This document shows positions 1 to 64,000 of a stretch of 64,000 nucleotides of DNA, one piece after another. How positions within the stretch are numbered: the stretch's first letter is position 1; each line of letters starts with the position of its first letter. A model generated the notes under the pieces. That model saw only the letters and a list, made by a program, of their open reading frames with translations, did no database searches and was not told where the DNA came from. The stretch lies in the sequence record KT321315.1. One strand, 5' to 3'. The DNA is from Enterobacter phage phiEap-3. The position numbers and the translations under genes were made by a program.

Positions 1-195
1 TCATTTAGTGGTATGTTAACCCTGTTCAAGATCCTGTTTAGTCGCGGGGATCTGGATGAATTTGTGAAGACCAACTATCTGCTAAATAAAAACGGCCTGA
101 ACCTGGAACCTATCATGAATAGTAGCCCGATGGAAAGGCAAATTTATACTGCATTGCTTGCAGAAGACTTGAAAAAACAAGGTGCTGTTAAATGA
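1..195 (+). CDS. partial CDS (3' end); baseplate gene preceding gp26 (gp51-like by position only)
   Basis: Frame is open back to the window edge. Its stop overlaps the next start (ATGA at 192). Sits in the 51-26-25 synteny position. Confidence 0.3.
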   Translation, partial: SFSGMLTLFKILFSRGDLDEFVKTNYLLNKNGLNLEPIMNSSPMERQIYTALLAEDLKKQGAVK

Positions 196-746
196 GAAAG
201 CATGAATATAAACACGTTGAGAAATATAATGTTGATTATCGTCCTCTGACACATACAGAGTTTACCCCCGACGCAGATTTTATCAAAGGGGATGTTTACC
301 TGTATCAAAGAGAATATCTTTTCATTCTGGCACTTCTGGAAAGTAAAAATATTGATACCCGTCAACTGTTCATCAACTGTGAAGAATGTCAGGAAAGAAT
401 TGAATTCCAGCTTAAACGCAATCAAATAATGGTTGAAGATTTCGACGATAAGCTATACGGCAATGACGGGATCGCGTTATCTGTTCACCCTCGTAAGACT
501 GGTGATGAAGAGATCCCCGATCTTATCGATTACGTAATGATAGACGGCGAACAGATCATGTGGAGTGATTGCAGCGACAAAGATAAAGAAATGGTGTTGG
601 ATGCAATCGACTATGCAACCTATAAATCGATTTCTACCGCCCTGGATAAGCCAGCAGTGGTCGCAAACATTCCGGTAAGGTGTTCGTGTGGACACAGCCA
701 TATCGTCTCTCTGAGAGGCTTACAGCAATTTTTAAAGGTGGTCTAA
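192..746 (+). CDS. 26: baseplate hub subunit gp26-like (assigned by position upstream of gp25)
   Basis: 184 aa, translationally coupled to the flanking ORFs. Directly precedes a clear gp25 homolog, as in T4 (51-26-25). Confidence 0.5.
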   Translation: MRKHEYKHVEKYNVDYRPLTHTEFTPDADFIKGDVYLYQREYLFILALLESKNIDTRQLFINCEECQERIEFQLKRNQIMVEDFDDKLYGNDGIALSVHPRKTGDEEIPDLIDYVMIDGEQIMWSDCSDKDKEMVLDAIDYATYKSISTALDKPAVVANIPVRCSCGHSHIVSLRGLQQFLKVV

Positions 747-1139
747 ATGGGTGTAAATCTGAGGTTGCTATATAGCGATATAGAACCTAACATGCAACGA
801 GATTGGAATAATGACGTAGCGGCCTCAAAAGGGGCCGCAGCAGTGAGAAATAGTTTGATTGGTATCGTAACCACGATCAAAGGTACACGTCCGTTTGATA
901 GTAACTTTGGTTGCGCTATTAGTGATATGCTGTTTGAGAACATGAACCCTCTGACAGCGGAATCAATCAGAACGTCTATCGTATCTGCTATCCGGGCTTA
1001 TGAGCCGAGGGTATACAATCTTTCTGTTGAAGTCATTCCACAGTATGATGATAACTCAGTAACAGTAACTATCTATTACAGCATCATTGATGACCCGGAT
1101 GACGTAGAGCAAATCAAACTACAGCTTTCCGCATCATAA
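747..1139 (+). CDS. 25: baseplate wedge subunit gp25 (gpW/gp25 family)
   Basis: 130 aa. Matches T4 gp25 as I remember it along its length (LYSDI.P.M..DWN.DV, RPFD..FGC, LFENM.PLTA, DDPDD.EQIKLQL). Confidence 0.85.
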   Translation: MGVNLRLLYSDIEPNMQRDWNNDVAASKGAAAVRNSLIGIVTTIKGTRPFDSNFGCAISDMLFENMNPLTAESIRTSIVSAIRAYEPRVYNLSVEVIPQYDDNSVTVTIYYSIIDDPDDVEQIKLQLSAS

Positions 1140-1140
1140 C

Positions 1141-1176
1141 AAAAAGCCCCTTCCTTTCGGTTGGGGCTTTCTTTTA
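1141..1176. terminator. bidirectional rho-independent terminator (AAGCCCC-ttcctttcggtt-GGGGCTT), T-runs on both sides
   Basis: GC stem-loop between convergent gp25 (+) and the 1174..1629 ORF (-). A near-identical hairpin recurs at 39286..39316. Confidence 0.7.
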
Positions 1177-1629
1177 GAATTCAATGAATCCCATTAGTGT
1201 TTGATATCGCAATTCAAACGGGGAGATATAACTTTGCATCTGGTTTTGGTCGGATACGATGTAATAATACACCTCATCATTATCATCATATAGCGCTTCT
1301 TTGATGATGCAATAACGATCGGTTTCCACGTTCACATAAAGAGTATCCATGTACTTTGTAACTTTGGAACCCTGTGAACTGATTTCACGAATAGCGTTAT
1401 CTATGAAAAGCGACAATGCTTGCATGAAGTTATCAAACTCACCATATTCACAGCCCATAATAGAAATTGCAGTGTATTGGTGCCAGCCTTTGATTGTGTC
1501 TCCACGGCGGATCCATCCAATTTGTCTACCCCCGATAGATACACACCACACTTTACCAACTGGACTATAGAACCGCACAACTTCTTTTAATAACAGGGAC
1601 ATGATCCCACATTTTGTATAAGGATTCAT
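1174..1629 (-). CDS. hypothetical protein (151 aa)
   Basis: Long minus-strand ORF; first gene after the convergent terminator. Confidence 0.45.
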   Translation of the reverse strand: MNPYTKCGIMSLLLKEVVRFYSPVGKVWCVSIGGRQIGWIRRGDTIKGWHQYTAISIMGCEYGEFDNFMQALSLFIDNAIREISSQGSKVTKYMDTLYVNVETDRYCIIKEALYDDNDEVYYYIVSDQNQMQSYISPFELRYQTLMGFIEF

Positions 1630-1636
1630 TTCAACC

Positions 1637-1861
1637 TCATTTCATATCAAGTAGCCAGGAAGGGCTAGTTTCAAGCGAAATCGCAGTATATTCGTATTTT
1701 ACAGTATAACCTTTGAAACCGAAAGGAATGATTGCATTTTCATTGAGATATTTTACTTTATGCTTTGCTTCTTCTTCATTCAGAGCAGCACAGACTGTTG
1801 TTTGTTCAACGTTACCAGCAGGAGAAGTAAATTTTTCAATGATGATGTATACGCAGTTCAT
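1637..1861 (-). CDS. hypothetical protein (74 aa)
   Basis: ORF in the tightly packed minus-strand array. Confidence 0.4.
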   Translation of the reverse strand: MNCVYIIIEKFTSPAGNVEQTTVCAALNEEEAKHKVKYLNENAIIPFGFKGYTVKYEYTAISLETSPSWLLDMK

Positions 1862-1870
1862 ATCGTTTCC

Positions 1871-2167
1871 TTATTTCAGTTTCTTTCCGGTTTTGAGTTC
1901 ATATTCTAACTCACGAACTTTGATTCGTAAAGTCATTAAACATACCTGGTTCTGACTGTAAAGGTACTGGGTGATAACTTTGGTTTTCAACTTCTCATCG
2001 ACTTTGGAATCTTTGAGCCAATCAGACATCATCTGATACGTTGGGAGGTGTTCGCACTTCTCATCGTCTGACATCGCATCATACGTTGCTTTGTCCATCG
2101 GAGGCGGTTCCTCGAACGCGAGAGCGGGGGTTGCGAGAAGACTAAGTGCAAGTAGTAGATATTTCAT
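1871..2167 (-). CDS. secreted/periplasmic hypothetical protein (signal peptide MKYLLLALSLLATPALA)
   Basis: The ORF-track start at 2242 reads through a PeSL-like hairpin. The internal ATG at 2167 has an RBS (gaggaa) and a typical signal peptide. Confidence 0.5.
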   Translation of the reverse strand: MKYLLLALSLLATPALAFEEPPPMDKATYDAMSDDEKCEHLPTYQMMSDWLKDSKVDEKLKTKVITQYLYSQNQVCLMTLRIKVRELEYELKTGKKLK

Positions 2168-2240
2168 AATGTATTCCTCATTGTTTTCGATAGAACCAAT
2201 ATAGCAAAAAGCCCCGACCGAAGTCAAGGGCTTTTTCATC
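2165..2240 (-). repeat. PeSL-like cassette: terminator hairpin + extended -10 (TGCTATATT) + conserved leader (tcgaaaacaatgaggaa) + ATG
   Basis: Hairpin aagccccgaccgaagtcaagggctt, then ttttGCTATATTgg on the minus strand. The same architecture recurs at 12093, 18493, 29220, 30915 and 35336. Confidence 0.6.
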
Positions 2241-2523
2241 AATGCAAGAAAGATTTCACGTACTGTTCGATCTTTTCACGACATGTATCAACTGAGGTAC
2301 TTTCCGCAATTACGGCATGACATAACGCCTCACCGCCGACCCAGAAACTCATCATGTACTGAATATCACGACCTTCCATTTCTTTTTGATGCGCTTTGAT
2401 TCGATCGAAAGCGTTTTCGATTGTTTCAGTAGCAGTAAGCATTTCGGATTCCCCGTCAACCTCCGCCAGTTCCCCATCGATCATTTCGCTTTCGACTTCT
2501 TCCCAGTATACTATCGTTATCAT
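2239..2523 (-). CDS. hypothetical acidic protein (94 aa)
   Basis: ORF in the minus-strand array. Confidence 0.4.
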   Translation of the reverse strand: MITIVYWEEVESEMIDGELAEVDGESEMLTATETIENAFDRIKAHQKEMEGRDIQYMMSFWVGGEALCHAVIAESTSVDTCREKIEQYVKSFLH

Positions 2524-2538
2524 GCATTACCCCAGTGG

Positions 2539-3009
2539 TTAACCGTCGTAATCCCCGCCACAATTCACATCACCTTCAATGAACAGTTCGCGGTTATCAC
2601 GTAATAAATTATACTTTCTTTCGAGTTCAGGCCCGAACGCGTCGGCGTCGTCATACCAGGAATAGTTATAACATCCGGCTTCATCGTCATAATCTGGTTC
2701 ATCGCCGCGTTCATTGAAGTGAACAATTTTGATATCGTCCATCCCCAGTTCTTTCAACTTATCCCAGATATACGAAATCTCAACGCTATGGGAACCGAAC
2801 GCTTCCAGTGAGATCGTACCGTCGCTATCGACTTGAGGAACACCCCATTTCGAACGAGTATCATCGGTGATCATATCTATTAATGACTCAATATTATTCT
2901 CACCGTAGATATCAGCAACTTCCTTTTCTTTACCAGGACGAACCAGCCCGATCCCGATAATAAAGCTACTGCTTGAGCTATTGCTCACAAACCCAGAACG
3001 AATTTTCAT
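2539..3009 (-). CDS. hypothetical protein, paralog A of the MKIRSGFVSNSSSSSF N-terminal family (156 aa)
   Basis: Its first 17 codons are nearly identical at nucleotide level to ORF 6392..6907. The remainder is unrelated and acidic. Confidence 0.5.
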   Translation of the reverse strand: MKIRSGFVSNSSSSSFIIGIGLVRPGKEKEVADIYGENNIESLIDMITDDTRSKWGVPQVDSDGTISLEAFGSHSVEISYIWDKLKELGMDDIKIVHFNERGDEPDYDDEAGCYNYSWYDDADAFGPELERKYNLLRDNRELFIEGDVNCGGDYDG

Positions 3010-3160
3010 CGCATCACCATATTACCAATCATGAATAGAGGGATTAACGCGAAGACGATACCCCATAGAATGACCTTATCTTCACGACGGTCGCACCCAT
3101 GATAGATAACACCTCCAGCGAAAACCAATACGACAACTGAAACGAACGCGAATAAAGAAA

Positions 3161-3811
3161 TCATTTGCGGGTATCCATTCTCATAGAAACTTCTTTCAGG
3201 ATCTTATTCAGATCGTGAAGCGCATCTTTTACGTTACCTTCATTATAGGTAAGCATATCCTGGTAAAGCCCTTTCAAGCAACGATTGATAACATATGCTT
3301 TTTCAGAAGGTAACATTGTACCAGAACGATTGTAATCTCTGAAAATGTCCATCATCGTGCCGTTGTTGCCAGATAATGACGGGTTGAAGTTAACCATACC
3401 GGACATCAAACTATCAATATACACAACGGTTGTGTTATCAGAACGATACGCGCCACCAACTTTAAACCAGTTGCTGAACACATACGGAGATTCCCGCACT
3501 TCGCTCAAATCGGTTCCGATTTCATCGATGTTTACACGAATGTTGTTAAAATACACCGATTCATCAATAGAACCAGGACGCCATACGATAGCACCGTTGT
3601 TATTTTTGAATCCGACTACATCAACCTGCCAGCCGTTATCTGTTAACCGGACATCATCAACGACGATGAAATCAGGTAGCTGTGAATGAAAGCCGATGTT
3701 TTCAGGACGGGAATTACGAAACCCATCACGATTGGAGAAATAAAGGATGTCACCTTGATTCAGTTCGCATATATTCATAAGATTTTTAAAGTCCAATTCA
3801 AGTAATTCCAC
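3161..3811 (-). CDS. hypothetical protein (216 aa) immediately downstream of the VWA gene
   Basis: Long ORF; its true start may be an internal Met (MNICELN...). Confidence 0.45.
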   Translation of the reverse strand: MELLELDFKNLMNICELNQGDILYFSNRDGFRNSRPENIGFHSQLPDFIVVDDVRLTDNGWQVDVVGFKNNNGAIVWRPGSIDESVYFNNIRVNIDEIGTDLSEVRESPYVFSNWFKVGGAYRSDNTTVVYIDSLMSGMVNFNPSLSGNNGTMMDIFRDYNRSGTMLPSEKAYVINRCLKGLYQDMLTYNEGNVKDALHDLNKILKEVSMRMDTRK

Positions 3812-3847
3812 AAGTCACCTCAAAGCCCCCTTTCGGGGGCAAATTCA

Positions 3848-6064
3848 TTAGAGTTTGACTTCTTTTTCTTCCAGAACGATTGTGCAATCAAATTTCACAT
3901 CTTTCCAGAATTCCGCTGCAACGATATCTGTTGCGGTAACGCTTACGCTGGTTTCTTCGAAATCCAGATCCGCAAACCATGCGTGTCCGACTACAATACC
4001 GTACATTACACGACTCAGGCGATTATTAAGGGCGCGAACCTCTTTAATAGTTTCCTTTGTCTGCTTATCAAGATACTCGATCAGGTCATTCTTGTCAAGC
4101 GCTTCGATCTCTTTAGATACGGTATCGTAAGCCCACAGAATGATCAGGTCACCATTGTTGAGTTTCTTTTTACCTTCGGCGCGTTTTGCAACGGTAGCAG
4201 CAACAGCCGGAAGTGATGAAACGCCTTTGATCTTCACGTTCAGTTCTTTCGACATGTAAACATCAGTCGATTCTGTGCGCTCAACCTTCGGAGAGAAGCC
4301 GTAATCACGGATCCCTTGCTCAGACAACCATTCACCAGCCGCCTCGCCAAAACGCTGTTTAAGCCCTTCTGCGTTGCGTAAACCAATCGCGTTATCACGG
4401 AAGAACTTCATTACTTTCTGACGGCCTTTCAGGATTTCCAGACGGACGTTATCAGCAACAAATTCCTTACCAGAAATACCGCGAGTCATCGAACGGTTAA
4501 CCAGAGGCAGAGAGGTAAAGTCAACCAGTACGGACATACGGTCTTCACCAATTTTAGCCAGCGGTTTGATAGTCAGACCAGAAGCACGTAAGTTTTTCAG
4601 AGTCGGAATATCGGTTTCCAGCGGAAGTACCTTAACGTTCACGATACCATCTTTAACAATGGTAAAGTTACGCACTTGTTTGGTTTCTACTTTTTCCGGC
4701 AATCCAAACTCTTTTTGTTTGCTTTCCGGAATAGTTACGTAACCTTGCAGATCCGTATTGATGGAAATGTTCGGACGGGAACTGTTACCCACCAGGTGTT
4801 TCACTGCAACTTTCGTTGTGGTTTGGGTAAATTCCGGTTTCCATACTTCGTGCGCTACCAGTTGAGCCGCCAGTGCTTTTCGTTCTTCCGGAGTAGAAGC
4901 ATTTGCAATCTGTTCTGACAGTTTATCCAGTGTATCATCATCTTTCTGGACAGTCTGACGGCCTGTACGATTGTACGCCCAGTGTTCAGAAGACAGGTCG
5001 ATCACTGTGTCGGTTTCTGCCAGCAGTTCGAGAGCATCAACCAGAGTAAACGCGTTTTCATCAGGAACCATGTTGTAATCAACACCATCCATCAGACGTT
5101 TAGCCGGATCAACAACCGCTTCGGAGATCATATCTTTAGCGTTTGAATAATCCTGTTTGGTAAAGCAGTTATCGTATGCTTTAATCAGACGCACATCACC
5201 CAGCTTTTTCAGAACTTTCCATGCCAGATCTGGATTCATGGTATGAAGCGCATGATACAGAACCACATACAGAACCTGTTCACCTTCTGCTGTTGCCGGA
5301 TCGAAGCCGTCAACGTCATTGATCGCGTTTTCACCCAGCGCCCAAATGTTTTTGATATGTTCCGGAACCAGAACAACACCATTTGCAGCATTCAGGACGT
5401 ACACACGGCCTTCATCCAGGTAGATCGCATGGGTTGCATCGCCAACTTTGACTTCAACACGTGCTGAGGTTTGCGCGGTAATGATTTCATCAAATGCAGG
5501 TACATACGCATCAAACCCTTCAACGAATTTGTGTAATGCGTTGGTTGCTTCCGCCATTTTTTCCAGCAGAGGACGGTTTACATAATAACCATATTCCAGG
5601 AAAGCAATGTTGTTAAACGTCAACGGCAGAGTAGAACACGCTTTCAGGATATCATCAGTACGCCAGCAGTTATCATAACCATCAGTCAGGAAGATCAGAC
5701 TGTTCAGATTGCCATTATCCGCTTGCAGATCGGTAGCGACTTCAACCGCCAGTTGCAGAGGTTCAACGAAGCCAGTACATCCGGTCGGACGCAGATAACG
5801 ATCGATAGCATCATTGATTTTGCTCAGGTCGGATACAGAGCTAACCTTTTCGCCCACGAATACAGAACCGAACTGACCACGGCTGGAGAAATACAGAATA
5901 GATACGGTATCATCCTGTTTAACCAGCGTTGCCAGGTTGTTTTTCAGGTGCTGACGAATGCGCGGGAGTTCGTTATACATCGATCCGGATACGTCACAAA
6001 CAAAAACGTGGTTAGTCGGGGTTGGTTTGGCTACGGCGTTTTTGAATTCAATGTTAGTGATCAT
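3848..6064 (-). CDS. von Willebrand factor A (VWA) domain protein, 738 aa
   Basis: N-terminal MIDAS motif (VFVCDVSGSM ... T ... FLTDGYDN), typical of a vWA fold. The C-terminal ~550 aa has no motif I recognise. Confidence 0.75.
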   Translation of the reverse strand: MITNIEFKNAVAKPTPTNHVFVCDVSGSMYNELPRIRQHLKNNLATLVKQDDTVSILYFSSRGQFGSVFVGEKVSSVSDLSKINDAIDRYLRPTGCTGFVEPLQLAVEVATDLQADNGNLNSLIFLTDGYDNCWRTDDILKACSTLPLTFNNIAFLEYGYYVNRPLLEKMAEATNALHKFVEGFDAYVPAFDEIITAQTSARVEVKVGDATHAIYLDEGRVYVLNAANGVVLVPEHIKNIWALGENAINDVDGFDPATAEGEQVLYVVLYHALHTMNPDLAWKVLKKLGDVRLIKAYDNCFTKQDYSNAKDMISEAVVDPAKRLMDGVDYNMVPDENAFTLVDALELLAETDTVIDLSSEHWAYNRTGRQTVQKDDDTLDKLSEQIANASTPEERKALAAQLVAHEVWKPEFTQTTTKVAVKHLVGNSSRPNISINTDLQGYVTIPESKQKEFGLPEKVETKQVRNFTIVKDGIVNVKVLPLETDIPTLKNLRASGLTIKPLAKIGEDRMSVLVDFTSLPLVNRSMTRGISGKEFVADNVRLEILKGRQKVMKFFRDNAIGLRNAEGLKQRFGEAAGEWLSEQGIRDYGFSPKVERTESTDVYMSKELNVKIKGVSSLPAVAATVAKRAEGKKKLNNGDLIILWAYDTVSKEIEALDKNDLIEYLDKQTKETIKEVRALNNRLSRVMYGIVVGHAWFADLDFEETSVSVTATDIVAAEFWKDVKFDCTIVLEEKEVKL

Positions 6065-6071
6065 AATTTTC

Positions 6072-6392
6072 TCATTTATAGGTAAATTTGATTAAAATTT
6101 CGTTTACTTTTTTGCTAATAATATCTAATGCATCATCGCATCCAAACTTACTACTCAACAATGAAACAAAATCATCCATCGTTGTTGTTTGAGACTCGCC
6201 AACGTCAAAAGACAGAGCGTAGGCAACAGGATTTTTAATCCTTACGATTTGAATAGTATACTCATTCAGGTCAAACCGTTCAAGATATTTTCGCAAAGAA
6301 AATAAATCAATCGGTACTGGTAGAGTTTGACTAAACGTTATTTCTTCCCCCAGTTGATAGGGGGGCATTTTTACACAGATTTCGTATTCCAT
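6072..6392 (-). CDS. hypothetical protein (106 aa)
   Basis: ORF; its stop overlaps the start of the upstream gene (6392). Confidence 0.4.
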   Translation of the reverse strand: MEYEICVKMPPYQLGEEITFSQTLPVPIDLFSLRKYLERFDLNEYTIQIVRIKNPVAYALSFDVGESQTTTMDDFVSLLSSKFGCDDALDIISKKVNEILIKFTYK

Positions 6393-6907
6393 CAGTGATG
6401 ACTCGTCATAGTGTGTTCCAGGTTACGGAAAATTTGCCCGTGTTCAAGCTGGGATTGAAATTCTCCGCATTCATCAGAGTAAGTAAATTCATAAATGAAT
6501 ACACCGTTCTGATTGCCAAATTTAGCGTTGTACTCTTCATACAGCCACATCTTGATCAGAGCGTCTTTCTCTTCTGTTTCCAGATCATACCAGTCACGCC
6601 CATCATAAGCAAGTGCAATTTGAGGATTAGACCGATATCGAGTTTCGGCGTTATCTTCGGTTTCCCATTCATAACGCTTATCATCATAGTATGATTCGAA
6701 ACCATCACCCATATGACCGCCCAGGTCGCGGTGTACTTGCTGTACAACTTCTTCCGCTGTCGGGCAAGTCATCCAGCTATAACCACAGTTAGGAACACAA
6801 TCACCCATCATTTCGCGGAGATTGTTGATATCAGTCGGATCCTTCGGGAACCGTACAATAAAGCTACTTGATGAACTATTGCTCACAAAACCAGAACGGA
6901 TTTTCAT
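6392..6907 (-). CDS. hypothetical protein, paralog B of the MKIRSGFVSNSSSSSF N-terminal family (171 aa)
   Basis: Shares an N-terminal 16-17 aa (about 46 of 50 nt identical) with ORF 2539..3009. Good RBS (gaggaaatcaaATG). Confidence 0.5.
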   Translation of the reverse strand: MKIRSGFVSNSSSSSFIVRFPKDPTDINNLREMMGDCVPNCGYSWMTCPTAEEVVQQVHRDLGGHMGDGFESYYDDKRYEWETEDNAETRYRSNPQIALAYDGRDWYDLETEEKDALIKMWLYEEYNAKFGNQNGVFIYEFTYSDECGEFQSQLEHGQIFRNLEHTMTSHH

Positions 6908-7146
6908 TTGATTTCCTCAAATTCAAAAGCGGTGAAATGTTTTCTTTCGTCATACCCAACAGTACAACGATGCGTTTGCTTTCCGGTAAACCCGTCAAAC
7001 ACAGTTACACAATAGTAATGCAACGACGGAAGCGGTGTATGTTTAATGTATTTGATCGCGACGTTCAGGTCAACAGTAGAACATACACAATCAGACGTTT
7101 GCTCAAAACGGTCATCAAAAATCAACTCAATACTATAGATGTTCAT
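6904..7146 (-). CDS. hypothetical protein (about 80 aa from internal Met MNIYSIEL)
   Basis: The ORF track starts at 7212 but overlaps the upstream gene. The internal ATG at 7146 gives an ATGA junction. Confidence 0.35.
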   Translation of the reverse strand: MNIYSIELIFDDRFEQTSDCVCSTVDLNVAIKYIKHTPLPSLHYYCVTVFDGFTGKQTHRCTVGYDERKHFTAFEFEEIK

Positions 7147-7382
7147 GATTTTCCCTTTGTTTCTGATTTCAGGACGATATTGCTGTAAGGATCTTTTGCT
7201 ACCAGTTCCCACAGATCGCCGGGATGTTCCCCGCTACGATATACGGATGAACGAACGATTTCGTTAAACTTGCTTAGGGCTTCGTCGATATCGTCATACC
7301 CACGTTTGAGGGGCTTACGATTGTGACGAATGAAAAACATTTCTTTGGTTTTCTCCCAACGTTCAGCATTTTTAACCTTCAT
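7143..7382 (-). CDS. hypothetical protein (79 aa)
   Basis: ORF, translationally coupled. Confidence 0.4.
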   Translation of the reverse strand: MKVKNAERWEKTKEMFFIRHNRKPLKRGYDDIDEALSKFNEIVRSSVYRSGEHPGDLWELVAKDPYSNIVLKSETKGKS

Positions 7383-7656
7383 CTTTCACTTCCTTCATGT
7401 TTTTCATAACTTCTTCAAAAGTTACGGGAATTTCGTTGTACTGTTGAGATTCATCATCCCATACATCGCGATGCCCGAATGTTGAACTTTTTGCAATGAG
7501 TTTTTCATTTTCCCATACATCAATAGTAACATGATCACCAAGATAAGGGAAATTAGGAACTTTATTCAGCGCATCAACGCAGTTTTGCAATGATTCAGAA
7601 ACATGGGCAATTTCAGTGAATTCATAATCAGCACTATAAGAAGCTACGTAAATCAT
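7372..7656 (-). CDS. hypothetical protein (about 94 aa)
   Basis: ORF. The track start at 7662 is a GTG; an ATG at 7656 is more likely. Confidence 0.4.
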   Translation of the reverse strand: MIYVASYSADYEFTEIAHVSESLQNCVDALNKVPNFPYLGDHVTIDVWENEKLIAKSSTFGHRDVWDDESQQYNEIPVTFEEVMKNMKEVKDEG

Positions 7657-7823
7657 CACCACCCCCTAACGATGCTAACCAGCAGTAAACCCAGGATCCA
7701 GAACACAGCAACCGCACAAATACGGGCCATTACTACATTTCCGCGACTAGTCCACTCCGCACTAAGAAACAAGAGGACAAACGTTAACGCGTATAAAACC
7801 ATTTCAATAACTTCGGTAATCAT
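7656..7823 (-). CDS. small hydrophobic membrane protein (55 aa, two predicted TM helices)
   Basis: Not in the ORF track (under 60 aa). The hand translation, MITEVIEMVLYALTFVLLFLSAEW...FWILGLLLVSIVRGW, follows a terminator and an RBS (gaggtttatATG). Confidence 0.3.
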   Translation of the reverse strand: MITEVIEMVLYALTFVLLFLSAEWTSRGNVVMARICAVAVFWILGLLLVSIVRGW

Positions 7824-7838
7824 ATAAACCTCACGAAA

Positions 7839-7860
7839 AAGCCCCTTTCGGGGCTTGATT
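7839..7860 (-). terminator. rho-independent terminator (agcccctttcggggct + T-run on the minus strand)
   Basis: GC hairpin immediately after the stop of 7863..8141, followed by TTTTT on the minus strand. Confidence 0.6.
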
Positions 7861-7862
7861 AA

Positions 7863-8141
7863 TCAATGTCCGAACACACCACGAATAGACTCTGCGAATG
7901 CATACAGTTCAGGATTTTTAGCTTTCACTGTTTCGATTTGCTCCAGAATGTAATCTGGTTTGTATTTCGCACCGAACCAGCAGTAAGAGAAAGAGCGATC
8001 CCACATGAACACGTTATAGTATTCACCGTTGCGAACTTCAACCATCACATAACCAGGATTAGAACCCAGCGGATAATCTTTCAGAAGATTGAATTTCGCG
8101 CCAGCACCAGTACATCCGTTAAACAGGTCATTAAAAGTCAT
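7863..8141 (-). CDS. hypothetical protein (92 aa)
   Basis: ORF with a leader resembling the conserved cgaaacgaaac leader motif. Confidence 0.45.
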   Translation of the reverse strand: MTFNDLFNGCTGAGAKFNLLKDYPLGSNPGYVMVEVRNGEYYNVFMWDRSFSYCWFGAKYKPDYILEQIETVKAKNPELYAFAESIRGVFGH

Positions 8142-8199
8142 GGTATGTTCCTTTTGTCAGTTTCGTTTCAACAAGGTCACTATACTATTCTTCTTTAGC

Positions 8200-9111
8200 C
8201 TATGCAAGCGCTTTTTTGATTTGTTTTGCAATTGCTTCGATCACCGGAACAGATACAGAGTTACCCGCTTGTTTGTACGCCTGTGTTTTGCTCTTATGCA
8301 TCTTGAATGAATCCGGAAATCCTTGCAACCGGAAACACTCGCGAGGTGATAACATTCGAGGGTTCTTACCTTCCTGCAATACCAGACATTGAACACCATC
8401 CTTATAGTATTGGGCTGTTATCGTCCCAGTACACACAGAATCAACTGTAACGGCCTGATAGCCAAACCCCTTACCGTTTGCCTTGTTTCGTTCTTTACGC
8501 TCTCTAAAGCCCTTCCAGGCACGATCTGATATGGTGTATTGATCATTATCCGGTTCGAGAATGTCGCCTACCCTTGTTGGGGTACGTGGAGGAATAGGAA
8601 AACTAAAGAACACCGGATCGCGAAAGCAGACAATAAACACACGCTCTCTTCGTTGAGGCAATCCAAAATCTTTTGTATTCATTACCTGATAATGGATATC
8701 GTATCCTTCGTCCTGTAACAGCCTGTAGATGGTTTTAAACGTGTTTCCCTTGTCATGAGTTAATAGCTGGGGAACATTCTCAAAGAACAGCACAGAGGGC
8801 TTTTTAGCCCGTATAATGCGGAGTATTTCAAAGATGATAGTACCGCGAGGATCTAACATGCCCTGTTTTAACCCTGCTTTACTAAACGCCTGACAAGGAA
8901 ACCCCGCCAACAGGATATCGTGATCAGGCACATCGTTTTCATCAATGGCGAATATATCACCCTGAATATTTTCATCGCCCCAGTTATCAGCATATGTTTG
9001 TTGTGCATGTTTATCGATTTCAGACGTTAAAAGGCATTCGACCCCGCCGAATGCCTTATCGAAACCGAGCCTCACGCCACCAACACCAGCGCAAAGGTCA
9101 ATTATTTTCAT
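8200..9111 (-). CDS. DNA (cytosine-5)-methyltransferase
   Basis: Canonical m5C MTase motifs: motif I DLCAGVGG, motif IV GFPCQAFS (catalytic PC), motif VI ENVPQLL, motif VIII QRRERVF, and a C-terminal GNSVSVPV. Confidence 0.9.
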   Translation of the reverse strand: MKIIDLCAGVGGVRLGFDKAFGGVECLLTSEIDKHAQQTYADNWGDENIQGDIFAIDENDVPDHDILLAGFPCQAFSKAGLKQGMLDPRGTIIFEILRIIRAKKPSVLFFENVPQLLTHDKGNTFKTIYRLLQDEGYDIHYQVMNTKDFGLPQRRERVFIVCFRDPVFFSFPIPPRTPTRVGDILEPDNDQYTISDRAWKGFRERKERNKANGKGFGYQAVTVDSVCTGTITAQYYKDGVQCLVLQEGKNPRMLSPRECFRLQGFPDSFKMHKSKTQAYKQAGNSVSVPVIEAIAKQIKKALA

Positions 9112-9377
9112 ACGTCGAAATCAACCTCATCGATTTTGTATGATTCTTCGCCAATATCAGCCCATAGCTGAATATTCACGCTTTTTGCATCACGATAAAG
9201 AGATTGACCGCAAAGCCCACCTGTATAACAAGTTTCTGTAATCTCGTTAACTTCCAGGCGGAGGCTATCGCGCATAATTTTAACAACAGCCTGTTCCAGT
9301 GTAACCGCGTCTGGGTTTTTGGTATCACCCAATACTACATCTTTAACGTTCAAAATAACATCACTCATTATCGCCAC
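9108..9377 (-). CDS. hypothetical protein (89 aa), coupled to the MTase
   Basis: ORF overlapping the MTase start (ATGA). Confidence 0.45.
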   Translation of the reverse strand: MAIMSDVILNVKDVVLGDTKNPDAVTLEQAVVKIMRDSLRLEVNEITETCYTGGLCGQSLYRDAKSVNIQLWADIGEESYKIDEVDFDV

Positions 9378-9613
9378 TCCGTTTCAATTCCGTGTTTGTA
9401 TGCGTCAACGCCCAGAGGGGTGATCACTAAACACATATCAGTATTTTTCGTTGGTGAACTAAACGCCATTGATGCGTAACCTTTTTGAATCAGGGAATCA
9501 CGCCCTGATTTACTGGGAACATCGTTGAAATCTAAATCCAACATTTTTGACGAGTATCCGTAAAGTTTACACAAAACATCAATCTCAGCGCCGGATAATT
9601 TCGGATATGTCAT
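9368..9613 (-). CDS. hypothetical protein (81 aa)
   Basis: ORF overlapping both neighbours. Confidence 0.45.
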   Translation of the reverse strand: MTYPKLSGAEIDVLCKLYGYSSKMLDLDFNDVPSKSGRDSLIQKGYASMAFSSPTKNTDMCLVITPLGVDAYKHGIETEWR

Positions 9614-10617
9614 TTGTAATACCTCACAACATGTTCAGAATACACACGTTCAATGAAATCATTCCAGAAATCGCGATCAACTTCTTTCGGATAACCAGAT
9701 ACAGCCGCCAGCTTTTCAACTTCACACATCGTTGATTCTAGCGCCTCTTGTACGGTTGCGAAAGGAACACCGCCAGCTTTAACCATTTTCAAAAATGCGC
9801 TGTCCGGAAGAGGATACACAATATCACCTTCTTTGAAAATCTGGATCAATTGCATACCACCGCGCAAAGCATGAGAAAGAGCTTTCCAGTCGATCCCGTT
9901 GTTGGCTTCTGCTTGCCGTGCGCGTTCCCCGTATTCATCCCAGAGTTTATACACGGATTTCTTCATTTCCGCTACGGTGATCGTAGACTGGAATTTACGC
10001 CCCAGAACTTCATAAAATTCCTGACAACCTGATTTCATTGTTTTGTCTGTAACGAATCGACAAAACTCGTTGGTCGGGAATCGGTTAGAAATCTCACCAA
10101 CTTTGATGCGCTTGCCGTAGTTAGATTCATCCACGTTACCCAGCAATGATGTACCATACCAGCAATCAGGAATCGTCTGTAACACATCGACAACTTCACG
10201 CAGTGCAGCCAGGCGAGAGCCTTTAACGCCATACTTCGCCGCTTGCTTACGAACATAACCAAACAGGCCAGTGAGTTCCGTAGTGTAGAAGCGTGAACGG
10301 TTAGCGCGGAGATATTGCCAGATATCAGAGTTAGCGATCAGTTTGCTATCATCTGCATGAAGCATATCAATCGCCACGGTGTCACCATCACATGCGAGGC
10401 TGATAAACTTTTGCAGACTGTAAATCTGACGATCTACGTCATTAACACCGTTCTTTGAGTTTTTATCGCCAGTTGATGTATCAATAGACTTCTTCGCAGT
10501 GCCTAACAGGATTTCGCGAGGATGAGGGAGATAGATCCCTTTGTAGTCTTTATCGCTTGTTGGTGTTTCCAGTCCGTACAGGTGAGAACCGAATACGGTT
10601 TCCATAATCATTTTCAT
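9610..10617 (-). CDS. predicted nucleotidyltransferase (Pol-beta superfamily; resembles the RlaP/PF10127-type NTase)
   Basis: N-terminal GSHLYGLETPTSDKDYKGIY fits the NTase-fold G[SG]x9-13 Dx[DE] motif, as in the PF10127 family. 335 aa. Confidence 0.55.
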   Translation of the reverse strand: MKMIMETVFGSHLYGLETPTSDKDYKGIYLPHPREILLGTAKKSIDTSTGDKNSKNGVNDVDRQIYSLQKFISLACDGDTVAIDMLHADDSKLIANSDIWQYLRANRSRFYTTELTGLFGYVRKQAAKYGVKGSRLAALREVVDVLQTIPDCWYGTSLLGNVDESNYGKRIKVGEISNRFPTNEFCRFVTDKTMKSGCQEFYEVLGRKFQSTITVAEMKKSVYKLWDEYGERARQAEANNGIDWKALSHALRGGMQLIQIFKEGDIVYPLPDSAFLKMVKAGGVPFATVQEALESTMCEVEKLAAVSGYPKEVDRDFWNDFIERVYSEHVVRYYK

Positions 10618-10994
10618 CAGAATTCAACCTTTAATGTTTTTGCGATCCCGCGCAATTCAGCGGTAGTAATATCCGGAATGTTTGTTCCGTAGCTATTCCC
10701 AAATACTTTTTTAATCTTATCACACAAATCGCGGCGATACACCATTTCTTTGTATTCTTCTTCGCTACGATACAGTTGATAACCCATCCACCCCTCAGCC
10801 CATCCGGAATTGCGCTTGATTTTAATATTAGTACAACAATCAGACCCATCTTCCGGTCGGAAAGATGCATACAGGTACTGACGCGCAACTTTTTGTACGT
10901 AAAGGGTTTTGGGGTTGCGATTTTGTCGCTGGTCACTACGGATCCCAGCATCATACAACGTATCACCAACTTTCACATCACTTAAATCAATCAT
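10617..10994 (-). CDS. hypothetical protein (125 aa), first gene of the NTase-MTase operon
   Basis: ORF; its stop overlaps the NTase start. Confidence 0.45.
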   Translation of the reverse strand: MIDLSDVKVGDTLYDAGIRSDQRQNRNPKTLYVQKVARQYLYASFRPEDGSDCCTNIKIKRNSGWAEGWMGYQLYRSEEEYKEMVYRRDLCDKIKKVFGNSYGTNIPDITTAELRGIAKTLKVEF

Positions 10995-11218
10995 TTACGT
11001 CTCCAGCAATTAGTTTTTTCACAGTAATGAACGGGAACAGGCACACCCAACGTTTCTTTACTGCTTCTGTTGTATGTTATCACAACGAATCGGTTTTCGC
11101 CACCCCTAACACACTCCAGATCCAAAATCTCGCGGGTTCCCTTCGTGTTAATGTCTGCAACATAATATTCTTCGTTGTTGACAATCACTATATCCGACAT
11201 GATCAAGCGAGGTTTCAT
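10991..11218 (-). CDS. hypothetical protein (75 aa)
   Basis: ORF, ATGA-coupled. Confidence 0.4.
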   Translation of the reverse strand: MKPRLIMSDIVIVNNEEYYVADINTKGTREILDLECVRGGENRFVVITYNRSSKETLGVPVPVHYCEKTNCWRRK

Positions 11219-11826
11219 GCAGCGTACACCTCTGATTCATCGATCCATTCCAGATCCTGATTGAGTGATTCAATCAGCTTTTTATCGCGTCTGGAAATAA
11301 CAACGGTAGAACCTTTTTCTGCCTTCACGATGATATCACCAGAAGAGGTGATGTATTCAACCACATAATCACGGCGAGGGCTTCCGAGTCTATCACCAAC
11401 TTTAACAGCACGTCTAACCGATTCATGAGATTTTTCGGTGAACACTAATTCATCACCTACGTGGGTAACAATACCATCAACAGCAGAACGAGAATTAACA
11501 TAAATTTTGCTAATCTCCGCCATGAAAACACTATCTCTCAGATATCGAGCAGCCACTTTATCTAAACACTGAGAAGATACTTTATCTCCGCCAGGATATA
11601 CTGAGATAATCATTACATGACCCTGAACACGGGCGGTTCCTACTTTATGCAGAATGTAAACCATTGAACCATCAGAATCTTTAGATACAAGGATCACGCT
11701 GAAAGATTCTTTGTGTTGCTTCTGAGTTTCTCCACAGGTAAAACTCACGTCCAGAAAATCACCAACTTTAACAGCACGGGGTTTTGCTACTTGTTCACGA
11801 GCACTAATAACAGGGATCATAATCAT
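11215..11826 (-). CDS. hypothetical protein (203 aa)
   Basis: ORF. Confidence 0.45.
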   Translation of the reverse strand: MIMIPVISAREQVAKPRAVKVGDFLDVSFTCGETQKQHKESFSVILVSKDSDGSMVYILHKVGTARVQGHVMIISVYPGGDKVSSQCLDKVAARYLRDSVFMAEISKIYVNSRSAVDGIVTHVGDELVFTEKSHESVRRAVKVGDRLGSPRRDYVVEYITSSGDIIVKAEKGSTVVISRRDKKLIESLNQDLEWIDESEVYAA

Positions 11827-12092
11827 TTCCTCACAGTTTCAAATTCTTCATCAGATTTCCAATACACGTTAAAATTACGACAATCATGTTCGGCTGTCAA
11901 CGTATATTTTTCATTTGTTTTCTCATCGGTGATAACCATAGTTTCATTATCGATTGAGTTAACACCATAAACGAAAACATTCTCACCGCGTTTGTTTAAA
12001 AACGCATCACCCTTTTCAATCAACTGCCAACAGGCAACAGGCAACCCACCTGGACAAATCGGACGGGTAACAAGACAATAGGGATGTTTCAT
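11823..12092 (-). CDS. hypothetical Cys-containing protein (about 90 aa from MKHPYCLV)
   Basis: The track start (12122) reads into a PeSL hairpin. The internal ATG at 12092 sits after the conserved leader. Confidence 0.4.
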   Translation of the reverse strand: MKHPYCLVTRPICPGGLPVACWQLIEKGDAFLNKRGENVFVYGVNSIDNETMVITDEKTNEKYTLTAEHDCRNFNVYWKSDEEFETVRK

Positions 12093-12160
12093 AATAAGCC
12101 TCTTTTGTTTCTGTAGGCCCAATATAGCAAAAGCCCCTGACCTAAGTCAAGGGCTTTGTT
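12093..12160 (-). repeat. PeSL-like cassette (hairpin aagcccctgacctaagtcaagggctt + TGCTATATTGG + leader)
   Basis: Same hairpin family and extended -10 as at 2165..2240. Confidence 0.6.
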
Positions 12161-13231
12161 TTAAATTCCGGTAAATGCTACGATGATTTGATAATGATCA
12201 TCGAAGAATAGATCCCGCATCGCGATCACTTCGTGCATCGGTAGCCAGAACGCGTCTGCTGCATCATCAGAGCCGCCCATAATACGAGGCAATGAACCAT
12301 CGTTATTAGGTTCGAGCTTGATATATTGTGCTACAGTCGGTTTTGAGAAGTACACCGAACGTTTCGGATGATCGAACAGCATCGAATTACGGATAGAACC
12401 ACGAATAACCTTTTCTGGTACTTTAATTCGTACTTCTTCCAGCAATTCACGGATCGCACAATCAAGGAACGTTTCGTTACCGTTTTTGTGTCCACCAGGA
12501 AGCGCTAACGCATCTTTACCAGGCGCAAACTTACGACGGATTACTAACACGTGGTTATTACATACGACCACTGAGTCAGCCGTGCAACAGTTCAGAGAAT
12601 CCGGATACGGATATTTTTTGAACTTGTCAATCTCTCGTTGCCAGTGTGCATCTTCATGGGACAAACGCTGGAATTCTTTTGTTTGTGTCCATTCATCGAT
12701 AAAGGAAACCGTAGTGCTAGGCGCATATTTTAACAAATCTTCGTCCCAGCCTTCATGGTGTTCCCAGATAATTTTGCGTAAATTGGTCGAGGACAGATCC
12801 TGATCTCCAACCTTCACAGGTTCAACCGGAATATGATTCCATCCGAATGCTTTAAGCCAGTAAGAATCTTTGTCTTTTTCGTATCCGACGATCGCAATTC
12901 GATCATTTCGAGTTTCATCGATTGCCATACGAACGCGGGATTTCCATTTTTCCTCGTTATAGAGGTAATCTGGAATGTGCGCGAATTTGATTCTGGCTGC
13001 ATCTTCAACATCAAGTTTGCAGATAGACCAGCGAGTGATCATTGCTTGACGCTGTTTAGCGGTCAATGGGTTTAATGTGTTCGGATATGCATAAGCAGAA
13101 CCGATCAGAATGTAAACCGTATTAGCAACAGCAAGGGCTTCCCTTACCATTTTCTCATGACCATAGTGAAAAGGTTGAAAACGTCCAATTACTACAGCTT
13201 TATCATATTTGTGTTTCATAACGTGCTCCAC
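12161..13231 (-). CDS. bifunctional NMN adenylyltransferase / Nudix hydrolase (NadM-Nudix, NatV-like)
   Basis: N-terminus VVIGRFQPFHYGH (the HxGH NMNAT motif of NadM/NadR type). C-terminal Nudix box GGHKNGNETFLDCAIRELLEEV. Confidence 0.8.
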   Translation of the reverse strand: MEHVMKHKYDKAVVIGRFQPFHYGHEKMVREALAVANTVYILIGSAYAYPNTLNPLTAKQRQAMITRWSICKLDVEDAARIKFAHIPDYLYNEEKWKSRVRMAIDETRNDRIAIVGYEKDKDSYWLKAFGWNHIPVEPVKVGDQDLSSTNLRKIIWEHHEGWDEDLLKYAPSTTVSFIDEWTQTKEFQRLSHEDAHWQREIDKFKKYPYPDSLNCCTADSVVVCNNHVLVIRRKFAPGKDALALPGGHKNGNETFLDCAIRELLEEVRIKVPEKVIRGSIRNSMLFDHPKRSVYFSKPTVAQYIKLEPNNDGSLPRIMGGSDDAADAFWLPMHEVIAMRDLFFDDHYQIIVAFTGI

Positions 13232-13357
13232 GTTTAAAGGTTAATCATAAAACAGACGCAATTATCAACACACCAAACAATCCACCAATGAAACCAAAGA
13301 ATAGTGAAATGAGTATAGTCAGTACGATCTGTTTTATGTTCATTATAGTATTCTCGT

Positions 13358-13383
13358 TTTAGATGTCAAGCCCCCAAAGAGGG
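13358..13383 (-). terminator. GC hairpin (agccccc-aaag-agggggct) after the SPFH gene
   Basis: Hairpin adjacent to the stop at 13396. The T-run on the transcribed strand is weak. Confidence 0.35.
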
Positions 13384-13395
13384 GGCTTTAAAACA

Positions 13396-14322
13396 TTATT
13401 TACGAGAATCGAAAATCACTTTACCAGCATAATCCGAACCCATTACAGTTTGAGGTACGCCACCTTTATAGCGGGTAGAGTAGTTCATCTGTACATCCAG
13501 TTCTTTCCAGCGGATCATTTCCGGCGTAATGGTGCGTTGCAGGGCGGCGTTGGCTTCTGCTTCTTTCTTCGCTGCATACAGACGGGCATCAGCATCACGT
13601 TCGTTAGCGATTGCAGCGTTTTCACGCGCCTGACGATCGGCTTCCGCTTGTTTTACTGCTTGTAGTGAAGTTTGTTCTACTTTTTGCAGTTCAGCTTTAG
13701 CAGCGTTAACCTGTTCTTCGCGGATCTTCGTGTTAGTTACCTGTTCCATGATAACTTCCGGCAGGGTGATATCCTGCAAGAATACCTGTTTCACAGTGTA
13801 ACCGTAAGGCCGCGCATAATCTTCTACTTCCTGCTGAATCGCAATTTGCAGTTGGTTTTGGATCTTCGCATCAAACAGGTCTTGCGCTTTCGGTACGGAT
13901 TTACCAAATTCGCGAACAGTGGAAAGCAGTTTTTCAGTTACATACTTATCCAGTGCCTGATCCTGATTACCCGCGTTGATACGGTTGATCGGTGCTTTGC
14001 TACCGTCGAATTGCAGCATTACGGTCATATCCACAGTGGATTTAAATTTATCCTGGGACGGAACCTGTAATTTGTCGAACTTCATCGCGATGTCTTTGGT
14101 GCTGAACGTATCAAACGTTGCCAGCGGGTTTACAATGTGGAAACCGGGTAGTACGGGTTTCGGTGATACTTTACCCATGAAGGTTTCAGTTTTAACCGTA
14201 CCGTCTTGCACAATGGTATACATGTTAGGCACTAACCACAGTGCTGCAACTACGCCCAGAGCGATCAGAGAGGTTTTCTTCGGGTTGTTCACGATAGTGT
14301 TTAAGTTCATCATAATTTCCAT
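13396..14322 (-). CDS. SPFH / band-7 (prohibitin/HflC-like) membrane-anchored protein
   Basis: N-terminal TM segment (SLIALGVVAALWLV). SPFH-like core. Long Ala/Glu/Gln/Lys-rich coiled coil (AKAELQKVEQTSLQAVKQAEADRQARENAAIANERDADARLYAAKKEAEANAA). Confidence 0.75.
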   Translation of the reverse strand: MEIMMNLNTIVNNPKKTSLIALGVVAALWLVPNMYTIVQDGTVKTETFMGKVSPKPVLPGFHIVNPLATFDTFSTKDIAMKFDKLQVPSQDKFKSTVDMTVMLQFDGSKAPINRINAGNQDQALDKYVTEKLLSTVREFGKSVPKAQDLFDAKIQNQLQIAIQQEVEDYARPYGYTVKQVFLQDITLPEVIMEQVTNTKIREEQVNAAKAELQKVEQTSLQAVKQAEADRQARENAAIANERDADARLYAAKKEAEANAALQRTITPEMIRWKELDVQMNYSTRYKGGVPQTVMGSDYAGKVIFDSRK

Positions 14323-14382
14323 AAGTTGTTGTTCAATTCGATAGTTATTCTATCATCACATTTCACGCTGTCAAACTATTTT

Positions 14383-14805
14383 TTAAGAAAGTTTTGTCAG
14401 CTTGTAGATTGTTTGATAGCACAAGCCCTTAATCTCGTCCAGGATGTTCTTCAAAGAACTATCTACTGATTCGTAGATCTCGTTTGCTTCGTTGGCTATT
14501 TTACGGAGATACGCTACCGTGTCAAGCATATTTTCGGTTTTTAGCACAGGTTTGTATCTTCCCGTGATTCCTATGTGGATTTCGGTGAATTTATCAACCA
14601 AATCCTGCATATCTTCGTAAAAACCCTCATATGCTTTATGTTGTGAGTAGGAACCTGTTGCAAAATGTGCGCTATGCATATACGTAACGGACATAAGGCA
14701 CATGCCAATAAAGGCATCTATCTTGCTTGAGTTCTCAGATTCTGTAATTTGTTTAAATGATTGCATGATGATCCCTTTATGAACGATGGATACTTGCAAA
14801 CTCAT
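14383..14805 (-). CDS. hypothetical protein (rI.-1 position). Weak ferritin/Dps-like four-helix pattern, not asserted.
   Basis: ORF. The likely true start is internal (MQSFKQ). Confidence 0.35.
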   Translation of the reverse strand: MSLQVSIVHKGIIMQSFKQITESENSSKIDAFIGMCLMSVTYMHSAHFATGSYSQHKAYEGFYEDMQDLVDKFTEIHIGITGRYKPVLKTENMLDTVAYLRKIANEANEIYESVDSSLKNILDEIKGLCYQTIYKLTKLS

Positions 14806-15058
14806 ACGCGACCCTAATTCCTAGCTTTGCGCATTCGGATTCAGATCGGCATTGTTTTTGGTGCCATTTTCGTTCCATGTAGTTGTAGAATAGTTCGCTT
14901 GTATTTACGCTGGGAGGGATCGTTGTGATGTATACTTGAAGGGCCGCATTAATATAATCGTCAAATTCTTTCTGAACCGGACGGTCGGCGGCGTGTGTTG
15001 TGGGTGTCATCATCAACAATCCGAACAGCACAGCCATTGATATGCGTTTAATGTTCAT
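14777..15058 (-). CDS. rI: lysis inhibition regulator RI (antiholin), secreted
   Basis: Signal-anchor N-terminus. The C-terminus SELFYNYMERKWHQKQCRSESECAKLGIRVAYEFASI aligns with T4 RI (SEQFYSFMRTTYKNDPCSSDFECIERGAEMAQSYARI). Lies downstream of tk, as in T4. Confidence 0.7.
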   Translation of the reverse strand: MNIKRISMAVLFGLLMMTPTTHAADRPVQKEFDDYINAALQVYITTIPPSVNTSELFYNYMERKWHQKQCRSESECAKLGIRVAYEFASIHRS

Positions 15059-15059
15059 A

Positions 15060-15146
15060 ACAATTACTCTTTTACTCATAGACCCACTATAGGTCTACTC
15101 CTGTATATATTTATAGCAAAAACGAGGCCGAAGCCTCGTTATAATA
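15060..15146 (-). promoter_or_regulatory. terminator hairpin (aacgaggccgaagcctcgtt) followed by TGCTATAAATAT (extended -10 sigma70 and T4-late-type TATAAATA) upstream of rI
   Basis: On the minus strand: hairpin, then tttttGCTATAAATAtatac, then a second small hairpin (tagacctatagtgggtcta), then the rI ATG. Confidence 0.5.
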
Positions 15147-15164
15147 TTTTTGCTGTAAAGTCAA

Positions 15165-15557
15165 TCAAGTAATGTCATACCAACACAAACTTCTTTCGAA
15201 AGCGCGTATTTTGTTCACGTTTTCTACGTTTTCATCCCAACCGATCACGCCAGCTTTCATACGTTTCAGTTCCTGACGTAAACGGGTACGTACTTTTGAA
15301 TCAATTTTCTTTACTGCAATAGAAAGCATTGCATTCAGATCGCCATGAGCTTTGTTACCGTCGCGACACAGATTATTATCAAATCGAATATATGCACATC
15401 CTGATTTGTGTTTCCAGTTGGTTGAGTACCAACGCAACCCATCCGGATCAATACCATGTTGAGCATAATAACGAGAATACTCTTTTACTTCTTCGATCTT
15501 TTCGTTAGATGAACGGTCACGAAGAGGGTTGTATTTCTTACGGTAAGTGCGACTCAT
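15165..15557 (-). CDS. hypothetical basic protein (130 aa)
   Basis: ORF downstream of tk. Confidence 0.45.
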   Translation of the reverse strand: MSRTYRKKYNPLRDRSSNEKIEEVKEYSRYYAQHGIDPDGLRWYSTNWKHKSGCAYIRFDNNLCRDGNKAHGDLNAMLSIAVKKIDSKVRTRLRQELKRMKAGVIGWDENVENVNKIRAFERSLCWYDIT

Positions 15558-15573
15558 AATGATCTCCTTTTGT

Positions 15574-16182
15574 TTATGCTTCCACTGTATCAGGGTTGTT
15601 CTTTAGTTGCAAGTAATGTTTTCGACAAAGTGAAACATATTTGTCTTCGGCCCCGATCTCAATCTGGTCGCCATTAGCAACAAATTTGCCATTTGCATCA
15701 ATACGGGCTACGGTAGTTGCTTTCTTTCCACAATGACAAACCCCCCGCAACTCCCTGATCTCATCAGCAAGCGCCAGCAACATATAAGAACCTTCAAACA
15801 AGTTCAACTGAAAATCGGTTCTTAGTCCATATGTCATTACGGGTATATCTAATTCGTCAACAACCCGACACAGATCCATGACATTTTTCCTGGAAAGGAA
15901 TTGCGCTTCATCCACAAACACGCAAGAAACCAGTTTCTCGCTATCACCGTAAAAATGATTGTTGTGAACATCATAATACAAGTCCATATCAGGCGTGATC
16001 ATGGTGCATGTTGCTTCCAACCCAATACGCGAAGAGATACTCTGTTTACCTTCTCGCGTATCAATTGCTGGTTTGTACATCAGGATCCGCATACCGCGTT
16101 CCTGGTAGTTGTATGCATCAGTGAGTAAACGAGCACTCTTGCCAGCATTCATTGATGCATAATGAAAATATAGTTTAGCCAT
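15574..16182 (-). CDS. tk: thymidine kinase
   Basis: P-loop NAGKS, followed by the TK family core and a C-terminal Zn-ribbon (CHCGKKATTVARID...C). 202 aa. Confidence 0.9.
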   Translation of the reverse strand: MAKLYFHYASMNAGKSARLLTDAYNYQERGMRILMYKPAIDTREGKQSISSRIGLEATCTMITPDMDLYYDVHNNHFYGDSEKLVSCVFVDEAQFLSRKNVMDLCRVVDELDIPVMTYGLRTDFQLNLFEGSYMLLALADEIRELRGVCHCGKKATTVARIDANGKFVANGDQIEIGAEDKYVSLCRKHYLQLKNNPDTVEA

Positions 16183-16372
16183 TTATCCTCTCAACAAAAT
16201 CTGGGGTATTTTGGAATTTCCCTTCCCCTTCATGGTTTTTGCATGTTTTATTTGAACAGTAGATCCACCAATCCCACTCATCATAAGGGGGTTTGGTAAT
16301 GTTCATTACACAAATTAAAGGGAAATGACAATCCCGACAGCGAACATTTTCTATAATGTTTGCGTTAGCCAT
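16175..16372 (-). CDS. small Cys-rich (zinc-ribbon-like) protein
   Basis: CRDCHFP...CSNKTCKNH. The track start at 16417 overlaps the upstream ORF; an internal Met is likely. Confidence 0.3.
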   Translation of the reverse strand: MANANIIENVRCRDCHFPLICVMNITKPPYDEWDWWIYCSNKTCKNHEGEGKFQNTPDFVERING

Positions 16373-16652
16373 GCGTATAACCGCCCATTTCGTTATCTTG
16401 TGCTTGATGAATATCAAGATACCACATATTGATTTTGCTTTTCAGTTCGTCCATTTCTTTATCAAGCCCACTGTCAACAAGACAGAGAATGTCAACCACC
16501 GTTTTACGCTGGGTGATGTTGATTTTGTTCGCTTTCATCGCTTGCGCCAATGCATTGCAGGTTTTAACCAGTGCGGCGCGTTGTCCTTTGATTACGGCGA
16601 TCCGTTTGTTCGCTTTCTTGATCGCCCGACCTGCTTTGATAGGATCCATCAT
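16365..16652 (-). CDS. hypothetical basic protein (95 aa)
   Basis: ORF. Confidence 0.4.
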   Translation of the reverse strand: MMDPIKAGRAIKKANKRIAVIKGQRAALVKTCNALAQAMKANKINITQRKTVVDILCLVDSGLDKEMDELKSKINMWYLDIHQAQDNEMGGYTHG

Positions 16653-16654
16653 GA

Positions 16655-17128
16655 TTAATTCGCCTTACGAGGATCGAAATGAACGACAATGATCGGGTAA
16701 TCACCAGTCACCTCATTAATAATGCGCTTAATGAGTTCCCAGTCGCCCCCAGCAAGGCCAGCACCGATTAAAGGTGTGATGATAGGCTTTCCAGTTTTAA
16801 CGGCGTCAGCAAGCCCTACAGCCTGTTTAAACGCATTACCTATTGCATCATAATCGACACGCGGCCCAGGTGTCCAGAAATCATATTGAGTGTATGCATT
16901 GAAAACAATGTTGCCTTTTTCGCCAATGTAAACAGAACAAGTTCCGAGCTTATCACGGGAACCTTTTAACGTATTGGCATCAACTTGAAATGCACCAGGA
17001 ATACGATCGCGGATTTCGCGAGCAATACCAGCGCCCATATTGCAATAGCAGTTGCATCCGTGGATCAAATGGCCTTCACCATTCAGATACATATTGACAG
17101 CATTACCTTTCACTTCTTTAATGATCAT
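16655..17128 (-). CDS. macro domain (ADP-ribose binding/processing) protein
   Basis: GCNCYCNMGAGIAREI and LIGAGLAGGDWE match the macro-domain Asn-rich and Gly-rich loops. About 157 aa from MIIKEVKG. Confidence 0.65.
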   Translation of the reverse strand: MIIKEVKGNAVNMYLNGEGHLIHGCNCYCNMGAGIAREIRDRIPGAFQVDANTLKGSRDKLGTCSVYIGEKGNIVFNAYTQYDFWTPGPRVDYDAIGNAFKQAVGLADAVKTGKPIITPLIGAGLAGGDWELIKRIINEVTGDYPIIVVHFDPRKAN

Positions 17129-17425
17129 TTTTATTTTTCCGATATAGTAGGGCCACAACAAGGCCCATCAAAATCACAAGGATCCACAATACAGTGAATT
17201 GAACCCCTACGCTCATTTTCTCGCTTTCCGTTCGCGGCGGCGGTCTTCTTGATGACACATATACATTACACCAGTAAAGACCACAAGGCCAATAACAAAC
17301 CCGATGAAATTACACATAGTCATCATCCCCGCAATAATAACAAGGCCCAGTGCTCTCATGCTTACCAGCATTGTACGCCAAGAACACCACAACCGCCGCC
17401 ATAATAATAAAAATCCAGATAGCCA

Positions 17426-17749
17426 TTAGTAAAGCCCTATGCCAGCATTAAATTCGTCAACCAAATAAGTACGGAACTTTTCGCACCGTTCCTTATTTGG
17501 CGCTTGTTTGCATAGATTCATCATTGGTTCAGACTGCAAAAACTCTTTTTGTTTCAGCAACTTACCGCGTTTATACAGGTGAGCATTTTCCTCTCCCCAC
17601 ATATAAGCAACATCTAACTGTTCTGCGATCACTTGCTTACATACTGCGACATCTTTAATATCACGATTGTTGCATAACTCATCCAGGCGAGCATCACCCG
17701 CGTGAGCAAATCCAGCAACCAGAGTTAAAAGCAGTGCTAACTTTTTCAT
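17426..17749 (-). CDS. secreted hypothetical protein (signal peptide MKKLALLLTLVAGFAHA)
   Basis: Signal peptide with an AHA cleavage site. 107 aa. Confidence 0.5.
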   Translation of the reverse strand: MKKLALLLTLVAGFAHAGDARLDELCNNRDIKDVAVCKQVIAEQLDVAYMWGEENAHLYKRGKLLKQKEFLQSEPMMNLCKQAPNKERCEKFRTYLVDEFNAGIGLY

Positions 17750-17758
17750 GATGATTCC

Positions 17759-18349
17759 TTATTCATCCTCTTCGATAGGGGTATAATAATGCGCATTGCA
17801 GATATACGCAAGAACTTTTTTCAGAGACATATCCGAGAATGTCGGATCCTGATTTCGTCTCATCCCACTACCAGTTTCAACAGCCCAACGTTTGTTAGCT
17901 GGATTGTATGTCAGCCAGTAACAATCCCATTCAGACAGAGTATGTTCGAACAGATCGAAACGCTTACGCCCATTTGCTTGCGGCCTAACAAAAGGTTCAA
18001 CCATTTCTAAAGCGGTTAAAACTCGATTAAGGTTTGAACCGTCTTCATCCATCGCGATCCGCAAACAGTACTGGTTAATGTCCGGATCCATACCATCGAT
18101 ACCCAGGCCGATAGATTCGAAAAATTGTGTCGCCGCGTGATAAGACACACTAGAAGAACGATATTCCAACATCACGGGGATCTTTTCCCCATCCTTGACG
18201 TTGTTAATGATATCCTGATCGATAAGTTCAATCAGGTCTCTTTTATCCTTGATCAAGGTAGAAATTTCTTCTTGCAGAGGGGCTATCTGTGCATGAAGTT
18301 CTTTGATCCGTTGATCAATTACGGTTACTTCGAAAGCTAAATTTCTCAT
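17759..18349 (-). CDS. hypothetical protein (about 196 aa)
   Basis: ORF. Confidence 0.45.
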   Translation of the reverse strand: MRNLAFEVTVIDQRIKELHAQIAPLQEEISTLIKDKRDLIELIDQDIINNVKDGEKIPVMLEYRSSSVSYHAATQFFESIGLGIDGMDPDINQYCLRIAMDEDGSNLNRVLTALEMVEPFVRPQANGRKRFDLFEHTLSEWDCYWLTYNPANKRWAVETGSGMRRNQDPTFSDMSLKKVLAYICNAHYYTPIEEDE

Positions 18350-18492
18350 TGTACCCATTCCCCGTTTTTGTCAATGTACATGATCCAATCAGCAACCGCC
18401 CAATGGGAAGTATTGCCTTTCGGAGTCGCTACGATGTAGGAACCAGCTTTAAACAGTACGCGTTTAGTTTCGTTCAGGATCAGGTCGCTCAT
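18346..18492 (-). CDS. small hypothetical protein (48 aa, MSDLILNETKRVLFKAGSYIVATPKGNTSHWAVADWIMYIDKNGEWVQ)
   Basis: Not in the ORF track. Follows a PeSL cassette with an RBS (gagagga). TGA/ATG overlap with the next gene. Confidence 0.3.
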   Translation of the reverse strand: MSDLILNETKRVLFKAGSYIVATPKGNTSHWAVADWIMYIDKNGEWVQ

Positions 18493-18560
18493 AATGTATT
18501 CCTCTCAATTAGATGCATCTATAATAAAAAAGCCCCAGACCGAAGTCAAGGGCTTTTTGT
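18493..18560 (-). repeat. PeSL-like cassette (hairpin aagccccagaccgaagtcaagggctt + T-run + TTATTATAG + leader)
   Basis: Same hairpin family as at 2208 and 12130. Confidence 0.55.
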
Positions 18561-19201
18561 CAAATGATTTGTTTTTCTTCTAACAGCTTCGCGGTTGTAT
18601 TAACCATACGAGCATAATCACGGGCTTCTTTCTTTGTATACTTGAAACCAGCGTTATAGCTCGCCAGCGCCTTTTTCAAGTCGCCTTTGTGGTAATCAAG
18701 CCAGTACTCCAGTTCATAGATCGCATACTTCGATCCACCTTGAAGAGTTTCGAGCTTTTTGATTACTACGCGTTTAGGATATGACTTATCCATTCGTGCG
18801 CTGGCGCTCCTTGCGGTAACTTGCCAGCATCCATAAGCGTGATGGCCTTTTTTACCTTTACCGACATTCTCACATGCGCGAGACTCGATCCAGGCAATAG
18901 CCGCTAAATGATAGCCTAAACGTTTAGCCTTATCTTTTTCTACAGGTTTTGCAGTCTTCAAATCATAGTTGTGTCCAACTCGATAAGCATACTCCAGAAC
19001 CTCTTTCTGCTTCGGTGTGATGTTATCCAAATCCTTGATGTAGGATGGAGAATTTTTGTTTGCCGGAGGCTTTACAGTAGCCTTTTGTAAAGGCAATTGA
19101 TGAGTAGGCAAATCCGCAATGAAATCCCCTAGCGGATCCGTCGCAGCGTTGCCAGAAAAAGAGCACAAGAAAATGCTGGCAGCAATAATAATTTTCTTCA
19201 T
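18560..19201 (-). CDS. secreted lytic transglycosylase (SLT domain)
   Basis: Signal peptide MKKIIIAASIFLCSFSGNA. SLT catalytic region AIAWIESRA...GCWQV (ES motif). Confidence 0.65.
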   Translation of the reverse strand: MKKIIIAASIFLCSFSGNAATDPLGDFIADLPTHQLPLQKATVKPPANKNSPSYIKDLDNITPKQKEVLEYAYRVGHNYDLKTAKPVEKDKAKRLGYHLAAIAWIESRACENVGKGKKGHHAYGCWQVTARSASARMDKSYPKRVVIKKLETLQGGSKYAIYELEYWLDYHKGDLKKALASYNAGFKYTKKEARDYARMVNTTAKLLEEKQII

Positions 19202-19265
19202 TTTAATACCTATGTTGCAAAAAGAGGGGCAATAATACACCCCACTTTATATTTATGCAACTATT

Positions 19266-19820
19266 TTAGATAGTTTTCGCGTCACGTAGTTTATCAGCGA
19301 TAAACTCAGCAATGTTATAATTTGAAATAGCCTTGTTAGGATCGTATAGTGCAGTGATTTCATCTAACGATACCATAACGGCATGTTTAAAGTAGACACT
19401 CCAGCTAGTAGTAAGGATCTCGCTGTTGTCAAACCCACAGTTAGGGCTGAACAACGCGCGGTATTTGTACCCACTGTATTTCGTCAGACGATTCGTGCTG
19501 TGCGCATCACTGGTGATCAGAAAAGTTCCCTGGTGGGTTTCCACAACGAAAAAGTATCCGAGGCGTTCTTTGTTGTCCAGCATCTTTTCAAACTTGCGAT
19601 CGGTTTCTTCGCGAACAATACGAGAAGTCAGCATTTCCAACACTTTATCATATTCAGGCCAATCATTCTCGATCACGATCGCATCAAATGGTTTCTTACC
19701 ATTAATCCCGCGCCCGATTTCGATTTTCATGCAAATTTCGTTGAACGTTTTTAAATCTTCTGGCGTCAGTTCTTTAAGATCGCTCAATTTTGCTACATAA
19801 TAACGTTTTTCTAGTTTCAT
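19266..19820 (-). CDS. hypothetical protein (184 aa)
   Basis: ORF. Confidence 0.45.
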   Translation of the reverse strand: MKLEKRYYVAKLSDLKELTPEDLKTFNEICMKIEIGRGINGKKPFDAIVIENDWPEYDKVLEMLTSRIVREETDRKFEKMLDNKERLGYFFVVETHQGTFLITSDAHSTNRLTKYSGYKYRALFSPNCGFDNSEILTTSWSVYFKHAVMVSLDEITALYDPNKAISNYNIAEFIADKLRDAKTI

Positions 19821-19832
19821 TTTACGGAAACC

Positions 19833-20036
19833 TCAATTCAAAAATAATTTCACAGAGTTACCACATTTAGGACATGTGATAAATTTTTTCACGACATAAT
19901 CAGCAGCAGAGAAAAATCCATTGTAAATCGATTCTCTCTTTTGCTGTATATCAGATAATTCGTATTCTAACCCACTTTTACAGCAACTGCAAACAGTAAT
20001 TAGTTTTTGGCTATGGATGACAGTAATCATATACAC
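19833..20036 (-). CDS. small zinc-ribbon protein (CSCC...CPKCG)
   Basis: Two Cys pairs. RBS gaggtg. Confidence 0.4.
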   Translation of the reverse strand: MYMITVIHSQKLITVCSCCKSGLEYELSDIQQKRESIYNGFFSAADYVVKKFITCPKCGNSVKLFLN

Positions 20037-20045
20037 CTCACAAAA

Positions 20046-20066
20046 AGGGGGCTTTCGCCCCCATCA
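20046..20066 (-). terminator. GC hairpin terminator (gggggctttcgccccc + T-run) after phoH
   Basis: Perfect 6-bp GC stem. TTTTT on the minus strand, immediately before the RBS of the next gene. Confidence 0.5.
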
Positions 20067-21410
20067 TTAGAAATTGTCTTCGACAAACGCCGCGAGACGG
20101 GAACGATACACTGTATCAAGAATGATATGGCTTGAGTGTTCGTATTCTTTCAGCTTTTCAACAGCCCATACAAACCCGTTGTTTACGGCAGTGTTTCGAG
20201 GGTTATCGATCTGCTTAATGTTCCCGCATAGTATCAGAAGTGTGTTCTCTCCGCAACGAGAAATGATAGATTTAATTTCGTGGTTGCTAAGGTTTTGACA
20301 TTCATCAACAATTAGCACAGAACCTTTGCCCGGATCCGGATGTCCGATACTGCGACCACGGAAGTAATACAGGCTAGGGAATTGCACCACCCCTTTTTCA
20401 ATCAAACCTTCAATGTATTTTTCAGATTCCGGATTATCCTTAAACAGAATATTCAGGCTAGTAATACAAGGTTCGATAGAAGGCCGGAGTTTTTCGCCCA
20501 ATGTACCAGGAAGGAAGCCAATTTCACTTGATAACGGGCTATCTGACTTCACATACATCAAGTTAGCGTAATGTCCACTATTAACCAGGTGCATAGCACC
20601 GGAAACAGCAAGCATTGTTTTACCAGAACCAGCGCCGCCCATAATGGTAGCAACATCGATTTCATTGCTCATAATGGATTCAACGAAAGCCGCTTGCAGA
20701 GAATCACGGGGCTGAATAGCTTTCATGAGTTTGCGTTTCATAGCCTGTTCGTGCTTAACAGGTAAGACATTCAAGCAAATCTCATCAGCAGTCACCACAC
20801 GCCCGACTAACTCACCATTTGAGGTAATGTACTGGTTAGGATAAAAATCTTCGTCAGGAAGCGAACTGTAAGTGATTTGGGCTACATTATCCGTATATCC
20901 CAACACTTCTACGGTATCCCAGAAATCAGGGATCTCTACATAACCGGAATACAACACATCGCTATCTTTTAACGTATCGTCGCCAGTATACTGTTCTACC
21001 TTACACCCACGGGACATTGCGATCAGCAACATCATAATATCGCGAGTAACTAAGGTTGCATCCTGTTGCATACAAGTTTCAATGATTCGTTCGTCTTGCT
21101 TGTCAAGAGCAAACGTTTTGTTTCCGACATAATCAACCACTTTAAGGGTGATAGTGTCAGACAGTGCTGGGTTTGTCAGGTTTAAAGGAATACCTGATTT
21201 CGTAATCGCATCATATGACTGACCGAAAATAACTTTTGACAGAAGCCGGATCGCCAATCGTGCTTCGTGCGCTGTTCGTTCTTTCGTTTTCAGGTGATCT
21301 AATTCACCCATAGTAGCAGAGGTAATAATGATTTCTGTACCAGGTTGAGTGAATGAATAGATTGAATAGGGGTTCGAGACTAAAACGTTAGTGTCTAAAA
21401 CATATTTCAT
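20067..21410 (-). CDS. phoH: PhoH-like ATPase with N-terminal PIN domain (YlaK-like)
   Basis: N-terminus MKYVLDTNVL (PIN-like). Walker A GGAGSGKT and Walker B LIVDEC. 447 aa. Confidence 0.8.
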   Translation of the reverse strand: MKYVLDTNVLVSNPYSIYSFTQPGTEIIITSATMGELDHLKTKERTAHEARLAIRLLSKVIFGQSYDAITKSGIPLNLTNPALSDTITLKVVDYVGNKTFALDKQDERIIETCMQQDATLVTRDIMMLLIAMSRGCKVEQYTGDDTLKDSDVLYSGYVEIPDFWDTVEVLGYTDNVAQITYSSLPDEDFYPNQYITSNGELVGRVVTADEICLNVLPVKHEQAMKRKLMKAIQPRDSLQAAFVESIMSNEIDVATIMGGAGSGKTMLAVSGAMHLVNSGHYANLMYVKSDSPLSSEIGFLPGTLGEKLRPSIEPCITSLNILFKDNPESEKYIEGLIEKGVVQFPSLYYFRGRSIGHPDPGKGSVLIVDECQNLSNHEIKSIISRCGENTLLILCGNIKQIDNPRNTAVNNGFVWAVEKLKEYEHSSHIILDTVYRSRLAAFVEDNF

Positions 21411-21465
21411 AGAAAATTCCTGATTTGATTACGGGGTACGCGGATTCGCACCCCGCGTACTGCAA

Positions 21466-21924
21466 TCACATACCCAGCGAAATTACGTGAATATATGCTA
21501 ATGGATGTTTCTTTTGTACACAATGCATGAGTGTATTATACACAATGTCCATGCGTTCATTGCGCGTAAGATCACACTCATCAAAAATAAGGTTTATTGC
21601 CTGGTGCTCTATTCGACGTCCACGGAAATGATTAAGAATTGCCCCTTTACTGGTCAATACATCACATCCGGTAGCACCATTTAGCTGTTTGACGTCTTGT
21701 GCTGCATTTAACGTATGCGCTACGTAAATGTTAAGGGAACTATGGGAACGTTTCATAAAATCAAACGCGCCTTTAGTCTTTTGCGTTTCTCTGCCCAGAT
21801 CCAGCCTGGTTTCGAATACCATAAAATCGTTAGGGCCGTAATTATGCGTTGGTTCTTCCAACTCTCGCATAAGATGCATCTTACGACATTCTTCAATTGT
21901 CTTTACATAAAATTCACTATTCAT
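21466..21924 (-). CDS. hypothetical protein (152 aa)
   Basis: ORF. Confidence 0.45.
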   Translation of the reverse strand: MNSEFYVKTIEECRKMHLMRELEEPTHNYGPNDFMVFETRLDLGRETQKTKGAFDFMKRSHSSLNIYVAHTLNAAQDVKQLNGATGCDVLTSKGAILNHFRGRRIEHQAINLIFDECDLTRNERMDIVYNTLMHCVQKKHPLAYIHVISLGM

Positions 21925-21955
21925 GTTTTACCTTTAAGGGGCCAAAGCCCCTTTG

Positions 21956-22351
21956 TTACGCTAATTCCACATGCGGGGCATCAATGAATTTTGTTTCGAT
22001 TGGAAGGTTCGGATCATTTTTCCAGTTGATACCAAAACGCAGTTTAACACCCAGTTCATCACCTGCTTGTTTAACAGCATTCAGGACAGGCAACCACACT
22101 TTAGGGTTTGTTTGCCAGCCTTGAGGCAACACGCTAGGATACAGATCCACAGCATCACCCGTGATGTGTTTTGAGTTCATTGTTTGAGATACACCCTTAC
22201 GGACGTTCTCGCGCTGTTGTTCCACAGTACGCAGACCTTCACGTACACCAAAATCAACAGGAGACAGTTGCAGAGCACGTTCTACGACTTTCACCAGTTG
22301 AGGTTTAACACCTTTAAGGTTGTTAAGGCTTTTTTGACTGAATTTAAACAT
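21956..22351 (-). CDS. endolysin, peptidase M15 (L-alanyl-D-glutamate / D-Ala-D-Ala carboxypeptidase-like)
   Basis: SKHITGDAVDL ... DAPHVE: the Zn-binding H-x6-D and H motifs of VanY/M15 peptidases. 131 aa. Confidence 0.65.
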   Translation of the reverse strand: MFKFSQKSLNNLKGVKPQLVKVVERALQLSPVDFGVREGLRTVEQQRENVRKGVSQTMNSKHITGDAVDLYPSVLPQGWQTNPKVWLPVLNAVKQAGDELGVKLRFGINWKNDPNLPIETKFIDAPHVELA

Positions 22352-22362
22352 AAATCACCTCT

Positions 22363-22403
22363 TGTAAAAATACCCTGTTTGGGTACACAGGGTATTTATG
22401 GTT
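22363..22403 (-). promoter_or_regulatory. late-promoter-like CATAAATA overlapping a 9-bp-stem hairpin (ataccctgt...acagggtat) upstream of the endolysin
   Basis: On the minus strand: ccATAAATAccctgtgtacccaaacagggtatttttacaagaggtgatttATG. Confidence 0.45.
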
Positions 22404-22418
22404 TAAGAGGTTCGATAA

Positions 22419-22820
22419 TTAATAATCGTAAAGATCACCGAAGCATAATTCAAATTCACGTTTACGTTTCATCTGTTCTTCTTTTCGCTCTTTCATATCA
22501 GGAGGAAGACGGTCTTCATTGACTTCATCAATATAAGCCTGTGCATCCTCTTTTGTTAGAAAGAACGCATGGAAGTTATATCCGTTACGACCATTCATAC
22601 TACGGTCGTCAAGAGAGAATTGAGTGTGACAGTCCCAGTCATCAAACAGGGTGATGCATTTTGCAAACAGCCCGATACCGCGATTCATATAAGGGAAGCC
22701 AGTAACAATCATCTTTCTACCCATTTCCGCCTTTTCGCCGTCCACGCAGAATACTTCATACATGATCGCACCTGGTTTAACATCTTTCTTAACAGCACGT
22801 TTTTCAAAAGCACTTTTCAT
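22419..22820 (-). CDS. hypothetical protein (133 aa)
   Basis: ORF. Confidence 0.45.
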   Translation of the reverse strand: MKSAFEKRAVKKDVKPGAIMYEVFCVDGEKAEMGRKMIVTGFPYMNRGIGLFAKCITLFDDWDCHTQFSLDDRSMNGRNGYNFHAFFLTKEDAQAYIDEVNEDRLPPDMKERKEEQMKRKREFELCFGDLYDY

Positions 22821-22874
22821 AATATATTCCTCTCAATTGGTGTAACTACAGACTACTAGTTTATTTTCTGGATG

Positions 22875-23198
22875 TCAACAAGGTTTATCGTTTTTTGACG
22901 GAAAAGTTAGAGTGAATAAACGATCGTGAAGGTTGTCGATCCGTTCACAAGCCTGTTTCAGTATGGTTTTATCACCATCATTTGTTGTTTCAATGCATCC
23001 AAGTTCATCGGCGTCAATGTTCACTACATCGCTCATCAATGAAGCAAACACGTTAGCATCAGGATGTAACAGTTCTTCGATTTCGGCCTTCATGCCGTCG
23101 TGTTCAGAAAGGATATCAATAATATCGCGGGTTAAATCTCCCTGGTACGGGAACCCTGTTTCTAAATGATTAATGATCCTTTGTGCTTTCGTAATCAT
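22875..23198 (-). CDS. hypothetical acidic protein (107 aa)
   Basis: ORF following a terminator and RBS. Confidence 0.45.
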   Translation of the reverse strand: MITKAQRIINHLETGFPYQGDLTRDIIDILSEHDGMKAEIEELLHPDANVFASLMSDVVNIDADELGCIETTNDGDKTILKQACERIDNLHDRLFTLTFPSKNDKPC

Positions 23199-23211
23199 AA
23201 TTTTACCTACA

Positions 23212-23232
23212 AAAAAGCCCCTTTCGGGGCTA
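23212..23232 (-). terminator. rho-independent terminator (agcccctttcggggct + TTTTTT)
   Basis: GC hairpin with a UUCG-type loop and a T-run on the minus strand. Confidence 0.6.
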
Positions 23233-23237
23233 GTTAA

Positions 23238-23501
23238 TTAGAGTTCACAGCAACGGCACACACCGTATTTTGTAAATGGAGCATCACCGCTAACGTAGGC
23301 CCAGAAATCACATGCTTCTTCGGCAGTATCGAAGATTGCGGCATCATAGAACCCGTGGGCTTCGTTACCGTTCTCATCGATGAAAACCGGAGTCCAGATA
23401 TTAGGATTGAAGCAATCGTCAACAACAACCCAACCTTCTTTAGCTTTCATTGCTTCTTTGTTGACTTCGATGTGAGCTAAGATTTCGTTCATGATGTCCA
23501 T
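23238..23501 (-). CDS. hypothetical protein, C-terminal CRCC (87 aa)
   Basis: ORF. Confidence 0.4.
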   Translation of the reverse strand: MDIMNEILAHIEVNKEAMKAKEGWVVVDDCFNPNIWTPVFIDENGNEAHGFYDAAIFDTAEEACDFWAYVSGDAPFTKYGVCRCCEL

Positions 23502-23570
23502 TTTTCTCTCCTAAAGTGTGTTTCGTTTCGACAGGGCTATAGTCTCATAACCCCGTATCTACGTCAACAC

Positions 23571-23831
23571 TTATTTGAAGCGAATTGTGCTATTTTTGAA
23601 AAATAATCCAGAGCACACCGCACCTTCAATTTTCACCCCTGTAGGGCTTTTAGCAACGAACCCTGTTGCGTAGGTGTCTTTCTCATCACATGCAAACCAG
23701 GCGTGGCCTGTGTACGTGATATCGGTAAACCCGTTAGCAGTCAGAATACGTTCGGCTTCTTTCTCATCGGTGCATCCGGATTGTGCTAAAACGACAATAA
23801 CGACTAACACCAAAGCAATAATATATTTCAT
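23571..23831 (-). CDS. putative lipoprotein (lipobox LAQSGC)
   Basis: Signal peptide MKYIIALVLVVIVVLAQSG|C. 86 aa. Could be an o-spanin or a superinfection-exclusion lipoprotein; not resolved. Confidence 0.5.
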   Translation of the reverse strand: MKYIIALVLVVIVVLAQSGCTDEKEAERILTANGFTDITYTGHAWFACDEKDTYATGFVAKSPTGVKIEGAVCSGLFFKNSTIRFK

Positions 23832-23832
23832 G

Positions 23833-24264
23833 TTAAACTCTTTTTAAGTTGGTTTTACTGGCTTCAATCCAGTACACGGGATCAGAATAGTTACCGCACA
23901 TACCCAGTAACACAGTTGTACACCCTAAATGATCGGAAGGTCGCAATCCATCAGGATGAAAAGGCAATTCGTTAACACCAATACTGGTAGCAAAAAGAGC
24001 ACCTCCAGTACTGTAAAATGTTTTGATATGATCGTATGCATCATCAGGCCACTGAAAACGATAAGTTTTATTATCAATGGTTACTGTATACATATCATAT
24101 TCCGTAAACAACGGATCTTTTCCTTGTGTTGCCCCATACAGAGCACCGCGCCACTCAACCAGATTTGCTTCAATGTCGCTTACACAAATTTCGTTACCCA
24201 TACGCAAATCATGAAGGATCCCTTCAATGGTACGAATAGCCCCGCTAAGTTCATTAGTTAACAT
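23833..24264 (-). CDS. hypothetical protein (143 aa)
   Basis: ORF, coupled to the lipoprotein gene. Confidence 0.45.
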   Translation of the reverse strand: MLTNELSGAIRTIEGILHDLRMGNEICVSDIEANLVEWRGALYGATQGKDPLFTEYDMYTVTIDNKTYRFQWPDDAYDHIKTFYSTGGALFATSIGVNELPFHPDGLRPSDHLGCTTVLLGMCGNYSDPVYWIEASKTNLKRV

Positions 24265-24275
24265 ATAGTTTCCTT

Positions 24276-24530
24276 TTAAAGTCTTTCCAGCATATCAGGC
24301 CCGAATGCCATAACAAAAGAACCCCTCAACGCTTGCCACTTTTTATGGAGGCGCTTAGGTACGTTTACTTGCAAACGATCCATTTTACGAATAAGTTCTA
24401 ATGCATCGTTGCTTGTGATTTCATTGTAACCAGGATTTATAGTTGCGATCCCATATCTAAACGCCATTCCAGCTTCTGTATTTCCAACAAAAACAGAGGC
24501 TTTCATTTCATCAAAAGATTGTTCAAACAT
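24276..24530 (-). CDS. hypothetical protein (84 aa)
   Basis: ORF. Confidence 0.4.
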   Translation of the reverse strand: MFEQSFDEMKASVFVGNTEAGMAFRYGIATINPGYNEITSNDALELIRKMDRLQVNVPKRLHKKWQALRGSFVMAFGPDMLERL

Positions 24531-24713
24531 GAGATCAGTTCCTTTAAATTGGTTTAATGGTTTTCAGGTGTAGTTTAGCATAAGAAGAACCAAATGAGTT
24601 ACCATTATGATCGAACTTATGTTCTTCACTCTTCCAGTATTTCCCCGATTTCATCAAGGGTATACGCTTCTTACCTGCTGTTATCGTTTCAACCATTCCG
24701 GTATGTGTGAAAA

Positions 24714-25061
24714 TCATACAATACCCTCTTCTTCGAGCACTTCCCAGATCAGGCGATCCAGGTGCATCAGGTTCCACATAACAGAGTCATAAGAACCCAG
24801 TGAGCGGGAGTAAATAACTCCCCATGAACGATACGCCTTTTGGAATTCCCCTGCACTATCTACATCATACGGCATATCATCACCGGAAGCAATCAAAAGT
24901 TTTAGGATCATCAGACTGTTCAGAAGTTTTGAACTAGCGTCTTGTGCTTGTACTTTTGCACAATAATTTTCAATAATCGCTTTTGCCTTTGGTTCGGTGA
25001 TGCGTCCATTTTTGCATCGCTCTTTGTACACATACATAAGTTCATCGATTATTTCTTGCAT
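24714..25061 (-). CDS. hypothetical protein (115 aa)
   Basis: ORF. Confidence 0.4.
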   Translation of the reverse strand: MQEIIDELMYVYKERCKNGRITEPKAKAIIENYCAKVQAQDASSKLLNSLMILKLLIASGDDMPYDVDSAGEFQKAYRSWGVIYSRSLGSYDSVMWNLMHLDRLIWEVLEEEGIV

Positions 25062-25395
25062 ACATTCTTTCCTTCTGTTCTGTGCTCATGCCATACAACT
25101 GAGAGCGTATACGGTCTTGTATACGACGCGTTTCGTTTTGCATCAGTTGGTTTGAAAGAATCAAATCGACTACCGCGCCGCGAACTTTCCATAGATAATC
25201 AATCATCGCCATATCTTCATCAGTATGGAAACCTTTCGCATCACATTCATAGATAATGCTTTGTCTTTCCGCCATTGCCATTTCTGCTGTCGCCGGAGTA
25301 GCCAGAGAATATTCATACTTCTCGATCAACGATTCCAGTGTACGCGGTTTTACTGGAATGTCAATAGCTATTGGACGAATCATATGCACCCCCAA
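25042..25395 (-). CDS. hypothetical protein (117 aa)
   Basis: ORF. Confidence 0.4.
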   Translation of the reverse strand: MGVHMIRPIAIDIPVKPRTLESLIEKYEYSLATPATAEMAMAERQSIIYECDAKGFHTDEDMAMIDYLWKVRGAVVDLILSNQLMQNETRRIQDRIRSQLYGMSTEQKERMYARNNR

Positions 25396-25676
25396 TTCTC
25401 GCCATCTGCTTTAATCTGTAAATTAGCCAGGAATGAAAACATAATATCACAGTTGCTTTCGATTAGATAGCGATATTTTAATACCGTGCTCACTTCTTCC
25501 GGTTCTACCGTAGTAACCTTAATGTCTTTAGCACAAAGGTCATAATCGTTACAGTACCCGTCAATATCCATAAGCGTTTTGTTTTCATCTGGATATAATT
25601 CCAGCAGGTATGCGTCTTCATCAGTTACCAGCGCAACTATCCGGTTGCGCCTTGTGTTATAGGTTAAGATCTTCAT
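25380..25676 (-). CDS. hypothetical protein (98 aa)
   Basis: ORF. Confidence 0.4.
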   Translation of the reverse strand: MKILTYNTRRNRIVALVTDEDAYLLELYPDENKTLMDIDGYCNDYDLCAKDIKVTTVEPEEVSTVLKYRYLIESNCDIMFSFLANLQIKADGENWGCI

Positions 25677-26935
25677 TTCAATTCCACCGCGTACACATCC
25701 AATTCAGGGGCTTTGTGTACGCGCATATCTTTACCACATACAGCATAAGCCGGACAGTTACGGCAACCGTTATGATCCTTGTTACCAATCAATTCCTGAC
25801 GGAATTTCTTAGTTTTCGGATGTTCCCAGATATCTTTGATAAAGTCACTGGCTTCCAGGACGTTAAGCCCTTCTGACCATCCACCCTCGACCCAACCTTC
25901 GGTAAAGGAACAAGGGAAGAATTCACCCTTCTCGTTGATGTACGAGCTAAACATAGTAGCTTCGCAATCTTCCGCATACTGTTTGTACTGTTCAAAATTT
26001 TCATGCCCTTCCATAGCCTCTACAAAGGCCGGAGCGGAACAAGAATCAAAACCGAACCCTACACCAGATTCAAGGCAATACTCTACCAGAGCTTTATACT
26101 GCTCGCGTGTAACGGTATCCCAGTTCTTCCCACGGCCTTTTTGTTTCAGACCCAGGAATACGATCGCGTTAACTTGTTTCAAACGCGGATCATTCTTCAC
26201 AGCATCAACCACGTTAAACGCATCATCATAGGTTTTAGAGCTAACCATGAAATGAAGGTTGATTTGCTGTTGTCCGGCTTCCGCCAGATTAGCCACTGAA
26301 TTAAATGCGACATCGAATCCAGCATGTTTGTATACTGATACCGCAACAGCCCCAGCAACAGCCGCTAAACGCGCTGCAACGTCTTTTGATACATCAGCAA
26401 TGGTAAGGTTAGGCACAATGCCTTTAGAACGCGCATAGGCCATCATATCAAACATATCAGGGTTTGTTTGTCCCTGTGCATCAGCACCGAGGGCGCATTG
26501 TGTTAACCAGGGCATTTTATCAATGATAGATTTGAATGTATCAAGATCCATATTGAAGCCGTTAGGGTTATTAGACTTGTAGCAGAAACCGCAAAGTTTA
26601 CCAGCGGGGCCATTGCATTTAGTTGTGATCTCAATATCGAGAATTTCAGGGAATGGGGCATAGGTAGGATCAGTTTCGAACGATGTTCCCCAGCGAGCAA
26701 ACTCACCAGTTTTAACGTTGAAATTGTAGTTATACCACTTAGAGCGAGCGTAACGGATATCACCATCTTGATAGATGAACAGGGTAGGAGCTTTCAGAAC
26801 AGTTTGTGCGTTATTCATAATATAATTCTCAAAATCTAACATGGGATTGGAAGACAGCGCGAGCGAGACTTTCATTATCAAACGGTATTGATTGGTGTTG
26901 CCCTTTGCTATCAATGTTAACGCGCCAAAATTCAC
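25673..26935 (-). CDS. Cys-rich radical-SAM/SPASM-like protein (tentative), 420 aa
   Basis: N-terminal Cys cluster ITTKCNGPAGKLCGFCY (non-canonical CxnCxxC spacing). C-terminal Cys clusters CSAPAF...CEATMF...CSF...CRNCPAYAVC, as in SPASM/twitch domains. Confidence 0.45.
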   Translation of the reverse strand: MNFGALTLIAKGNTNQYRLIMKVSLALSSNPMLDFENYIMNNAQTVLKAPTLFIYQDGDIRYARSKWYNYNFNVKTGEFARWGTSFETDPTYAPFPEILDIEITTKCNGPAGKLCGFCYKSNNPNGFNMDLDTFKSIIDKMPWLTQCALGADAQGQTNPDMFDMMAYARSKGIVPNLTIADVSKDVAARLAAVAGAVAVSVYKHAGFDVAFNSVANLAEAGQQQINLHFMVSSKTYDDAFNVVDAVKNDPRLKQVNAIVFLGLKQKGRGKNWDTVTREQYKALVEYCLESGVGFGFDSCSAPAFVEAMEGHENFEQYKQYAEDCEATMFSSYINEKGEFFPCSFTEGWVEGGWSEGLNVLEASDFIKDIWEHPKTKKFRQELIGNKDHNGCRNCPAYAVCGKDMRVHKAPELDVYAVELK

Positions 26936-27031
26936 TAGAACAATTTTCAGTGGAGTAGTTCAACAGCGTTACCGTTTTATTCTTTTCCAAAAATACTCGT
27001 TTGTCAATCTCTGTTTTGATTACGTGTTCCA

Positions 27032-27289
27032 TCATTTTACCCACCGTTGTTTGCGTTCGTCAGCCAGTTCTTTTTTGTACACCTTGATGTATTCACCGTT
27101 CAAGGCACGGAGATTTGAAAATACACGATTGAAAAGATTTTTCTTTTCTTTGTATGCCGGAGACATACGGATCGATTCAATAGTCATACCCATTTCATTT
27201 TTAGGATACGCTCTTAACTCTGCGCCGATCTCATCGATCCATTTTTGGTACAGATCACGCTTTTCTTTGTACTGTTCAAAAGTCAACAT
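27032..27289 (-). CDS. hypothetical protein (85 aa)
   Basis: ORF. Confidence 0.4.
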   Translation of the reverse strand: MLTFEQYKEKRDLYQKWIDEIGAELRAYPKNEMGMTIESIRMSPAYKEKKNLFNRVFSNLRALNGEYIKVYKKELADERKQRWVK

Positions 27290-27293
27290 AACA

Positions 27294-27470
27294 ACCTCAC
27301 TTCATTTTAGCAATGTATTTGTCAATACTCATGTAAACACGGGTATACATTACAGCAGCGTGACGGTCGAAGAATCTTTCCCACCATTCCAGCGCTTCCG
27401 CTTTAGAAGGTTTCGCGCCCAGGGCATCATGCATTTTGGCTTTGATTTCTGTTACTGTCAACATGTCCAT
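27294..27470 (-). CDS. small hypothetical protein (58 aa)
   Basis: Hand-translated (MDMLTVTEIKAKMHDALGAK...). Follows the conserved ccgaaacgaaacgg leader. Not in the ORF track. Confidence 0.3.
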
Positions 27471-27534
27471 TTTTTATCCCCGTTTCGTTTCGGTATGGGT
27501 GTAAGATAACATCATCCTACACCCAGCGCAAGAG

Positions 27535-27705
27535 TTATTTGTACTCCATGAAGAATTTTATTGCTTCTTCTGGCGTCATACCGTCAGAGAAAAATCCAAA
27601 GAAAGTACAGTGATGGTCGTTGTATGAAATATTCAAAGGAGATAGTAAACTTCGAACATGTTCAGCCCACAAACGATATTTTTTGCTGAATGGTTGATCT
27701 CTCAT
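27535..27705 (-). CDS. small protein (56 aa), SDG[MC]TPE[ED]A family paralog
   Basis: Hand-translated. Shares FFSDGMTPEEAIKFF with LYSDGCTPEDAVCEY of the adjacent ORF 27702..27899. Confidence 0.3.
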   Translation of the reverse strand: MRDQPFSKKYRLWAEHVRSLLSPLNISYNDHHCTFFGFFSDGMTPEEAIKFFMEYK

Positions 27706-27899
27706 TCTTCGTCCCCTTGTGCGTAATATTCACATACTGCATCTTCTGGGGTGCAACCGTCCGAGTAAAGAGCATACATCAGATCTTCGTCATAATCAGA
27801 AGAACCCAGCATATGTTGAACAGAACGTTTCCATTTATTGTAATCTTTTTCGCCCTGGGTTTCGCTGTTTTCTGATTTAAGCATTTCGTACATGTTCAT
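27702..27899 (-). CDS. small acidic protein (65 aa), SDG[MC]TPE[ED]A family
   Basis: ORF; paralog of the previous. Confidence 0.4.
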   Translation of the reverse strand: MNMYEMLKSENSETQGEKDYNKWKRSVQHMLGSSDYDEDLMYALYSDGCTPEDAVCEYYAQGDEE

Positions 27900-28041
27900 A
27901 GGAATCTCCCGTAGTCGGTTGCTGCATCTTCCGGATCCGCATCCAGTTCGTACAGTTCGCGAGCTAGTGCGCTGGGTTTAATATCGCGCCCTAAGTGGGC
28001 GCTAACATTACGTAGCCATTTCATATAGGGTTCGAATTTGT

Positions 28042-28293
28042 TCATTTTATACGTACCGCGTTAAAAGCCTGGTTCCGGAGATCATACGCTTTTTCAAGCT
28101 GTTCTGTAGTGAACAGAGAACTATCCGAGTTTACCGTGAAACTGCAAATGGTTTTGTTGTCGGCGTTGACTTCTTCAACAACGATATCATAACCCCAAAT
28201 ACCACTTAGTTCACATTTCACGTTACGGTACTTGATATAAACCGCAACAACATCTTCTTTTTTGTAGTTACGGCTTTTGTATAAAATTTCCAT
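28042..28293 (-). CDS. hypothetical protein (83 aa)
   Basis: ORF preceded by the catcgaaacgaagcagag leader. Confidence 0.4.
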   Translation of the reverse strand: MEILYKSRNYKKEDVVAVYIKYRNVKCELSGIWGYDIVVEEVNADNKTICSFTVNSDSSLFTTEQLEKAYDLRNQAFNAVRIK

Positions 28294-28538
28294 TTCAAAC
28301 TCCCTCTGCTTCGTTTCGATGTAGTAACGATACCAAATTCAAAACATGATTGTTTAGCAATTAGTGCTATAACACAAACGAACGTCCATCTGTTATAGAT
28401 CGTTCCAGCGATGAAGCGGTTACTGTAAATTCAGGAAACCAGCACCCAAGATTACTTGACCACCACCATACGTTAACACCATCTGTTTTAAATTCGATGT
28501 TCAGGTAAGTATTGAAAATGTGTTTCATGTTGTTCCCC

Positions 28539-28817
28539 TTATGCCATTTTCTTAGCGATTTTCCAGGAAGTTTTGAACGCCGGAACATCTTCAATATCAA
28601 TCCAGAAACCAGATCCGAAACCATCACTATAGCAAGGGCAACCGTCGCAGTAGTTTTCCCAGGTCATAACTTCACCACCAACAGAAGCACCAGTTTCCAT
28701 AGCACGTAATGCATCTTCAACTTTTTCCAGTTTTTCGGCGTTGTCGTCGTAAATGACAAAGTACCATTTACCGTTGTATTCGTTACCCAGTTTGATTGAT
28801 TCGCGAACAAGTTTCAT
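28539..28817 (-). CDS. hypothetical protein (about 92 aa from MKLVRESIK)
   Basis: An internal ATG follows TGGTATATTAC and the leader acacatagaaacgaaacagac. The track start reads through the promoter. Confidence 0.4.
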   Translation of the reverse strand: MKLVRESIKLGNEYNGKWYFVIYDDNAEKLEKVEDALRAMETGASVGGEVMTWENYCDGCPCYSDGFGSGFWIDIEDVPAFKTSWKIAKKMA

Positions 28818-28886
28818 GATGATTTCCTTTTTGTCTGTTTCGTTTCTATGTGTGTAATATACCACACCCAGATTTTAATGCAACAT

Positions 28887-29219
28887 TTATTTTGCTTCGA
28901 GTTCGATATTTTTCCAGGTTTTCATCGGAACCCCTATCGCATCCCAAAACTTAACATCTTCCGCTGCAATCAGAGTAAAGAAGATCCCAGTTTTCCAGTA
29001 TTTCCCGTTTCTGATTTCGTTTGCGATCTCATTCAACTGGTCACAAAAATGCTCAGTCCAACTAACATCACCATCCCAATGAGAACGTGGGTTGTACAGA
29101 GAAAATATGAAACTATCAATATAAGAAGATTTTCCGGTAGAGACGCCCATCAAAACAGCCAGGATTGTGCGAACTGCATATAAATTCTGAACCTCAACAC
29201 TTCTCGTTTTAATAATCAT
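28887..29219 (-). CDS. hypothetical protein (about 110 aa from MIIKTRSV)
   Basis: The track N-terminus (GFCYIAFIETKQ) is a translation of the PeSL repeat. The internal Met follows the leader. Confidence 0.4.
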   Translation of the reverse strand: MIIKTRSVEVQNLYAVRTILAVLMGVSTGKSSYIDSFIFSLYNPRSHWDGDVSWTEHFCDQLNEIANEIRNGKYWKTGIFFTLIAAEDVKFWDAIGVPMKTWKNIELEAK

Positions 29220-29292
29220 TTCATAATTCCTCTGTTTTGTTTCGATGAATGCAATATAACAAAACCCCTCACCATTGGCAAGGGGTTTTTGC
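29220..29292 (-). repeat. PeSL-like cassette (hairpin aacccctcaccattggcaaggggtt + TTGTTATATTGC + leader cgaaacaaaacagagg)
   Basis: Same architecture as the other cassettes. Confidence 0.55.
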
Positions 29293-29297
29293 AAAAA

Positions 29298-29558
29298 TTA
29301 TCGTTTGATTGGGGTATTATCTATAACCCTTTGAATTTCCGAACGTATCGTAGAATACTGGCACAATTCGGTAAGCGCCCGATCCAGGTGCATCATAGCG
29401 TAAGGAAAATCTTTTCCGCATTTGTCACATCGAGCGTATAAATGTAAATGGATGCGTCCGATCCCATCTACCTGACTATATTTCTGGAATATGTAAGGTT
29501 TTGCACCTCGATAGCCAGTAGCTTCATGCTTACACTCTCGTTTTTTGAACCATGACAT
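29298..29558 (-). CDS. small zinc-finger protein (CKHE...C...CDKCG)
   Basis: 86 aa ORF with Cys pairs. Confidence 0.4.
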   Translation of the reverse strand: MSWFKKRECKHEATGYRGAKPYIFQKYSQVDGIGRIHLHLYARCDKCGKDFPYAMMHLDRALTELCQYSTIRSEIQRVIDNTPIKR

Positions 29559-30133
29559 TAATAATATCCTTGTACGTTGAAGCGGTCACACAACAATTTT
29601 TTTGTTTGGTTAGTATCGCTTTGGATAGAATGCAACATAGCGCTGAACATGTTTAGGTTATTTTGCATCATTTCCGCGCTCATGAGAACTTCCATACGCG
29701 CACGTAAGCGTTTATTTTCTTCTTCCAACTCAACCATACGGTCATATGCTTTGATGCGCTCTAAGGGCATATCAGGACGCTCTTTGAGTACGCGAGCACG
29801 TTCAACCTCACAAGCATGATTTGCTTTCCAGTGGTTCGATTCCGCTTCAAATTTATTAAGGCGGCGGATCTCTTCAACCAGCTTTTTGATCATGTGTGGA
29901 TCCATCATGTCGATGAATTTCATCAGGCAATTGGATTTTGTTTTGTTGTCAGCACCAGACCAAGACGAATTATACGTAACCGTAAACGTGCGGCCCATTT
30001 CATCAACAACCCCGATCTTGTTATCATCGGTGATTGTAGCCGCCCATTTCTCCCGCATGGCTGTACAGGTTCCGCTGGCGACACTATGCAACTTGTTTAA
30101 TGTTGCATCATCAAATACAATTTCATCACTCAT
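29558..30133 (-). CDS. hypothetical protein with C-terminal coiled coil (191 aa)
   Basis: ORF. Confidence 0.45.
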   Translation of the reverse strand: MSDEIVFDDATLNKLHSVASGTCTAMREKWAATITDDNKIGVVDEMGRTFTVTYNSSWSGADNKTKSNCLMKFIDMMDPHMIKKLVEEIRRLNKFEAESNHWKANHACEVERARVLKERPDMPLERIKAYDRMVELEEENKRLRARMEVLMSAEMMQNNLNMFSAMLHSIQSDTNQTKKLLCDRFNVQGYY

Positions 30134-30140
30134 ATATGCC

Positions 30141-30539
30141 TCACATAGATTTCAAAATACGCAAAAGTGCGTTAGTAAAGATATCAGGAACACAACCACC
30201 AAACAACTTATGATTCATCAGCGCTAATTTCATGCTGTGATTTTCAGTATATCGCCCGTTCTGGATCCCCCAGGCAACGACATTACCAGGTTCATGAATA
30301 ACTAAGTTGGTGAGAGTAACGGTCATGCGCTCTTTATCATTGATAGAGAATGAATAGCAGTAACCGGATCCAATGTCGCCATAAAGGTTAAGGTCTTTCA
30401 ATTTCCCTTGCTCATGCAAGCGTTTCATATGAACTGCACATGCATGATTAATGGTCATTTCGTCATCCCTAGCCCAGTCATCAATACCAGAGGTATAACG
30501 AATATTGAAATAGTTAGTCAGTTCATTTGATACGCTCAT
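30141..30539 (-). CDS. hypothetical protein (about 132 aa from MSVSNELTNYF)
   Basis: Internal start chosen to remove a 119-nt overlap with the upstream ORF. Confidence 0.35.
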   Translation of the reverse strand: MSVSNELTNYFNIRYTSGIDDWARDDEMTINHACAVHMKRLHEQGKLKDLNLYGDIGSGYCYSFSINDKERMTVTLTNLVIHEPGNVVAWGIQNGRYTENHSMKLALMNHKLFGGCVPDIFTNALLRILKSM

Positions 30540-30741
30540 TAGAAACCTCACTTTTATAAAATTCTTTACCAGTCCCATTACAGCTACTGCATTTGGGAGA
30601 ACGGTTGCTATCATACCGCCCCGATCCGTTACATGCAACACATTTCCTTAATTTCCAGCCATACACGAACCTCATGTAATGATCGGTTCGTGCGGCCTTG
30701 CGTTCGTGGAAATTCATGCTTTGTAAACCTGAACCAACCAC
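30523..30741 (-). CDS. small CxxCxGxG (DnaJ-type) zinc-finger protein (72 aa)
   Basis: CVACNGSGRY...CSSCNGTGKE. Confidence 0.4.
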   Translation of the reverse strand: MVGSGLQSMNFHERKAARTDHYMRFVYGWKLRKCVACNGSGRYDSNRSPKCSSCNGTGKEFYKSEVSNERIK

Positions 30742-30914
30742 ATTTCGATGTTAGGCGCGTAAGTAACGTTTACCTTATGCATTGTGCGGTATTTGTAAGC
30801 GGCTTTGTACGCATCGAGTTCAGTCGGAACACAGAAAGAGAAACCGTTGTCATAGCGTTCTGCGTTAGAAACTTCACAACCAACTACAGCGGCAATATTT
30901 TTGTTCATGTTCAT
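30714..30914 (-). CDS. hypothetical protein (about 66 aa from MNMNKNIAAV)
   Basis: The track N-terminus reads through the PeSL. The internal Met follows the leader gaaacgaaacagagaaaggaaaacatc. Confidence 0.35.
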   Translation of the reverse strand: MNMNKNIAAVVGCEVSNAERYDNGFSFCVPTELDAYKAAYKYRTMHKVNVTYAPNIEMWLVQVYKA

Positions 30915-30990
30915 GATGTTTTCCTTTCTCTGTTTCGTTTCGATGTGTGTAATATAACAAAGCCCCTGCACGAATGCAAGGGCTTTTTTG
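30915..30990 (-). repeat. PeSL-like cassette (hairpin aagcccctgcacgaatgcaagggctt + TTGTTATATTAC + leader acacatcgaaacgaaacagag)
   Basis: Hairpin identical to the one at 35370..35401. Confidence 0.6.
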
Positions 30991-30991
30991 A

Positions 30992-31906
30992 TTATTTTGG
31001 TAATTTTTCGATGGTTGCTTTCAACTCATTGATTTTATTAAAGAGTTCATCGCTATATTTCATCAACTCACTACGGCGCTTTTCGGCCCACTTGATCAGG
31101 AATTCAGGAGAATCTACACCATACGTGTAACCTTCGGCACTCAGTTGAATACGAGCACGGGAACCATAATCAACAGAACTTTGCTCAATGAGAAACTTAA
31201 CCGCATCAAGCAGGGCTAAATCTTCATGACTTACCATGATTCCTTCTGCCTTTGGAAGATCCACAACTTCATCTTGGATGAGTTCACGGCGGGTTGTTTC
31301 TTCCAGTGTTTCATGATTCTGGATCATCGTTTCAACCGGATCCTTTACCACGACTGGTTTGTTTTCACCTACTTCTTCCAAAAACATCAACATCCATCCA
31401 GGAATTTTAGTCCGGAAAGAACTTTGCACTTCACTGGTGCATGAATTTCCCAGAATGTGGATCGCGTTGCCATGCATATCAACTTTATTGATATAGATAA
31501 CGTTCTGCTGTTCCTGTCGGTTGCTACCATAAGAAAGGAAGCGGCGTAACGATGTGTTATGACCATACTTCCCTAAATCGATTTCAGCCAGGCAATCAAT
31601 GATCCCACGGTTAGAAACCTTGTAGCGCTTACCCTGTTTGAAAAATAACGGTTCTTCCATGTGAGTAGGGTTAAACTCTTCGTAAAGCACATAGAATTCT
31701 TTAGGAATTTTGCGTTGAACCAGATTCAGTTTACAATTATTAGAAGGAACGATAACAGAGTGAATGTTTCCTTCTGTATCACACATAGCTTGCATTACTT
31801 GCGGATAGTAAAGATGGTCTTTCTTGCAAGTATAGCTATGGATACGACTCTGACGTTTTTTGAAGTACCATTTACCAGTTTCAAAAGGCGCTGTTGTAAA
31901 ATTCAT
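30992..31906 (-). CDS. hypothetical protein (304 aa), partner of the DUF262-like gene
   Basis: ORF, ATGA-coupled to 31903..32430. Confidence 0.5.
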   Translation of the reverse strand: MNFTTAPFETGKWYFKKRQSRIHSYTCKKDHLYYPQVMQAMCDTEGNIHSVIVPSNNCKLNLVQRKIPKEFYVLYEEFNPTHMEEPLFFKQGKRYKVSNRGIIDCLAEIDLGKYGHNTSLRRFLSYGSNRQEQQNVIYINKVDMHGNAIHILGNSCTSEVQSSFRTKIPGWMLMFLEEVGENKPVVVKDPVETMIQNHETLEETTRRELIQDEVVDLPKAEGIMVSHEDLALLDAVKFLIEQSSVDYGSRARIQLSAEGYTYGVDSPEFLIKWAEKRRSELMKYSDELFNKINELKATIEKLPK

Positions 31907-32430
31907 TTTGCATTCTCATACATAGTTAAAATTGCTTGCATATGTTCCGGTGATTGTGGAACCCCTGCAAAGTTCACTTTCAAAAAGAAATTCAACCGAT
32001 CTTTTATGTTGCACTCATCGAGTCCAAGCGCTGGCAATGAAATGTTTTCGAAAGCACGTTGTTCATGTCTTTCCATTTCACCCCAAAACAAACGGGAACC
32101 GTCAGGCATCGGTATTCCAATTTCATTGTTCCAGAATTTCATGATAGTTGTCAAGCGTTGTTTTCCATCGATGACTTCTACCCATCGAGATTCGTTGAAT
32201 TCGCTATCAACCGCGATCGCAATGATACCGCAAGGAAACCCAGTTATCAAAGTCTTCATGAAAGCATCTTGCTCTTTCTGCTTCCACACGTAGGGCCGCT
32301 GATAGGACGGATTCAGATCCAGATCGTTGTTCTTGAACCAGTGAATGTAACTACCAACCATGATCGCATGATCGCGACTTTGGAAAGTTTTTAACTCACG
32401 AATACGGTTTCTTGCAATTTCGTCTGTCAT
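31903..32430 (-). CDS. DUF262 / ParB-like nuclease-domain protein (DGQQR-type motif DGKQRLTT)
   Basis: VIDGKQRLTTI matches the DGQQR signature of DUF262, the N-terminal domain of GmrSD-type enzymes. An internal ATG at 32430 gives ATGA overlap with the upstream gene. Confidence 0.55.
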   Translation of the reverse strand: MTDEIARNRIRELKTFQSRDHAIMVGSYIHWFKNNDLDLNPSYQRPYVWKQKEQDAFMKTLITGFPCGIIAIAVDSEFNESRWVEVIDGKQRLTTIMKFWNNEIGIPMPDGSRLFWGEMERHEQRAFENISLPALGLDECNIKDRLNFFLKVNFAGVPQSPEHMQAILTMYENAK

Positions 32431-32753
32431 TATAAAATCACCATCCAGAATATAATCGTAATCATAACCGCTACGGTGAAACACATTGCAGCGTACACAC
32501 GCGCATTATGAACCTGTGTTTTCAATTCCGCGATCTCTTGATCCTTTTCGCTTTCAAACTCTTCGCGAGTACCATAATACCCAGGATCGTTAGCAGTTGC
32601 CAATCTAACCGCATCTTTTTCAACCAGCGTTGCATAACCGCTTTTTATTTGTGTCGCCCCGTACCATCCACCCCGATCGTTGTTAATGATCAGATGATCG
32701 CCTTTTTCGTTATGCTTTGACTCACCAATGACAATAACCCGTTTACCATTCAT
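32430..32753 (-). CDS. C-terminally membrane-anchored hypothetical protein (107 aa)
   Basis: C-terminal hydrophobic helix AAMCFTVAVMITIIFWMVIL. Confidence 0.45.
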   Translation of the reverse strand: MNGKRVIVIGESKHNEKGDHLIINNDRGGWYGATQIKSGYATLVEKDAVRLATANDPGYYGTREEFESEKDQEIAELKTQVHNARVYAAMCFTVAVMITIIFWMVIL

Positions 32754-32781
32754 AATATGATCCTCAAAGGGGCCGAAGCCC

Positions 32782-33039
32782 CTATTTTGCGTTCTTCTGT
32801 AGATAATCTAACAGATTCCCGCTTTGATGTAAATCCAAAACTTTAGAAAACTTCTCTGCGTTTCTTTCGTTTGTGAGTTCGTCGAAATGCCATACACCAT
32901 CATCAGCTATTAACGCGCCAGGTGATGAACCTGTTTCTACATCACGGGAAAGCGCAAGCCCCAGAGGGTGTAAGATTTCGCGGTTAATGCGCCAAACAAG
33001 GCCCATTTCTGATAGAGTATTAAAATCGACGTATTTCAT
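32782..33039 (-). CDS. hypothetical protein (85 aa)
   Basis: ORF. Confidence 0.4.
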   Translation of the reverse strand: MKYVDFNTLSEMGLVWRINREILHPLGLALSRDVETGSSPGALIADDGVWHFDELTNERNAEKFSKVLDLHQSGNLLDYLQKNAK

Positions 33040-33040
33040 A

Positions 33041-33424
33041 TTATGCCTTTGGTTTCACACCGTAGGCCAACATACCGAAACGGTGATCGTTGTCTGCATC
33101 TTTAAACAGAACTTCGTTACCATCAATGCAGATAACCTTTGCTTCCGGATCGATGTATGGAAGCAACCACAAAGGGATCAGGCGTAGGCCGCTATGTTCA
33201 TCCCAGCGACTGAAATTGAGTTCTTCCAGTTCATCAAGGGAAAGCTCATTAGGATCGATATAACGGAACCATTTGGTATTTTTGAGGCGGTCGGGGAAGT
33301 TTACAATTTCTTCATAGCCGAATTCAGCACTCCATGAAGAGTAAACAGTGACTTCGGATGCTTTGGTTAAAACAGCATCGCGAATTGATTTGCAGATATC
33401 GATTAAAGTCAGTTGATTTTCCAT
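33041..33424 (-). CDS. hypothetical protein (127 aa)
   Basis: ORF. Confidence 0.45.
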   Translation of the reverse strand: MENQLTLIDICKSIRDAVLTKASEVTVYSSWSAEFGYEEIVNFPDRLKNTKWFRYIDPNELSLDELEELNFSRWDEHSGLRLIPLWLLPYIDPEAKVICIDGNEVLFKDADNDHRFGMLAYGVKPKA

Positions 33425-33434
33425 GATATATTTC

Positions 33435-33842
33435 TCATCTTGCTAAAATTTTAGGCAATAGTTGCCCCATCGTTTTACGTGCATGTGACGGAATCTGTGA
33501 TACTGGGACATATTTGAAATCATCCATTTCACGTATAGTCCGTCCGTTCTTAACGAAAGTGGATGCACAATAGCATTCTTCCGCTACTGGGTAATCTTGC
33601 CCTACATAGAGGAATAAAGCAAGGTTTTTTGTTTTCGTGTAATCGAGAACACCCAGGCTAACCAATTCCTCCGCGAACACTTCAAATCCTGTTTCTTCGA
33701 AGCATTCGCGGATCGCCGCGTCAATATGAGTTTCGCCCTTTTCAACATGCCCCTTCGGAATATCCCAATGGGGCGTTTCAGTGGCATGGCCCATCAACAC
33801 GGCACCATCTTTAATAAAGATAATACCCGCTGATAGTTCCAT
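33435..33842 (-). CDS. nudE: Nudix hydrolase (T4 NudE/e.1 position)
   Basis: Nudix box GHVEKGETHIDAAIRECFEETG. Sits in the e-to-57B interval, as in T4. Confidence 0.75.
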   Translation of the reverse strand: MELSAGIIFIKDGAVLMGHATETPHWDIPKGHVEKGETHIDAAIRECFEETGFEVFAEELVSLGVLDYTKTKNLALFLYVGQDYPVAEECYCASTFVKNGRTIREMDDFKYVPVSQIPSHARKTMGQLLPKILAR

Positions 33843-34088
33843 TTATTCACCTTCAAAAGCGTTATCAAATGCTTCAAGTGCTTTGTTAGCGCGAGCACTG
33901 GCTTTTGTCACACCAGCAGAAAGGTTTTCAAAGAAAGTATGTTTCCACACTTCGCGACGACTGGATTCATGTTCCAGAAGGTTTTTGTGATTACCGCGAA
34001 TCTGTTCTTCCATGTTGTAACGGTACAGATCGAGTTCTGTGTTTAATTCCTGTTCTAATGCCTGTGCAAATACTTGTTCAATATTCAT
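33843..34088 (-). CDS. hypothetical helical protein (81 aa)
   Basis: ORF, coupled. Confidence 0.4.
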   Translation of the reverse strand: MNIEQVFAQALEQELNTELDLYRYNMEEQIRGNHKNLLEHESSRREVWKHTFFENLSAGVTKASARANKALEAFDNAFEGE

Positions 34089-34336
34089 TTTGTATAGCCT
34101 ATTTCAGATTTAAGGTTTTCGAGGGTAGAATGATAAACAACATTCCCTTCGTGTCGAGTATACCATACTTTTCCGTTCTGGTTACACTCATTCATTACTT
34201 TTTCATCTAAACCAGGGATCGGCTTCATGCTGGGAGAAAACGCGATAGACATCATTTGTTCCGCACTATCAGCAAACCCACAAGGGAAAACAGATCCAGT
34301 TGGTTTATCAAGATACATCAACTCTACTTTAGCCAT
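34085..34336 (-). CDS. hypothetical protein (about 83 aa from MAKVELMY)
   Basis: Internal start chosen to resolve the overlap with 34329..34622. Confidence 0.35.
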   Translation of the reverse strand: MAKVELMYLDKPTGSVFPCGFADSAEQMMSIAFSPSMKPIPGLDEKVMNECNQNGKVWYTRHEGNVVYHSTLENLKSEIGYTK

Positions 34337-34622
34337 AGATTTCTTCGAAATCCTCACAATCAGGCAAATACGTTTCACAGAAGGTGCAAAGCGTAAAGAA
34401 TGCAGGTTGACGAATACCAGGATTATCCGGTAGATACATCCAGAAGGTGTTAGCAAACACGATGAATGTTTTCAGGTTTTCGGTGGTAATTTCGCTAACA
34501 CCATCATACCCGGATTGATTGATCGCGCGTTGCAGCGGCACCTCATACTGTTCGCAATAGTCGGCATAATGATCGCTTGTTACCAGGCCATTAGCCATTT
34601 TAATCAGATCAACGATTTTCAT
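34329..34622 (-). CDS. hypothetical Cys-containing protein (97 aa)
   Basis: ORF. Confidence 0.4.
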   Translation of the reverse strand: MKIVDLIKMANGLVTSDHYADYCEQYEVPLQRAINQSGYDGVSEITTENLKTFIVFANTFWMYLPDNPGIRQPAFFTLCTFCETYLPDCEDFEEIYG

Positions 34623-35041
34623 GATTTTACATATTCCACTTTAACAGGTTTTGCAACAAATTTATCTTTGGTGCGCCCATGACCATTACACAGGTCACAT
34701 TCTCTGTTGAAATCTTTCATATCTTCGACCCATCCAGAATCTGGCAACCCAGACGGATATGCGTTATAACTAATGGTTTCATAACCTTTTCCGTTGCATT
34801 TCGGGCAAACATGAGGACGTTCCTTTTTAGCAGACTCTACCAGTTCGCGAAGGGTGGTAGAACTACCATAAGCCCGACTCATGTTTTCAAAGTCTTTTAA
34901 AGTCATGCTATAAACATCAATGATGTTATATTTTTTACCGGATGGTTTAGCCATAATATATTTCTCACTTAAAGAATTTTTTGATGAAAGAGATAGCAAG
35001 GCCGATACCAAAGAAAACCCAATATGCTTTACCATCACCAT
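34619..35041 (-). CDS. zinc-finger protein (CPKCNGKGY ... CDLCNGHG) with hydrophobic N-terminus
   Basis: Two CxxCxGxG motifs. Confidence 0.4.
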   Translation of the reverse strand: MVMVKHIGFSLVSALLSLSSKNSLSEKYIMAKPSGKKYNIIDVYSMTLKDFENMSRAYGSSTTLRELVESAKKERPHVCPKCNGKGYETISYNAYPSGLPDSGWVEDMKDFNRECDLCNGHGRTKDKFVAKPVKVEYVKS

Positions 35042-35194
35042 TTGCTAACACATAAACTGCGTTACCGTATGCAAAGATTTCCGCGATGTTCATTAAGTTT
35101 CTCATGATATCCTCCTTTTTCTATATTAAGTATCTTACCATAATATAAACCAAAGTCAACAACAAAGTTTTATCAACCCACTTATCACCAGTCA

Positions 35195-35335
35195 TTAGTA
35201 ATCTCCTACAGGTTGAGACGCCGCAACACTCAGGATCTTGAAAGTGCAATTGTTCCACTCACAATACGTTTTTGCACAGTGAACACTTCCTTTCATAACA
35301 AACCCGTTTGAGAAAATTAACCAGTAAAGTTTCAT
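35195..35335 (-). CDS. small Cys-rich protein (46 aa, MKLYWLIFSNGF...)
   Basis: The internal Met follows a PeSL cassette and an RBS (aaggagg). The track N-terminal extension translates the repeat. Confidence 0.3.
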   Translation of the reverse strand: MKLYWLIFSNGFVMKGSVHCAKTYCEWNNCTFKILSVAASQPVGDY

Positions 35336-35402
35336 GATAGCCTCCTTTGTTTCGACAAGGCCAATATAACAAAGCCCCTGCACGAATGCAAGGGCTTTTT
35401 TC
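35336..35402 (-). repeat. PeSL-like cassette (hairpin aagcccctgcacgaatgcaagggctt + TTGTTATATTGG + leader)
   Basis: Hairpin identical to the one at 30958..30989. Confidence 0.6.
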
Positions 35403-36018
35403 AGTTTTTCAACATCCAAAGTTGCGGAGGACAATCTTTAGAAGCGATTAGACGATCCAGGCGGGACATAACCCGACGATAACCGTCGTATTCAAAATTG
35501 ATTTTTGGCGGAACGTAGTTAACCTGGATTGTTTTTCTGTTAGCTAAAGAAACATACTCAGGGATCACCGTTCGCAACCGTATAGCGATGACTGGCTTCT
35601 CTTCGCCTTCGTTAAAGAACATTTGAACAGTGATAGGACAGGCAAAGATTTTACCGTTTACACGACGATAAACAATAACTTCCTGTGTCCCTTCTGTTTT
35701 GGCCTTCACAGCGTAAGTTAGAACATAACACGAATAATGATTTGCTAGACTCATCATGATATCGCGATAAGTTTCAATATCTTTTTTAATCGATACCGAA
35801 CGGTCTTTAAAGCGATCTGCAATGTGGTCAGCAGTAGCCGCTACCTTGACTGTATACCAGTCACCTAACGCGCTAGTAAACGCCTCGCTAACTTCTTTTC
35901 GTACACTGTTAACAAGATACATTAAACGTGTTCTGTTCATATAATCCTCACTGATTTTTGAAGTATTCGATCTGACGCAAACGCTTTTCAGCGGCGGCTT
36001 TCGAATCGTATTCACCAA
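35401..36018 (-). CDS. hypothetical protein (205 aa; possibly starts at internal MNRTRLMY)
   Basis: ORF. The track start overlaps 57B by 70 nt. Confidence 0.45.
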   Translation of the reverse strand: MVNTIRKPPLKSVCVRSNTSKISEDYMNRTRLMYLVNSVRKEVSEAFTSALGDWYTVKVAATADHIADRFKDRSVSIKKDIETYRDIMMSLANHYSCYVLTYAVKAKTEGTQEVIVYRRVNGKIFACPITVQMFFNEGEEKPVIAIRLRTVIPEYVSLANRKTIQVNYVPPKINFEYDGYRRVMSRLDRLIASKDCPPQLWMLKN

Positions 36019-36571
36019 GTTCTTTTGTGCGATCGTGGTTCAATACTACCCACTTGTCGCCGCGCTGTTCAATGTGTTCTGTAATGTCTTTTAATGACTT
36101 ATCCAGATCCAATGATTCAGCCTCTTCACGGATAATAGTCAAATCCACGGGCAGTGTCAACAACCTTTTCACTCCGCTGATATCATCCAGCATAGAATCA
36201 TATGCAAGGGTTACATGCGGCTTGTAATCCGGGTAATCGTATGTTGCGCCAGCATCAATTGAATCTTTGAAACGGCTATGCAGGTATTCAGATTCCAGGA
36301 TCCCTACGATAGTACTACCGTATTTTGTGTCCCACTTTTCAACATCAACCAGTTTAGCAGGTTCTATAATGTCCTGCTGTGGGAACAAATCAACCGTTTT
36401 CCGGCTGTATACGATCGTTGTATGCATCTTCTCGGCTGAAACAGCATTCTTTGTGATACCTAATGTCTTTTGAACATTTTTCAAAGCCTCACACGAAGCC
36501 TGATCGAATTTAGCACACATGTAGATACCAGGATCTACAACAGGTTTTGTGATTTCAAGAAATGATTTCAT
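35948..36571 (-). CDS. 57B: 2H phosphoesterase (LigT-like), Acb1 / gene 57B-like anti-CBASS candidate
   Basis: Two H-x-T/S-x motifs (HTTIVYS ... HVTLAYD). Lies immediately upstream of 57A, as T4 57B (acb1) does. About 207 aa, versus about 150 aa in T4. Confidence 0.6.
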   Translation of the reverse strand: MKSFLEITKPVVDPGIYMCAKFDQASCEALKNVQKTLGITKNAVSAEKMHTTIVYSRKTVDLFPQQDIIEPAKLVDVEKWDTKYGSTIVGILESEYLHSRFKDSIDAGATYDYPDYKPHVTLAYDSMLDDISGVKRLLTLPVDLTIIREEAESLDLDKSLKDITEHIEQRGDKWVVLNHDRTKELGEYDSKAAAEKRLRQIEYFKNQ

Positions 36572-36582
36572 AAAACACCCCA

Positions 36583-36606
36583 ATAAAAAAGGGGCCGAAG
36601 CCCCTT
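36583..36606 (-). terminator. rho-independent terminator (aggggccgaagcccct + TTTTTT on the minus strand) between 57A and 57B
   Basis: Same 16-nt hairpin as at 32767..32782. Its reverse complement occurs at 57736..57751. Confidence 0.6.
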
Positions 36607-36622
36607 TGTAATAAATTTGTTT

Positions 36623-36895
36623 TTACGCTTCTTCGCCAAAGGCGGCTTCATCTTCCGCGTCTTTGGCGACTTCAACGGAAGGGATCAGAGCGGATACCGC
36701 ACCAATCACTGCTTCTGGGGTTACTGGCTGGCTTGCGTCAATACCCAGTACCGAACACAGGTCGGACAGAAGTTGACGATGAACCGACAGTTCACTTTCT
36801 TTTTGCGCGATAACTTCGTTAAGATCGAATGCGCGGCCTTTCAGTACCAGTACTTCATTTTGCAGTTTTTGAATATCAGACATTTTATTACCCAT
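36623..36895 (-). CDS. 57A: tail fibre assembly chaperone gp57A
   Basis: Small all-helical protein with an acidic C-terminus (AKDAEDEAAFGEEA). Positioned between 57B and gene 1, as in T4. Confidence 0.6.
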   Translation of the reverse strand: MGNKMSDIQKLQNEVLVLKGRAFDLNEVIAQKESELSVHRQLLSDLCSVLGIDASQPVTPEAVIGAVSALIPSVEVAKDAEDEAAFGEEA

Positions 36896-36897
36896 TG

Positions 36898-37593
36898 TTA
36901 AAATTTAAAAGTATCGAGCACTTTGCTCTTTAGTTGTTTCAAAGTACCTTCGTTAGTGATGATACTATCTCCCGGTTGAGGTGTCAAACCTTTTTCCGTA
37001 GAATGTTCATCAACAATTCCGGTATCCTTTACAATAAACACAAACTTAGCACCCAAACGTTTCAGGTATTTATATTCGTGTTCCTGACGACAGTCAGTTA
37101 CCAGAAGGTGATTGTATTCGTCACCAGCATATTTATTGACGAATCTTTCCAGTGTGTAACGAATCCAAACCGTGTTATCATACTTGCATACGATATCAGT
37201 TCCAAACACTTGCATCAAGCGTCTGATACTCCAGGGAGTATCGTTATTCATAATCAGGTTACGGATATCATCAGGATGATAAACAATATTGTATCCGCGT
37301 TCTTTGAGGATTTCAAGCCCGATTCTGAAAATATTTAGAACATCTTCATTAGACATCACAAGAGGTTTCTCTCGATCGCCTTCATAAAAAATAGCATCCG
37401 GATCAGAATATTTTCCTTCAACCAGACTACGAATGTATGGTTTATCGTAACCATATCGCTGCATTGCTACTCTTAGCGTTCTTTTGATACCAAATGCCAG
37501 TGCTTCACACTGAACATCATTGTACGCCTCTTGAATAAATTTAGCAACCGTATCTTTACCAGTTCGCTTCTTTCCACTAATCACATAAATCAT
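36898..37593 (-). CDS. 1: deoxynucleoside monophosphate kinase gp1
   Basis: P-loop ISGKKRTGKDT. 231 aa. Synteny 57A-1-3. Confidence 0.75.
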   Translation of the reverse strand: MIYVISGKKRTGKDTVAKFIQEAYNDVQCEALAFGIKRTLRVAMQRYGYDKPYIRSLVEGKYSDPDAIFYEGDREKPLVMSNEDVLNIFRIGLEILKERGYNIVYHPDDIRNLIMNNDTPWSIRRLMQVFGTDIVCKYDNTVWIRYTLERFVNKYAGDEYNHLLVTDCRQEHEYKYLKRLGAKFVFIVKDTGIVDEHSTEKGLTPQPGDSIITNEGTLKQLKSKVLDTFKF

Positions 37594-38123
37594 TAGCTCA
37601 TTCTCTTTTGTGAAGATACTACTTTTCCGTCAATTTCAACTTCCATATGAAGGAAGCCAAAAGTTGCCATACATGTAACCGCTTCATCACTATCGTTAGT
37701 ATAACCCAATTCAACCTCACCCAAGTTTGTTGGGAAGGCACCATAAAATCTAAATGTGGCGATCGTTTTCATCTGGGAGTTATCCAGGATATGCACAGCG
37801 AATGATTGCTTAGGATCATCCCACGCAACAGAGTTAAACTCGTTGTAATCGTTTGTGCTCAACATCCATATGTAAATCCCAAGATACGATCTCATTTCCT
37901 CATCGACTACAAAGCGGATCATCAAAGGATCAAACTCAAAAGCCGAACCAGGTACTTTACCTCGAACCATCATATTTGCAGGAATATCAACTGCTGGGAG
38001 GTTCATTGATGGTAGTGTAACCCCTTGAACTTGTAAAGTCAAACCTTTCATGTAACTGTTATCAGGAATATCAACCCGAAAATTTGTAGGCGAGATTTGG
38101 TTTAAAATCATTTCTGTAGACAT
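37593..38123 (-). CDS. 3: tail tube terminator / sheath stabiliser gp3
   Basis: 176 aa, the same length as T4 gp3. ATGA coupling with gene 1. Confidence 0.7.
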   Translation of the reverse strand: MSTEMILNQISPTNFRVDIPDNSYMKGLTLQVQGVTLPSMNLPAVDIPANMMVRGKVPGSAFEFDPLMIRFVVDEEMRSYLGIYIWMLSTNDYNEFNSVAWDDPKQSFAVHILDNSQMKTIATFRFYGAFPTNLGEVELGYTNDSDEAVTCMATFGFLHMEVEIDGKVVSSQKRMS

Positions 38124-38201
38124 AGGATCTCCTTTCCTCTATTTAGCGGGGAACGGGATCGAAGCGCCTGACGGGGTAATATAAAAATTTGAAGAAAGTA
38201 C

Positions 38202-38230
38202 TTGACCTTTTAAAATCTTTGATCTATAAT
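38202..38230 (+). promoter_or_regulatory. near-consensus sigma70 promoter P1 (TTGACC-17-TATAAT, GATC abutting the -10)
   Basis: TTGACC at 38202..38207 and TATAAT at 38225..38230, 17-nt spacer. In the AT-rich gp3/insert intergenic region. Confidence 0.6.
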
Positions 38231-38318
38231 AATTATTAATTAAAATTTTATCAAAAAGATCTAACAAGATCAAGTAAAATTTAATAAATAATTTATCAAA
38301 AATTTTTTAGATCTGATC

Positions 38319-38348
38319 TTGAATTCATAAATTTTATGATCTATAATA
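38319..38348 (+). promoter_or_regulatory. sigma70 promoter P2 (TTGAAT-18-TATAAT), repeat of the tgatcTATAAT -10 element
   Basis: TTGAAT at 38319..38324 and TATAAT at 38343..38348. Confidence 0.5.
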
Positions 38349-38492
38349 TATTAATATTTTATTTTATCATAAATTTTTATGAAGATCAATACCTAGATCT
38401 AATAAATTTTATGCTTTTTCTGAAAACTTTTCCTTTACCCCGTCACTAAATACTGGTACTATATTCCCATATTGGAAATCAGGAAAAACAAA

Positions 38493-39281
38493 ATGACTCA
38501 CTTGAAAAAATTCAAAGAATTTCTGACCGAAGGTAAAACCCTCGCTCGTACTGTAGCACGTGGTCAACGTGCCAAAACTTCCGATAAACATTCAATCGGT
38601 TTTCTTCACTTCAAACATGGTTCTGATTTCGAAGTTTTAGCACCGGATTCTCACGATCTGGCATACTTCGGTAAAAACATTGTACGTTTGAAAGGTATGA
38701 CTACTGGTAAAGTTCAAGCGGCTTATGTCGATTGGGCTAAAGGTACTGTTTCTTTCTACAGTGGCAATCCGGATGATGATCTGGATTTCGACAAACCAGA
38801 AAAATTCAAAGCTGCTACTCTGTATGAAGAGGCGGAAGAAAATCTGGATCTGTATAACCAGTTAGCAGAAGATTTCGAAATCGAGATCCCTATGGATGAA
38901 GCTCTGGTGAAAGGTAAAGTTTACAAACTCCCAAGCAACGATATGCGTCTTCTGTACACTGGGCGTTCTAAAACTAAAGCAAGCGGTGAATATGCAGTGT
39001 TTACCGTAGTTGATGCTTCCGGCAAACCTCGCCTAGTATCTGGTAAAAAATTCACCCAAGAATATAAAGGCGATATGGTTTCTAAACTGGTTCTGGCTGA
39101 ATCCGAAGATCTGAATGAAGCGGCTAAAGGCATTCGCGAAAAAGTTATTGCTGTGATGGTGAAACGCGGGTTTAACGAAAAAGATGCAGAAAAGATGGTT
39201 GACAAAAACCTGAAAGATGCTATGAAAGTTAGACCTGGTGCGACCCCTGGCAAACTTGCAGAAATAGTTAGCACCCTGTAA
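38493..39281 (+). CDS. hypothetical Cys-free, Lys/Glu/Asp-rich protein (262 aa) inserted between gp3 and gp2 in divergent orientation
   Basis: ATG at 38493 with RBS AGGA. The ORF-track start at 38472 is TTG. Strong codon bias (cgt/ggt/ctg/aaa/gaa). Own promoters and terminator. Confidence 0.6.
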   Translation: MTHLKKFKEFLTEGKTLARTVARGQRAKTSDKHSIGFLHFKHGSDFEVLAPDSHDLAYFGKNIVRLKGMTTGKVQAAYVDWAKGTVSFYSGNPDDDLDFDKPEKFKAATLYEEAEENLDLYNQLAEDFEIEIPMDEALVKGKVYKLPSNDMRLLYTGRSKTKASGEYAVFTVVDASGKPRLVSGKKFTQEYKGDMVSKLVLAESEDLNEAAKGIREKVIAVMVKRGFNEKDAEKMVDKNLKDAMKVRPGATPGKLAEIVSTL

Positions 39282-39285
39282 AAAT

Positions 39286-39316
39286 AAAGCCCCTTCCTTC
39301 CGGTTGGGGCTTTTTG
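39286..39316 (+). terminator. rho-independent terminator (aagccccttccttccggttggggcttttt)
   Basis: Near-identical to the terminator after gp25 (1141..1176). Confidence 0.7.
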
Positions 39317-39317
39317 A

Positions 39318-40172
39318 TTAGTATTTGCTCCAGACTTTTTTCGCGCCGTAAGGTTTCCCTTTGGACATAAATTGCTGAGTCGGTAGCCAAACAGCTTTCG
39401 CCCAATCCTTCGGGGCAATCTCTGCTAATGGTGATTTTAGGTGTGATGGTAGATATGCTTTGATCATTTCTGTTGCGCCTCGCATACCTTTCACGTTACC
39501 CCAGTTAATTTTAAGCACGGTCTTGTTAGAGAGGCGTTTAGTGGATCCGTACCCTCGCTTCAATAACTCTTCTAAAAACTCCTGTCGTGCTCTGGGTGGC
39601 GCATAGTGCAAGTTCAAACCATAGAACACCAAGTTACCCGCTTTTGATCTTCCGGATCCTAAGAAAATGATCAGTGGAAATCTATCCCAGTACGGTAGGG
39701 TGTCTTTATATTTTGCATCATATGCAAACGTGTACAAGCGACCCGTTGCTGGTTTTGCCACACGGTGTGTTTTGATACTGGTTTTGATGAAATTACCAAA
39801 CCATTCTGTCGAATCTTTCTGTCGCTTTGCTGCTGATACACCAACAGTGATCTTTTTCAGACTATTACGGAAATCGTTGATGATCTCGATCCCGTGTTTT
39901 TTACGGTAGTCATTACGTTTTTTACGGGCTTCTGTCTCTGCTGAACGTCGTTCAATCTCATCATCGATCTGTTTTTTGTAACGATGCATTGACTTTGTGA
40001 ACGTTGCGTAGTTTAATCCCTCAGAATCGGCAAAACGTTTAGCAGAAACACCTTTCGTTTTCGCCTTGCGGAATTTGATCCCCAGTTCAACCCAATCACT
40101 CAATTTGCGTTTGGGCGGTGCTTTGGGTTTATCCTCTTCCGCGATGATCTCAAACTCAAAAATAAAACTCAT
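39318..40172 (-). CDS. 2: DNA end protector protein gp2
   Basis: 284 aa (T4 gp2 274 aa). Position between gp3 and gp4. Basic, Lys/Arg-rich C-terminal half. Confidence 0.65.
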   Translation of the reverse strand: MSFIFEFEIIAEEDKPKAPPKRKLSDWVELGIKFRKAKTKGVSAKRFADSEGLNYATFTKSMHRYKKQIDDEIERRSAETEARKKRNDYRKKHGIEIINDFRNSLKKITVGVSAAKRQKDSTEWFGNFIKTSIKTHRVAKPATGRLYTFAYDAKYKDTLPYWDRFPLIIFLGSGRSKAGNLVFYGLNLHYAPPRARQEFLEELLKRGYGSTKRLSNKTVLKINWGNVKGMRGATEMIKAYLPSHLKSPLAEIAPKDWAKAVWLPTQQFMSKGKPYGAKKVWSKY

Positions 40173-40187
40173 GTTTCCCTCCAGGGA

Positions 40188-40655
40188 TTACTGACCTCGC
40201 CACCCAAAAACTTTTTTGAGTGATTCTTCTGTTACGATTTTGAACTGCCAGCCTTTTTGACGGCATAGCTCATTTGCGGCTTTCCACTTATCAATATTAA
40301 CTGTATAGGTGTAAAGAGCATCAATAAATTTCTTTTTATTGTGTACGTTGTTGTTTACTGGCTTCGGTGGGGGCATGGTTTCTTTAAGGGGCTTAACCTC
40401 CCAAAGATATGTAGTACCATTTTCCATTTCCACATAGAAATCCATGTAATAGCGTCTTCTCTTACCGTCTGCGTTGCAGAAATACGGGATCACTATACAT
40501 TCAGAATTCCAACGTTTTACGTGTGGGTTTTTATCCAGCCACTTCATAACGTAGCGCTCCCACGATGACCTATACGTAATCTTTCGCGGATCGCCTTTAT
40601 ACTTCTGTATGTTTTCGGGTACAAACGACCCTTTATACGTCTGTCTTCCAGCCAT
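40188..40655 (-). CDS. 4: head completion protein gp4 (gp4/gp50/gp65 family)
   Basis: 155 aa. N-terminus TYKGSFVPENIQKYKGDPRKITYRSSWE matches the gp4 family. Divergent from gp53, as in T4. Confidence 0.75.
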   Translation of the reverse strand: MAGRQTYKGSFVPENIQKYKGDPRKITYRSSWERYVMKWLDKNPHVKRWNSECIVIPYFCNADGKRRRYYMDFYVEMENGTTYLWEVKPLKETMPPPKPVNNNVHNKKKFIDALYTYTVNIDKWKAANELCRQKGWQFKIVTEESLKKVFGWRGQ

Positions 40656-40705
40656 TGCGTAAATCCTAAATAGAATAATATAACGTTTAGATAGGGGAAC
40701 TTATC

Positions 40706-41260
40706 GTGCTATTTTCATACTTCCCGCCTGTTGATTACAAAGGCACCCAGACAACTGATATTTTCCGAGACTATCGATTTTATTTTAATCGTGTGATTGG
40801 AAAATATAAAACCCGTAGTTACCAGATAACAGGTACACTACGACCTGAACAACTTGCAGAATCATTATATGGAAACCAGCAATACTACTGGATCCTGTTG
40901 ATGCTTAACTCTGTTTATGACCCTTTCTATGGTTGGATCACCGATCAGGAAGCCGCGTATCAGTGCGCTATACAGCGTTATTCTGAGGTTGGCGGTGAAC
41001 AGGTTCTGTATCATGTAGATGAAAACAACAACAAGTATTATAACCTTGTCGAAGACCCCAATAACCCTGGTCATTGGTATGACAAAGGTGACAAACCAAT
41101 GCTGTATTTACAGTATCAAGGTGTATTAGCTCCTGTAGATATTTATGAAGATGCAGTGTTGCAAAATGAAGCAAAACGAACAATAAAAATCATTAGTCCG
41201 TCTGACATCCAGGCGTTTCTGAATGATTTTATTAAAGAAATGGAAAAGGCTAACTCATGA
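40706..41260 (+). CDS. 53: baseplate wedge subunit gp53
   Basis: GTG start. Collinear with T4 gp53 as I remember it (MLF..F.P..Y, DIFRNY, YWVLLM/YWILLM, DPYYGWIT/DPFYGWIT, QEAAYQ, YHV.EN). Confidence 0.8.
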   Translation: MLFSYFPPVDYKGTQTTDIFRDYRFYFNRVIGKYKTRSYQITGTLRPEQLAESLYGNQQYYWILLMLNSVYDPFYGWITDQEAAYQCAIQRYSEVGGEQVLYHVDENNNKYYNLVEDPNNPGHWYDKGDKPMLYLQYQGVLAPVDIYEDAVLQNEAKRTIKIISPSDIQAFLNDFIKEMEKANS

Positions 41261-43026
41261 AATTAGGCGGAAATTTACACTCCCCTTTCTTTGATGGGGT
41301 GGTTGAAAACGTTGATGATCCGCGCGGGTTGGGCCGTGTTCAAGTCCGTGTATTTGGACAACACCCAGCCCAAAAACAAAAATCCGATGCAATCGGTGTT
41401 CCTGTTGAAGATTTACCCTGGATGATGCCTATTCAGGATATTAGAAGCGCTGCGATCTCTGGTGTGGGCTTCTCTCCAACTGGTATCACTCGCGGATCCT
41501 TTGTTGTTGGTTATTGGCGTGACAAATGGCACCAAGATGGTATGATAATCGGTACTGTCGCTGGTGAATATGTCGAACAACCAGACACACAGAAAGGTTT
41601 TTGCGATCCTATGGGTGAATACCCTCGCTATGTTGGTAACGATGTTAACTCCCTTGCTTTAGGTGGTTTGAAAGGCAAAGGATCATCAAGTGTCATCATT
41701 CGTGATTCAAACACAAGCATAGCAGTAAACCCAGACGATCGCCCACTGGATGAGATACCAGAAGATAACCGCCCTGATACGGGTGGATTTACGATCGAAA
41801 AGATGCTCAAGCAGGATGAAGGGATCCGCACACGCTGGTATACAGACAGTGAAGGATATCCGACAATTGGGATCGGGCATTTGCTTATCCGCGAAAAGAC
41901 TCGCGACACGGCAAAAATTAACGCTGCGATCAGTAAGGCGGTAGGTCGAGAAGTAACAAACGGGACAATAACGGCAGAAGAGGTATCAACCTTATTTGCT
42001 CAAGATTTAGCCAAAGTAAGATCTGATATTCAGAGAACAGCTAACGTCCGTGAAGTGTATGTGAACCTCAACCGTCCTCGTCAAATGGCGATCGAAAACA
42101 TGTCGTTTCAAATGGGCGTCGGTGGTGTTGCTAAATTCACCAATACCCTAAAAGCGATGAAAAATGAAGATTGGCAAGCGGCTTATAATGGTCTTCGAAA
42201 TTCACTATGGGCTAGTCAAACTCCAGGCCGTTCTTCTCGCGTGTCTAAAATCGTCCTCACGGGCAACCTTGAATCATATGGGGTACAAGTACCAGATCCG
42301 GAAGGGCGCTCTCTGAGTGCTGCTTACGCTGCGTATAACGGTGCTACATTGCTGGCGGCTAGTCCGGAAGATCCGTTTACTCCTGGTGATACCCGTGTGA
42401 TGTTTGAAGAACCAGCATCATCGTATAATGCTGAATATCCGTACAATATGGTTTTTGAATCGAGATCCGGACACATCCAGGAATTCGATGATACCCCAGG
42501 ATACGAACGATATAACCGCGTTCACCCAGCAGGAAGTTACGAAGAAATTCGCCCGGATGGAACCCGCGTTGTTAAAATCGTAGGGGATGATTATCAAATT
42601 GTGATGCAGGGCCGTAAACTCAACGTTAAAGGCAACTTGCAGGTAGTTATTGAAGGTGATGCGTTCATTTACAACATGGGTAACGTTCAACAGACGGTTG
42701 ATGGTAACGTAACTGAATTTGTTCGTGGCAACGTTCAACAAACGGTTGAAGGTGAGTACGTTGGTCTGATTAAAGGCAATGCTGAACTAACTGTAAACAA
42801 AGATGCAACAGTTAACGTTGATCAGAATCTTACCGCAAATGTGAAACAGAATGCAACCGTGGCTGTAACAGAAGACGCAACGGTCACTGCAAAAAATGCG
42901 AAAATTGAGATTGAAGAAACGATGGATATCGGTGCTAAAGATATCAATATCAAAGCAACGAATAACACGTTTATTGATTCTGGCGCATTAACAAAAATCA
43001 CTGGCGGCACCGTCCAAGTGGGGTAA
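41257..43026 (+). CDS. 5: baseplate hub subunit and tail lysozyme gp5
   Basis: N-terminal OB-fold region. Central T4-lysozyme-like domain (DEGIRTRWYTDSEGYPTIGIGHLL ... MSFQMGVGGVAKFTN). C-terminal beta-helix repeats (VKGNLQVVIEGDA..., VNVDQNLTANVKQNATVAV). Confidence 0.9.
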   Translation: MKLGGNLHSPFFDGVVENVDDPRGLGRVQVRVFGQHPAQKQKSDAIGVPVEDLPWMMPIQDIRSAAISGVGFSPTGITRGSFVVGYWRDKWHQDGMIIGTVAGEYVEQPDTQKGFCDPMGEYPRYVGNDVNSLALGGLKGKGSSSVIIRDSNTSIAVNPDDRPLDEIPEDNRPDTGGFTIEKMLKQDEGIRTRWYTDSEGYPTIGIGHLLIREKTRDTAKINAAISKAVGREVTNGTITAEEVSTLFAQDLAKVRSDIQRTANVREVYVNLNRPRQMAIENMSFQMGVGGVAKFTNTLKAMKNEDWQAAYNGLRNSLWASQTPGRSSRVSKIVLTGNLESYGVQVPDPEGRSLSAAYAAYNGATLLAASPEDPFTPGDTRVMFEEPASSYNAEYPYNMVFESRSGHIQEFDDTPGYERYNRVHPAGSYEEIRPDGTRVVKIVGDDYQIVMQGRKLNVKGNLQVVIEGDAFIYNMGNVQQTVDGNVTEFVRGNVQQTVEGEYVGLIKGNAELTVNKDATVNVDQNLTANVKQNATVAVTEDATVTAKNAKIEIEETMDIGAKDINIKATNNTFIDSGALTKITGGTVQVG

Positions 43027-43030
43027 TTAA

Positions 43031-45097
43031 ATGATTATGGATTATGAATCAATAATTGATGGAATTATGCAAAATTATCAGCATCCTTGTGATGCTGAGA
43101 TCCCCGCTGGCTATTATCGGCGGGTTATCTGGCAAGGGCATACAGAAAATTATCCGGCTGTTGGGGTTGAGTGGGATACCGAGATAATCAAAATCGGTAC
43201 TCATCTTTATACTCAAGAACCGTTCGGACATAGAAGCACGGATCTACCTGTTGTCAATTCACCGGGAACAGATCCAAATACCGGACAGCCAACAGGGATC
43301 CTTGTTCCGAAGATTGGCTATTATTTCAACACTCAAGCCGAAATTGATGCTTACATTACATCAATTGGTGCAACTAAAATCAATGGTGGTAATGATTGGT
43401 ACGGCGCGGATCTGTCAAAATCAAACCTATACAAAAACCCTGGCGAACTGGCTATGTATAAGGTTGAAAACAGTGGCGGGTATCTTTCCGGAACAAACCC
43501 TGTATGTGATGCTCGCATACGTCAGGCGTATAATCAGGACACTGGCGCATTCACCAATATTGATTATTATTGGAATGGTAATCGTATAGCCTATATGAAG
43601 CATGACGAAACAGGGGCGCACCAGTGCAAATATACGGGTATGCAGGTTAACACCAACGCAGATACAAGCATTCCTCCTGTTCCTCCTGCAATGCCTTCCA
43701 CTTATGGGGCATTACCGAGTGAATTAAGCCGTGCTGATATTTCATGTATTCCGGCAACTGTTGGTTTCGCATATACAAATATCAGTGATGCTATGTTACA
43801 GGCATGGAACGAAACCCGTAATACGTTCAAGCTACAGTTTAACATGTTAACGGGTGCTGTACAGAATGGATTCGGGATCGCGACGATGTTTGATGGTTTA
43901 TCCGTATCGATGGAAGAAGTAATGTCGGGGGCGCTCGCATTGTCACAGCAAGCATGGCAAACTGCTATGAAAGTTTTCAGACAAGTGATTAGCGCTGCAT
44001 TTAACATTATCGGTGGTGCGTGGGGATTGATTAATCAGTTCTTGCCTCAAGTAACCATCTTAGGTGTTGCGATCAACATTTACGATCTGGTGTTTGGTGA
44101 TAATTCTGTTCAGACTTTGAAAGATGCATTTAATGCAATCATCAAATCCGGACAACAAACATATGAAACCGTCATAAACGCAATATACGGGGCCATAGGA
44201 AGCGCATACAATTACTCTGTGGAATATGTCAAAGCTGGCGCTCGCGACCTTGTAGATGCGTGTAGCGCGTTATTTGATTGGTGTTTAACGATGTTCCAAA
44301 ACGGTTGCGTTGCATTAATCGACTTATACGGTCGGATCATGCAAACATGGGCTATCCCTCCGGAAGTTCCAAACCCGTTATGGTCTGCGGTGCTGGCTAT
44401 CCGTAACATCATGATGCAAATCAAACCACTTGATATAATTCTGGGCGGTAACTTCCCTGGATTTACTGCAATGGATTTGTATCAACAAGCACAGGAAAAA
44501 GTCAAGGCTTTTGTTGATGAGTCATACGAACAGATCCGAGGGCTTTATGAACAAGGGCAGGAACTTTACAAAACGTTAAAAAATCAGATTTTCGAGCGTG
44601 ATGCAATTCAGAGAAAATTCAACCAGTACTTAAACTGGATGTGGGGCGCTGTAACAGACGAAGCAACAGCGGCTTATCAATCTGCATTGGATGCTGCAAA
44701 CGCTGCTGTAGCTGCAACACAGGCCGCGTATGACGCTATACAGGAACAGATTGGAACTCTACAAGATGCAATGAAAGATACATACAGCATGGCGATGGAA
44801 GAATTAAAGAAATTGCCTTTGATGAGTACAATAAACGAGTTTTTAGGATTCTGTGGTGTCGCATTTGACGATCTTCTCAAGTCATATGAAAATGCGATTA
44901 CTGGTGCTCAGTCTCTGTACAAAAATTTCATTGATAGTTCGCGCTCGTTTAAAGATCACTGCAAAGTAATCTATAACCAAATTTGTACGCTGGCGTTGAG
45001 TAAAGTCACACAATATGTGAATAAATTGCTGTCTCTCATAGGATTAGCAATCAACTTTGGTTCGATTAGTGTATGTGTTCCAGTACTGAAATACTAA
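43031..45097 (+). CDS. large hypothetical protein (688 aa) in the gp5.x / PAAR-tip position between gp5 and gp6
   Basis: Uninterrupted ORF with a 4-nt gap after gp5. N-terminal ~250 aa globular region. C-terminal ~430 aa of hydrophobic/amphipathic and Ala/Gln-rich helical segments. No PAAR or lysozyme motifs recognised. Confidence 0.65.
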   Translation: MIMDYESIIDGIMQNYQHPCDAEIPAGYYRRVIWQGHTENYPAVGVEWDTEIIKIGTHLYTQEPFGHRSTDLPVVNSPGTDPNTGQPTGILVPKIGYYFNTQAEIDAYITSIGATKINGGNDWYGADLSKSNLYKNPGELAMYKVENSGGYLSGTNPVCDARIRQAYNQDTGAFTNIDYYWNGNRIAYMKHDETGAHQCKYTGMQVNTNADTSIPPVPPAMPSTYGALPSELSRADISCIPATVGFAYTNISDAMLQAWNETRNTFKLQFNMLTGAVQNGFGIATMFDGLSVSMEEVMSGALALSQQAWQTAMKVFRQVISAAFNIIGGAWGLINQFLPQVTILGVAINIYDLVFGDNSVQTLKDAFNAIIKSGQQTYETVINAIYGAIGSAYNYSVEYVKAGARDLVDACSALFDWCLTMFQNGCVALIDLYGRIMQTWAIPPEVPNPLWSAVLAIRNIMMQIKPLDIILGGNFPGFTAMDLYQQAQEKVKAFVDESYEQIRGLYEQGQELYKTLKNQIFERDAIQRKFNQYLNWMWGAVTDEATAAYQSALDAANAAVAATQAAYDAIQEQIGTLQDAMKDTYSMAMEELKKLPLMSTINEFLGFCGVAFDDLLKSYENAITGAQSLYKNFIDSSRSFKDHCKVIYNQICTLALSKVTQYVNKLLSLIGLAINFGSISVCVPVLKY

Positions 45098-45128
45098 ATA
45101 GTCGAATGATCAAGAGGAATTTATAATA

Positions 45129-47054
45129 ATGGCTACTGCTAAGACTAAGACTGTCAAAAAACAGATTAACCAAATCCCCGATATTTTTATCGGGGGTACT
45201 TTCGAAGAAATTAAAACAGATCTGATTGATTGGCTGGGTGGACAAGAAGAGTTTAAGGATTACGATTTTTCCGGCTCGCGAATGAACGTACTGATCGACC
45301 TTCTGTCGTATGCTACTCTTTATATTCAGCAGATGGGTAACACGGCTCTATTTGAATCGTTTATTCGCACGGCTGCATTGCGTAGTTCTGTTGTACAGTC
45401 TGCTCAAGATCTGGGATATATGCCAGATTCTCGCACGGCTGCAAGCACAGCAGTAATGATTACGGCTGCTAACCCACTGACCCCAACATCGATCCGTATC
45501 CCGCGCGGTACAAAATTCATCGGTACTGTAAAGAATACAGACAGTTATTCTTTTGTTGTATCAGATGACGTTGTTATCGTTCGTGATAGTAATAACAACT
45601 ATACATCAATGCTGAACCTGGTGCAAGGCCGTTTAGTTCGTACTGAACTAATTTATGACGGTTCGAGTATCCTGATCCGAGATCCAAACATTGACCGTAG
45701 TCAGGTACGTTTAACTGTAAACGGCGCACAATGGGAAGACTGGACAAACGAAAGCATTGTAAACGCAACAGGCGCAAGCACGATTTACTACATGCGTGAA
45801 ACTGTTGATGGACATACCGAAGTTTATTTCGGTGAAGGTGAAGCAAGTCAACAAGTGGCGGGTGGCGCATTAACCGCTGAATATATCGGGGGCTTGAAAC
45901 CTGCTAATGGATCGACTATCGTTATTGAATACCTGTCAACCGATGGGGAAGCGGCTAACGGTGCAAAAGATTTTATCTATGTCGATACATTAACCAATAT
46001 TAGCATCACGGCGATTAAAGAGAACCCAACCAACACCCCTGATTATGTCGGTGCTGATGGTGGTGGTGATCCAGAAGATATCGAGCGTATTCGAGAACTG
46101 GCCCCTGTTATGCGTGAAACACAACGCCGTTGTGTAACTGCATCGGATTATGAATCATTCCTGTCTCACAGATTTGGTTCTATCATCCAGGCGGTACAGT
46201 GCTTTACTGATAACGAAAAACCTGGTTATGCTTTCATTTCTGTTAAACCAAAGTCAGGTTTGCGCCTAACATCGGTACAGAAAGAAGATATGCAAACGTA
46301 TCTTTCGAAATATAACCTCGCGACGATCACCCCGTCGATTATGGATCCTAACTATCTGTATATTGTGCAATCTGTCAAAGTAACGTATGATATCAGTAAG
46401 TTGACGGAATCAGAGGAATGGTTACGCGGTCAGGTTATTTCATCGATCGACTCTTACTATACTGACAACGTTGAAATTTTCAACAAATCTTTCAGTGTAT
46501 CTAAGATGTTGACTTATGTCGATCAGTCTGATACTTCTATTATCGGTTCGGAAGCAGATATTAAATTGCTCCGTGAAATTGACAACTATTACAGCGCCCC
46601 TATGTCTGGGATTCATTTCTTGAACCAGGTGGAATCTAAATCAATCATTTCCAGTACGTTCAAGTTCACCAACGAACAAGACGAAAGTTATGATGTTCGT
46701 TATGCTTCTACGGAAATGGATCAGGATGGTAACGCAAAAATTGTAATAGGCCCGTTCAAGGATGGGGATATTTCGATTGCTGCTTATACAGGCGATGACT
46801 TTGAAAAATTAACAGATGCAGGAACCCGTAATAAATATTACGAAGTTGGATCGGTTTCTCATTACACCGATTTCATTAGCTTTGACCTGGGCGTTCTGAA
46901 CGTATCCGCCGATAGTTTCAGCGCTGCTTATATCGAGCTAAATGCAAAACCTCTCGAAGAAACCATTTTTACTCGCGATGGTTCGTTGATCGTGTTTGAA
47001 AATGACCTGCGTCCTCAATATACCACATTGACTATGAATCCTATCAGTCAATAA
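45129..47054 (+). CDS. 6: baseplate wedge subunit gp6
   Basis: 641 aa. Matches T4 gp6 (IPDIFIGGTFEEIK, RLNVL.DLL.Y, YYMRETVDGHTEVYFGEGE, CVTASDYESF, RDGSLIVFENDLRPQY). Confidence 0.85.
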   Translation: MATAKTKTVKKQINQIPDIFIGGTFEEIKTDLIDWLGGQEEFKDYDFSGSRMNVLIDLLSYATLYIQQMGNTALFESFIRTAALRSSVVQSAQDLGYMPDSRTAASTAVMITAANPLTPTSIRIPRGTKFIGTVKNTDSYSFVVSDDVVIVRDSNNNYTSMLNLVQGRLVRTELIYDGSSILIRDPNIDRSQVRLTVNGAQWEDWTNESIVNATGASTIYYMRETVDGHTEVYFGEGEASQQVAGGALTAEYIGGLKPANGSTIVIEYLSTDGEAANGAKDFIYVDTLTNISITAIKENPTNTPDYVGADGGGDPEDIERIRELAPVMRETQRRCVTASDYESFLSHRFGSIIQAVQCFTDNEKPGYAFISVKPKSGLRLTSVQKEDMQTYLSKYNLATITPSIMDPNYLYIVQSVKVTYDISKLTESEEWLRGQVISSIDSYYTDNVEIFNKSFSVSKMLTYVDQSDTSIIGSEADIKLLREIDNYYSAPMSGIHFLNQVESKSIISSTFKFTNEQDESYDVRYASTEMDQDGNAKIVIGPFKDGDISIAAYTGDDFEKLTDAGTRNKYYEVGSVSHYTDFISFDLGVLNVSADSFSAAYIELNAKPLEETIFTRDGSLIVFENDLRPQYTTLTMNPISQ

Positions 47055-47060
47055 TCTTTA

Positions 47061-47091
47061 ACCCCTGTCTTCGGATAGGGGTTTTTCTTTT
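47061..47091 (+). terminator. rho-independent terminator (cccctgtc-UUCG-gatagggg + T-run) after gp6
   Basis: 8-bp stem with a UUCG tetraloop, then tttttcttttt. Confidence 0.65.
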
Positions 47092-47099
47092 TATAAATA
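47092..47099 (+). promoter_or_regulatory. T4-type late promoter TATAAATA upstream of gp7
   Basis: Exact TATAAATA, 35 nt upstream of the gp7 ATG, immediately after a terminator. Confidence 0.65.
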
Positions 47100-47134
47100 C
47101 GTGATATACATAACCGCAAATTTGGAGAAATATA

Positions 47135-50100
47135 ATGATTAAAGCGCCTTCGATTACGAGTTTGCGCGTTGATAAGCTGGCTGCTAACTTCGTTTACCTT
47201 AAATGGGATGATGTTGGCATGGATTTCTATTATGTGGTTGAATTGGCCCGTAGCCGTGATATGGACGGAACTATTATCCCAGATGAAAATTTAATCTGGA
47301 GTCAGTTGGGCTATAGCTACGAAAACGAATGGTTTAGCGATCAGGTTGCCCCAAATACACGTTATAAATTCCGTATTCAAACAACTCATGAAGGGTTTGA
47401 ACCTTCTGATTGGGTGATCAGCGATGAATTATGGACGTTTGATGAGAACGCCTACGCATATACAACCATGCGTGAATTCACCCCTGCTGATTCGTTTATC
47501 AATGAAAAATTCGCCAAAAACAATCGTGATTACGTCGATTTTAACGATGATGTTATTATGGCTTCTCTGATGGTTGAGGATTTTGTATACTCTCCCCTGT
47601 ATTCTGATGTAAGCCAGATCAGCGATAAGATCCTGAAACAAGAAAGCTACCACGAAATTCAAGATCACATCGAACACGTTTGTAATGATATAGATCGCAC
47701 TTTCCTGGTATACTCAAACGGATTGCTTTACCTGTTTGAACGTTTTCAGAATATGGCTAAAGTGTCAAATGACAAAGGCCAAACGTGGTATTACTACAAA
47801 GCATTAAACGATCGCGTAGGCAATCCGGTTTCCCGTACCGTTGCTTATCAGAGCGCTAACACTACGTATGTGTTAGGATACGATCGCATATTTTACGGGC
47901 GCACGTCAACAGATATTCGTTGGTCTTCTGATGAAGTTCGTTTTTCTGCTGATGATGTAACGTTTGCGAAGCTGGGGAACCAGTCAGGGTTAGATTTTGA
48001 TGTTGACTCATACAACACGTATGCGCGTCTACCGGGCGGAGTGTCGAAGTATGCCGAAGCTATGGCTTGTTCTAGTGACTGGCTCTACGTGGCTGCTAAG
48101 AACGTTATGCGCCGTATTGCGTTACGTAACACACCAATTGATACTGATCCTGGTTCGCCGACCTTTGGTGAACGTATTTTTGATGAAGTTTCATATACCA
48201 TCGTACCAGGAAATGATAAAATTGTTGTTAAAAAAATGGACGTGCTGAATGACCGTCTGTACGTTCTGGTAACTGGTGAAGTTAAAACGGCGATGATGGA
48301 TCCGACTGTCAAGGCTAACGTGATCCCATCAAATGATGCTGGCGTTTATCTGTGGGATGAGACTGAAAAGACGTTTACCCGTGTTTATGGTAAAACCGAA
48401 GAGGAACGTTTTTATATCACTCATGAATATACCAATATGTCAACTAACGGCGACGAAGTTTACATTTCTGTTGGTAACTACAAATATCCAGGAACTTTGC
48501 CAGATCCAGATCTGGTTGAAAAGTATCCGGAAGATGTGCATTCAGCGGTGAAATACGATCTTGTTCCTGGTTATACTGCGAGCATTTCGATTAACTTTGC
48601 TACAGTTCGAGCAAATCAGAACGATCCTACAGTATGGAACTTTGGGCCGCAAGAGTACTACAATGAAGCAAACTTTAGCTGGCATTTCCGCGATAAGGTT
48701 AGCACATGGATCACCAATGATAACCGTCCTCTGGTGGTTTATCCGGAAACCCTGTATACTCTGGTTACTGATAGCGCGTCTCCTGCGTCAACGATTCGTG
48801 TAAACCATGAAGTTTGGGACAAAGGAACAGTTACTATCTACTTGAATAATATCAAGTTTACTGGTTTTACGAAGTACACAAACGGCGTTCTGTTGTATCG
48901 CTCAGGTGGTAGGATTATTGGATTCTATGAACTGTCATACCGTGCAAGGGATGAACTCACTATTTTCTGGAAACCTGATAACACTTTAATGGTGGCAAGT
49001 CTGGTTAATCAGGAACGTGAAAACCCATACACGCCGGATATTGAACCTGGACTAATCGACCCTGATCTGAGTCACATGATCACTCGTTTTGCTCCGCAAA
49101 GCTATCTGGACAACCAACAGTTCGAAAAATTTGGTGAATACTATCTGCAATATATTTCGTTGGGTAGCAACAGTTACTATAACAAATTGCTGAACCTCAT
49201 CCGGAACAAATATCCGAGAGAGAAAAACAACGTTGAATATTTGTGGTCTGAAATTAACCGCCGTAACATTTACCTGGATAAAACCAAACGTGAGGCAGTG
49301 GTTAGATTTTTTGAATCACGTGCAAGCGATTTCTATTCAACAAAAGGGATTGAGGCAAGTTATACGTTCCTGTTTAAATTGCTGTATAACGAAGATGTTT
49401 CCGTTGAGATCGAAAGCTCCAACAGTCTCGAATATGATATTTTGGTTAGTTCAACAAATATCAGTCAGGATATCGTAGGCCGGACGATCTATACACCAAC
49501 TGGACGCGCTAACGTTACATACATCGAACGTGAATATGAAAATGGTCAATTGCGTTGGTCAATGACTCTGCATAATGCTCAAGGTAACTTTATCGAAGGA
49601 CAGGTTGTCAAGTCAGAAAAAACCAATTTCACCGGAATGGTAATTCGTGGTGTTCGCGGTAAACAAATGGCTAACAACTCGATCGACTATATCAACCGTG
49701 GACGATCTTACTATGTGATGAAAATTCGTTCAAATCTACCGACTTCCCGTTATAAGGATGACGTATTGAGGTTTGTTCATCCGGTAGGATTCGGCTTTAT
49801 GGGTATCACGATGTTAACAGTATTCATCAACTCTGGTTTGTCAATGACTCATAACGAGACAATCATTGATATTCTGAGAAACTACCGTTTCGATAGTGGT
49901 TATCCTAAGTTCTGGCCTGATCGCATTGCGAGTATGGACGGTAACGGAAACCAACAATTCGACCTGGTTACTGGTGAACCTCTGTACACCGCACACCCGC
50001 GAGCGGGGGAACCTTTTGATGTGCCTCCGGAATATGACATTGAAGAAAAACCGCTTAACGGTGTTCTTCCTTCTGCGCGACGGTTCGATCAAAGTCCGTT

Positions 50101-50221
50101 GTTCGATTGCTCAGGCGTTAAATATTCACAGTTCCGTAATTTGGTGGATAGACGACTGAAAGATGATGCAGGAAACCCACGTGATCCAAATCCTCCATCA
50201 CAGATTAAGGTAGGAAATTAA
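47135..50221 (+). CDS. 7: baseplate wedge initiator gp7
   Basis: 1028 aa (T4 gp7 1032 aa). Position and size. Confidence 0.8.
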   Translation: MIKAPSITSLRVDKLAANFVYLKWDDVGMDFYYVVELARSRDMDGTIIPDENLIWSQLGYSYENEWFSDQVAPNTRYKFRIQTTHEGFEPSDWVISDELWTFDENAYAYTTMREFTPADSFINEKFAKNNRDYVDFNDDVIMASLMVEDFVYSPLYSDVSQISDKILKQESYHEIQDHIEHVCNDIDRTFLVYSNGLLYLFERFQNMAKVSNDKGQTWYYYKALNDRVGNPVSRTVAYQSANTTYVLGYDRIFYGRTSTDIRWSSDEVRFSADDVTFAKLGNQSGLDFDVDSYNTYARLPGGVSKYAEAMACSSDWLYVAAKNVMRRIALRNTPIDTDPGSPTFGERIFDEVSYTIVPGNDKIVVKKMDVLNDRLYVLVTGEVKTAMMDPTVKANVIPSNDAGVYLWDETEKTFTRVYGKTEEERFYITHEYTNMSTNGDEVYISVGNYKYPGTLPDPDLVEKYPEDVHSAVKYDLVPGYTASISINFATVRANQNDPTVWNFGPQEYYNEANFSWHFRDKVSTWITNDNRPLVVYPETLYTLVTDSASPASTIRVNHEVWDKGTVTIYLNNIKFTGFTKYTNGVLLYRSGGRIIGFYELSYRARDELTIFWKPDNTLMVASLVNQERENPYTPDIEPGLIDPDLSHMITRFAPQSYLDNQQFEKFGEYYLQYISLGSNSYYNKLLNLIRNKYPREKNNVEYLWSEINRRNIYLDKTKREAVVRFFESRASDFYSTKGIEASYTFLFKLLYNEDVSVEIESSNSLEYDILVSSTNISQDIVGRTIYTPTGRANVTYIEREYENGQLRWSMTLHNAQGNFIEGQVVKSEKTNFTGMVIRGVRGKQMANNSIDYINRGRSYYVMKIRSNLPTSRYKDDVLRFVHPVGFGFMGITMLTVFINSGLSMTHNETIIDILRNYRFDSGYPKFWPDRIASMDGNGNQQFDLVTGEPLYTAHPRAGEPFDVPPEYDIEEKPLNGVLPSARRFDQSPLFDCSGVKYSQFRNLVDRRLKDDAGNPRDPNPPSQIKVGN

Positions 50222-51214
50222 ATGGCACAACAAAACTTGTATCGGTCGGTAATTACTGCAAAATTCCGAACCGAAAACTTGATGAACTTCAAAGATATGA
50301 TCGGCGATGCCGCCGATCTAAACACGATTTATATGTCTATTGGGCGAACTGAATCATGGGCGGATAACGAATCCGACCCTAACTTTGCCCCGCCATATCC
50401 AAATGATAGCACCGATGGTGTTAGTGATATGTGGACGCATATGATCGGGGCTACTAAAGTTCCTGGTGATATGATAGATGCAATTTTACCACGTAAAGAC
50501 TGGGGTGATACTCGCTATCCAAACCCGAAAATCTTTTACTTTAACGATATTGTTGTTGTAAACACCGCGCCTTATAACCGTACTGATCCGGGTAAAGGTT
50601 GGATGGTTTATCGTGTAGTTGATGTTCCTGATATCGGTTCTTGCTCCATTTCGAGCATTACCGGAAAACTTGAATGTATCAGGATCGGCGGTATCTGGAG
50701 TCCGTCTCATGAATCCAGTGAACCTCCACGCGGAGAAGCTAACGGGATCGACATGGGCGACGGCTATAAATGGGAATACCTCTACACAATCCCGCCAGAT
50801 GTCGTGATCAACCGCTGTACGAACGAACATATCGTAGTTCCTTTCCCTGGCGAACTGGAAGAGGATCCGGTACGTTGGGGTTATGATAACGTGATTCAAT
50901 GGTATCCAGGACAATACGATCTAGTGTATCGGTTGAAGGTGAATTCAATGCGTTTTCGTGCGTACATGGATTCTCTTTTCTTCCCGCAATCTACGCTCCC
51001 TGGTAACAAAGGGTTCCGTCAGATAAGTATTATTGTAAACCCGTTGATTAAAAAGGCAAGCCCGACCGAACCTGAAAAGAAAGCAACTGGTGATTACTAT
51101 AATGCTAACGCGCTTGAACCTGATTCCGGACGTATGATTTACATGGAAAACAGACAACCTATTATTCGCTCCCTTGATCAGACTGAGGAAGTGAGTATTG
51201 TATTCGAATTCTAA
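50222..51214 (+). CDS. 8: baseplate wedge subunit gp8
   Basis: 330 aa (T4 334 aa). Synteny. Confidence 0.75.
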   Translation: MAQQNLYRSVITAKFRTENLMNFKDMIGDAADLNTIYMSIGRTESWADNESDPNFAPPYPNDSTDGVSDMWTHMIGATKVPGDMIDAILPRKDWGDTRYPNPKIFYFNDIVVVNTAPYNRTDPGKGWMVYRVVDVPDIGSCSISSITGKLECIRIGGIWSPSHESSEPPRGEANGIDMGDGYKWEYLYTIPPDVVINRCTNEHIVVPFPGELEEDPVRWGYDNVIQWYPGQYDLVYRLKVNSMRFRAYMDSLFFPQSTLPGNKGFRQISIIVNPLIKKASPTEPEKKATGDYYNANALEPDSGRMIYMENRQPIIRSLDQTEEVSIVFEF

Positions 51215-51223
51215 GGAAAAACA

Positions 51224-52087
51224 ATGGCTTACCAAACAGCAAAAAAACTAATTGATGTCGGTGAAATCGGCAACCCATCAACAGGCGATCCGCTTTATGA
51301 TGGTGGTGTTAAACTGAACGAAATGATCACCAACGTTTATAATGCGTTTGGTGATGTGCGTATGCTGTCTGCAAACGAAGGTGTCGGTAACATGGTGATC
51401 CATGCTACCGGATACTATCAGAAATTACCACGCACTTACTATTCAAGTACACCGATCGAACTGGGTTCCCTGCATGACATGGATACTTCAACAGGTTCGA
51501 TTACCGTTGTTCTTCCTTCTGGTAAGGTTGGCGAAGGTTGCTACTTCATAAATAGTACGGGTAGTGTCTCTGTTGATCGTCCTATCGCGTTTCGTCCTCA
51601 AGTTGGCGATACAATCGCGGGGGTTGCAGACCAGTTGTACATCACGTCACCTTACACCTTTGTAAAAATATGGTGTACCAAAAAAGAAGGTGCGATCACA
51701 ACATGGGATTATTCTGTAGAATCTATGTTCGGTTCTAAAACGATGCCTGTTGACACTACGGCGCTTGTACTGAAAGCAAACCCGACTGCTATTCCTATGT
51801 TCGGATATAGCGAATTTAGCGGGGCTAAGGTGCTCGTATACGCAGAAAACGTAGCTGGTACAGTTACCAAAATGGCGGAAGTTTTAATGACCGTGGATCG
51901 TGTAAACAAAACGATTTATTCAACGGAATACGCTATTTTGAAAAACAGTGAAGATGAAATGTTTACATTAAACTTTACTGTCGGTGCTGGTGATGTCGTA
52001 TACGCTAACGTGCAAGCGATCAAAGAAGATCGAATTAAATTCACGATTAAAGCAATCGATACGATTAAATCAGGGATCGCGTCATGA
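51224..52087 (+). CDS. 9: baseplate wedge / long tail fibre socket gp9
   Basis: 287 aa (T4 288 aa). Synteny. Confidence 0.75.
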   Translation: MAYQTAKKLIDVGEIGNPSTGDPLYDGGVKLNEMITNVYNAFGDVRMLSANEGVGNMVIHATGYYQKLPRTYYSSTPIELGSLHDMDTSTGSITVVLPSGKVGEGCYFINSTGSVSVDRPIAFRPQVGDTIAGVADQLYITSPYTFVKIWCTKKEGAITTWDYSVESMFGSKTMPVDTTALVLKANPTAIPMFGYSEFSGAKVLVYAENVAGTVTKMAEVLMTVDRVNKTIYSTEYAILKNSEDEMFTLNFTVGAGDVVYANVQAIKEDRIKFTIKAIDTIKSGIAS

Positions 52088-53901
52088 AACAAGAAATTTT
52101 AATAGGTCAGGTTGTAGACGATGGTACAGGCGATTACCTGCGTCGAGGTGGTCAAAAGACTAACAGCAACTTTACAGAATTGTATAACATGTTGGGGGAT
52201 GGTGAGATCCCCCATCCAGCAGGTGCCTGGAAAACCTTTGCGGGTACGACGCTATCACCAAAATTTGGTGAATCATGGGCGTTGAATACCAGTGCAAACA
52301 AAATCACCGTAAACCTCCCGAAAGGCGGCGTAGGCGACTATAACAAAGTTATTCGTCTGCGTGATGTGTGGTCGCGTTGGGCTACCAACAACGTTAGACT
52401 GATCCCCGCAACTGGTGATACTATCAAAGGTTCCCCAACTCCTAAAGATCTGTTTAAAGATTTTATGGATGTGGAACTGGTGTATTGTTCTCCGGGCCGT
52501 TGGGAATACGTCGAAAACAAACAGATTGACAAAATCACAACTTCGGATCTGGCAACAGTAGCAAAAGAAACGTATATTGCTACTCAGGGACAAACTGACT
52601 TCCCTAACGTATTCGGTGTTGGTAATGAATACAACCTGCAATCGTTCGAAGTTTACTATCGCGGTAACTTGCTGTTCATCGATGAGAAAGACGGATTCAA
52701 TGCTGATAACTCAGACTATGGATCGATTGGTTCTGCTCCTGGTGAACTGGTTGCGCTTGATGGTAATTCAGTACGCCTTAAAAACCCGTGTAACGCTGGT
52801 GACACTCTTCAATTTGTTACCTATCTAGATGGGTTAGCAACATGGCGGTCGAGCTATGAAGCGTATGTGATGCGCATGTATCAGACTGGTGATACTTCTC
52901 TGGAAACCGTTCCTGGTGAACAGTGGGTAGGCGATCTGACAACCAAAAAAGAGTTTACACCTGCTGAATTTGGTGTTAACCCTCGCGTGTTGATTAACCC
53001 TAACTCGTTTGAACTGCTTCTCAACGGTAAACAACTGGTTAAAGGCGGTGACGCTGACTATCCGGCGTTTTCCTGTGAAGGTGCGGAAGGTGTTGATGAA
53101 AGTACGTGTGTTGGTAACTCTGGTACATGGGTTCCGTCAGGACAGGATTACAGCTTAGTATTCACTGATTCTGTAGTGACTTCAATCAAGTTTGCTCAGG
53201 AACTGGAATCCGGCGACGTTGTAACGATTCGTTGGTTTAACAATGATATTGGTACTCTGATGGATTGGGAAGGAACTGGCGGTATTAAAGAAAAAGCTGA
53301 TAAGGTTTATCTCAATAACGAAGAAGAAGTTATATTGACGAACCGTATCGAATATACCGATTATAATAACCCTTCTCAGAAAACAATGCGTAATACAGGG
53401 GAAACCTATCAGGGACGTATTCTGGATATTCAGGCTATGTTTGATATTATCCACCCGATCGGAACCATCTATGAAAACGCACACAACCCGGCAAACCCTG
53501 CTGATTATATGGGCTTTGGTGGTTGGAAACGTTACGCAGAAGGTTATTTCCTGGCTGGCTGGACATCAAATGCAGCGGATCCTGATTTCGCATTAAACAA
53601 TAATGATTTAGATAGTGGTGGTCAACCGAGTCATACGGCAGGTGGTACTGGTGGCGATCGTGGTACAGAAATCAAAATCATCAACGTTCCTGAACTTGTA
53701 TCAAAAGATAAAGTTCTGATTGCTGATGAAAATGGTGCTGTGATCATTGGTGGTTGTCAGTTAGACCCTGATGCTTCTGGCCCTGGATACACTAAATACC
53801 GTGAGGATACATTGAAAGTGAATCAGGGTAACACATTACCTGATAAAATCAAAACTATTCCACCGTATATGACTGCACATCGCTGGATAAGGGTTGCATA
53901 A
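52084..53901 (+). CDS. 10: baseplate wedge subunit and tail pin gp10
   Basis: 605 aa (T4 602 aa). ATGA-coupled to gp9 and gp11. Confidence 0.75.
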   Translation: MKQEILIGQVVDDGTGDYLRRGGQKTNSNFTELYNMLGDGEIPHPAGAWKTFAGTTLSPKFGESWALNTSANKITVNLPKGGVGDYNKVIRLRDVWSRWATNNVRLIPATGDTIKGSPTPKDLFKDFMDVELVYCSPGRWEYVENKQIDKITTSDLATVAKETYIATQGQTDFPNVFGVGNEYNLQSFEVYYRGNLLFIDEKDGFNADNSDYGSIGSAPGELVALDGNSVRLKNPCNAGDTLQFVTYLDGLATWRSSYEAYVMRMYQTGDTSLETVPGEQWVGDLTTKKEFTPAEFGVNPRVLINPNSFELLLNGKQLVKGGDADYPAFSCEGAEGVDESTCVGNSGTWVPSGQDYSLVFTDSVVTSIKFAQELESGDVVTIRWFNNDIGTLMDWEGTGGIKEKADKVYLNNEEEVILTNRIEYTDYNNPSQKTMRNTGETYQGRILDIQAMFDIIHPIGTIYENAHNPANPADYMGFGGWKRYAEGYFLAGWTSNAADPDFALNNNDLDSGGQPSHTAGGTGGDRGTEIKIINVPELVSKDKVLIADENGAVIIGGCQLDPDASGPGYTKYREDTLKVNQGNTLPDKIKTIPPYMTAHRWIRVA

Positions 53902-54569
53902 TGGCTTACAACAATATTTCAAAAACAAGGGAGGGCGCTCGCGTCCTCTCTAAAGAAGCAGATTACTTACAGTATGATACTTATGGTAAGTTGCCTCTGA
54001 TCGGCGGTAAACGTTCGATCGGCGAACCAAACATTGACCAAACAAAACGCGGTGTTCTGTATGGAAACGTACAATCCGCAATTGATGACCTGTATACGCT
54101 TATCGAGCAAATCCCGATTAACGGCGTTGTTACCATGACTGAGGATGCCCCTCCAATCGCTGTACAGCAGGTTGAGAGCGTTTCTTTTGATGGTATTGTA
54201 CAGAACATCGATTCAGACCAAGAACAGGCTGTAGTTCACGTATATGGCTTCCCTTTCATCTTTGATAATGGGACTAACGCCGCAACCGTTTGTGAAACTG
54301 CATACAACAAATTTTCTGAATTCGTTGCAGCGGAAAAATATTTCGCAGAAGTTAACCGCAAAGGTGTTGATGGTACGATCCTTGAATGTCGATTTATTGA
54401 TAGTGTTCCGCACCCGGCAACAAATATCTCAGAAAACGGTATTCGTCAAATCGGAACTATCGACGTAGCCGCAAAAAATGGCTATGGTTCATGGGTTAAG
54501 TTGGGTTCTGGTTTCTTACCTGATGTTACTCCGCAAGTAACCGTGTATTACTTCAAACGAATTGCATAA
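53901..54569 (+). CDS. 11: baseplate wedge subunit and tail pin gp11
   Basis: 222 aa (T4 219 aa). Synteny. Confidence 0.75.
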   Translation: MAYNNISKTREGARVLSKEADYLQYDTYGKLPLIGGKRSIGEPNIDQTKRGVLYGNVQSAIDDLYTLIEQIPINGVVTMTEDAPPIAVQQVESVSFDGIVQNIDSDQEQAVVHVYGFPFIFDNGTNAATVCETAYNKFSEFVAAEKYFAEVNRKGVDGTILECRFIDSVPHPATNISENGIRQIGTIDVAAKNGYGSWVKLGSGFLPDVTPQVTVYYFKRIA

Positions 54570-54578
54570 GGATAACAC

Positions 54579-55964
54579 ATGAGTAACAATACAATCAACC
54601 ACGTAAGTGATAAATCCATTTACGTGACATTTGACCCAACAGGTACTGATTGGCCTGATACCATAACCAACGTACAAGATGCGTTGGAAAAAATAGGTAG
54701 TTGGGCGCGTACTGATACTGGGCTTCCTATCGCAACAACTTCTGTTCGTGGTATTGCTCAGATCGCAACCGAAGCTGATATTGACGCTGGCACGGATAAC
54801 ACTAAGATTGTTACTCCGAAACTGTTAGCATACCGTATGCAGAACCCTAAAGCATCACAAACCGTATGGGGTTATACGAAGTATTCGACTGATGCGGAAT
54901 CTACAACCGTAACTAACGATGCATCGTCTATTACTCCGCGATCACTGAACTATGTGTTCAATAACCGCAAAGGTACAGAATCGGTTTGGGGTTCTTCTAA
55001 AATCGCTACCACTGCACAGGCGGTTGCGGGTACAGATAACACTGTAACGATGACTCCGCTTAAAGTCAAGCAAGCGATCGCGTCTCTGGTTCCGGTTCAG
55101 TCAAGTGCGACCGAAAGCTCGCAAGGTCTGGTACAACTGGCAACAGTTGCACAGGTTCAGGCTGGTACGATCCGTGAAGGGTATGCAATTTCACCTTATA
55201 CGTTTATTCGTTTAACTGCAACTGAAAGCAACCTGGGCGTTATTCGTATCGCATCCCAGGCAGAAACGAACGCAGGGACTGATGACACCAAAGCAATTAC
55301 CGCGAAAAAATTAAATAATAGTCGCGCAACTGGTTCTCAATTCGGTGTTGTTAAATTAGCAACCACTGTAGGAAATGCAGCAAACACTGCACTTTCTTCT
55401 AATGCTAATGTATTACCTAGCGATCGTAATGCGGTAATTAATGGTTCTCTTTATGAGAATAATGCAATATATAACAACAAATATCAGACGTGGACAGATC
55501 TTGATTGGCATTTCCCAGTAGGTGCTATTATCATGACGGGTTTCCAGACTGACCACGGCAGTTTGTATATTTGTGATGGACGTTCACTGAATAAAAATAA
55601 TTACCCGTTACTGTTTGAGCGTATAGGTTATACATTTGGTGGTGGCGGCGATTGGTTTAACCTTCCAGACTGTCGAGGCGTTGCAGTACGTGGTCATGAC
55701 CGTGGGCGTGGACTAAACCCTAATCGTGGGTATGGTACATATGAAGGCGATATGTTGGGCTGGCACGAACACCCATTACAGCTTATCTACCAGAACGGTG
55801 GCAACATTCCGAAATGGCAAGCAGTTTACGAACTGAAAAGCGCCGAGAAGAATGACCAAAGCGCTCGCGTATTTGATGCTTCTATAACTAAAGCTACTGG
55901 TGTGGGCGGTGAAGAAACCCGCATGAAAAACATCGCATTAAACTACGTAATTCGTACTCAATAG
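54579..55964 (+). CDS. 12: short tail fibre gp12
   Basis: 461 aa (T4 527 aa). Repetitive Ala/Thr-rich shaft with T(D)NTK repeats, and a C-terminal globular head with an HxH (GWHEHP) Zn-site-like motif. Confidence 0.75.
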   Translation: MSNNTINHVSDKSIYVTFDPTGTDWPDTITNVQDALEKIGSWARTDTGLPIATTSVRGIAQIATEADIDAGTDNTKIVTPKLLAYRMQNPKASQTVWGYTKYSTDAESTTVTNDASSITPRSLNYVFNNRKGTESVWGSSKIATTAQAVAGTDNTVTMTPLKVKQAIASLVPVQSSATESSQGLVQLATVAQVQAGTIREGYAISPYTFIRLTATESNLGVIRIASQAETNAGTDDTKAITAKKLNNSRATGSQFGVVKLATTVGNAANTALSSNANVLPSDRNAVINGSLYENNAIYNNKYQTWTDLDWHFPVGAIIMTGFQTDHGSLYICDGRSLNKNNYPLLFERIGYTFGGGGDWFNLPDCRGVAVRGHDRGRGLNPNRGYGTYEGDMLGWHEHPLQLIYQNGGNIPKWQAVYELKSAEKNDQSARVFDASITKATGVGGEETRMKNIALNYVIRTQ

Positions 55965-55974
55965 AGGTTATTAA

Positions 55975-57726
55975 ATGATCATCGACAAATTAAATCCGTT
56001 GCCGAAGATCCCGTTTGTTGATGGCGTCCCAGATGACGCCACGACTCAAACGAAGATTCTTTGGATCAAAAACGGTGAAACTCTGGACGGTTCGCCAGAT
56101 AAAGTGTCAAACACTGGTAGTCTTAACCGAACTGGTGTAAACATCCAGCAGAACGCGGTTCAGTTAGAACAAAATACCATCACCCATAATAATAAAATCA
56201 ACGAAGTAATCGATCAGGTTAACTTGATTACTGAAAACATTGATGCTATTGGTGATGAAAGCGTAATCAAAAAAGTTAACCAGTTGGATCAGGATGTTCA
56301 GGCATTAACTTTATCGAACACCCAAACACAGAACAAGGTAGCACAGTTAACCCTTTCTGTAAATGCTCAGAACGATGAAATTGGTGAATACGATCCAGAA
56401 AAGGATCCTAAACACCGCACAATTCGTAATGATATCATTTACATCAAGAAAGAAGTTGGTTCATATCCGGGATTTAACGTTGATGGTGATGTTGATCCCT
56501 CTTCTACTGGTACTGGCCTTAAATACCGCGTACTGAGTAACCAACGTGCTATTTCTATGCAGGAAACCCGCATAACCAAACTGGAAGATGATTGGGCGCT
56601 TTCCGAAGTAGGACAACTGACAGAAGAAGTAAAAGAACTTCGTGCTGAAATGGGTGATTCTGGTCTTGCCACAACCCGATCAATCTATGCGCGAATTAAG
56701 ATCCTTGAGGATGGTTCTGTTGTAATGCAAAATGAACTTGATGCGATTAATAGTTATATTGGTCGCACGTCAGGTTCAACCAGTTCCATTAACGATCGTG
56801 TGAACAGTCTGGAAAACTCCGTTAGTTCTCTGGCTACACAAATCAACGATCCGGTAACTGGTATCACTGCACAAATTGCAACCATTAATGGTCAAATTGG
56901 TACGGTTTCTGCTCAGGGTAGTATCCGTTATGATATTGCGGAAAACAAACGCAGATTGATGGATATGGAAATGATTCTGGGTGAATCCGGTGATGAAGGA
57001 TTGCAGGGGCAAGTTGCGATCTTAACTGGTGACATTGGCGAAGATTCAGATCCTACCAGTATCAAAGGCCGTTTGAGTGTTGTTGAAGGTGAATTACGCA
57101 CCAACACTAGCGCACTCTGGGAACTGCAAGGCGTTGTAGGTAACTCTTCTAGTGGCCTCGTTGCAACTAGCCAGCAGGTTAACAAAGAAATCTATGGTGA
57201 TGGTGTTAGTGCCGATCCTGTTACTCGCGCTGGTTTGAAAACGACAACCCGTAACCTGTTCACTCAGGTAGGCGATAACGCAGAAGGTAACGAAACGGGC
57301 ATTTATGCACTGATTGCCGACCTTAATAAACGTGTTGAGGATTTAGAAGCGTTGAACATTGCACAGGCACTTGCAGATCGCGTAACTATCGAAGATCTGA
57401 ATGCTAAACTGGCTCTGTACATCAAAGAAGCTGACGCCGATCTCCGTTATGAGAGCAAAAACCCGCCGCTGGCATTCGGTACTAACCTAACTGGTGATAC
57501 TGAATACACTACTGGCGATCCATTGTCTCTAAGCGTAACTATGACTGGTGGTGTTTCTCCGCTGTCTTACCAGTGGACGAAAAACGGTGTAAACGTTGGT
57601 ACTGATGCTAACACATTTACCATCGATTCGCTACAGCCTTCTGATTCCGGAACCTACAAAGTAACGGTAACTGATGCAAGCCATAAAGTCATCGTTTCTG
57701 ATGAACTGGCGATCACTGTCGCTTAA
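55975..57726 (+). CDS. wac: fibritin (wac, neck whiskers) with C-terminal Ig-like domain
   Basis: 583 aa coiled-coil-rich protein in the wac position. The C-terminal ~90 aa (PLSLSVTMTGGVSPLSYQWTKNGVNVGTDANTFTIDSLQPSDSGTYKVTVTD) has an Ig I-set pattern rather than a T4 foldon. Confidence 0.7.
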   Translation: MIIDKLNPLPKIPFVDGVPDDATTQTKILWIKNGETLDGSPDKVSNTGSLNRTGVNIQQNAVQLEQNTITHNNKINEVIDQVNLITENIDAIGDESVIKKVNQLDQDVQALTLSNTQTQNKVAQLTLSVNAQNDEIGEYDPEKDPKHRTIRNDIIYIKKEVGSYPGFNVDGDVDPSSTGTGLKYRVLSNQRAISMQETRITKLEDDWALSEVGQLTEEVKELRAEMGDSGLATTRSIYARIKILEDGSVVMQNELDAINSYIGRTSGSTSSINDRVNSLENSVSSLATQINDPVTGITAQIATINGQIGTVSAQGSIRYDIAENKRRLMDMEMILGESGDEGLQGQVAILTGDIGEDSDPTSIKGRLSVVEGELRTNTSALWELQGVVGNSSSGLVATSQQVNKEIYGDGVSADPVTRAGLKTTTRNLFTQVGDNAEGNETGIYALIADLNKRVEDLEALNIAQALADRVTIEDLNAKLALYIKEADADLRYESKNPPLAFGTNLTGDTEYTTGDPLSLSVTMTGGVSPLSYQWTKNGVNVGTDANTFTIDSLQPSDSGTYKVTVTDASHKVIVSDELAITVA

Positions 57727-57733
57727 CGATTAA

Positions 57734-57757
57734 CAAGGGGCTTCGGCCCCTTTTGAG
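57734..57757 (+). terminator. rho-independent terminator (aggggc-UUCG-gcccct + TTTT) after wac
   Basis: UUCG tetraloop hairpin with a T-run. Confidence 0.55.
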
Positions 57758-57764
57758 GATCTTT

Positions 57765-58691
57765 ATGATTACGAACAACCCAGCACAATTAAAAGATGAA
57801 ATTCTGCGCCGTTTAGGTGCTCCGATCGTCAAAATCGAAGTGACAACCGATCAGGTTTATGACTGCATTCAACGAGCATTAGACCTATATGCAGAATATC
57901 ATTACAATGGATCTAACAAAGGGTATATCATTCTTACCCTGGGGCCGGACAACCCGAAAAATATTTTCGATCTGAGTAAAGAACACATTTTCGCAATTAC
58001 TAAAGTGTTGCGTACTAACATGGGTTCCCTTGTATCGATGGATGGTACTGCGGTTTATCCGTGGTTTACTGATTTCCTGATGGGCCTTACTGGTGGTTCT
58101 CTGGGCGGTGGTGGTTGTGCATCACGTACCTACGGAATGAACGCATACGGCGCGGATATGGGCTATTTTACCCAGATGATGAGCTATCAGAGGTCAATGC
58201 AAGACCTCCTGTCTCCGCTTCCTGATTACTGGTATAACGACGACACAGGACAGTTTGCAGTATACGGAACCGTTAAAGATGGTGATATTGTTGTTATCGA
58301 AGCAATGATCAGATCCTTTGTTGATGTACCCAGTATGGTCGGTAACGTCGCTGGATACGCTACAGCGGGTTCTGATGGTGAAGATAAGTCAACTATAGCA
58401 GATATATACAATAACCCCTACAAAGCCGTCTCAGGCGGTGTGAAGGCTGGTCAAGGTATGAGCGTTCAGGGTTCATCCTCTGCGTATAACAACCGTTGGG
58501 TGAAAGATTACGCAACTGCTCTTGTTAAAGAGGTAAACGGTCAGGTGCTGGCTAAGTTTCAGGGTATGCAATTGCCTGGTGGTGTTGCTCCGGATGGAAC
58601 CCGACTGATTCAGGAAGCTATGCAAGAAAAAGAAAACCTCCGTCAAGAACTTCTGTTACTGTCTGATGCACTTCCAGTGTTGATGATGTAA
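57765..58691 (+). CDS. 13: neck protein gp13
   Basis: Aligns with T4 gp13 (LKDEILRRLGAPIVKIEVTTDQVYDCIQRALDLYAEYH, YPWFTDFL, NNRWVKDYATAL). The ORF-track start at 57753 is TTG; ATG at 57765. Confidence 0.85.
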   Translation: MITNNPAQLKDEILRRLGAPIVKIEVTTDQVYDCIQRALDLYAEYHYNGSNKGYIILTLGPDNPKNIFDLSKEHIFAITKVLRTNMGSLVSMDGTAVYPWFTDFLMGLTGGSLGGGGCASRTYGMNAYGADMGYFTQMMSYQRSMQDLLSPLPDYWYNDDTGQFAVYGTVKDGDIVVIEAMIRSFVDVPSMVGNVAGYATAGSDGEDKSTIADIYNNPYKAVSGGVKAGQGMSVQGSSSAYNNRWVKDYATALVKEVNGQVLAKFQGMQLPGGVAPDGTRLIQEAMQEKENLRQELLLLSDALPVLMM

Positions 58692-58700
58692 GGAGGAAAA

Positions 58701-59447
58701 ATGCAAAATTGGGATGAAAGTCTGTTTGCACAGTTAGAAGATGGTTCCGGCGTCGATCGGAACCTAAGACAAGAAGTAACAAACCCGTATGTTAACTGGT
58801 ACAAGTATAACCCTACTCAACAGTTACATGATTCACTAACAGCCGAAGCAATTCAAATGAAATCTCCGGATATGTATTACGTCCGTCGAGAATTTGTTAA
58901 TATTGATAAAATTTTGGGTGAAGACCGTGAATCGAAGTTTACAAAATCGTGGAAAATTGCAGCATACATCGATTCGTATGCAAACTACGAAGGACAGAGA
59001 GACTTTTACAGCAAATTTGGTATGATGTCAAACGATGAAATGACACTTGTGATCAATCCTCGTTTATTTGCACATCAAACCGATGGCGGGATCCCTGTTC
59101 TGGGAGATTTGATTTATTTCCCTATGGATAACAGCCTGTTTGAAATTACATGGATTGAGTTTGACCCGTTCTTCCAGTTCGGCGATCGTCCTCAACGTAA
59201 AATCAACCTCGTTAAATTTATCTATACTGGTGAAGAATTGGATCCTAAACTGCAACGAAATGAAGGGATTAACCTTGCTCCCGATGCTGATCTGGATCTC
59301 GAACCTATTCGAAATCTTGATGGATTGGCTGATACCAATATTGAACAGTACGAAGAAGATCAAGCCTTTGAAGATGAAGGCGATGAATTCATTGAATCGT
59401 TTGATGTTGTTAACGGGCGCGGATCACCGTTCGCACAGTTCCCATAA
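58701..59447 (+). CDS. 14: neck protein gp14
   Basis: Aligns with T4 gp14 (LFAQLE, NPYVNW, LIYFPMDNSLFEI.W, QKNEGIN). Confidence 0.85.
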   Translation: MQNWDESLFAQLEDGSGVDRNLRQEVTNPYVNWYKYNPTQQLHDSLTAEAIQMKSPDMYYVRREFVNIDKILGEDRESKFTKSWKIAAYIDSYANYEGQRDFYSKFGMMSNDEMTLVINPRLFAHQTDGGIPVLGDLIYFPMDNSLFEITWIEFDPFFQFGDRPQRKINLVKFIYTGEELDPKLQRNEGINLAPDADLDLEPIRNLDGLADTNIEQYEEDQAFEDEGDEFIESFDVVNGRGSPFAQFP

Positions 59448-59451
59448 ATAT
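59444..59451 (+). promoter_or_regulatory. late-promoter-like motif cATAAATAta upstream of gp15, followed by a 7-8 bp hairpin
   Basis: 7 of 8 match to TATAAATA. The same CATAAATA(TA) motif recurs on the minus strand upstream of the endolysin and the SLT gene. Confidence 0.35.
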
Positions 59452-59527
59452 AACCAGGGGAAACCCTATACATGTAAGGGTATAGGAGAAATCTTATACC
59501 CGCTTTAACCCATACAGGAAAAAGAAA

Positions 59528-60351
59528 ATGTTTGGCTACTGGTATAATAGTTCGCTGCGAAATTATATTGTCTTGATGGGTTGTCTTTTCAATCACGTGC
59601 AAGTTAAACGCATTCGCGGCGAACAAGAAAAATTTATCAAGGTTCCGATTACCTACGCATCAAAAGAAAAATTCCTGGCATCCATGAACAAGCTGAACTA
59701 TGCATACAGTCAGGAAAATGTTGCTAAAACGGAAACAATTTTACCACGTATGAATCTATCTCTCGTTGATTTGCAGTATAACGCAATTCGTAAAACTGGG
59801 ATCGCGGTAAACCAAAAAATGACGCAGTTACGCGCACCTGGAAAAACAGTAACGCAGTTTAACCCTGCTCCGTATCGTCTCATGTTCGAACTGGGAGTGT
59901 ATACCCGTTACGAAGATGATGTGTTTCAGATCATAGAACAGATACTGCCATACTTCCAGCCGCATTTCAACTGTCGTATTACAGAATTACATAAAAACGA
60001 CATTAAAATAGACCGAGATATTAAAATATCTCTGCAATCTGTTTCCCCTGATACATCGTTTGAAGGTGATGCAACGACACGGCGACACATTGAATGGTCT
60101 TTAATGTTTGAATTACAGGGCTACCTGTATCCGCCTGTTAACGAGATTAAAGGCGAGATCAGAACAGTATACACGGATTTCTTTTCCAATATGAACCCGT
60201 TGGACAAAGACAATTTTGAATCCGTTGATGCTCAGGTGGATCCGGTTGATATGCCTATACAGGATTACACGGGAGAAGAATACATTAAAACGTATGCTAA
60301 TGATATCCCAATTCCTAGCGGTGATCAACCTCCTAAACCGAGGGGCCAATA

Positions 60352-60352
<1 letters not shown>
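59528..60352 (+). CDS. 15: tail sheath stabiliser / tail completion gp15
   Basis: Aligns with T4 gp15 (MFGY.YNSS.R, VPITYASKE, YEDDMFQIVEQILPYFQPHFN, RRIEWSL). Confidence 0.85.
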
Positions 60353-62692
<2,340 letters not shown>

Positions 62693-62708
62693 TAGAGGAA
62701 ACTTAATA

Positions 62709-64000
62709 ATGGCTTTAATCTCTCCAGGCATTGAAACTAAAGAAACATCGGTACAATCTACCGTTGTTCGAAATTCAACTGGTCGTGCTGCTATTGTTGG
62801 TAAATTTTCATGGGGGCCAGCTTACCAGATCCGTCAGATTTCTAACGAAGTCGAACTGGTAAATTATTTTGGCTCCCCAGACAATGACACCGCTGATTAT
62901 TTCATGAACGCTGTAAACTTTTTACAGTTCGGTCAGGATCTGCGTGTTGTTCGTGTCGTCGATAAAGAAGCCGCAAAAAACGCAACCGCGATCTATAATC
63001 AGATCAAAACCACGATCACCGCTGCTGGTTCTAACTATGCAGTAGACGATCAGATCAAAGTTAAACACAATAACGTTGTTATTGAAGAAGATGGTGCTGT
63101 TACAAGCGTTGATGATCAGGGTAAAATCCTGTCTGTGTTCATTCCGAGCACTAAGATCATCGAACACGCTAAACAGGTTGGTGTATATCCGGATCTATCT
63201 AGTGGCTGGACTACAGAAATCATTTCCAGTTCTTCTGGTGTTTCTGCTACGATTACAATCGACGGCGTAGAAGTTGATTCGGGTATTACTCTGCTCAACC
63301 TTGACACCGCAAAAGAAACTATTCAGGCAACTGATTTCCAGGAACTTTGCACCAAATATCAGCTACCGTCTGTTATTGCAATTTATCCGGGCGAAATGGG
63401 TAGCACCGTAACGGTTGAAATTCTGTCTAAAGCTGCATACGATTCTTCGGCTGTCATTAAGTCTTATCCTTCTGGTAAGTCTGGTAAAAACAGCGGTCGC
63501 AGTTCGATGAACTTTGGCCCTCAGAATGATAACCAATACGCGTTTATCGTTCGCCGTGGTGGTATTATCCAAGAAACGTTTATCGTGTCAACCGCTAAAG
63601 GTGATAAAGATATCTACGGTTCAACGATCTACATGGATGATTTCTTTGCAAACGGTGGTTCTCAGTATCTGTATGGTACGTCCCTAAACTGGCCTGTCGG
63701 ATTCTCCGGCGTTCTGGAACTGGGCGGCGGTACTTCTGCAAACGCCACTGTAGGCGCTGATGAACTCATGGCTGGTTGGGATATGTTCGCAGATCGTGAA
63801 TCTCTGCATGTTCCTCTGCTGATTGCGGGTGCTTGTGCTGGCGAAACTGCCGAAATTTCGTCTACTGTACAGAAACACGCTGTGTCTATCGGTGAAACCC
63901 GTTCAGATTGCGTTGTATTCGTTTCTCCGCCGCGTTCTGCTCTGGTTAATATCCCACTGGCTCAGGCCGTTGATAACCTCGTAGAATGGCGTACAGGCTA
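62709..64000 (+). CDS. 18: tail sheath protein gp18 (5' portion; continues beyond the window)
   Basis: MALISPGIETKETSVQSTVV... aligns with T4 gp18 (MTLLSPGIELKETTVQSTVV, QKHVVSIGD...). No stop before the window end. Confidence 0.95.
   Translation, partial: MALISPGIETKETSVQSTVVRNSTGRAAIVGKFSWGPAYQIRQISNEVELVNYFGSPDNDTADYFMNAVNFLQFGQDLRVVRVVDKEAAKNATAIYNQIKTTITAAGSNYAVDDQIKVKHNNVVIEEDGAVTSVDDQGKILSVFIPSTKIIEHAKQVGVYPDLSSGWTTEIISSSSGVSATITIDGVEVDSGITLLNLDTAKETIQATDFQELCTKYQLPSVIAIYPGEMGSTVTVEILSKAAYDSSAVIKSYPSGKSGKNSGRSSMNFGPQNDNQYAFIVRRGGIIQETFIVSTAKGDKDIYGSTIYMDDFFANGGSQYLYGTSLNWPVGFSGVLELGGGTSANATVGADELMAGWDMFADRESLHVPLLIAGACAGETAEISSTVQKHAVSIGETRSDCVVFVSPPRSALVNIPLAQAVDNLVEWRTG

Follow-up and report, generated by a model that had tools for sequence, protein, structure and literature searches.

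Repeated PeSL-like cassettes in the early-gene block of a Slopekvirus phage and recombination break points in its relatives

RESULTS

Composite cassettes lie between small early genes.

The window analyzed here, a 64-kb stretch of phiEap-3 DNA, comes from a Slopekvirus (Straboviridae), a T4-like Klebsiella phage, and is ~97% identical to vB_KpnM_M1. Its minus strand carries six near-identical composite cassettes of 65 to 80 nt between small early genes, each of them intergenic and running from the stop codon of the previous gene to the next ATG (6/6) (Table 1). The ORFs downstream of the cassettes encode 46 to 110 amino acids and are annotated as hypothetical in relatives. All six sites proposed in an initial annotation were recovered, with ATGs at 2167, 12092, 18492, 29219, 30914, and 35335, 1 to 2 nt from where it had placed them. 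The five sites that it described as leader only, promoters with the leader TCGAAACGAAACAG and without the hairpin, were likewise all found among the matches to this leader with at most two mismatches. Together, these 11 elements are confined to the minus-strand block 1174-38123; no cassettes were found in the window's late genes on the plus strand, so only the strand of the early block carries them.

Table 1. Composite cassettes, leader-only promoters, and variant composite elements in the window
Element	Span (strand)	Stop; ATG	Hairpin (dG in kcal/mol; z)	Promoter	Leader and other features
c2167, composite	2165..2241 (-)	TGA 2239-2241; ATG 2165-2167	2206-2236 (-17.0; -4.2)	-35 TTGACT 2222-2227, in hairpin; TGcTATATT, -10 2198-2203	Leader aTCGAAAACAAT; SD GAGGA; reference copy of repeat family D2
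c12092, composite	12090..12163 (-)	TAA 12161-12163; ATG 12090-12092	12130-12157 (-19.9; -5.8)	-35 TTGACT 12145-12150; TGcTATATT, -10 12121-12126	
c18492, composite	18490..18562 (-)	TGA 18560-18562	18527-18558 (-17.7; -5.6)	-35 TTGACT 18544-18549; TATTAT, no TG, -10 18521-18526	SD-ATG block GAGGAATACATTATG
c29219, composite, third hairpin sub-family	29217..29300 (-)	ATG 29217-29219	29261-29289 (-19.1)	-35 TTGCCA 29276-29281; TGtTATATT, -10 29253-29258	Leader 29232-29245
c30914, composite	30912..30994 (-)	ATG 30912-30914	30959-30986 (-19.3; -5.0)	-35 TTGCAT 30974-30979; TGtTATATT, -10 30951-30956	Leader 30930-30943
c35335, composite	35333..35403 (-)	ATG 35333-35335	35371-35398	-35 TTGCAT 35386-35391; TGtTATATT, -10 35363-35368	Leader GTCGAAACAAAGGAGG
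p28817, promoter and leader, no hairpin	28815..28889 (-)	ATG 28815-28817		-35 TTGCAT 28878-28883; TGgTATATT, -10 28856-28861	Leader 28835-28848; frd.1-like gene
p8141, promoter and leader	8139..8202 (-)			TTGCAT-N17-TATAGT	Leader 8158-8171
p23501, promoter and leader	23499..23573 (-)			-35 TTGACG; -10 weak	Leader 23518-23531
p27470, promoter and leader	27468..27537 (-)			TTGCGC-N17-TGtTATCTT	Leader 27480-27493
p28293, promoter and leader	28291..28369 (-)			Extended -10 TGgTATCGT	Leader 28306-28319
Variant composite element	19199..19268 (-)		GGGGTG/TGCCCC stem 19226-19243 around -10 (-13.2; -2.0; weak)	TTGCAT (19255-19260)-N17-TATTAT	T-run after stem
Variant composite element	13342..13392 (-)		AAAGCCCCCtctttGGGGGCTT, ~13368-13388 (-18.7; -5.2)	Perfect TTGACA-N16-TATAAT 13342-13369	Hairpin directly 5' of promoter

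The cassettes are the dominant dispersed repeats of the region.

The hairpin pattern gave 14 strand-matches, relative to 0.06 expected, and the leader gave eight, relative to 0.71 expected; seven of the eight fall in minus-strand leaders, at the leader coordinates listed in Table 1. In a blind search of positions 1 to 40000, the cassettes constituted the three largest direct-repeat families (D1 to D3) and thus ranked in the top three among dispersed families. When the 70 nt 5' of each ATG were aligned, the mean score was +20 between cassettes but fell to -14 when cassettes were paired with terminator-only intergenic regions and to -12 with shuffled sequences (Mann-Whitney P = 2e-9), indicating that the elements resemble each other more closely than they resemble random terminators. 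Terminator-only hairpins of the GGGGC type are themselves common in the block (families D8 and D16). Generic promoter and terminator scans revealed no enrichment over shuffles in the cassette region, where the six sites stood out by rank only, and no Rfam family was matched at the gathering score anywhere in the 64-kb window. The complete genome of mtp5 (Slopekvirus) contains 12 strict copies, distributed among its early blocks, and BLAST with the 78-nt c30914 cassette located 1558 places in 192 phage records, including RB43, or ~8 places per genome.

The -35 hexamer is embedded in the hairpin.

Each composite cassette consists, in order, of an A-tract, a GC-rich hairpin, a T-run, a -10 element, the conserved leader, a Shine-Dalgarno (SD) sequence, and the ATG. 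The A4 to A6 tract lies 0 to 9 nt past the upstream TGA or TAA in all six, and the SD sequence (GAGG, AGGA, or GGAGG) lies 5 to 9 nt 5' of the ATG. The initial annotation had the promoter simply following the hairpin. Instead, the -35 hexamer (TTGACT, TTGCAT, or TTGCCA) of all six cassettes is located inside the hairpin, in its 5' arm and loop, 17 to 18 nt before the -10 element; given this position, the terminator and the promoter overlap rather than abut. As judged by sequence match only, these hexamers, their 17- to 18-nt spacers, and a TATATT or TATTAT element give all six a sigma70-like geometry, and no match to a Mot box (TGCTT ~12 nt upstream of the -10 element) was observed. The TG-extended -10 element previously ascribed to every cassette was present in five of the six composite cassettes but not in c18492 (TTTTATTAT); with the leader-only elements included, 8 of 11 cassettes possess it. 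A purine-rich block, GAAACGAAAC, follows the -10 element at a fixed distance of 9 nt.

Predicted dG values of the hairpins range between -17 and -20 kcal/mol (z between -4.0 and -5.8), and G.U pairs make the sense-strand RNA fold more stable than the antisense one by 2.5 to 5.4 kcal/mol. The hairpins fall into three sub-families rather than the two described earlier, since the one at 29262-29287 (ACCCCTTGCCAATGGTGAGGGGT) belongs to neither of those two; the c2167 hairpin is one base shorter than the rest of its sub-family. A hairpin had also been reported as identical at two sites. Although c30914 and c35335 do share it, their identity is wider, spanning 39 nt from the A-tract through TATATT (30951-30989 and 35363-35401), at a distance of 4.4 kb. 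When 18 distinct variants (Slopekvirus and RB43) were compared, compensatory double changes were found at three stem positions (GC/CG; C-G/A-T; C-G/A-T/G-C), and the TTG of the -35 hexamer was invariant, its stem partners changing only by wobble. Termination may be incomplete, as the U-tracts are either short or broken up (CUUUGUUAUAUU in c30914 and c35335).

In RB43, which belongs to a different genus, the cassettes are kept at orthologous positions and are 84 to 95% identical, versus 74 to 94% for the flanking coding sequences; the stem of the c18492 ortholog is compensated. This positional conservation indicates that the cassettes are, for the most part, fixed regulatory sites rather than elements that move often.

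Crossovers map within cassettes at three junctions.

Comparison of cassette-flanked genes across phages lent support to the modular shuffling proposed in the initial annotation, with crossovers inside cassettes at three junctions. In Tauntaun, the upstream flank of c35335 runs into the c30914 leader and gene, such that ~4.4 kb is gone and a single chimeric cassette is present (1 of 177 records). In KLB27, the c30914 hairpin is joined to the p28817 leader, with ~2.1 kb gone (1 of 173 records); c30914 and p28817 are alike over 28 nt with one mismatch. Each of these two junctions comes from one assembly and may reflect assembly collapse. The third involves a 397-nt ORF module between c29219 and p28817 whose presence varies among members of the genus. 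The module is missing from RB43, and the p28817 leader and gene lie behind a c29219-type hairpin in Lychee, P52_1, Tauntaun, mtp5, and RB43.

Six relatives carry a different cassette and an extra 65-amino-acid ORF in place of c12092, while Matisse, R2_1, W8-3, and mtp7 have an extra 387-nt ORF flanked by a 19-nt direct repeat, GAGGAATACATTATGAGCG, at c18492. A homing endonuclease gene is inserted at 8208 in relatives, adjoining the p8141 cassette. Matisse lacks the p27470 -10 element, leader, and 57-amino-acid ORF, and the shared -35 region there would drive the next gene directly. An indel breakpoint at 28322 (Matisse, Lychee, KLB27, and P52_1) is situated just 3' of the p28293 -10 element.

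By manual curation, ~34 indel or replacement events were mapped in the block, eight of which touch a cassette (three cassette to cassette and five one ended). The other ~26 lie away from cassettes and involve 2 to 11 nt of microhomology within or between genes or homing endonuclease insertions. Cassettes account for 11 of the ~84 gene junctions, and the share of events touching them is approximately that expected for random junctions; no enrichment of indels at cassettes over other gene junctions was demonstrated with these ~34 events and ~84 junctions. Only the three cassette-to-cassette events are distinctive, relative to ~0.5 expected for random junction pairs, and two of the three crossovers rest on only 6 to 14 nt of perfect identity, near the 2 to 11 nt of non-cassette events.

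DISCUSSION

As defined by Arbiol et al. in 2010 (PMC2839356), a PeSL combines a sigma70-like promoter, an AT-rich tract with an upstream stop codon, and a G/C-tract stem-loop between or overlapping the -35 and -10 elements (five positional subclasses), and it ends in the SD sequence and ATG of a small gene, usually of unknown function. Copies are many and dispersed in hyperplastic early regions, not in virion modules. Every sequence-level feature of this definition is present here, which supports the match to PeSLs made in the initial annotation. Taken together, the anatomy of the elements, their repetition, the covariation of their stems, their positional conservation in another genus, and the three cassette-to-cassette junctions lead us to conclude, with a probability of about 0.85, that they are PeSL-type composite regulatory cassettes of the Slopekvirus early-gene block. 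We found no earlier report of PeSL elements for Slopekvirus in the literature. A known kind of element would thus occur in this genus, where its cassettes double as recombination break points in relatives.

We propose that each 65- to 80-nt unit would combine an intrinsic terminator for the upstream transcript with an overlapping, strong early promoter of the sigma70 type that serves the following gene. The A-tract would act as both a UP-like element and the outer stem, the TTGnnn hexamer would sit in the 5' arm and loop, with the 17- to 18-nt spacer provided by the 3' arm, and the T-run would merge into the TG-extended TATATT. Transcripts would start at a fixed, purine-rich position (GAAACGAAAC, from 9 nt past the -10 element), followed by the SD sequence and ATG. 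Since the cassette's own transcript would start 3' of the hairpin, the hairpin would form only in RNA arriving from upstream, so that each small early gene group would be insulated and restarted. Given that the cassettes share 14 to 39 nt of identity in direct orientation, they would also be substrates for phage homologous recombination, which would remove or add entire gene modules precisely and leave a functional chimeric cassette. The promoter and terminator functions, their early timing, what the leader does, and mini-circle intermediates, if any, all belong to the predictions of this model.

A less probable account is that the cassettes are terminator-promoter junctions of the ordinary kind, passed on vertically. 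Their likeness would then reflect descent and shared function (a sigma70 consensus with GGGGC-tetraloop-GCCCC terminators), recombination would be incidental and as frequent as at any short repeat, and "mediating modular shuffling" would be an overstatement. However, the 39-nt identity across 4.4 kb and the 28-nt near-identity of c30914 and p28817 extend well past the consensus, and composite cassettes score far higher against each other than against terminator-only regions. The orthologous positions in RB43, the frequent GGGGC-type terminator-only hairpins, the ~26 of 34 events located elsewhere, and the random-junction-like share of events at cassettes all favor ordinary junctions; the excess of events in which each end falls in a cassette, at homologous positions, argues against them.

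Mini-circles have been detected in RB49/phi1 by inverse PCR, with speculation about a hairpin-binding protein (Arbiol et al., PMC2839356), and the topology of the 397-nt module, with its two flanking cassette copies, is compatible with integration of such ORF-plus-PeSL circles. The loop variants TTCG and TTAG, which trade places between loci 30914 and 35335 in different phages, also hint at conversion, albeit through a single base. Nevertheless, active mobility, in which a dedicated phage protein would recognize the GGGG...CCCC hairpin (as a DNA cruciform or single strand) for site-specific excision and integration of ORF-plus-cassette mini-circles, appears improbable. The locatable crossovers (KLB27 and the 397-nt module) lie in the -10/leader part rather than the hairpin, the crossover in Matisse and others lies in the SD-ATG block, and p28817 recombines without a hairpin. 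Moreover, the G.U pairs favor a one-strand hairpin at the RNA level, and no target duplication was found besides the cassette homology itself.

The initial annotation also regarded a recurrent peptide as the product of spurious N-terminal extensions, and these do appear in the mechanical ORF list as GFCYIAFIETKQ and GLCYITHIETKQ and, more loosely, at 35335 and 2167; deposited annotations such as M1 gp111c likewise read through a cassette. Although frames reading through cassettes occur among the mechanical ORFs and in several GenBank annotations, the idea that ORFs genuinely begin upstream and share an encoded N-terminal extension, e.g., a targeting signal, can be safely set aside, since the extensions start at TTG/GTG codons within a -17 to -20 kcal/mol hairpin, vary in length and frame among copies (10 to 33 amino acids), and are missing at c18492, while a strong, properly spaced SD sequence closes every cassette and conservation follows base pairing and promoter hexamers, not codons.

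The PeSL-type cassettes proposed here most closely resemble the PeSLs of RB49/phi1, which were studied with lacZ promoter and terminator reporters and by crossover mapping (PMC2839356, PMC4122927). Both are composites of a sigma70-like early promoter and a G/C-tract stem-loop with an AT-rich stop codon tract and SD/ATG (PMC2839356). In RB49/phi1, as here, dispersed copies (dozens) have stem-loops that may overlap the -35 element or fill the spacer, crossovers lie between the -10 element and the ATG or in the stem-loop, and the elements bound indels between close relatives. In contrast, there is no detectable sequence similarity: BLAST with a cassette returned Slopekvirus and Pseudotevenvirus, and RB49/phi1 were absent among the 60 matches listed. 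The prevailing arrangement here places the -35 element in the 5' arm and loop, whereas the commonest phi1 stem-loops lie between the boxes or over the -10 element; the GAAACGAAAC block 9 nt past the -10 element is absent from the published description, and ~12 strict copies per genome compare with ~52 under a broader definition. Reporter activity and mini-circles are known for RB49/phi1, whereas the present cassettes are known from sequence alone.

The PeSLs and PmSLs of T4/PST and KVP40/nt-1 (Comeau, Arbiol, and Krisch 2014, PMC4122927) follow the same concept with clade-specific stems and promoter consensuses, and their "half" or degraded elements near indels match the leader-only promoters. 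Their stem-loops lie just upstream of the promoter rather than overlapping it, the consensus here (TTGAC/TTGCA-N17/18-TGnTATATT) is nearer to sigma70 than T4's TTTACW, and the Mot-box variants that define PmSLs were not seen here. According to the same authors, non-PeSL mechanisms and homing endonucleases also contribute to variation. Predictions for KP15/KP27 (MEME and ARNold, PMC5219037) and annotations of Matisse, Miro, and KLB phages concern the same physical sites, with terminators at orthologous positions and, in KP27, "promoter | terminator" at the c30914 ortholog; these treat promoter and terminator separately, with no overlapping repeated cassette, link to indels, or PeSL term. As a comparison of mechanism only, integron gene cassettes (attC) are also single small ORFs bounded by imperfect-palindrome repeats, with circular intermediates proposed and insertion where expression is ensured. 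Unlike integron cassettes, those described here bring their own promoter and terminator, no attC/attI logic is evident, and exchange is apparently driven by homology.

Setting of the cassettes in the early gene block

Megablast assigned the window to Slopekvirus, a genus of T4-like Klebsiella phages (Straboviridae), with ~97% identity to vB_KpnM_M1 (M1), more than 110 close relatives, and ~80% identity to the RB43 group (Pseudotevenvirus). A single minus-strand block of ~85 genes, most of them small and hypothetical, also carries tk, rI, endolysin, phoH, nudE, and dNMP kinase and is flanked on both sides by plus-strand baseplate genes; this block corresponds to the T4-type hyperplastic early region. 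Two hairpins, 91% identical and each between convergent genes, are positioned at or just past the two ends of the block and are likely bidirectional terminators. The very AT-rich spacer between divergent genes at 38198-38416 may act as a regulated promoter region for both genes or as an origin-like element. The 5' ends of two minus-strand genes are covered by a 79-nt direct repeat (76% identity), which suggests that their products have paralogous N termini.

Positions of the cassettes and of other features in the window
Feature	Position	Strand	Remarks
Early gene block	1174-38123	minus	
c2167, composite cassette	ATG 2167	minus	
c12092, composite cassette	ATG 12092	minus	
c18492, composite cassette	ATG 18492	minus	
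c29219, composite cassette	ATG 29219	minus	
c30914, composite cassette	ATG 30914	minus	TAA-tc-AAAAAAGCCCTTGCATtcgTGCAGGGGCTTTGTTATATTacacacaTCGAAACGAAACAGagAAAGGAaaacatcATG
c35335, composite cassette	ATG 35335	minus	
p8141, leader-only promoter	ATG 8141		no hairpin
p23501, leader-only promoter	ATG 23501		no hairpin
p27470, leader-only promoter	ATG 27470		no hairpin
p28293, leader-only promoter	ATG 28293		no hairpin
p28817, leader-only promoter	ATG 28817		no hairpin
Hairpin and promoter, other register	19201	minus	-10 enclosed by stem
Hairpin and promoter, other register	13369	minus	hairpin directly 5' of perfect TTGACA-N16-TATAAT
Hairpin and TATAAATA upstream of rI-like gene	gene 15079; region 15080-15167; TATAAATA 15108-15115	minus	GAGGC-ttcg-GCCTC stem-loop first
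Hairpins at block ends	1138-1170; 39281-39313		AAAGCCCCTTCCTTyCGGTTGGGGCTTT
AT-rich spacer	38198-38416		~220 nt; about a dozen GATC sites
Two 31-nt direct repeats in spacer	38201; 38318	plus	CTTGAnn...GATCTATAATA; sigma70-like
29-nt inverted repeat bracketing spacer	38169-38197 / 38417-38445		
79-nt direct repeat	2931-3009 / 6829-6907		genes 3009..2539 and 6907..6392 (minus)
Homing-endonuclease insertion in relatives	8208		527 nt; free-standing gene beside p8141 promoter; window without
Homing-endonuclease insertion in relatives	21407-21465		538-nt segment with free-standing HNH endonuclease gene; in window, 57-nt hairpin-bearing spacer upstream of phoH
Homing-endonuclease insertion in relatives	39281-39312		HNH endonuclease gene in Earwig; 32-nt hairpin duplication

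Anatomy and repetition of the cassettes

At all six composite sites, which combine a hairpin with a promoter, a common minus-strand arrangement fills the gap from a stop codon to the following ATG, as the initial annotation had described. The promoter does not simply come after the hairpin, as had been claimed; instead, its -35 element (TTGACT, TTGCAT, or TTGCCA) lies inside the 5' arm and loop, 17 to 18 nt from the -10. One stretch of DNA therefore has several uses. As read from the sequence, the A-tract would serve as an UP-like element and as the outer stem, the 5' arm of the hairpin carries the -35, the 3' arm forms the promoter spacer, and the terminator T-run runs on into TGnTATATT. The TG of the proposed extended -10 is missing from c18492 and kept in the other composite cassettes, and the hairpins fall into three subfamilies rather than two, that of c29219 being distinct.

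The hairpin pattern matched 14 times with both strands counted (0.06 expected), and the leader, at ≤2 mismatches, matched 8 times (0.71 expected), with seven of these matches in minus-strand leaders; all five previously named leader-only sites were among these seven. When positions 1 to 40000 were searched blindly against themselves, the cassettes emerged as the three largest direct-repeat families. Pairwise alignment of the 70 nt before each ATG gave the composite cassettes a mean score of +20 among themselves; the score fell to -14 with intergenic regions that hold only a terminator and to -12 with shuffled sequences (P = 2e-9). Terminator-type hairpins stand alone in about nine intergenic regions of the block. 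Generic sigma70 and terminator scans returned counts equal to those of shuffles and serve only to rank the six sites, and Rfam gave no match in the window at the gathering threshold.

The hairpin and the -35 element are under dual constraint

Each cassette hairpin had a predicted free energy of -17 to -20 kcal/mol (z, -4.0 to -5.8). The sense-strand RNA hairpin was 2.5 to 5.4 kcal/mol more stable than the antisense RNA, since U.G pairs in the stem would become C.A mismatches on the opposite strand. For covariation, we assembled 18 distinct variants from the window, eleven Slopekvirus relatives, and RB43, and tabulated stem pairs from individual RNAfold structures anchored on the TTG; a MAFFT alignment had put the outer stem out of register in three rows. 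Double changes that preserved pairing were found at three stem positions (GC/CG at the base, and C-G/A-T and C-G/A-T/G-C at -35 positions 4 and 5). The variants are related to one another, so these counts do not represent independent events. Across the 18 variants, the -35 TTG was invariant, and its partners varied only by wobble (T.A/T.G and G-C/G.T). Such covariation around an invariant TTG is the signature that would be expected of a sequence doubling as -35 box and RNA stem. Selection acts on both the stem and the -35.

A one-base loop variant, TTCG/TTAG, is swapped between the loci at 30959-30986 and 35371-35398 in different phages. At the 30914 locus, the loop is TTCG in the window and Lychee and TTAG in M1, Matisse, KLB10, and KLB27; at the 35335 locus, it is TTAG in Earwig. 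Either gene conversion from one cassette to another or a point change that recurred could account for this swap.

The leader block and proposed transcription control

The leader motif GAAAC starts exactly 9 nt after the -10 in 9 or 10 of the 11 cassettes and lies anywhere from 13 to 27 nt from the ATG. It is thus the promoter that sets the placement of the leader, near transcript position +3. Most Slopekvirus and Pseudotevenvirus early cassettes have GAAACGAAAC at a constant 9 nt past the -10, approximately +3 to +12 of the predicted transcript. Based on its fixed position, we suggest that AUCGAAACGAAACAGAGAAAGGA, a purine-rich and nearly U-free transcript start, may aid promoter escape or provide an unstructured ribosome-loading leader. 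GAAACGAAAC could be an initial-transcribed sequence adapted to ease promoter escape. Alternatively, it could be a putative binding site for an RNA-binding protein or early-gene regulator of the phage, through which the whole early regulon would be coordinated or switched off. We consider it improbable that GAAACGAAAC is a previously undescribed control element, beyond an inherited leader, or, as a related possibility, that cassette exchange is catalyzed rather than passive.

By analogy with the experiments in RB49 and phi1, and following general rules for intrinsic terminators and sigma70 promoters, RNA arriving from upstream would end at the cassette hairpin and T-run, and host RNA polymerase would re-initiate 6 to 9 nt past TATATT. 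Each cassette would insulate and restart a small early operon. Literature searches returned nothing relevant on transcript mapping in Slopekvirus. We rejected the possibility that the cassettes are late promoters, as the T4 late-promoter consensus, TATAAATA, is found at only three places in the window, no more than expected by chance. From its sequence, the element preceding the rI-like gene would combine a terminator with a late promoter and not be an early cassette.

ORF calls that run through cassettes

The mechanical ORF list does contain the spurious ORF extensions noted in the initial annotation, with recurrent peptides GFCYIAFIETKQ and GLCYITHIETKQ. Genuine coding N-terminal extensions were considered and rejected. 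Deposited annotations repeat the run-through error (e.g., M1 gp111c); many deposited coding sequences begin within cassettes, and we advise trimming them.

Cassette-to-cassette recombination junctions

We aligned the block with eleven Slopekvirus genomes using dynamic-programming chaining, local BLAST, and three-way alignments, and found three junctions with both ends in cassettes at homologous positions. In Tauntaun_ER47, a single chimeric cassette joins the upstream flank of c35335 to the leader and gene of c30914, with the crossover somewhere in a 39-nt identical core. This phage lacks ~4.4 kb and ~13 genes, including nudE; since the junction was found in 1 of 177 records, the deletion is recent. 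The c30914-c35335 block includes nudE, and an annotation note in KLB10 places an Acb1-like gene immediately upstream of c35335. In KLB27, the c30914 hairpin is joined to the p28817 leader by a crossover within TATATTACACACAT, with loss of ~2.1 kb and six genes (junction in 1 of 173 records).

The third junction concerns a 397-nt module, comprising a 110-aa ORF (29219..28887) and the p28817 promoter, that is present in the window, M1, Matisse, KP5, and Roth27 and absent from P52_1, Miro, PMBT1, Lemur, Lychee, and Tauntaun. Genomes without the module retain a chimeric cassette with a c29219-type hairpin and the p28817 leader. Given that RB43 has the form without the module, the window's form is probably an insertion. 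p28817 is leader-only in the window because the insertion parted the leader of the frd.1-like gene from its original hairpin.

Extent and limits of the proposed cassette-mediated shuffling

Five further events had one end in a cassette. At c18492, relatives carry an extra ORF between the two copies of a 19-nt direct repeat derived from the SD-ATG block. A different cassette plus an ORF takes the place of c12092 in each of the six relatives compared over that stretch, and indels occur at p27470 and at p28293. We counted ~34 distinct events, ~26 of which did not involve cassettes; the latter comprised deletions at 2- to 11-nt microhomologies in or between genes, replacements, and three homing-endonuclease insertions. 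Earwig lacks 6.9 kb (24855-31784); both breakpoints are inside genes with an overlap of only 2 nt, and the deletion did not use the cassettes within the deleted segment.

Since cassettes make up 11 of ~84 gene junctions, the eight cassette-touching events are close to the random-junction expectation. Cassette-to-cassette events are the only class above expectation (three versus ~0.5), and two of the three junctions use just 6 to 14 nt of perfect identity. The proposal that the cassettes mediate modular gene shuffling is supported by these three junctions and tempered because most block plasticity bypasses cassettes. Given these limits, cassettes are one route to plasticity among several, and the authors who defined the promoter-early stem-loop (PeSL) likewise described several routes.

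Slopekvirus and Pseudotevenvirus phages are widely used as candidates for Klebsiella therapy, and the cassettes predict where blocks of accessory genes in therapeutic phages can be lost or swapped. The overlapping terminator/promoter design also offers a compact, naturally occurring insulator. The availability of more than 100 sequenced relatives adds what the original two-genome comparisons could not: two isolates with precise cassette-to-cassette deletions and a genus-wide polymorphic, cassette-bounded ORF module.

Distribution of the cassettes

The 78-nt c30914 cassette had 1558 BLAST places in 192 phage records, with 7 to 13 per genome among the Slopekvirus and Pseudotevenvirus matches listed and weak matches in a few other groups; RB49 and phi1 were absent among the 60 matches listed. 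The complete Slopekvirus genome mtp5 carries 12 strict-pattern copies, all in early blocks, and further leader-only sites. In RB43, the cassettes occupy orthologous positions and are 84 to 95% identical, versus 74 to 94% for 200 nt of flanking coding sequence. The cassettes are therefore old and positionally stable rather than recent arrivals. Mobile elements of the MITE or REP type were rejected: neither inverted termini besides the hairpin nor target duplications were seen, and RB43 retains the cassette positions.

Viral contigs in IMG/VR were searched with a pattern ending in TATWAT, which misses the dominant TATATT form. The overlapping design was seen in contigs that are not T4-like (L025, L026/L028, L042/L043, and L047), as AAGCCCTTG(-35)...GGGCTTT..TATAAT or TATTAT, and the inner stem was complementary there though the pattern did not demand it. 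One 64-kb contig had two copies 3.3 kb apart, and two contigs with the design had no close isolate in the phage collection.

Comparison with known PeSLs

PeSLs were defined in coliphages RB49 and phi1 as a sigma70-like early promoter, an AT-rich tract containing the upstream gene's stop codon, a G/C-tract stem-loop, and the SD and ATG of a small ORF (Arbiol et al. 2010, PMC2839356). They number ~50 copies per genome and are concentrated in hyperplastic regions; the stem-loop may occupy the spacer, extend over either the -35 or the -10, or lie to either side of the two boxes (PMC2839356). Their terminator and promoter activities were demonstrated with lacZ reporters, and crossovers were mapped either to the interval separating the -10 from the ATG or to the loop itself (PMC2839356). 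RB43 receives a single mention there, of "PeSL-like sequences" near g43 (data not shown). A later study added PeSLs from T4/PST and KVP40/nt-1, with a separate consensus for each, and described "half" elements near indels (Comeau et al. 2014, PMC4122927). The KP15/KP27 paper lists MEME promoters and ARNold terminators only (PMC5219037), and the literature searched held no report of PeSLs in Klebsiella phages.

Every sequence-level feature of the PeSL definition is present in the window's cassettes, in agreement with the initial annotation. PeSLs are what a specialist would expect in a T4-like phage, and the population-level junctions and dual-constraint covariation are useful but incremental. 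Taken together, these results support, with the refinements described, the view that the cassettes are PeSL-kind elements of a distinct sequence family in a new clade, which brings the branch of T4-like phages formed by Slopekvirus and Pseudotevenvirus under the PeSL concept.

What the first reader, a model, noticed from the sequence alone, without database searches (positions are those of the whole stretch)
2539..7662. VWA-domain protein locus flanked by two paralogs that share only a DNA-level-conserved 17-aa N-terminus (MKIRSGFVSNSSSSSFI)
A 738-aa protein with a textbook N-terminal vWA/MIDAS domain (DVSGSM...T...DGYD) sits between two otherwise unrelated acidic proteins (156 and 171 aa). 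Their first 17 codons are about 46/50 nt identical (aaagctact..attgctcacaaa.ccagaac.gattttcat), while the rest shows no similarity. Conservation at nucleotide level that stops abruptly suggests recent gene conversion or recombination at a shared module boundary, or a functionally constrained N-terminal tag (targeting, processing or interaction peptide, or a translational-regulatory element) grafted onto different cargo domains. VWA proteins are recurrent in phage defence and anti-defence and in host-manipulation systems. The phage-encoded large VWA protein plus tagged small partners is not a module I recognise.
Basis: seen in the sequence. Interest (0 to 1): 0.7.

Follow-up and report, generated by a model that had tools for sequence, protein, structure and literature searches.

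The report
Phage radical-SAM targets with invariant N-terminus
The two small proteins that share 17 N-terminal residues belong to a very large, undescribed family of phage proteins that all start with the same 16-residue serine-rich peptide. That family travels with one radical-SAM enzyme, which this phage also encodes about 19 kb away, so the peptide is most likely the enzyme's recognition and modification site; the VWA gene between them is an unrelated neighbour.

Summary
orf156 (2539-3009, minus) and orf171 (6392-6907, minus) share residues 1-17, MKIRSGFVSNSSSSSFI. They match at 45 of 51 nt, all differences are synonymous, and nothing else is similar. A 738-aa VWA protein lies between them.

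The explanation is neither gene conversion nor a VWA module. The 16-mer MK(I)RxGFVSNSSSSSF is a peptide-level invariant. It sits at residue 1 of hundreds of small, acidic, otherwise unrelated phage proteins, often in tandem arrays of up to 11 genes. All six Ser codons are used at every Ser position.

The only gene consistently linked to these arrays is a radical SAM/SPASM-type enzyme:
- Starting from the motif, it is the commonest neighbour, found in 38 loci.
- Starting from the enzyme, 75 of 80 loci carry motif genes on the same strand, mostly just downstream.
- Among 50,697 cultured phage records, enzyme and orf156 each occur in 172, in the same genera.

The best reading is a phage-specific maturase with a protein target family, chemistry unknown. 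VWA homologues occur in 505 phage records, most of which lack the enzyme. I found no Pfam or NCBIfam model for the motif proteins and no paper describing them.

The parts
2539..3009 (-). orf156: small acidic protein (pI 4.2) carrying the invariant N-terminal 16-mer. It belongs to the C-terminal class that ends ...G(G/A)G(Y/R)(D/N)G.
   Evidence: ORF and translation. Orthologs keep residues 1-17 unchanged down to 31% overall identity. Motif HMM 37.8 bits. No Pfam, NCBIfam or PADLOC hit. It matches phrog_132, labelled 'head-tail adaptor', at E 6.5e-9; the label has no Pfam support.
2962..3009 (-). Codons 1-16 of orf156: MKIRSGFVSNSSSSSF, the proposed recognition and modification site of the radical SAM enzyme.
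6392..6907 (-). orf171: small acidic protein (pI 4.6) with the same N-terminal 16-mer. It belongs to the commonest C-terminal class, with conserved F.YSD.DG...(M/L)EHG.IFRN..H...SHH at the C-terminal end.
6860..6907 (-). Codons 1-16 of orf171: MKIRSGFVSNSSSSSF.
25673..26875 (-). Radical SAM / SPASM(twitch)-type enzyme, the proposed maturase acting on orf156 and orf171. The start codon is uncertain: the open frame runs to 26935, the 99%-identical database protein of 400 aa corresponds to a start at 26875, and another Met lies at 26818.
3848..6064 (-). VWA-domain protein (738 aa). It is a lineage-specific neighbour and is judged not to be part of the system.
   Evidence: Pfam VWA_2 and VWA, residues 20-175. 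phrog_2426, unknown function. Full-length homologues (45-49% identity) in Vi01-like Ackermannviridae and more distant ones in Rhizobium and Bacillus phages: 505 records in all, against 172 for the enzyme. No motif gene next to the Vi01 copy.
3006..3811 (-). orf216 (3161-3811) and orf52 (3006-3164, hydrophobic): genes lying between the VWA gene and orf156. Function unknown; no evidence that they belong to the system.
   Evidence: phrog_7309 and phrog_7160, unknown function. orf216 homologues appear only in the 8 Slopek/Karam-like loci.
6072..6392 (-). orf106: gene lying between orf171 and the VWA gene. Function unknown.
   Evidence: phrog_7677. Found only in Slopek/Karam-like loci.

Best explanation
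orf156 and orf171 are the two copies in this phage of a very large, phage-specific family of small, mostly acidic proteins. What defines the family is not a shared domain but an invariant N-terminal peptide, M-K-(I/V/T)-R-x-G-F-V-S-N-S-S-S-(S/T)-S-F, always beginning at Met1. The family is functionally coupled to a single radical SAM enzyme with a SPASM/twitch-type auxiliary Fe-S domain. This phage encodes that enzyme at 25673-26875 on the same strand.

The most likely mechanism is that the enzyme binds the exposed N-terminal tail of each family member and uses a 5'-deoxyadenosyl radical to modify it post-translationally. The site would lie within the strictly invariant core R4..G6-F7-V8-S9-N10-S11-S12. 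One enzyme would thus mature a whole, rapidly diversifying set of early proteins.

What is shown:
- the invariance of the peptide at the amino-acid level;
- its fixed position at the N-terminus;
- the diversity of the C-terminal parts;
- the tandem arrays;
- the two-way genomic linkage and matching phyletic pattern with the enzyme;
- the enzyme's fold class.

What is inferred:
- that the proteins are substrates rather than partners;
- which residue is modified;
- the chemistry. Candidates are Ser C-beta oxidation to formylglycine as in anSME or BtrN, a Phe7-x-Ser9 type cyclophane or other cross-link as in SuiB-like enzymes, or epimerisation;
- the biological role. The features fit host-takeover or anti-defence effectors: early-region location, small size, acidity and paralog expansion.

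The VWA gene is an independent neighbour.
For: 1. Peptide-level constraint.
- Orthologs that are 31-40% identical overall keep residues 1-16 unchanged.
- In 248 unique genes all six Ser codons occur at each Ser position.
- In an enzyme-anchored, HMM-collected set of 305 N-termini: R4, S11 and S12 are 305/305; N10 304; S9 299; F7 298; K2 297; G6 296. Positions 3, 5, 13 and 14 vary.

2. Always at Met1. The offset is fixed in 303 of 319 ORFs. Nearly all of the top 150 representative-library hits start at residue 1.

3. Size and diversity.
- A 45-position profile (the 16-mer plus the next 29 residues of both families) finds 18,561 cluster representatives at E<=1e-3 and 855 at E<=1e-10 among 1.84 billion.
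- 232 unique proteins fall into 71 BLAST-unlinked clusters.
- hhalign without the first 20 residues links only 1 of 136 cluster pairs.
- There are no Pfam families.

4. Linkage to the enzyme.
- It is the commonest neighbour in motif-anchored loci (38 loci, often 0-50 bp away).
- In the reciprocal test, 80 loci fetched with the enzyme alignment gave 74 with motif genes plus L188 with a variant motif. All 305 motif genes are on the enzyme's strand, and the nearest lies within 1 kb downstream in 44 of 74 loci.
- No other gene family exceeds 11 of 80 loci.

5. Phyletic match in 50,697 cultured phage records. orf156 occurs in 172 records and the enzyme in 172, with genus counts within two of each other. 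Vibrio phage D479 carries five motif genes and the enzyme in one 24-kb stretch.

7. Genome-specific concerted variants. G6S+S9A occurs in all 4 paralogs of L188 and almost nowhere else; K3 occurs in 4/4 paralogs of L158. This is what co-evolution with one shared partner predicts.

8. Accessibility. In the AF2 model of orf171, residues 1-10 are an unstructured tail.
Against: - No biochemical or proteomic evidence: the modification is inferred from genomic context only.
- In this phage lineage the enzyme gene is about 19-24 kb from the two target genes, not adjacent.
- 5 of 80 enzyme loci show no motif gene within 10 kb.
- The targets are folded proteins of 80-400 aa and the motif is not a cleavable leader, unlike classical RiPP precursors.
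- The motif lacks the anSME target signature (C/S-x-P/A-x-R) and contains no Cys for thioether chemistry, so no known reaction can be transferred.
- The Pfam Radical_SAM model misses the window protein and is below its cut-off for relatives. The first Cys spacing is non-canonical (C-x8-C-x2-C here).
- The 18,561 figure was not inspected below the top 150 hits and may include some low-complexity false positives.
- Concerted variants could also arise from gene conversion.
Confidence: 0.65

Rival explanations
1. Docking-peptide or adaptor model. The 16-mer binds the radical SAM enzyme but is not itself modified. The variable C-terminal domains would act as interchangeable specificity, regulatory or delivery modules that bring other substrates (host proteins, nucleic acids, metabolites) to the enzyme, in the way F-box proteins serve one ligase core.
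For: The same genomic linkage and concerted variation as in the main model. The extreme diversity of C-terminal parts fits a family of recognition modules. The enzyme has a conserved all-beta N-terminal domain (YNYxFNxxxGxFxRWG; strands 6-35) that could hold a peptide by strand addition.
Against: Leader or docking peptides of known rSAM systems tolerate far more substitution than seen here. Absolute invariance of N10-S11-S12 looks like an active-site substrate. No known rSAM/SPASM enzyme uses exchangeable protein adaptors. All the nearest structural relatives act on the co-encoded peptide or protein itself.
Confidence: 0.12
2. Targeting or stability tag unrelated to radical chemistry. The peptide would be a sorting signal, for example for packaging into the capsid like the capsid-targeting sequence of T4 internal proteins, or a degron or anti-degron read by host or phage machinery. 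The enzyme would merely be a co-inherited gene.
For: T4-type phages are known (my own knowledge, not tested here) to place a conserved N-terminal capsid-targeting sequence on diverse internal proteins encoded in hyperplastic loci. The family occurs mainly on large myovirus-sized and jumbo contigs. The N-terminal position is fixed.
Against: This would not explain why one radical SAM enzyme is the only linked gene, in 75 of 80 loci and with a matching phyletic pattern. There is no prohead-protease-type cleavage motif after the tag. Residues 13-20 are predicted to be a core strand of the fold, so the tag cannot be removed without unfolding the protein. No portal, capsid or protease gene is linked.
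Confidence: 0.08
3. Glycyl-radical carrier model. R4-x-G6-F7-V8 would be a glycyl-radical site, and the enzyme an activase that installs a radical on Gly6.
Confidence: 0.05
4. VWA-centred module. The two tagged proteins would be partners or substrates of the VWA protein encoded between them, perhaps with the Ser-rich or acidic parts bound at the MIDAS site.
For: The order orf171 - orf106 - VWA - orf216 - orf52 - orf156 is conserved in Slopek-, Karam- and RB43-like phages.
Against: VWA homologues are found in 505 phage records, most of which lack both the enzyme and orf156. Vi01 has the VWA gene without motif genes nearby. None of the motif arrays outside this lineage has a VWA neighbour.
Confidence: 0.04
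5. DNA-level explanation. The shared 51 nt would reflect recent gene conversion or recombination at a module boundary, or an RNA or translation-initiation element.
For: 45/51 nt identity with an abrupt end. Within-genome motif pairs are slightly more alike than between-genome pairs (75% vs 68% nt; Ser-codon identity 0.41 vs 0.33 expected). A 48-nt conserved block could promote cassette shuffling as a side effect.
Against: All substitutions are synonymous. Every Ser position uses all six codons across the family, including AGY/TCN switches that need two changes. The peptide is invariant in phages with very different sequence composition. The window pair lies within the ordinary within-genome range (75th to 95th percentile, 83-96%).
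Confidence: 0.03

Closest known systems
Radical SAM/SPASM peptide maturases with co-encoded precursors (SuiB-streptide, SkfB, CteB, PqqE-PqqA; RiPP logic)
   Different: The targets are folded proteins of 80-400 aa from dozens of unrelated families, not short peptides. The conserved sequence is at Met1 and continues into the first core strand, so it is not a removable leader. Up to 11 different targets per genome share one enzyme. The system is essentially confined to phage contigs. No RRE-type Pfam domain was detected; the N-terminal domain is all-beta. The enzyme reaches no curated NCBIfam cut-off, and the targets match no NCBIfam or Pfam model.
Anaerobic sulfatase-maturating enzyme (anSME) acting on sulfatases; BtrN-type twitch dehydrogenases
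   Different: The target motif (C/S)-x-(P/A)-x-R is absent. Targets are not sulfatases and share no catalytic domain. SuiB and SkfB are structurally closer than anSME.
Capsid-targeting sequence of T4 internal proteins (IPI-III, Alt) in hyperplastic loci of T4-type phages
   Same: A short conserved N-terminal tag heads diverse small proteins encoded in variable regions of T4-type genomes. Paralog turnover occurs there.
   Different: The sequence is different and there is no protease cleavage site. The tag is linked to a radical SAM enzyme, not to the prohead protease. It is distributed far beyond T4-type phages. This comparison rests on my own knowledge and was not tested here.
In-silico-defined rSAM target families (for example SCIFF, FxSxx-COOH/FxsB, His-Xaa-Ser systems; named from my own knowledge)
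   Same: Discovery logic: a radical SAM/SPASM gene with a neighbouring family defined only by a short invariant motif. F7-V8-S9 has the form of an F-x-S cyclophane motif.
   Different: No NCBIfam model of those systems matches the targets, and none reaches its cut-off on the enzyme. The motif here is N-terminal rather than C-terminal or repeated. The hosts are phages.

Membership tests
Radical SAM superfamily (enzyme at 25673-26875) | Three-Cys motif binding the SAM-cleaving [4Fe-4S] cluster (canonically CxxxCxxC) | tested here: met
   Three invariant Cys (C60, C68, C71 in the numbering of the 373-aa query) are followed by invariant Y-K in 29 and 53 homologues. The last two are always CxxC. 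The first spacing varies from 3 to about 20 residues (x8 in the window), so the motif is non-canonical in many members.
Radical SAM superfamily (enzyme at 25673-26875) | Partial or full TIM-barrel radical SAM core fold | tested here: met
Radical SAM superfamily (enzyme at 25673-26875) | Match to the curated Pfam Radical_SAM model (PF04055) above its gathering score | tested here: not met
   There is no hit for the window protein, and relatives score 20-24 bits against a cut-off of 29.5. Membership therefore rests on fold, the Cys triad and NCBIfam partial hits (E 1.7e-7 to TIGR04317).
SPASM/twitch subfamily of radical SAM enzymes | C-terminal Cys-rich auxiliary Fe-S cluster domain | tested here: met
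   Pfam SPASM 26.5 bits against a cut-off of 21.5 (residues 277-348). NCBIfam SPASM and twitch domain hits. There are four invariant C-terminal Cys (C252, C277, C295, C347), which fits one fully ligated cluster (twitch-like) better than the seven-Cys, two-cluster SPASM pattern. The closest structures are SPASM enzymes.
RiPP precursor peptides | Short precursor with a cleavable leader (recognition) and a separate core (modified), released as a peptide | tested here: not met
   Targets are 80-400 aa (median about 130). The motif starts at Met1 and continues into a predicted core beta-strand. No protease or exporter gene is linked. The system works like a RiPP enzyme-substrate pair but should not be filed as a RiPP.
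anSME substrates (sulfatases) | (C/S)-x-(P/A)-x-R motif in a sulfatase domain | tested here: not met
   The motif is absent from the 16-mer. There is no sulfatase Pfam hit in 114 + 10 family members.
Glycyl-radical proteins | R-V-x-G-(F/W/Y) fingerprint with an invariant Gly in a C-terminal glycyl-radical domain | tested here: not met
   The motif is R-x-G-F-V (one residue shorter) and N-terminal. Gly6 is replaced in 9 of 305. There is no Gly_radical Pfam hit.
T4 internal proteins with a capsid-targeting sequence | Conserved N-terminal targeting sequence ending in a prohead-protease cleavage site; presence in the virion | not testable with these tools
   The sequence is different and no acidic cleavage motif follows the tag (seen in the sequence). 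Virion presence needs proteomics.
von Willebrand factor A domain (ORF 3848-6064) | Pfam VWA-family match above the gathering score and MIDAS residues DxSxS...T...D | tested here: met
   VWA_2 29.2 bits (cut-off 27) and VWA 26.4 bits (cut-off 23.8), residues 20-175. DVSGS, PTGCTG and LTDGYD are read directly from the translation. The remaining 560 residues or so match nothing in Pfam, NCBIfam or PDB sequences.
Head-tail adaptor (phrog_132 label applied to orf156 by some annotators) | Homology to characterised connector or adaptor proteins; location in the structural module | tested here: inconclusive
   The phrog_132 match is E 6.5e-9. However, there is no Pfam connector family at E<=1. The gene lies in a minus-strand block of small genes of unknown function beside the baseplate genes. 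Only the Slopek-type orf156 members among 114 family proteins hit phrog_132. The label is probably over-propagated.

The most novel reading that the evidence does not exclude
A phage-specific, two-component protein-maturation system. One radical SAM/twitch enzyme would install a still unknown radical-derived modification on an invariant 16-residue N-terminus. That N-terminus is shared by a whole, fast-diversifying arsenal of otherwise unrelated small early proteins (up to 11 per genome, thousands of families in metagenomes). The modification could be, for example, a Ser-derived aldehyde, a cross-link or a D-residue. It would act as a common 'licence' or warhead for host-takeover or anti-defence effectors. 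If so, this is the first RiPP-like chemistry applied to full-size viral effector proteins.
Probability: 0.5. Interest if true: 0.9.

Novelty: new variant of a known kind. Interest (0 to 1): 0.8.

Why it matters
If the inference holds, a large body of phage 'dark matter' gains a common handle. Hundreds to thousands of small ORFan families in T4-type and jumbo phages could be recognised by a 16-residue N-terminus and traced to one enzyme.

It would extend radical SAM/SPASM maturation from short peptides and a few cellular proteins to a multi-substrate viral system, and probably reveal new radical chemistry on a Ser/Asn-rich sequence.

It would also give an experimental entry point: one enzyme knockout should disable a whole effector set. 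This applies to early genes of therapeutic Klebsiella, Enterobacter and Cronobacter phages (Slopekvirus, Karamvirus) that are currently annotated as hypothetical or, wrongly, as structural proteins.

In addition, the invariant tag plus enzyme could serve as a portable protein-modification tool.

Tried and rejected
- Gene conversion or an RNA element: rejected on codon evidence.
- VWA partnership: rejected on distribution.
- Homology between orf156 and orf171 beyond the tag: BLASTP and hhalign find none. hhalign among the 17 largest C-terminal clusters links only one pair. I noted recurrent 'hydrophobic strand + S/D-D/E-x-G' and short Gly/His-rich C-terminal ends that might indicate a minimal shared core, but could not demonstrate it.
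- Known-family searches for the two small proteins: Pfam, NCBIfam, PADLOC and PDB sequence profiles gave nothing usable.
- Other linked genes (protease, transporter, methyltransferase and so on): none above 11 of 80 loci.
- Literature: seven searches found nothing on the motif or on a phage rSAM-target system. They covered motif strings, radical SAM + SPASM + phage, Slopekvirus/RB43, RiPP + phage genomes and jumbo phages. The KP15/KP27 genome paper mentions neither the enzyme nor VWA.
- Compensatory change in the enzyme of the variant-motif locus L188: 4 departures at conserved columns against a median of 1, which is suggestive only.
- tblastn with motif proteins against cultured phages: insensitive, because the Ser run is masked and the C-terminal parts diverge.
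- A structure of orf156 was not predicted.
Full report
**1. Setting**

The window is a T4-type Klebsiella phage of the Slopekvirus kind. Region 2400-7700 is 97-99% identical to vB_KpnM_Lemur_ER36, 05F and Matisse, and 109 phage records cover at least 80% of it. The locus lies on the minus strand in a block of small genes of unknown function, beside plus-strand baseplate genes.

**2.

- orf156 (2539-3009) and orf171 (6392-6907) both begin MKIRSGFVSNSSSSSFI.
- 45 of 51 nt are identical, and the four differing codons are all synonymous.
- BLASTP finds no further similarity. A profile-profile comparison of the two ortholog families aligns only the first 40 residues.
- A motif HMM scores 37.8 and 37.2 bits on these ORFs and at most 4.9 bits elsewhere in the window.
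- The 738-aa ORF between them is a VWA protein by Pfam (VWA_2 and VWA above their cut-offs, residues 20-175). MIDAS-type residues are visible in the sequence.

**3. The tag is a peptide-level invariant**

- Orthologs of orf156 down to 31% identity, and of orf171 down to about 37%, keep the first 16 residues unchanged.
- Two metagenomic contigs fetched for distant homologues carry 7 and 8 consecutive small genes that all begin MKIR(S/N/T)GFVSNSSSSSF and then differ.
- A 45-position profile (the 16-mer plus the next 29 residues of both families) finds 18,561 cluster representatives at E<=1e-3 among 1.84 billion proteins, and 855 at E<=1e-10. Almost all of the listed 150 have the motif at residue 1. 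I did not inspect the weak tail of that list.
- In these loci, 319 ORFs carry the motif. It is at a fixed distance from Met1 in 303 of them. Median length is 134 aa, with up to 8 copies per locus.
- Across 248 unique genes all six Ser codons are used at every Ser position. Selection therefore acts on the peptide, not on DNA or RNA.
- Paralogs within a genome average 75% nt identity in the motif, against 68% between genomes. The 88% seen here is not unusual.

**4. The C-terminal parts are diverse**

- With the tag removed, 232 unique proteins fall into 71 BLAST-unlinked clusters. hhalign links only one of 136 pairs among the 17 largest clusters.
- Pfam has nothing for 114 representatives. Among the ten longest members it finds only one DUF4325 domain. 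PHROGs recognise most of them only through phrog_7397, the PHROG of orf171.
- The proteins are small and acidic: median pI 4.7, and 81% below 5.5. 14% have two or more CxxC pairs.
- The AF2 model of orf171 (pLDDT 83.6) has residues 1-10 unstructured and residues 13-20 as one of three strands; the other two are C-terminal. It has no structural relative in PDB or BFVD.

**5. The partner is a radical SAM enzyme**

Starting from the motif:
- Clustering all same-strand neighbours of the motif genes gave one dominant family, an enzyme of about 350 aa with a C..CxxC-YK motif. It occurs in 38 loci and is often 0-50 bp from the array.
- The window encodes a homologue at 25673-26875 on the same strand (tblastn E 1e-62, 35-41% identity).

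Reciprocal test, starting from the enzyme:
- An alignment of 29 such enzymes retrieved 80 further IMG/VR loci at 38-53% identity to the window enzyme.
- 74 of these hold motif genes within 10 kb, and L188 holds four genes with the variant MK.RQSFVANSSSSSF.
- An HMM scan found 305 motif N-termini, all on the enzyme's strand. The median is 4 per locus and the maximum 11. 253 lie downstream, and the nearest is within 1 kb downstream in 44 of 74 loci.
- No other gene family is present in more than 11 of the 80 loci.

Distribution:
- Among 50,697 cultured phage records, orf156 and the enzyme each occur in 172, with genus counts within two of each other.
- Vibrio phage D479 has five motif genes and the enzyme within 24 kb.
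- In 185,579 prokaryotic species genomes the pattern occurs only 31 times. Nearly all hits are on MAG contigs. The one hit in an isolate assembly lies on a 178-kb contig whose sampled 8 kb is syntenic with this phage locus.

**6. What the enzyme is**

- Pfam SPASM is above its cut-off for the window protein. Radical_SAM is below its cut-off for relatives and absent for the window protein.
- NCBIfam gives only partial hits to rSAM maturase, SPASM and twitch models.
- 1,404 homologues were found; those that carry a name are called radical SAM, SPASM-domain or hypothetical proteins.
- The AF2 model is confident (pLDDT 94.3, pTM 0.91) and has an N-terminal four-stranded domain before the core.
- Three invariant Cys form the SAM cluster site, with a variable first spacing. 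Four invariant C-terminal Cys suggest one fully ligated auxiliary cluster.

**7. Mechanism proposed**

The enzyme recognises the exposed N-terminal tail and modifies it by radical chemistry. In the enzyme-anchored set the strictly invariant residues are R4, N10, S11 and S12, with G6, F7, V8, S9 and K2 nearly so. S13, S14 and F16 tolerate conservative change. I therefore place the reaction site in the R4-S12 segment.

Rare variants are shared by all paralogs of a genome: G6S+S9A in L188 and K3 in L158. That is expected if all copies co-evolve with one partner. The L188 enzyme shows only a weak excess of changes at conserved columns.

The chemistry cannot be deduced from sequence. Candidates are:
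- Ser oxidation to formylglycine (anSME/BtrN logic);
- an F-x-S type cyclophane or another cross-link (SuiB logic);
- epimerisation (EpeE logic).

The biological role is inferred only from context: an early-type region, small acidic proteins and paralog expansion. These features fit host-takeover or anti-defence effectors.

**8. The VWA gene is independent**

Full-length homologues (45-49% identity) exist in Vi01-like Ackermannviridae, and more distant ones in Rhizobium and Bacillus phages. That makes 505 records in all, most without the enzyme. The Vi01 copy has no motif gene nearby and shares no other gene with this locus. The juxtaposition is specific to the Slopek/Karam/RB43 lineage.

**9. 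Comparison and novelty**

The system works like a radical SAM/SPASM maturase with its co-encoded targets. It is not a RiPP in the strict sense, for three reasons:
- the targets are protein-sized and unrelated to one another;
- the tag is not removable;
- no protease or exporter gene is linked.

It also lacks the anSME and glycyl-radical target signatures.

No Pfam or NCBIfam model covers the targets, and seven literature searches found no description. I rate it a new variant of a known kind. Everything beyond the genomic association remains to be shown experimentally.

Noticed in passing
L216 (NZ_JBHSCL010000010.1, 178,077 bp, filed as Flagellimonas marina CGMCC 1.15774): The 8 kb read from this 'bacterial' contig are syntenic with the window locus: orf94, orf156, orf216, VWA, orf106, orf171 and orf79 at 43-91% aa identity, about 80% nt. 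At 178 kb the contig has the size of a Slopek/Karam-like T4-type phage genome. It is probably a contaminating or co-cultured phage rather than Flagellimonas DNA.
   Followed up: partly
window 2539-3009 and 3848-6064; L001 (PP889462.1) annotation: Some deposited genomes label orf156 'head-tail adaptor' and the VWA protein 'minor tail protein'. For orf156 the label matches that of phrog_132; the VWA protein's own PHROG (phrog_2426) is 'unknown function'. Neither label has Pfam support, and both genes lie in a minus-strand block of non-structural genes. The labels are likely over-propagated.
   Followed up: partly
window 25673-26935; alignment A6: The SAM-cluster motif of this enzyme family has a variable first spacing: C-x3 to about x20-C-x2-C, and C-x8-C-x2-C in the window. 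It also has a conserved all-beta N-terminal extension with the signature YNYxFNxxxGxFxRWG. This may explain why the Pfam Radical_SAM model misses it.
   Followed up: partly
window 6392-6907 and alignment A3: The orf171 class has a strongly conserved C-terminal signature F.YSD.DG-(5)-(M/L)EHG.IFRN..H...S(H/N)H that ends exactly at the C-terminus, with a variable helical insert of 60-150 residues in the middle. The Asp/Glu/His pattern looks like a metal or ligand site close to the N-terminal strand.
   Followed up: no
L213-L243 (genome-contig scan): Motif genes occur on contigs binned as Nanoarchaeota, Heimdallarchaeota, Promethearchaeota, Bathyarchaeia, Patescibacteria and Omnitrophota MAGs (contigs of 16-249 kb). 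These are either mis-binned phage contigs or viruses of those hosts.
   Followed up: no
P0074, P0076, P0096, P0061 (representative library): Some database proteins contain the 16-mer twice, once at residue 1 and once internally. They look like two adjacent array genes fused by gene calling, by loss of a stop codon, or by duplication.
   Followed up: no
L004 32-1744; L002 1814-4623: Arrays sit among typical large-phage auxiliary genes: an NAD synthetase-like gene (PP-loop SGGIDS) directly upstream of the L004 array, and RNA ligase and a SAM-lyase-like gene upstream in L002. Metallophosphatase, RNA ligase and dUTPase are the next most frequent neighbours (9-11 of 80 loci), which is probably genomic background.
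   Followed up: partly
window 9610-10617 (minus): A 335-aa predicted nucleotidyltransferase appears, by eye only (similar N-terminal sequence, not aligned), to resemble a neighbour cluster (345 aa) found in 7 motif-anchored loci in other phages. This is weak recurrence of unclear meaning.
   Followed up: no
window about 6900-7400: Most Slopekvirus relatives cover only 96% of region 2400-7700, in two pieces. The window and vB_KpnM_Lemur_ER36 carry roughly 230 extra bases. Comparison of gene sizes with L001 suggests they lie among the small ORFs just upstream of orf171 (orf102/orf79); the position was not mapped.
   Followed up: no
L188 12070-14000: All four paralogs of one phage carry the same double variant of the tag (G6S and S9A: MK.RQSFVANSSSSSF). 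This is a natural experiment for which motif positions the enzyme tolerates.
   Followed up: partly

Follow-up and report, generated by a model that had tools for sequence, protein, structure and literature searches.

An orphan C5-cytosine methyltransferase of probable CCNGG type beside an NrdC.11 ortholog in a nine-ORF unit of a Slopekvirus genome

The five genes at positions 8200-10994 of the Enterobacter phage phiEap-3 sequence (KT321315.1) were best explained, with a probability of about 0.75, as part of an ordinary early polycistron of nine ORFs in a Slopekvirus with plain-cytosine DNA, in which an orphan C5-cytosine DNA methyltransferase (MTase) lies beside a functionally unrelated nucleotidyltransferase (NTase), the ortholog of T4 NrdC.11. 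The window analysed was a stretch of 64,000 nucleotides and belongs to Slopekvirus, i.e. to a Klebsiella T4-like phage. The five-gene stretch shared 100% identity with Klebsiella phage RCIP0002 and had 172 related phage records, and the backbone order tk, rI, nrdC.11 was syntenic with T4. Whole-genome gene content was checked on RCIP0002, a different isolate with 92-100% identity to the window. The features of the unit and of its boundaries are listed in Table 1.

Table 1. Nine ORFs and two boundary elements of the proposed transcription unit in the phiEap-3 window
Feature	Position	Strand	Details
Upstream boundary element	12121..12154	-	hairpin and overlapping sigma-70-type promoter-like site
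First ORF, 89 aa from the annotated ATG	11823..12092	-	RBS AAGAGG at 12099-12104
203-aa ORF, phrog_7905	11215..11826	-	ATGA overlap with the next gene
75-aa ORF, phrog_7777	10991..11218	-	ATGA overlaps at both ends
125-aa protein, phage ProQ C-terminal-like domain (PF24203)	10617..10994	-	1.2e-13, 52.1 bits against a cutoff of 27
335-aa Pol-beta-superfamily nucleotidyltransferase, RlaP family	9610..10617	-	PF10127, 3.1e-12
81-aa protein (o81), predicted winged-helix fold	9368..9613	-	AlphaFold pLDDT 78.5, pTM 0.68
86-aa acidic protein (o89), pI 4.2	9108..9368	-	ATG start at 9368, TAATG 1-nt overlap
303-aa orphan C5-cytosine DNA methyltransferase	8200..9111	-	PF00145, 1.6e-95; TIGR00675, 1.6e-97
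92-aa ORF, phrog_7752	7863..8141	-	final gene of the unit; own RBS; 58 nt downstream of the MTase gene
Intrinsic terminator	7836..7856	-	AAGCCCC, GAAA loop, GGGGCTT, then TTT; directly after the stop codon of the 92-aa ORF

The earlier note had described the stretch as a five-gene operon whose start-to-stop overlaps implied co-expression. All five minus-strand ORFs exist (the fourth as 9108..9377 in its longer form), the overlaps of 1 nt (TGATG) or 4 nt (ATGA) are real, and co-transcription is plausible; the five-gene boundary, however, was arbitrary. The overlap chain extended upstream of 10994, where the 75-aa and 203-aa ORFs overlapped alike and the first ORF abutted, and the run of junctions with gaps of no more than 2 nt comprised eight genes. 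Of the 76 same-strand junctions in this minus-strand block, 31 were overlaps, and in 26 cases the overlap was exactly 1 nt or 4 nt; against this background of 41%, gene overlap is no special signal.

After the NadR/Nudix gene, a hairpin was read directly from the sequence at 12154-12129 (GCCCTTGAC, TTAG loop, GTCAGGGGC, then TTTT), and the KLB10 annotation places a terminator at the equivalent position. The hairpin overlapped a promoter-like site with TTGACT at 12150-12145, an 18-nt spacer, and a TG-extended TATATT at 12126-12121, which has 10/12 consensus matches plus TG; like the terminator calls it is a consensus match, and such promoter-like sites were as numerous as expected from shuffling. 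The downstream terminator was also read from the sequence and is annotated at the same place in KLB10; the pattern scanner missed it, probably because the stem takes up part of the T run. From these two boundary elements, the unit therefore consists of nine ORFs.

The first ORF had homologs with 76-87% identity in GAP161, Miller, RB43, and IME-CF2 and 60% in JC221, and a Pfam search with it gave no match. Conservation of the 203-aa ORF was weak, its Pseudotevenvirus and Phynn counterparts aligning in parts only and with 27-34% identity, and the 75-aa ORF was also found in Phynn, JC221, RB43, and others. The 92-aa ORF was kept downstream of the MTase gene in GAP161 (100%), Miller, RB43, and JC221, with one extra ORF between the two genes in GAP161, Miller, and RB43.

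For an m5C MTase in a T4-like phage, two alternatives had been offered: unmodified cytosine protected by methylation, or a non-canonical cytosine modification pathway. The proposed check for dCMP hydroxymethylase and glucosyltransferases elsewhere in the genome was run and showed that the hmC genes were absent. The search with T4 gp42 matched only thymidylate synthase (23% identity) and found no dCMP hydroxymethylase, and the search for alpha- and beta-glucosyltransferases found neither; a gp56-like dCTPase/dUTPase homolog (46% identity) was present. The first alternative is therefore right. Like the glucosyl-hydroxymethylcytosine system of T4 (gp42, gp56, alpha-gt, and beta-gt), the arrangement here would evade cytosine-directed restriction, but T4 replaces the base globally, whereas here site-specific m5C is placed after replication and is combined with Dam m6A and massive site avoidance. 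Only 2 GGWCC sites were found against 68 expected, and 24 of the 64 six-base palindromes were absent.

The same picture has been drawn for relatives. The RB43 MTase, ORF127c, was published by Nolan et al. 2006 (PMC1524935), and a "Dcm methylase" of the Klebsiella phages KP15 and KP27 in 2013 and 2016 (PMC3620542, PMC5219037). These genes are orthologous to the MTase gene of the window, lie at the same position downstream of nrdC.11, and differ in nothing material. For the KP15 and KP27 copies, the published similarity is 99%. KP15 and KP27 have Dam and Dcm-type genes and no hydroxymethylase or glucosyltransferase (PMC3620542, PMC5219037), and their virion DNA resists EcoRII despite 276-279 sites (PMC3620542). 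The conclusion of these papers, namely absence of an hmC pathway, presence of Dam and a C5-MTase, and EcoRII-resistant DNA, is also the one drawn here.

The assignment of the MTase in the earlier note was correct (PF00145, Table 1), and the motifs DLCAGVGG, GFPCQ, ENV, QRRER, and GNSV that it listed are present in the translation. All catalytic motifs were found in the protein, which has neither an N-terminal regulatory extension nor an adjacent endonuclease. The MTase was restricted to about 173 Slopekvirus and Pseudotevenvirus records with 77-100% identity, including the RB43 ortholog (82%), which its annotation likens to M.NlaX and M.ScrFIA. The next-best phage match was M.SpyI of Streptococcus phage phi1207.3 (52% identity over the full length), an enzyme with an N-terminal extension of about 100 aa that is lacking here. 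Bacterial homologs with 58-60% identity, members of the SsoII/Ecl18kI/NlaX/ScrFIA CCNGG group, lay directly downstream of a PF09019 endonuclease gene; among solved relatives of that endonuclease the best was R.Ecl18kI (5.7e-29), versus 8e-7 for EcoRII and 5e-5 for PspGI.

M.SpyI is said to have been found by Euler et al. in 2007 to make C(m5C)NGG, and its blocking of SmaI has been published. The TRD of the phage MTase shared 45-56% identity with those of M.SpyI and the bacterial relatives, with gaps of at most one residue, a level at which specificities are usually, though not always, identical or close; the motifs GKGFGY, T-x-T-I-x-A-x-YYKDG, and NPR were common to the phage MTase and the M.SpyI/SsoII group. 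As its closest relatives are M.SpyI and the partner MTases of Ecl18kI-like (CCNGG) endonucleases, the phage MTase probably makes C(m5C)NGG, the predicted target being CCNGG, or at least CCWGG, with the inner cytosine methylated. The closest solved structure was M.HhaI (GCGC), which has the same fold and is likewise compact (327 vs 303 aa), with E = 3.6e-69 over the full length. The catalytic domains were highly similar, but the TRD alignment was poor, with several gaps, so GCGC specificity is not expected; GCGC had an O/E of 1.02 in the genome and no special signature.

Earlier papers named the MTase "Dcm" without a test of orthology or target. Here a Dcm ortholog was rejected, as the protein scored 195 bits against a cutoff of 710 with the E. 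coli Dcm subfamily model NF007772, the Dcm N-terminal region was missing, and the protein grouped with CCNGG-type enzymes. It is rather unlikely, too, that the MTase is a functional equivalent of Dcm that methylates CCWGG only, unprotected CCSGG sites having been removed by avoidance. CCWGG was barely depleted (O/E 0.84) and CCSGG was depleted (O/E 0.37), which could mean that only CCWGG is protected, and the EcoRII resistance of KP15 and KP27 and the published gene name agree with this. However, besides the failed Dcm model, the nearest kin are M.SpyI and MTases with endonucleases of the Ecl18kI-like and not of the EcoRII or PspGI type. Moreover, 45 CCSGG sites were left, whereas the truly unprotected sites named above were reduced to 2 (GGWCC) and to 0 (the 24 palindromes). 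The CCSGG depletion may also come from BcnI/NciI-type enzymes, or from methylated C(m5C)GGG being a liability towards McrA, which prefers Y-m5C-G-R.

Between the two enzyme genes lie o81 and o89, clade-specific accessory genes. For the o81 model, the top PDB matches were nearly all winged-helix proteins, mostly MarR, at a probability of about 0.9-1.0 and TM of 0.59-0.72, with E of only 0.01-0.2; its sequence relatives formed 13 clusters in 5.8 billion. It is clade-restricted and dispensable, being absent in RB43, JC221, and Phynn. The start of o89 is most likely ATG 9368 (86 aa) rather than GTG 9377 (89 aa); the annotation of RCIP0002 uses this ATG, and the alignment of phrog_7342 (86 positions) covered residues 4-89. 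The o89 model (pLDDT 71) had one helix and three strands, and fold searches of PDB and BFVD gave no meaningful match. Whether one or both proteins serve the MTase as accessory factors was weighed, and this appears quite improbable. The predicted winged helix of o81 could replace the N-terminal HTH autoregulatory region of SsoII/SpyI-type MTases, which is missing here together with the extension of M.SpyI, and the acidic o89 could act against methylation-dependent (type IV) restriction as a DNA-mimic-like inhibitor. The o89 stop overlaps the MTase start, and o89 accompanies the MTase in RB43 and JC221 and is missing, like the MTase, from Pantoea phage Phynn, which keeps the 203-aa, 75-aa, 125-aa, and NTase genes and has lost o81 as well.

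However, RB43 and JC221 carry the MTase without o81, and in Miller, RB43, and IME-CF2 o89 is cut off from the MTase gene by an opposite-strand gene; the Miller annotation also places terminators there. The moderately confident o89 model matched no known anti-restriction fold. Within the clade, the MTase, o81, o89, and the 125-aa gene were nearly co-distributed (161-173 records), which on phylogenetic grounds leaves room for co-function of some of them, but co-inheritance in a single clade is confounded by common descent.

A captured MTase gene that is inactive or vestigial, with EcoRII resistance coming wholly from host Dcm, is very unlikely. KP36, which has no C5-MTase, is fully EcoRII-resistant via host methylation (PMC3620542); as host Dcm alone can give this resistance, the published digests are no proof of phage MTase activity, and a direct assay of the phage MTase was not found in the searchable literature. 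On the other hand, every catalytic motif was intact and did not vary among homologs with 53-84% identity, and the gene was kept in essentially all members of two genera, a retention that indicates purifying selection.

The NTase had also been assigned correctly: PF10127 (RlaP) scored 47.2 bits against a cutoff of 23, and the motif GSHLYG...SDKDYKGIY is present in the 335-aa translation. The protein shared 50% identity with T4 NrdC.11, full length and colinear, with G10-S11, D22-x-D24, and D84 invariant; PF10127 was above cutoff in both proteins, and both genes hold the same backbone position. Judged by sequence, this NTase is the ortholog of T4 NrdC.11. T4 nrdC.11 is preceded by mobD and mobD.1, whereas in this clade the ProQ-C-like 125-aa gene precedes, its stop overlapping the NTase start by 1 nt (TGATG). 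The 125-aa protein occurred in 161 phage records, all of this clade plus Pantoea phage Phynn, where its gene lies directly upstream of the NTase gene and the MTase is absent. The NTase has 1,613 phage records, among them T4, T2, RB32, and JS98, and about 1,440 of these were outside the MTase-carrying clade; the examined T4 and Karamvirus regions contained no relative of the MTase. T4 NrdC.11 has been placed in the RlaP family (PMC12776372). Two tested RlaP enzymes add 1-2 NMP to the RNA 3'-OH, and "DNA is not the substrate" (PMC12776372); these are bacterial (Pseudomonas) enzymes of SSN cluster 1a, whereas NrdC.11 is in cluster 5 and covers only the N-terminal half of the Pfam model.

The earlier note proposed that the MTase may work together with the NTase and the small proteins in several steps of DNA or nucleotide modification, or in anti-restriction. 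Such a module, for which nucleotidylation or derivatisation of m5C could be imagined, is scarcely credible: the genes are overlapping, co-oriented, and almost equally distributed within Slopekvirus and Pseudotevenvirus, and resistance of KP27 DNA to EcoRI, NsiI, SnaBI, and DpnI is still unexplained (PMC3620542), but the NTase is widespread outside the MTase clade, the tested RlaP enzymes were inactive on DNA, overlaps are the norm in this block, the gene set breaks up in RB43, Miller, IME-CF2, JC221, and Phynn, and searches of the NTase and small ORFs with PADLOC and for other modification families gave no matches. In addition, the resistance of KP27 is not accounted for by its Dcm and Dam genes, which have counterparts with 98-99% similarity in the restriction-sensitive KP15 (PMC5219037).

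In the preferred reading, the nine-ORF polycistron would be expressed early, from the promoter at about 12121-12150 to the terminator at 7836-7856. The probable source of the MTase is a restriction-modification system of the SsoII/Ecl18kI/SpyI type, from which it would have been captured and then kept as a core gene in Slopekvirus and Pseudotevenvirus. Made early, it would place SAM-derived methyl groups on the inner cytosine of CCNGG sites, or of CCWGG at least, while the phage DNA replicates, and the methylated progeny DNA would resist CCNGG/CCWGG endonucleases common in Enterobacteriaceae (SsoII, Ecl18kI, and EcoRII types); most other restriction enzymes would be countered by the purging of their sites. 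The NTase, by analogy with bacterial RlaP, would most likely extend damaged RNA 3' ends by one or two nucleotides and act with the phage RNA ligases 1 and 2 and polynucleotide kinase; Rnl1, Rnl2, and PseT are encoded in the genome, and no RNA ligase gene adjoins that of the NTase. The ProQ-C-like protein may be its RNA-binding partner. Methylated plain-cytosine DNA has already been published for the same genus; what is new here is the non-Dcm ancestry of the MTase and its CCNGG-type kinship, as indicated by sequence comparison.

The earlier note had described a translationally coupled five-gene operon encoding a 125-aa protein (o125), a nucleotidyltransferase (NTase), two small proteins (o81 and o89) and a C5-cytosine DNA methyltransferase (MTase). 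All five ORFs were found in place on the minus strand, and the motifs quoted for the two enzymes were present in their translations. The junctions of the set were overlaps of 1 nt (TGATG, TAATG) or 4 nt (ATGA). The overlaps and the shared orientation were thus upheld, but the five-gene limits were not, as a promoter-like site and a terminator enclose nine ORFs and the run of overlaps includes eight genes. The ORF of o89 exists, but its GTG start is doubtful; translation most likely begins at the ATG of position 9368 and yields 86 aa, because this is the annotated start and the product then fits an 86-position PHROG profile.

The overlap chain extends upstream of o125 through o75 and o203 to one further ORF, and the span from the promoter to the terminator (12154 to 7836) comprises nine ORFs. 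In the KLB10 record, terminators were annotated by the depositors at both positions equivalent to these boundaries. From these signals, a transcript running from about 12120 to 7836 with the nine ORFs is likely. Within the same minus-strand block, 31 of the 76 same-strand junctions overlap (41%), 26 by exactly 1 or 4 nt, and there are further runs of four to six tight junctions. Overlap is the norm for this genome, and the "five-gene operon" cuts an arbitrary stretch out of a longer early polycistron. A discrete, translationally coupled five-gene operon with its own promoter and terminator was rejected, since the boundaries enclose nine ORFs and the coupling is not specific to the set.

Features of the nine-ORF transcription unit of phiEap-3 (KT321315.1; window coordinates)
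Feature	Position	Strand	Description
Hairpin with T run	12154-12129	-	directly after the NadR/Nudix gene; overlaps the promoter-like site
Sigma-70-type promoter-like site	overlaps the 12154-12129 hairpin	-	TTGACT, 18-nt spacer, TG-extended TATATT
Upstream end of overlap chain	11823-12092
o203	11215-11826		overlap chain
o75	10991-11218		overlap chain
o125	10617-10994	-	125 aa
NTase	9610-10617	-	335 aa
o81	9368-9613	-	81 aa
o89	9108-9377	-	89 aa from GTG, 86 aa from ATG
MTase	8200-9111	-	303 aa
ORF downstream of MTase	7863-8141	-	last of the unit; terminator directly 3'
Intrinsic terminator	7856-7836	-	textbook form; directly after ORF 7863-8141

Further upstream, a sigma-70 promoter with 12 of 12 consensus positions (TTGACA, 16-nt spacer, TATAAT) was located at 13342-13369 on the minus strand, preceding ORF 12161-13231. 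This ORF encodes a bifunctional NMN adenylyltransferase/Nudix protein (NadR/NadM-like), a host-like NAD-salvage gene that RB43-type phages also have and the examined T4 region lacks.

Comparison of the 3.3 kb around the five-gene set with public genomes revealed 100% identity to Klebsiella phage RCIP0002 (OR532796.1) and 98% identity to more than 100 other genomes of Slopekvirus, a genus of T4-like phages within the Straboviridae, including KP15, KP27, Matisse, Miro and PMBT1. The rest of the window aligned with RCIP0002 in blocks of about 92-99.5% identity, so the phage is a close relative of RCIP0002 but a different isolate. Whole-genome statements rest on RCIP0002 and published relatives. 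Compared with RCIP0002, the window has a mosaic structure (99.5% identity over 7378-18504, 96.7-99% in most of the other blocks and only 91.8% at 27521-28293), and the gaps that separate the aligned stretches point to small indels or replaced genes.

A multi-step modification or anti-restriction module, as had been proposed for the five genes, was not borne out, because the set splits in relatives. Synteny of Slopekvirus with Pseudotevenvirus takes in a whole block of some 15 genes that runs from NadR/Nudix to a 171-aa ORF, so the five genes do not stand out by their conservation; T4 and Karamvirus have NTase alone in common with this block. o81, o89 and o125 were confined to the clade of MTase (161-173 records), and their co-occurrence with MTase is confounded by common descent in one clade. 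In Miller, RB43 and IME-CF2, a gene on the opposite strand with a Sf6-type tail-needle-knob domain splits o89 from MTase; in Miller, terminators are annotated between o89 and MTase, and MTase has its own annotated RBS. o81 is missing from RB43 and JC221, and in JC221 it is replaced by an unrelated 132-aa ORF and MTase does not overlap its upstream gene. Pantoea phage Phynn retains o203, o75, o125 and NTase (74% identity) and lacks o81, o89 and a MTase of the same family. From the splits in these five phages, there are therefore at least two separable units, one of o203, o75, o125 and NTase and the other of MTase, possibly with o89, and o81 is freely replaceable.

Among Pseudotevenvirus genomes, the inserted gene, a 233-aa ORF matching PF16532 (8.9e-35), is present in the regions of RB43 (ORF128w, L011:8940-9641), Miller (L008:7812-8513) and IME-CF2 (L014:7291-7992). 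The early region of a myovirus is an odd site for a podovirus-type tail-tip domain, and it looks like a moron insertion. In Phynn, the position of MTase downstream of nrdC.11 (Phynn region L013:9222-9902) is occupied by a 226-aa protein annotated as "DNA methyltransferase". It had no Pfam match; its FDGSG, PPC and ENP recall C5-MTase motifs I, IV and VI, and the protein is possibly a minimal cytosine methylase of strongly divergent sequence.

NTase was rightly called a nucleotidyltransferase: it matched PF10127 (RlaP) above the gathering score (3.1e-12; 47.2 bits, cutoff 23), with residues 3-131 on profile positions 20-141 of 249 only, and T4 NrdC.11 gave the same outcome. A translated search found a full-length homolog in 1,613 of 50,697 phage records, among them T4, T2, RB32, JS98, RB68 and phages of Aeromonas, Acinetobacter, Vibrio and Sinorhizobium, and the gene, wherever named, was nrdC.11. 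When T4 proteins were run locally by tblastn on the complete RCIP0002 genome, NrdC.11 aligned colinearly over all 335 residues (50% identity) and no counterpart of nrdC.1-.10 or mobD.1-.5 appeared; the backbone order tk, rI, nrdC.11 is conserved with T4. The Pol-beta signature (G10-S11, D22-K-D24, D84) was invariant in six orthologs including T4, and long C-terminal stretches were invariant between NTase and T4 NrdC.11. By sequence homology, NTase is identified as the ortholog of T4 NrdC.11.

Two RlaP enzymes of Pseudomonas add one or two NMPs to RNA 3'-OH ends, prefer damaged RNA and are inactive on DNA (PMC12776372; December 2025 preprint), and a role of RlaP in RNA repair in phages was predicted by an earlier comparative study (PMC7824862). 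T4 mutants without nrdC.11-mobD.3 are viable (PMC9825161). NTase has the GS, DxD and third Asp of the Pol-beta signature. No RNA ligase gene (RtcB, Rnl) adjoins it within the unit; RCIP0002 encodes RNA ligase 1 (Rnl1), RNA ligase 2 (Rnl2) and PseT at other places in its genome. Given the RlaP enzyme data, the two ligases and PseT in RCIP0002 and the viable T4 deletion mutants, NTase is best read, by homology, as an RNA 3'-end repair enzyme and not as a DNA-modification enzyme. A sequence search of the PDB with NTase gave nothing usable (best E 0.23), PADLOC models matched neither NTase nor any small ORF, and NCBIfam matched none of the four non-MTase proteins of the five-gene set.

NrdC.11/RlaP orthologs are labelled "thioredoxin" in many public records (for example UFV01, IME-CF2, PMBT1 and phT4A), "nrdC-mobD intergenic region" in KLB10 and "hypothetical protein" in others. 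In vB_KleM_kp20 the product labels are apparently shifted, the ortholog being called "DNA polymerase". The annotation of nrdC.11 should read putative RlaP-type RNA 3'-end nucleotidyltransferase.

o125 matched PF24203 (phage ProQ C-terminal-like; 1.2e-13, 52.1 bits, cutoff 27) with residues 6-121 on positions 5-109 of 112; a PDB sequence search gave nothing usable (best E 0.6). A putative RNA-related partnership between o125 and NTase is plausible on the basis of this assignment, the 1-nt overlap of the two genes and their joint retention in Phynn. The JC221 region carries two tandem ProQ-C-like homologs of o125 (L012:4867-5217 and 5228-5614; 34% and 53% identity) directly upstream of the NrdC.11 ortholog. 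That o125, o203 and o75, which have a "VKVGD" motif in common, are paralogs found no support in BLASTP (E = 0.55 and 28).

The identification of MTase as a C5-cytosine methyltransferase was confirmed by PF00145 (1.6e-95; 320.7 bits, cutoff 22, profile positions 1-324 of 324), by TIGR00675 (1.6e-97; 327.1 bits, cutoff 100.65) and by the complete motif set I, IV, VI, VIII, IX and X (DLCAGVGG, GFPCQ with Cys73, ENV, QRRER, PRMLSPRE, GNSV). These motifs were invariant across seven homologs, except for the first residue of the neighbourhood of ENV and the Ser of GNSV (T in one). Among PADLOC models only generic methyltransferase models matched, the type II model with 1.7e-114. MTase is by its motifs a complete, compact C5-MTase, for which m5C transfer is predicted. 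Among T4-like phages it was found in only about 173 records (77-100% identity), belonging to Slopekvirus, Pseudotevenvirus (RB43, RB16, Lw1, GAP161, Miller, CfP1 and others) and Yersinia phage JC221. The next-best phage match was spyIM of Streptococcus phage phi1207.3 (52% identity).

The "Dcm" label is probably wrong. Against the E. coli Dcm subfamily model (NF007772 / PRK10458), MTase scored 195.4 bits where the cutoff is 710, covering positions 163-454 of 472, and the N-terminal region of Dcm-type enzymes (about 470 aa in total) is absent from its 303 residues; orthology to E. coli Dcm was rejected on these grounds. The best solved relative was M.HhaI (3.6e-69), but the target recognition domains (TRDs) of the two aligned poorly, with several gaps, and as far closer relatives belong to CCNGG-type systems, a HhaI-like GCGC specificity was also rejected. 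A search of a large protein database revealed that the closest non-phage relatives are bacterial chromosomal MTases of 305-319 aa (58-60% identity), one of which carries the JGI label nlaX. In Hafnia paralvei and Haemophilus influenzae biotype aegyptius, the gene of the relative immediately follows that of a PF09019 (EcoRII-C) endonuclease, and the Hafnia endonuclease matched R.Ecl18kI (5.7e-29) far better than EcoRII (8e-7) or PspGI (5e-5). R.Ecl18kI is a CCNGG enzyme, whereas EcoRII and PspGI cut CCWGG.

The TRD of MTase (residues 164-249) aligned with at most a one-residue gap, with 51-56% identity to the bacterial homologs and 45% to M.SpyI, which reportedly, according to Euler and colleagues in 2007, makes C(m5C)NGG. 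M.SpyI has 100 extra N-terminal residues, whereas the phage MTase and the bacterial homologs of about 307 aa begin at motif I; M.SsoII, too, has an N-terminal regulatory extension (about 70-100 aa). The bacterial SsoII/Ecl18kI-type homologs adjoin an endonuclease, but ORF, Pfam and PHROG checks of the locus found no endonuclease gene adjoining the phage MTase, which would be an orphan derivative. The depositors of RB43 noted that its MTase resembles M.NlaX and M.ScrFIA, and M.SpyI blocks SmaI (PMC4260502). From the TRD alignment, the Ecl18kI-like neighbours of its relatives, the likeness to M.SpyI and the lack of an endonuclease and of the N-terminal extension, MTase is predicted to be an orphan enzyme derived from a restriction-modification system and to methylate the inner C in CCNGG sites or, as a minimum, in CCWGG. 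It probably descends from CCNGG systems of the SsoII/Ecl18kI/SpyI type.

The whole RCIP0002 genome was searched by tblastn with T4 queries. gp42 matched thymidylate synthase (td) only (23% identity, 7e-5), alpha- and beta-glucosyltransferase gave no match, and Dam (55% identity) and a gp56-like protein (46%) were found. There is no hmC pathway, and of the two alternatives in the earlier note the first, unmodified cytosine protected by methylation, was right; it had already been published, the absence of the pathway having been reported for KP15 and KP27 (PMC3620542, PMC5219037). TET/JBP, Mom, deazapurine and other modification systems were sought in the studies of these two phages and none was found (PMC5219037), and our literature searches turned up no 5mC mapping data for Slopekvirus. 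The homolog of T4 gp56 (dCTPase/dUTPase; 46% over 170 aa) lies outside the window, at 63974-64510 of RCIP0002 (L003:13974-14510), and presumably acts as a dUTPase, since a dCTPase would be counter-productive in a cytosine-DNA phage without dCMP hydroxymethylase.

In the 174-kb RCIP0002 genome, 24 of the 64 six-base palindromes are wholly missing, including the HindIII, NcoI, SphI, KpnI, PstI, SalI, XhoI, SacI and SacII sites, and GGWCC occurs twice where 68 sites are expected. GATC (O/E 0.99), CCWGG (0.84) and GCGC (1.02) are not avoided, and the unavoided GATC and CCWGG fit protection by Dam and m5C. With respect to a CCNGG target, the statistics (CCWGG 0.84, CCSGG 0.37) are ambiguous. The rival reading, that MTase protects only CCWGG and not CCSGG, draws mainly on the depletion of CCSGG (O/E 0.37, 45 sites left). 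However, this depletion could also come from pressure by BcnI/NciI-type enzymes, or from vulnerability of methylated C(m5C)GGG to McrA-type enzymes, as we infer from the known preference of the latter for Y-m5C-G-R. The DNA of KP15 and KP27, with 276-279 EcoRII sites, is uncut by EcoRII, from which the authors inferred Dcm-type methylation. In the same study, however, host Dcm makes a siphovirus that has no C5-MTase just as resistant (PMC3620542), so EcoRII resistance as a sign of phage MTase activity is confounded by host Dcm.

KP15 (restriction-sensitive) and KP27 (resistant) have the same Dcm and Dam genes (PMC5219037). Since the five genes are common to both phages, they cannot account for the resistance of KP27, for which the authors proposed a homing-endonuclease hypothesis (PMC3620542, PMC5219037). 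KP27 DNA resists EcoRI, NsiI, SnaBI and even DpnI, and KP15, 96% identical, is sensitive (PMC3620542, PMC5219037).

o81 and o89 had no Pfam match and fell into PHROGs of unknown function only; both families are tiny, with 13 and 37 clusters, respectively, among 5.8 billion. The alignment-based AlphaFold model of o81 (pLDDT 78.5, pTM 0.68) consisted of a helix, a short helix, a helix, a beta-hairpin and a helix. Its top matches in a PDB fold search were nearly all winged-helix proteins, mostly of the MarR family (probability 0.9-1.0, TM 0.59-0.72, rmsd down to 2.0 Å), with E of 0.01-0.2, none reaching 0.001, which is fold-level evidence only; no winged-helix family in Pfam or NCBIfam gave a profile match. 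As modelled, the 81-aa protein would have the winged-helix core but not the dimerisation helices of MarR. o89 is acidic (pI 4.2), and its model (pLDDT 71) combined one helix with a meander of three strands behind a disordered N-terminus, for which the PDB and BFVD returned only the phiEap-3 protein itself and uncharacterised viral proteins.

These two proteins might form a previously unrecognised accessory system of the orphan CCNGG methylase, in which one would regulate MTase expression, replacing the lost N-terminal regulatory region, and the other would neutralise the type IV restriction drawn by m5C. We consider this very improbable; if it were true, the depletion of CCSGG against the tolerated CCWGG would be a genomic scar of type IV conflict. 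A contribution of o81 and o89 to the broad restriction resistance of KP27 is more remote still.

For these T4-like phages with cytosine DNA, the m5C methylase, the lack of an hmC pathway and the resistance of the DNA to EcoRII had already been described in publications of 2006-2016, and with NTase being simply T4 NrdC.11 the discovery value of the locus is small. Two methylases together with extreme site avoidance explain the broad host range better than a hidden modification module. The additions are incremental: the nine-ORF boundaries, the NrdC.11/RlaP identity, the CCNGG (SsoII/Ecl18kI/SpyI-type) lineage now given to the enzyme called "Dcm", and the unequal depletion of CCWGG and CCSGG. 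On the basis of this lineage, one would predict which restriction systems on plasmids of Klebsiella, Enterobacter and Citrobacter the phages, as therapeutic candidates, may escape.
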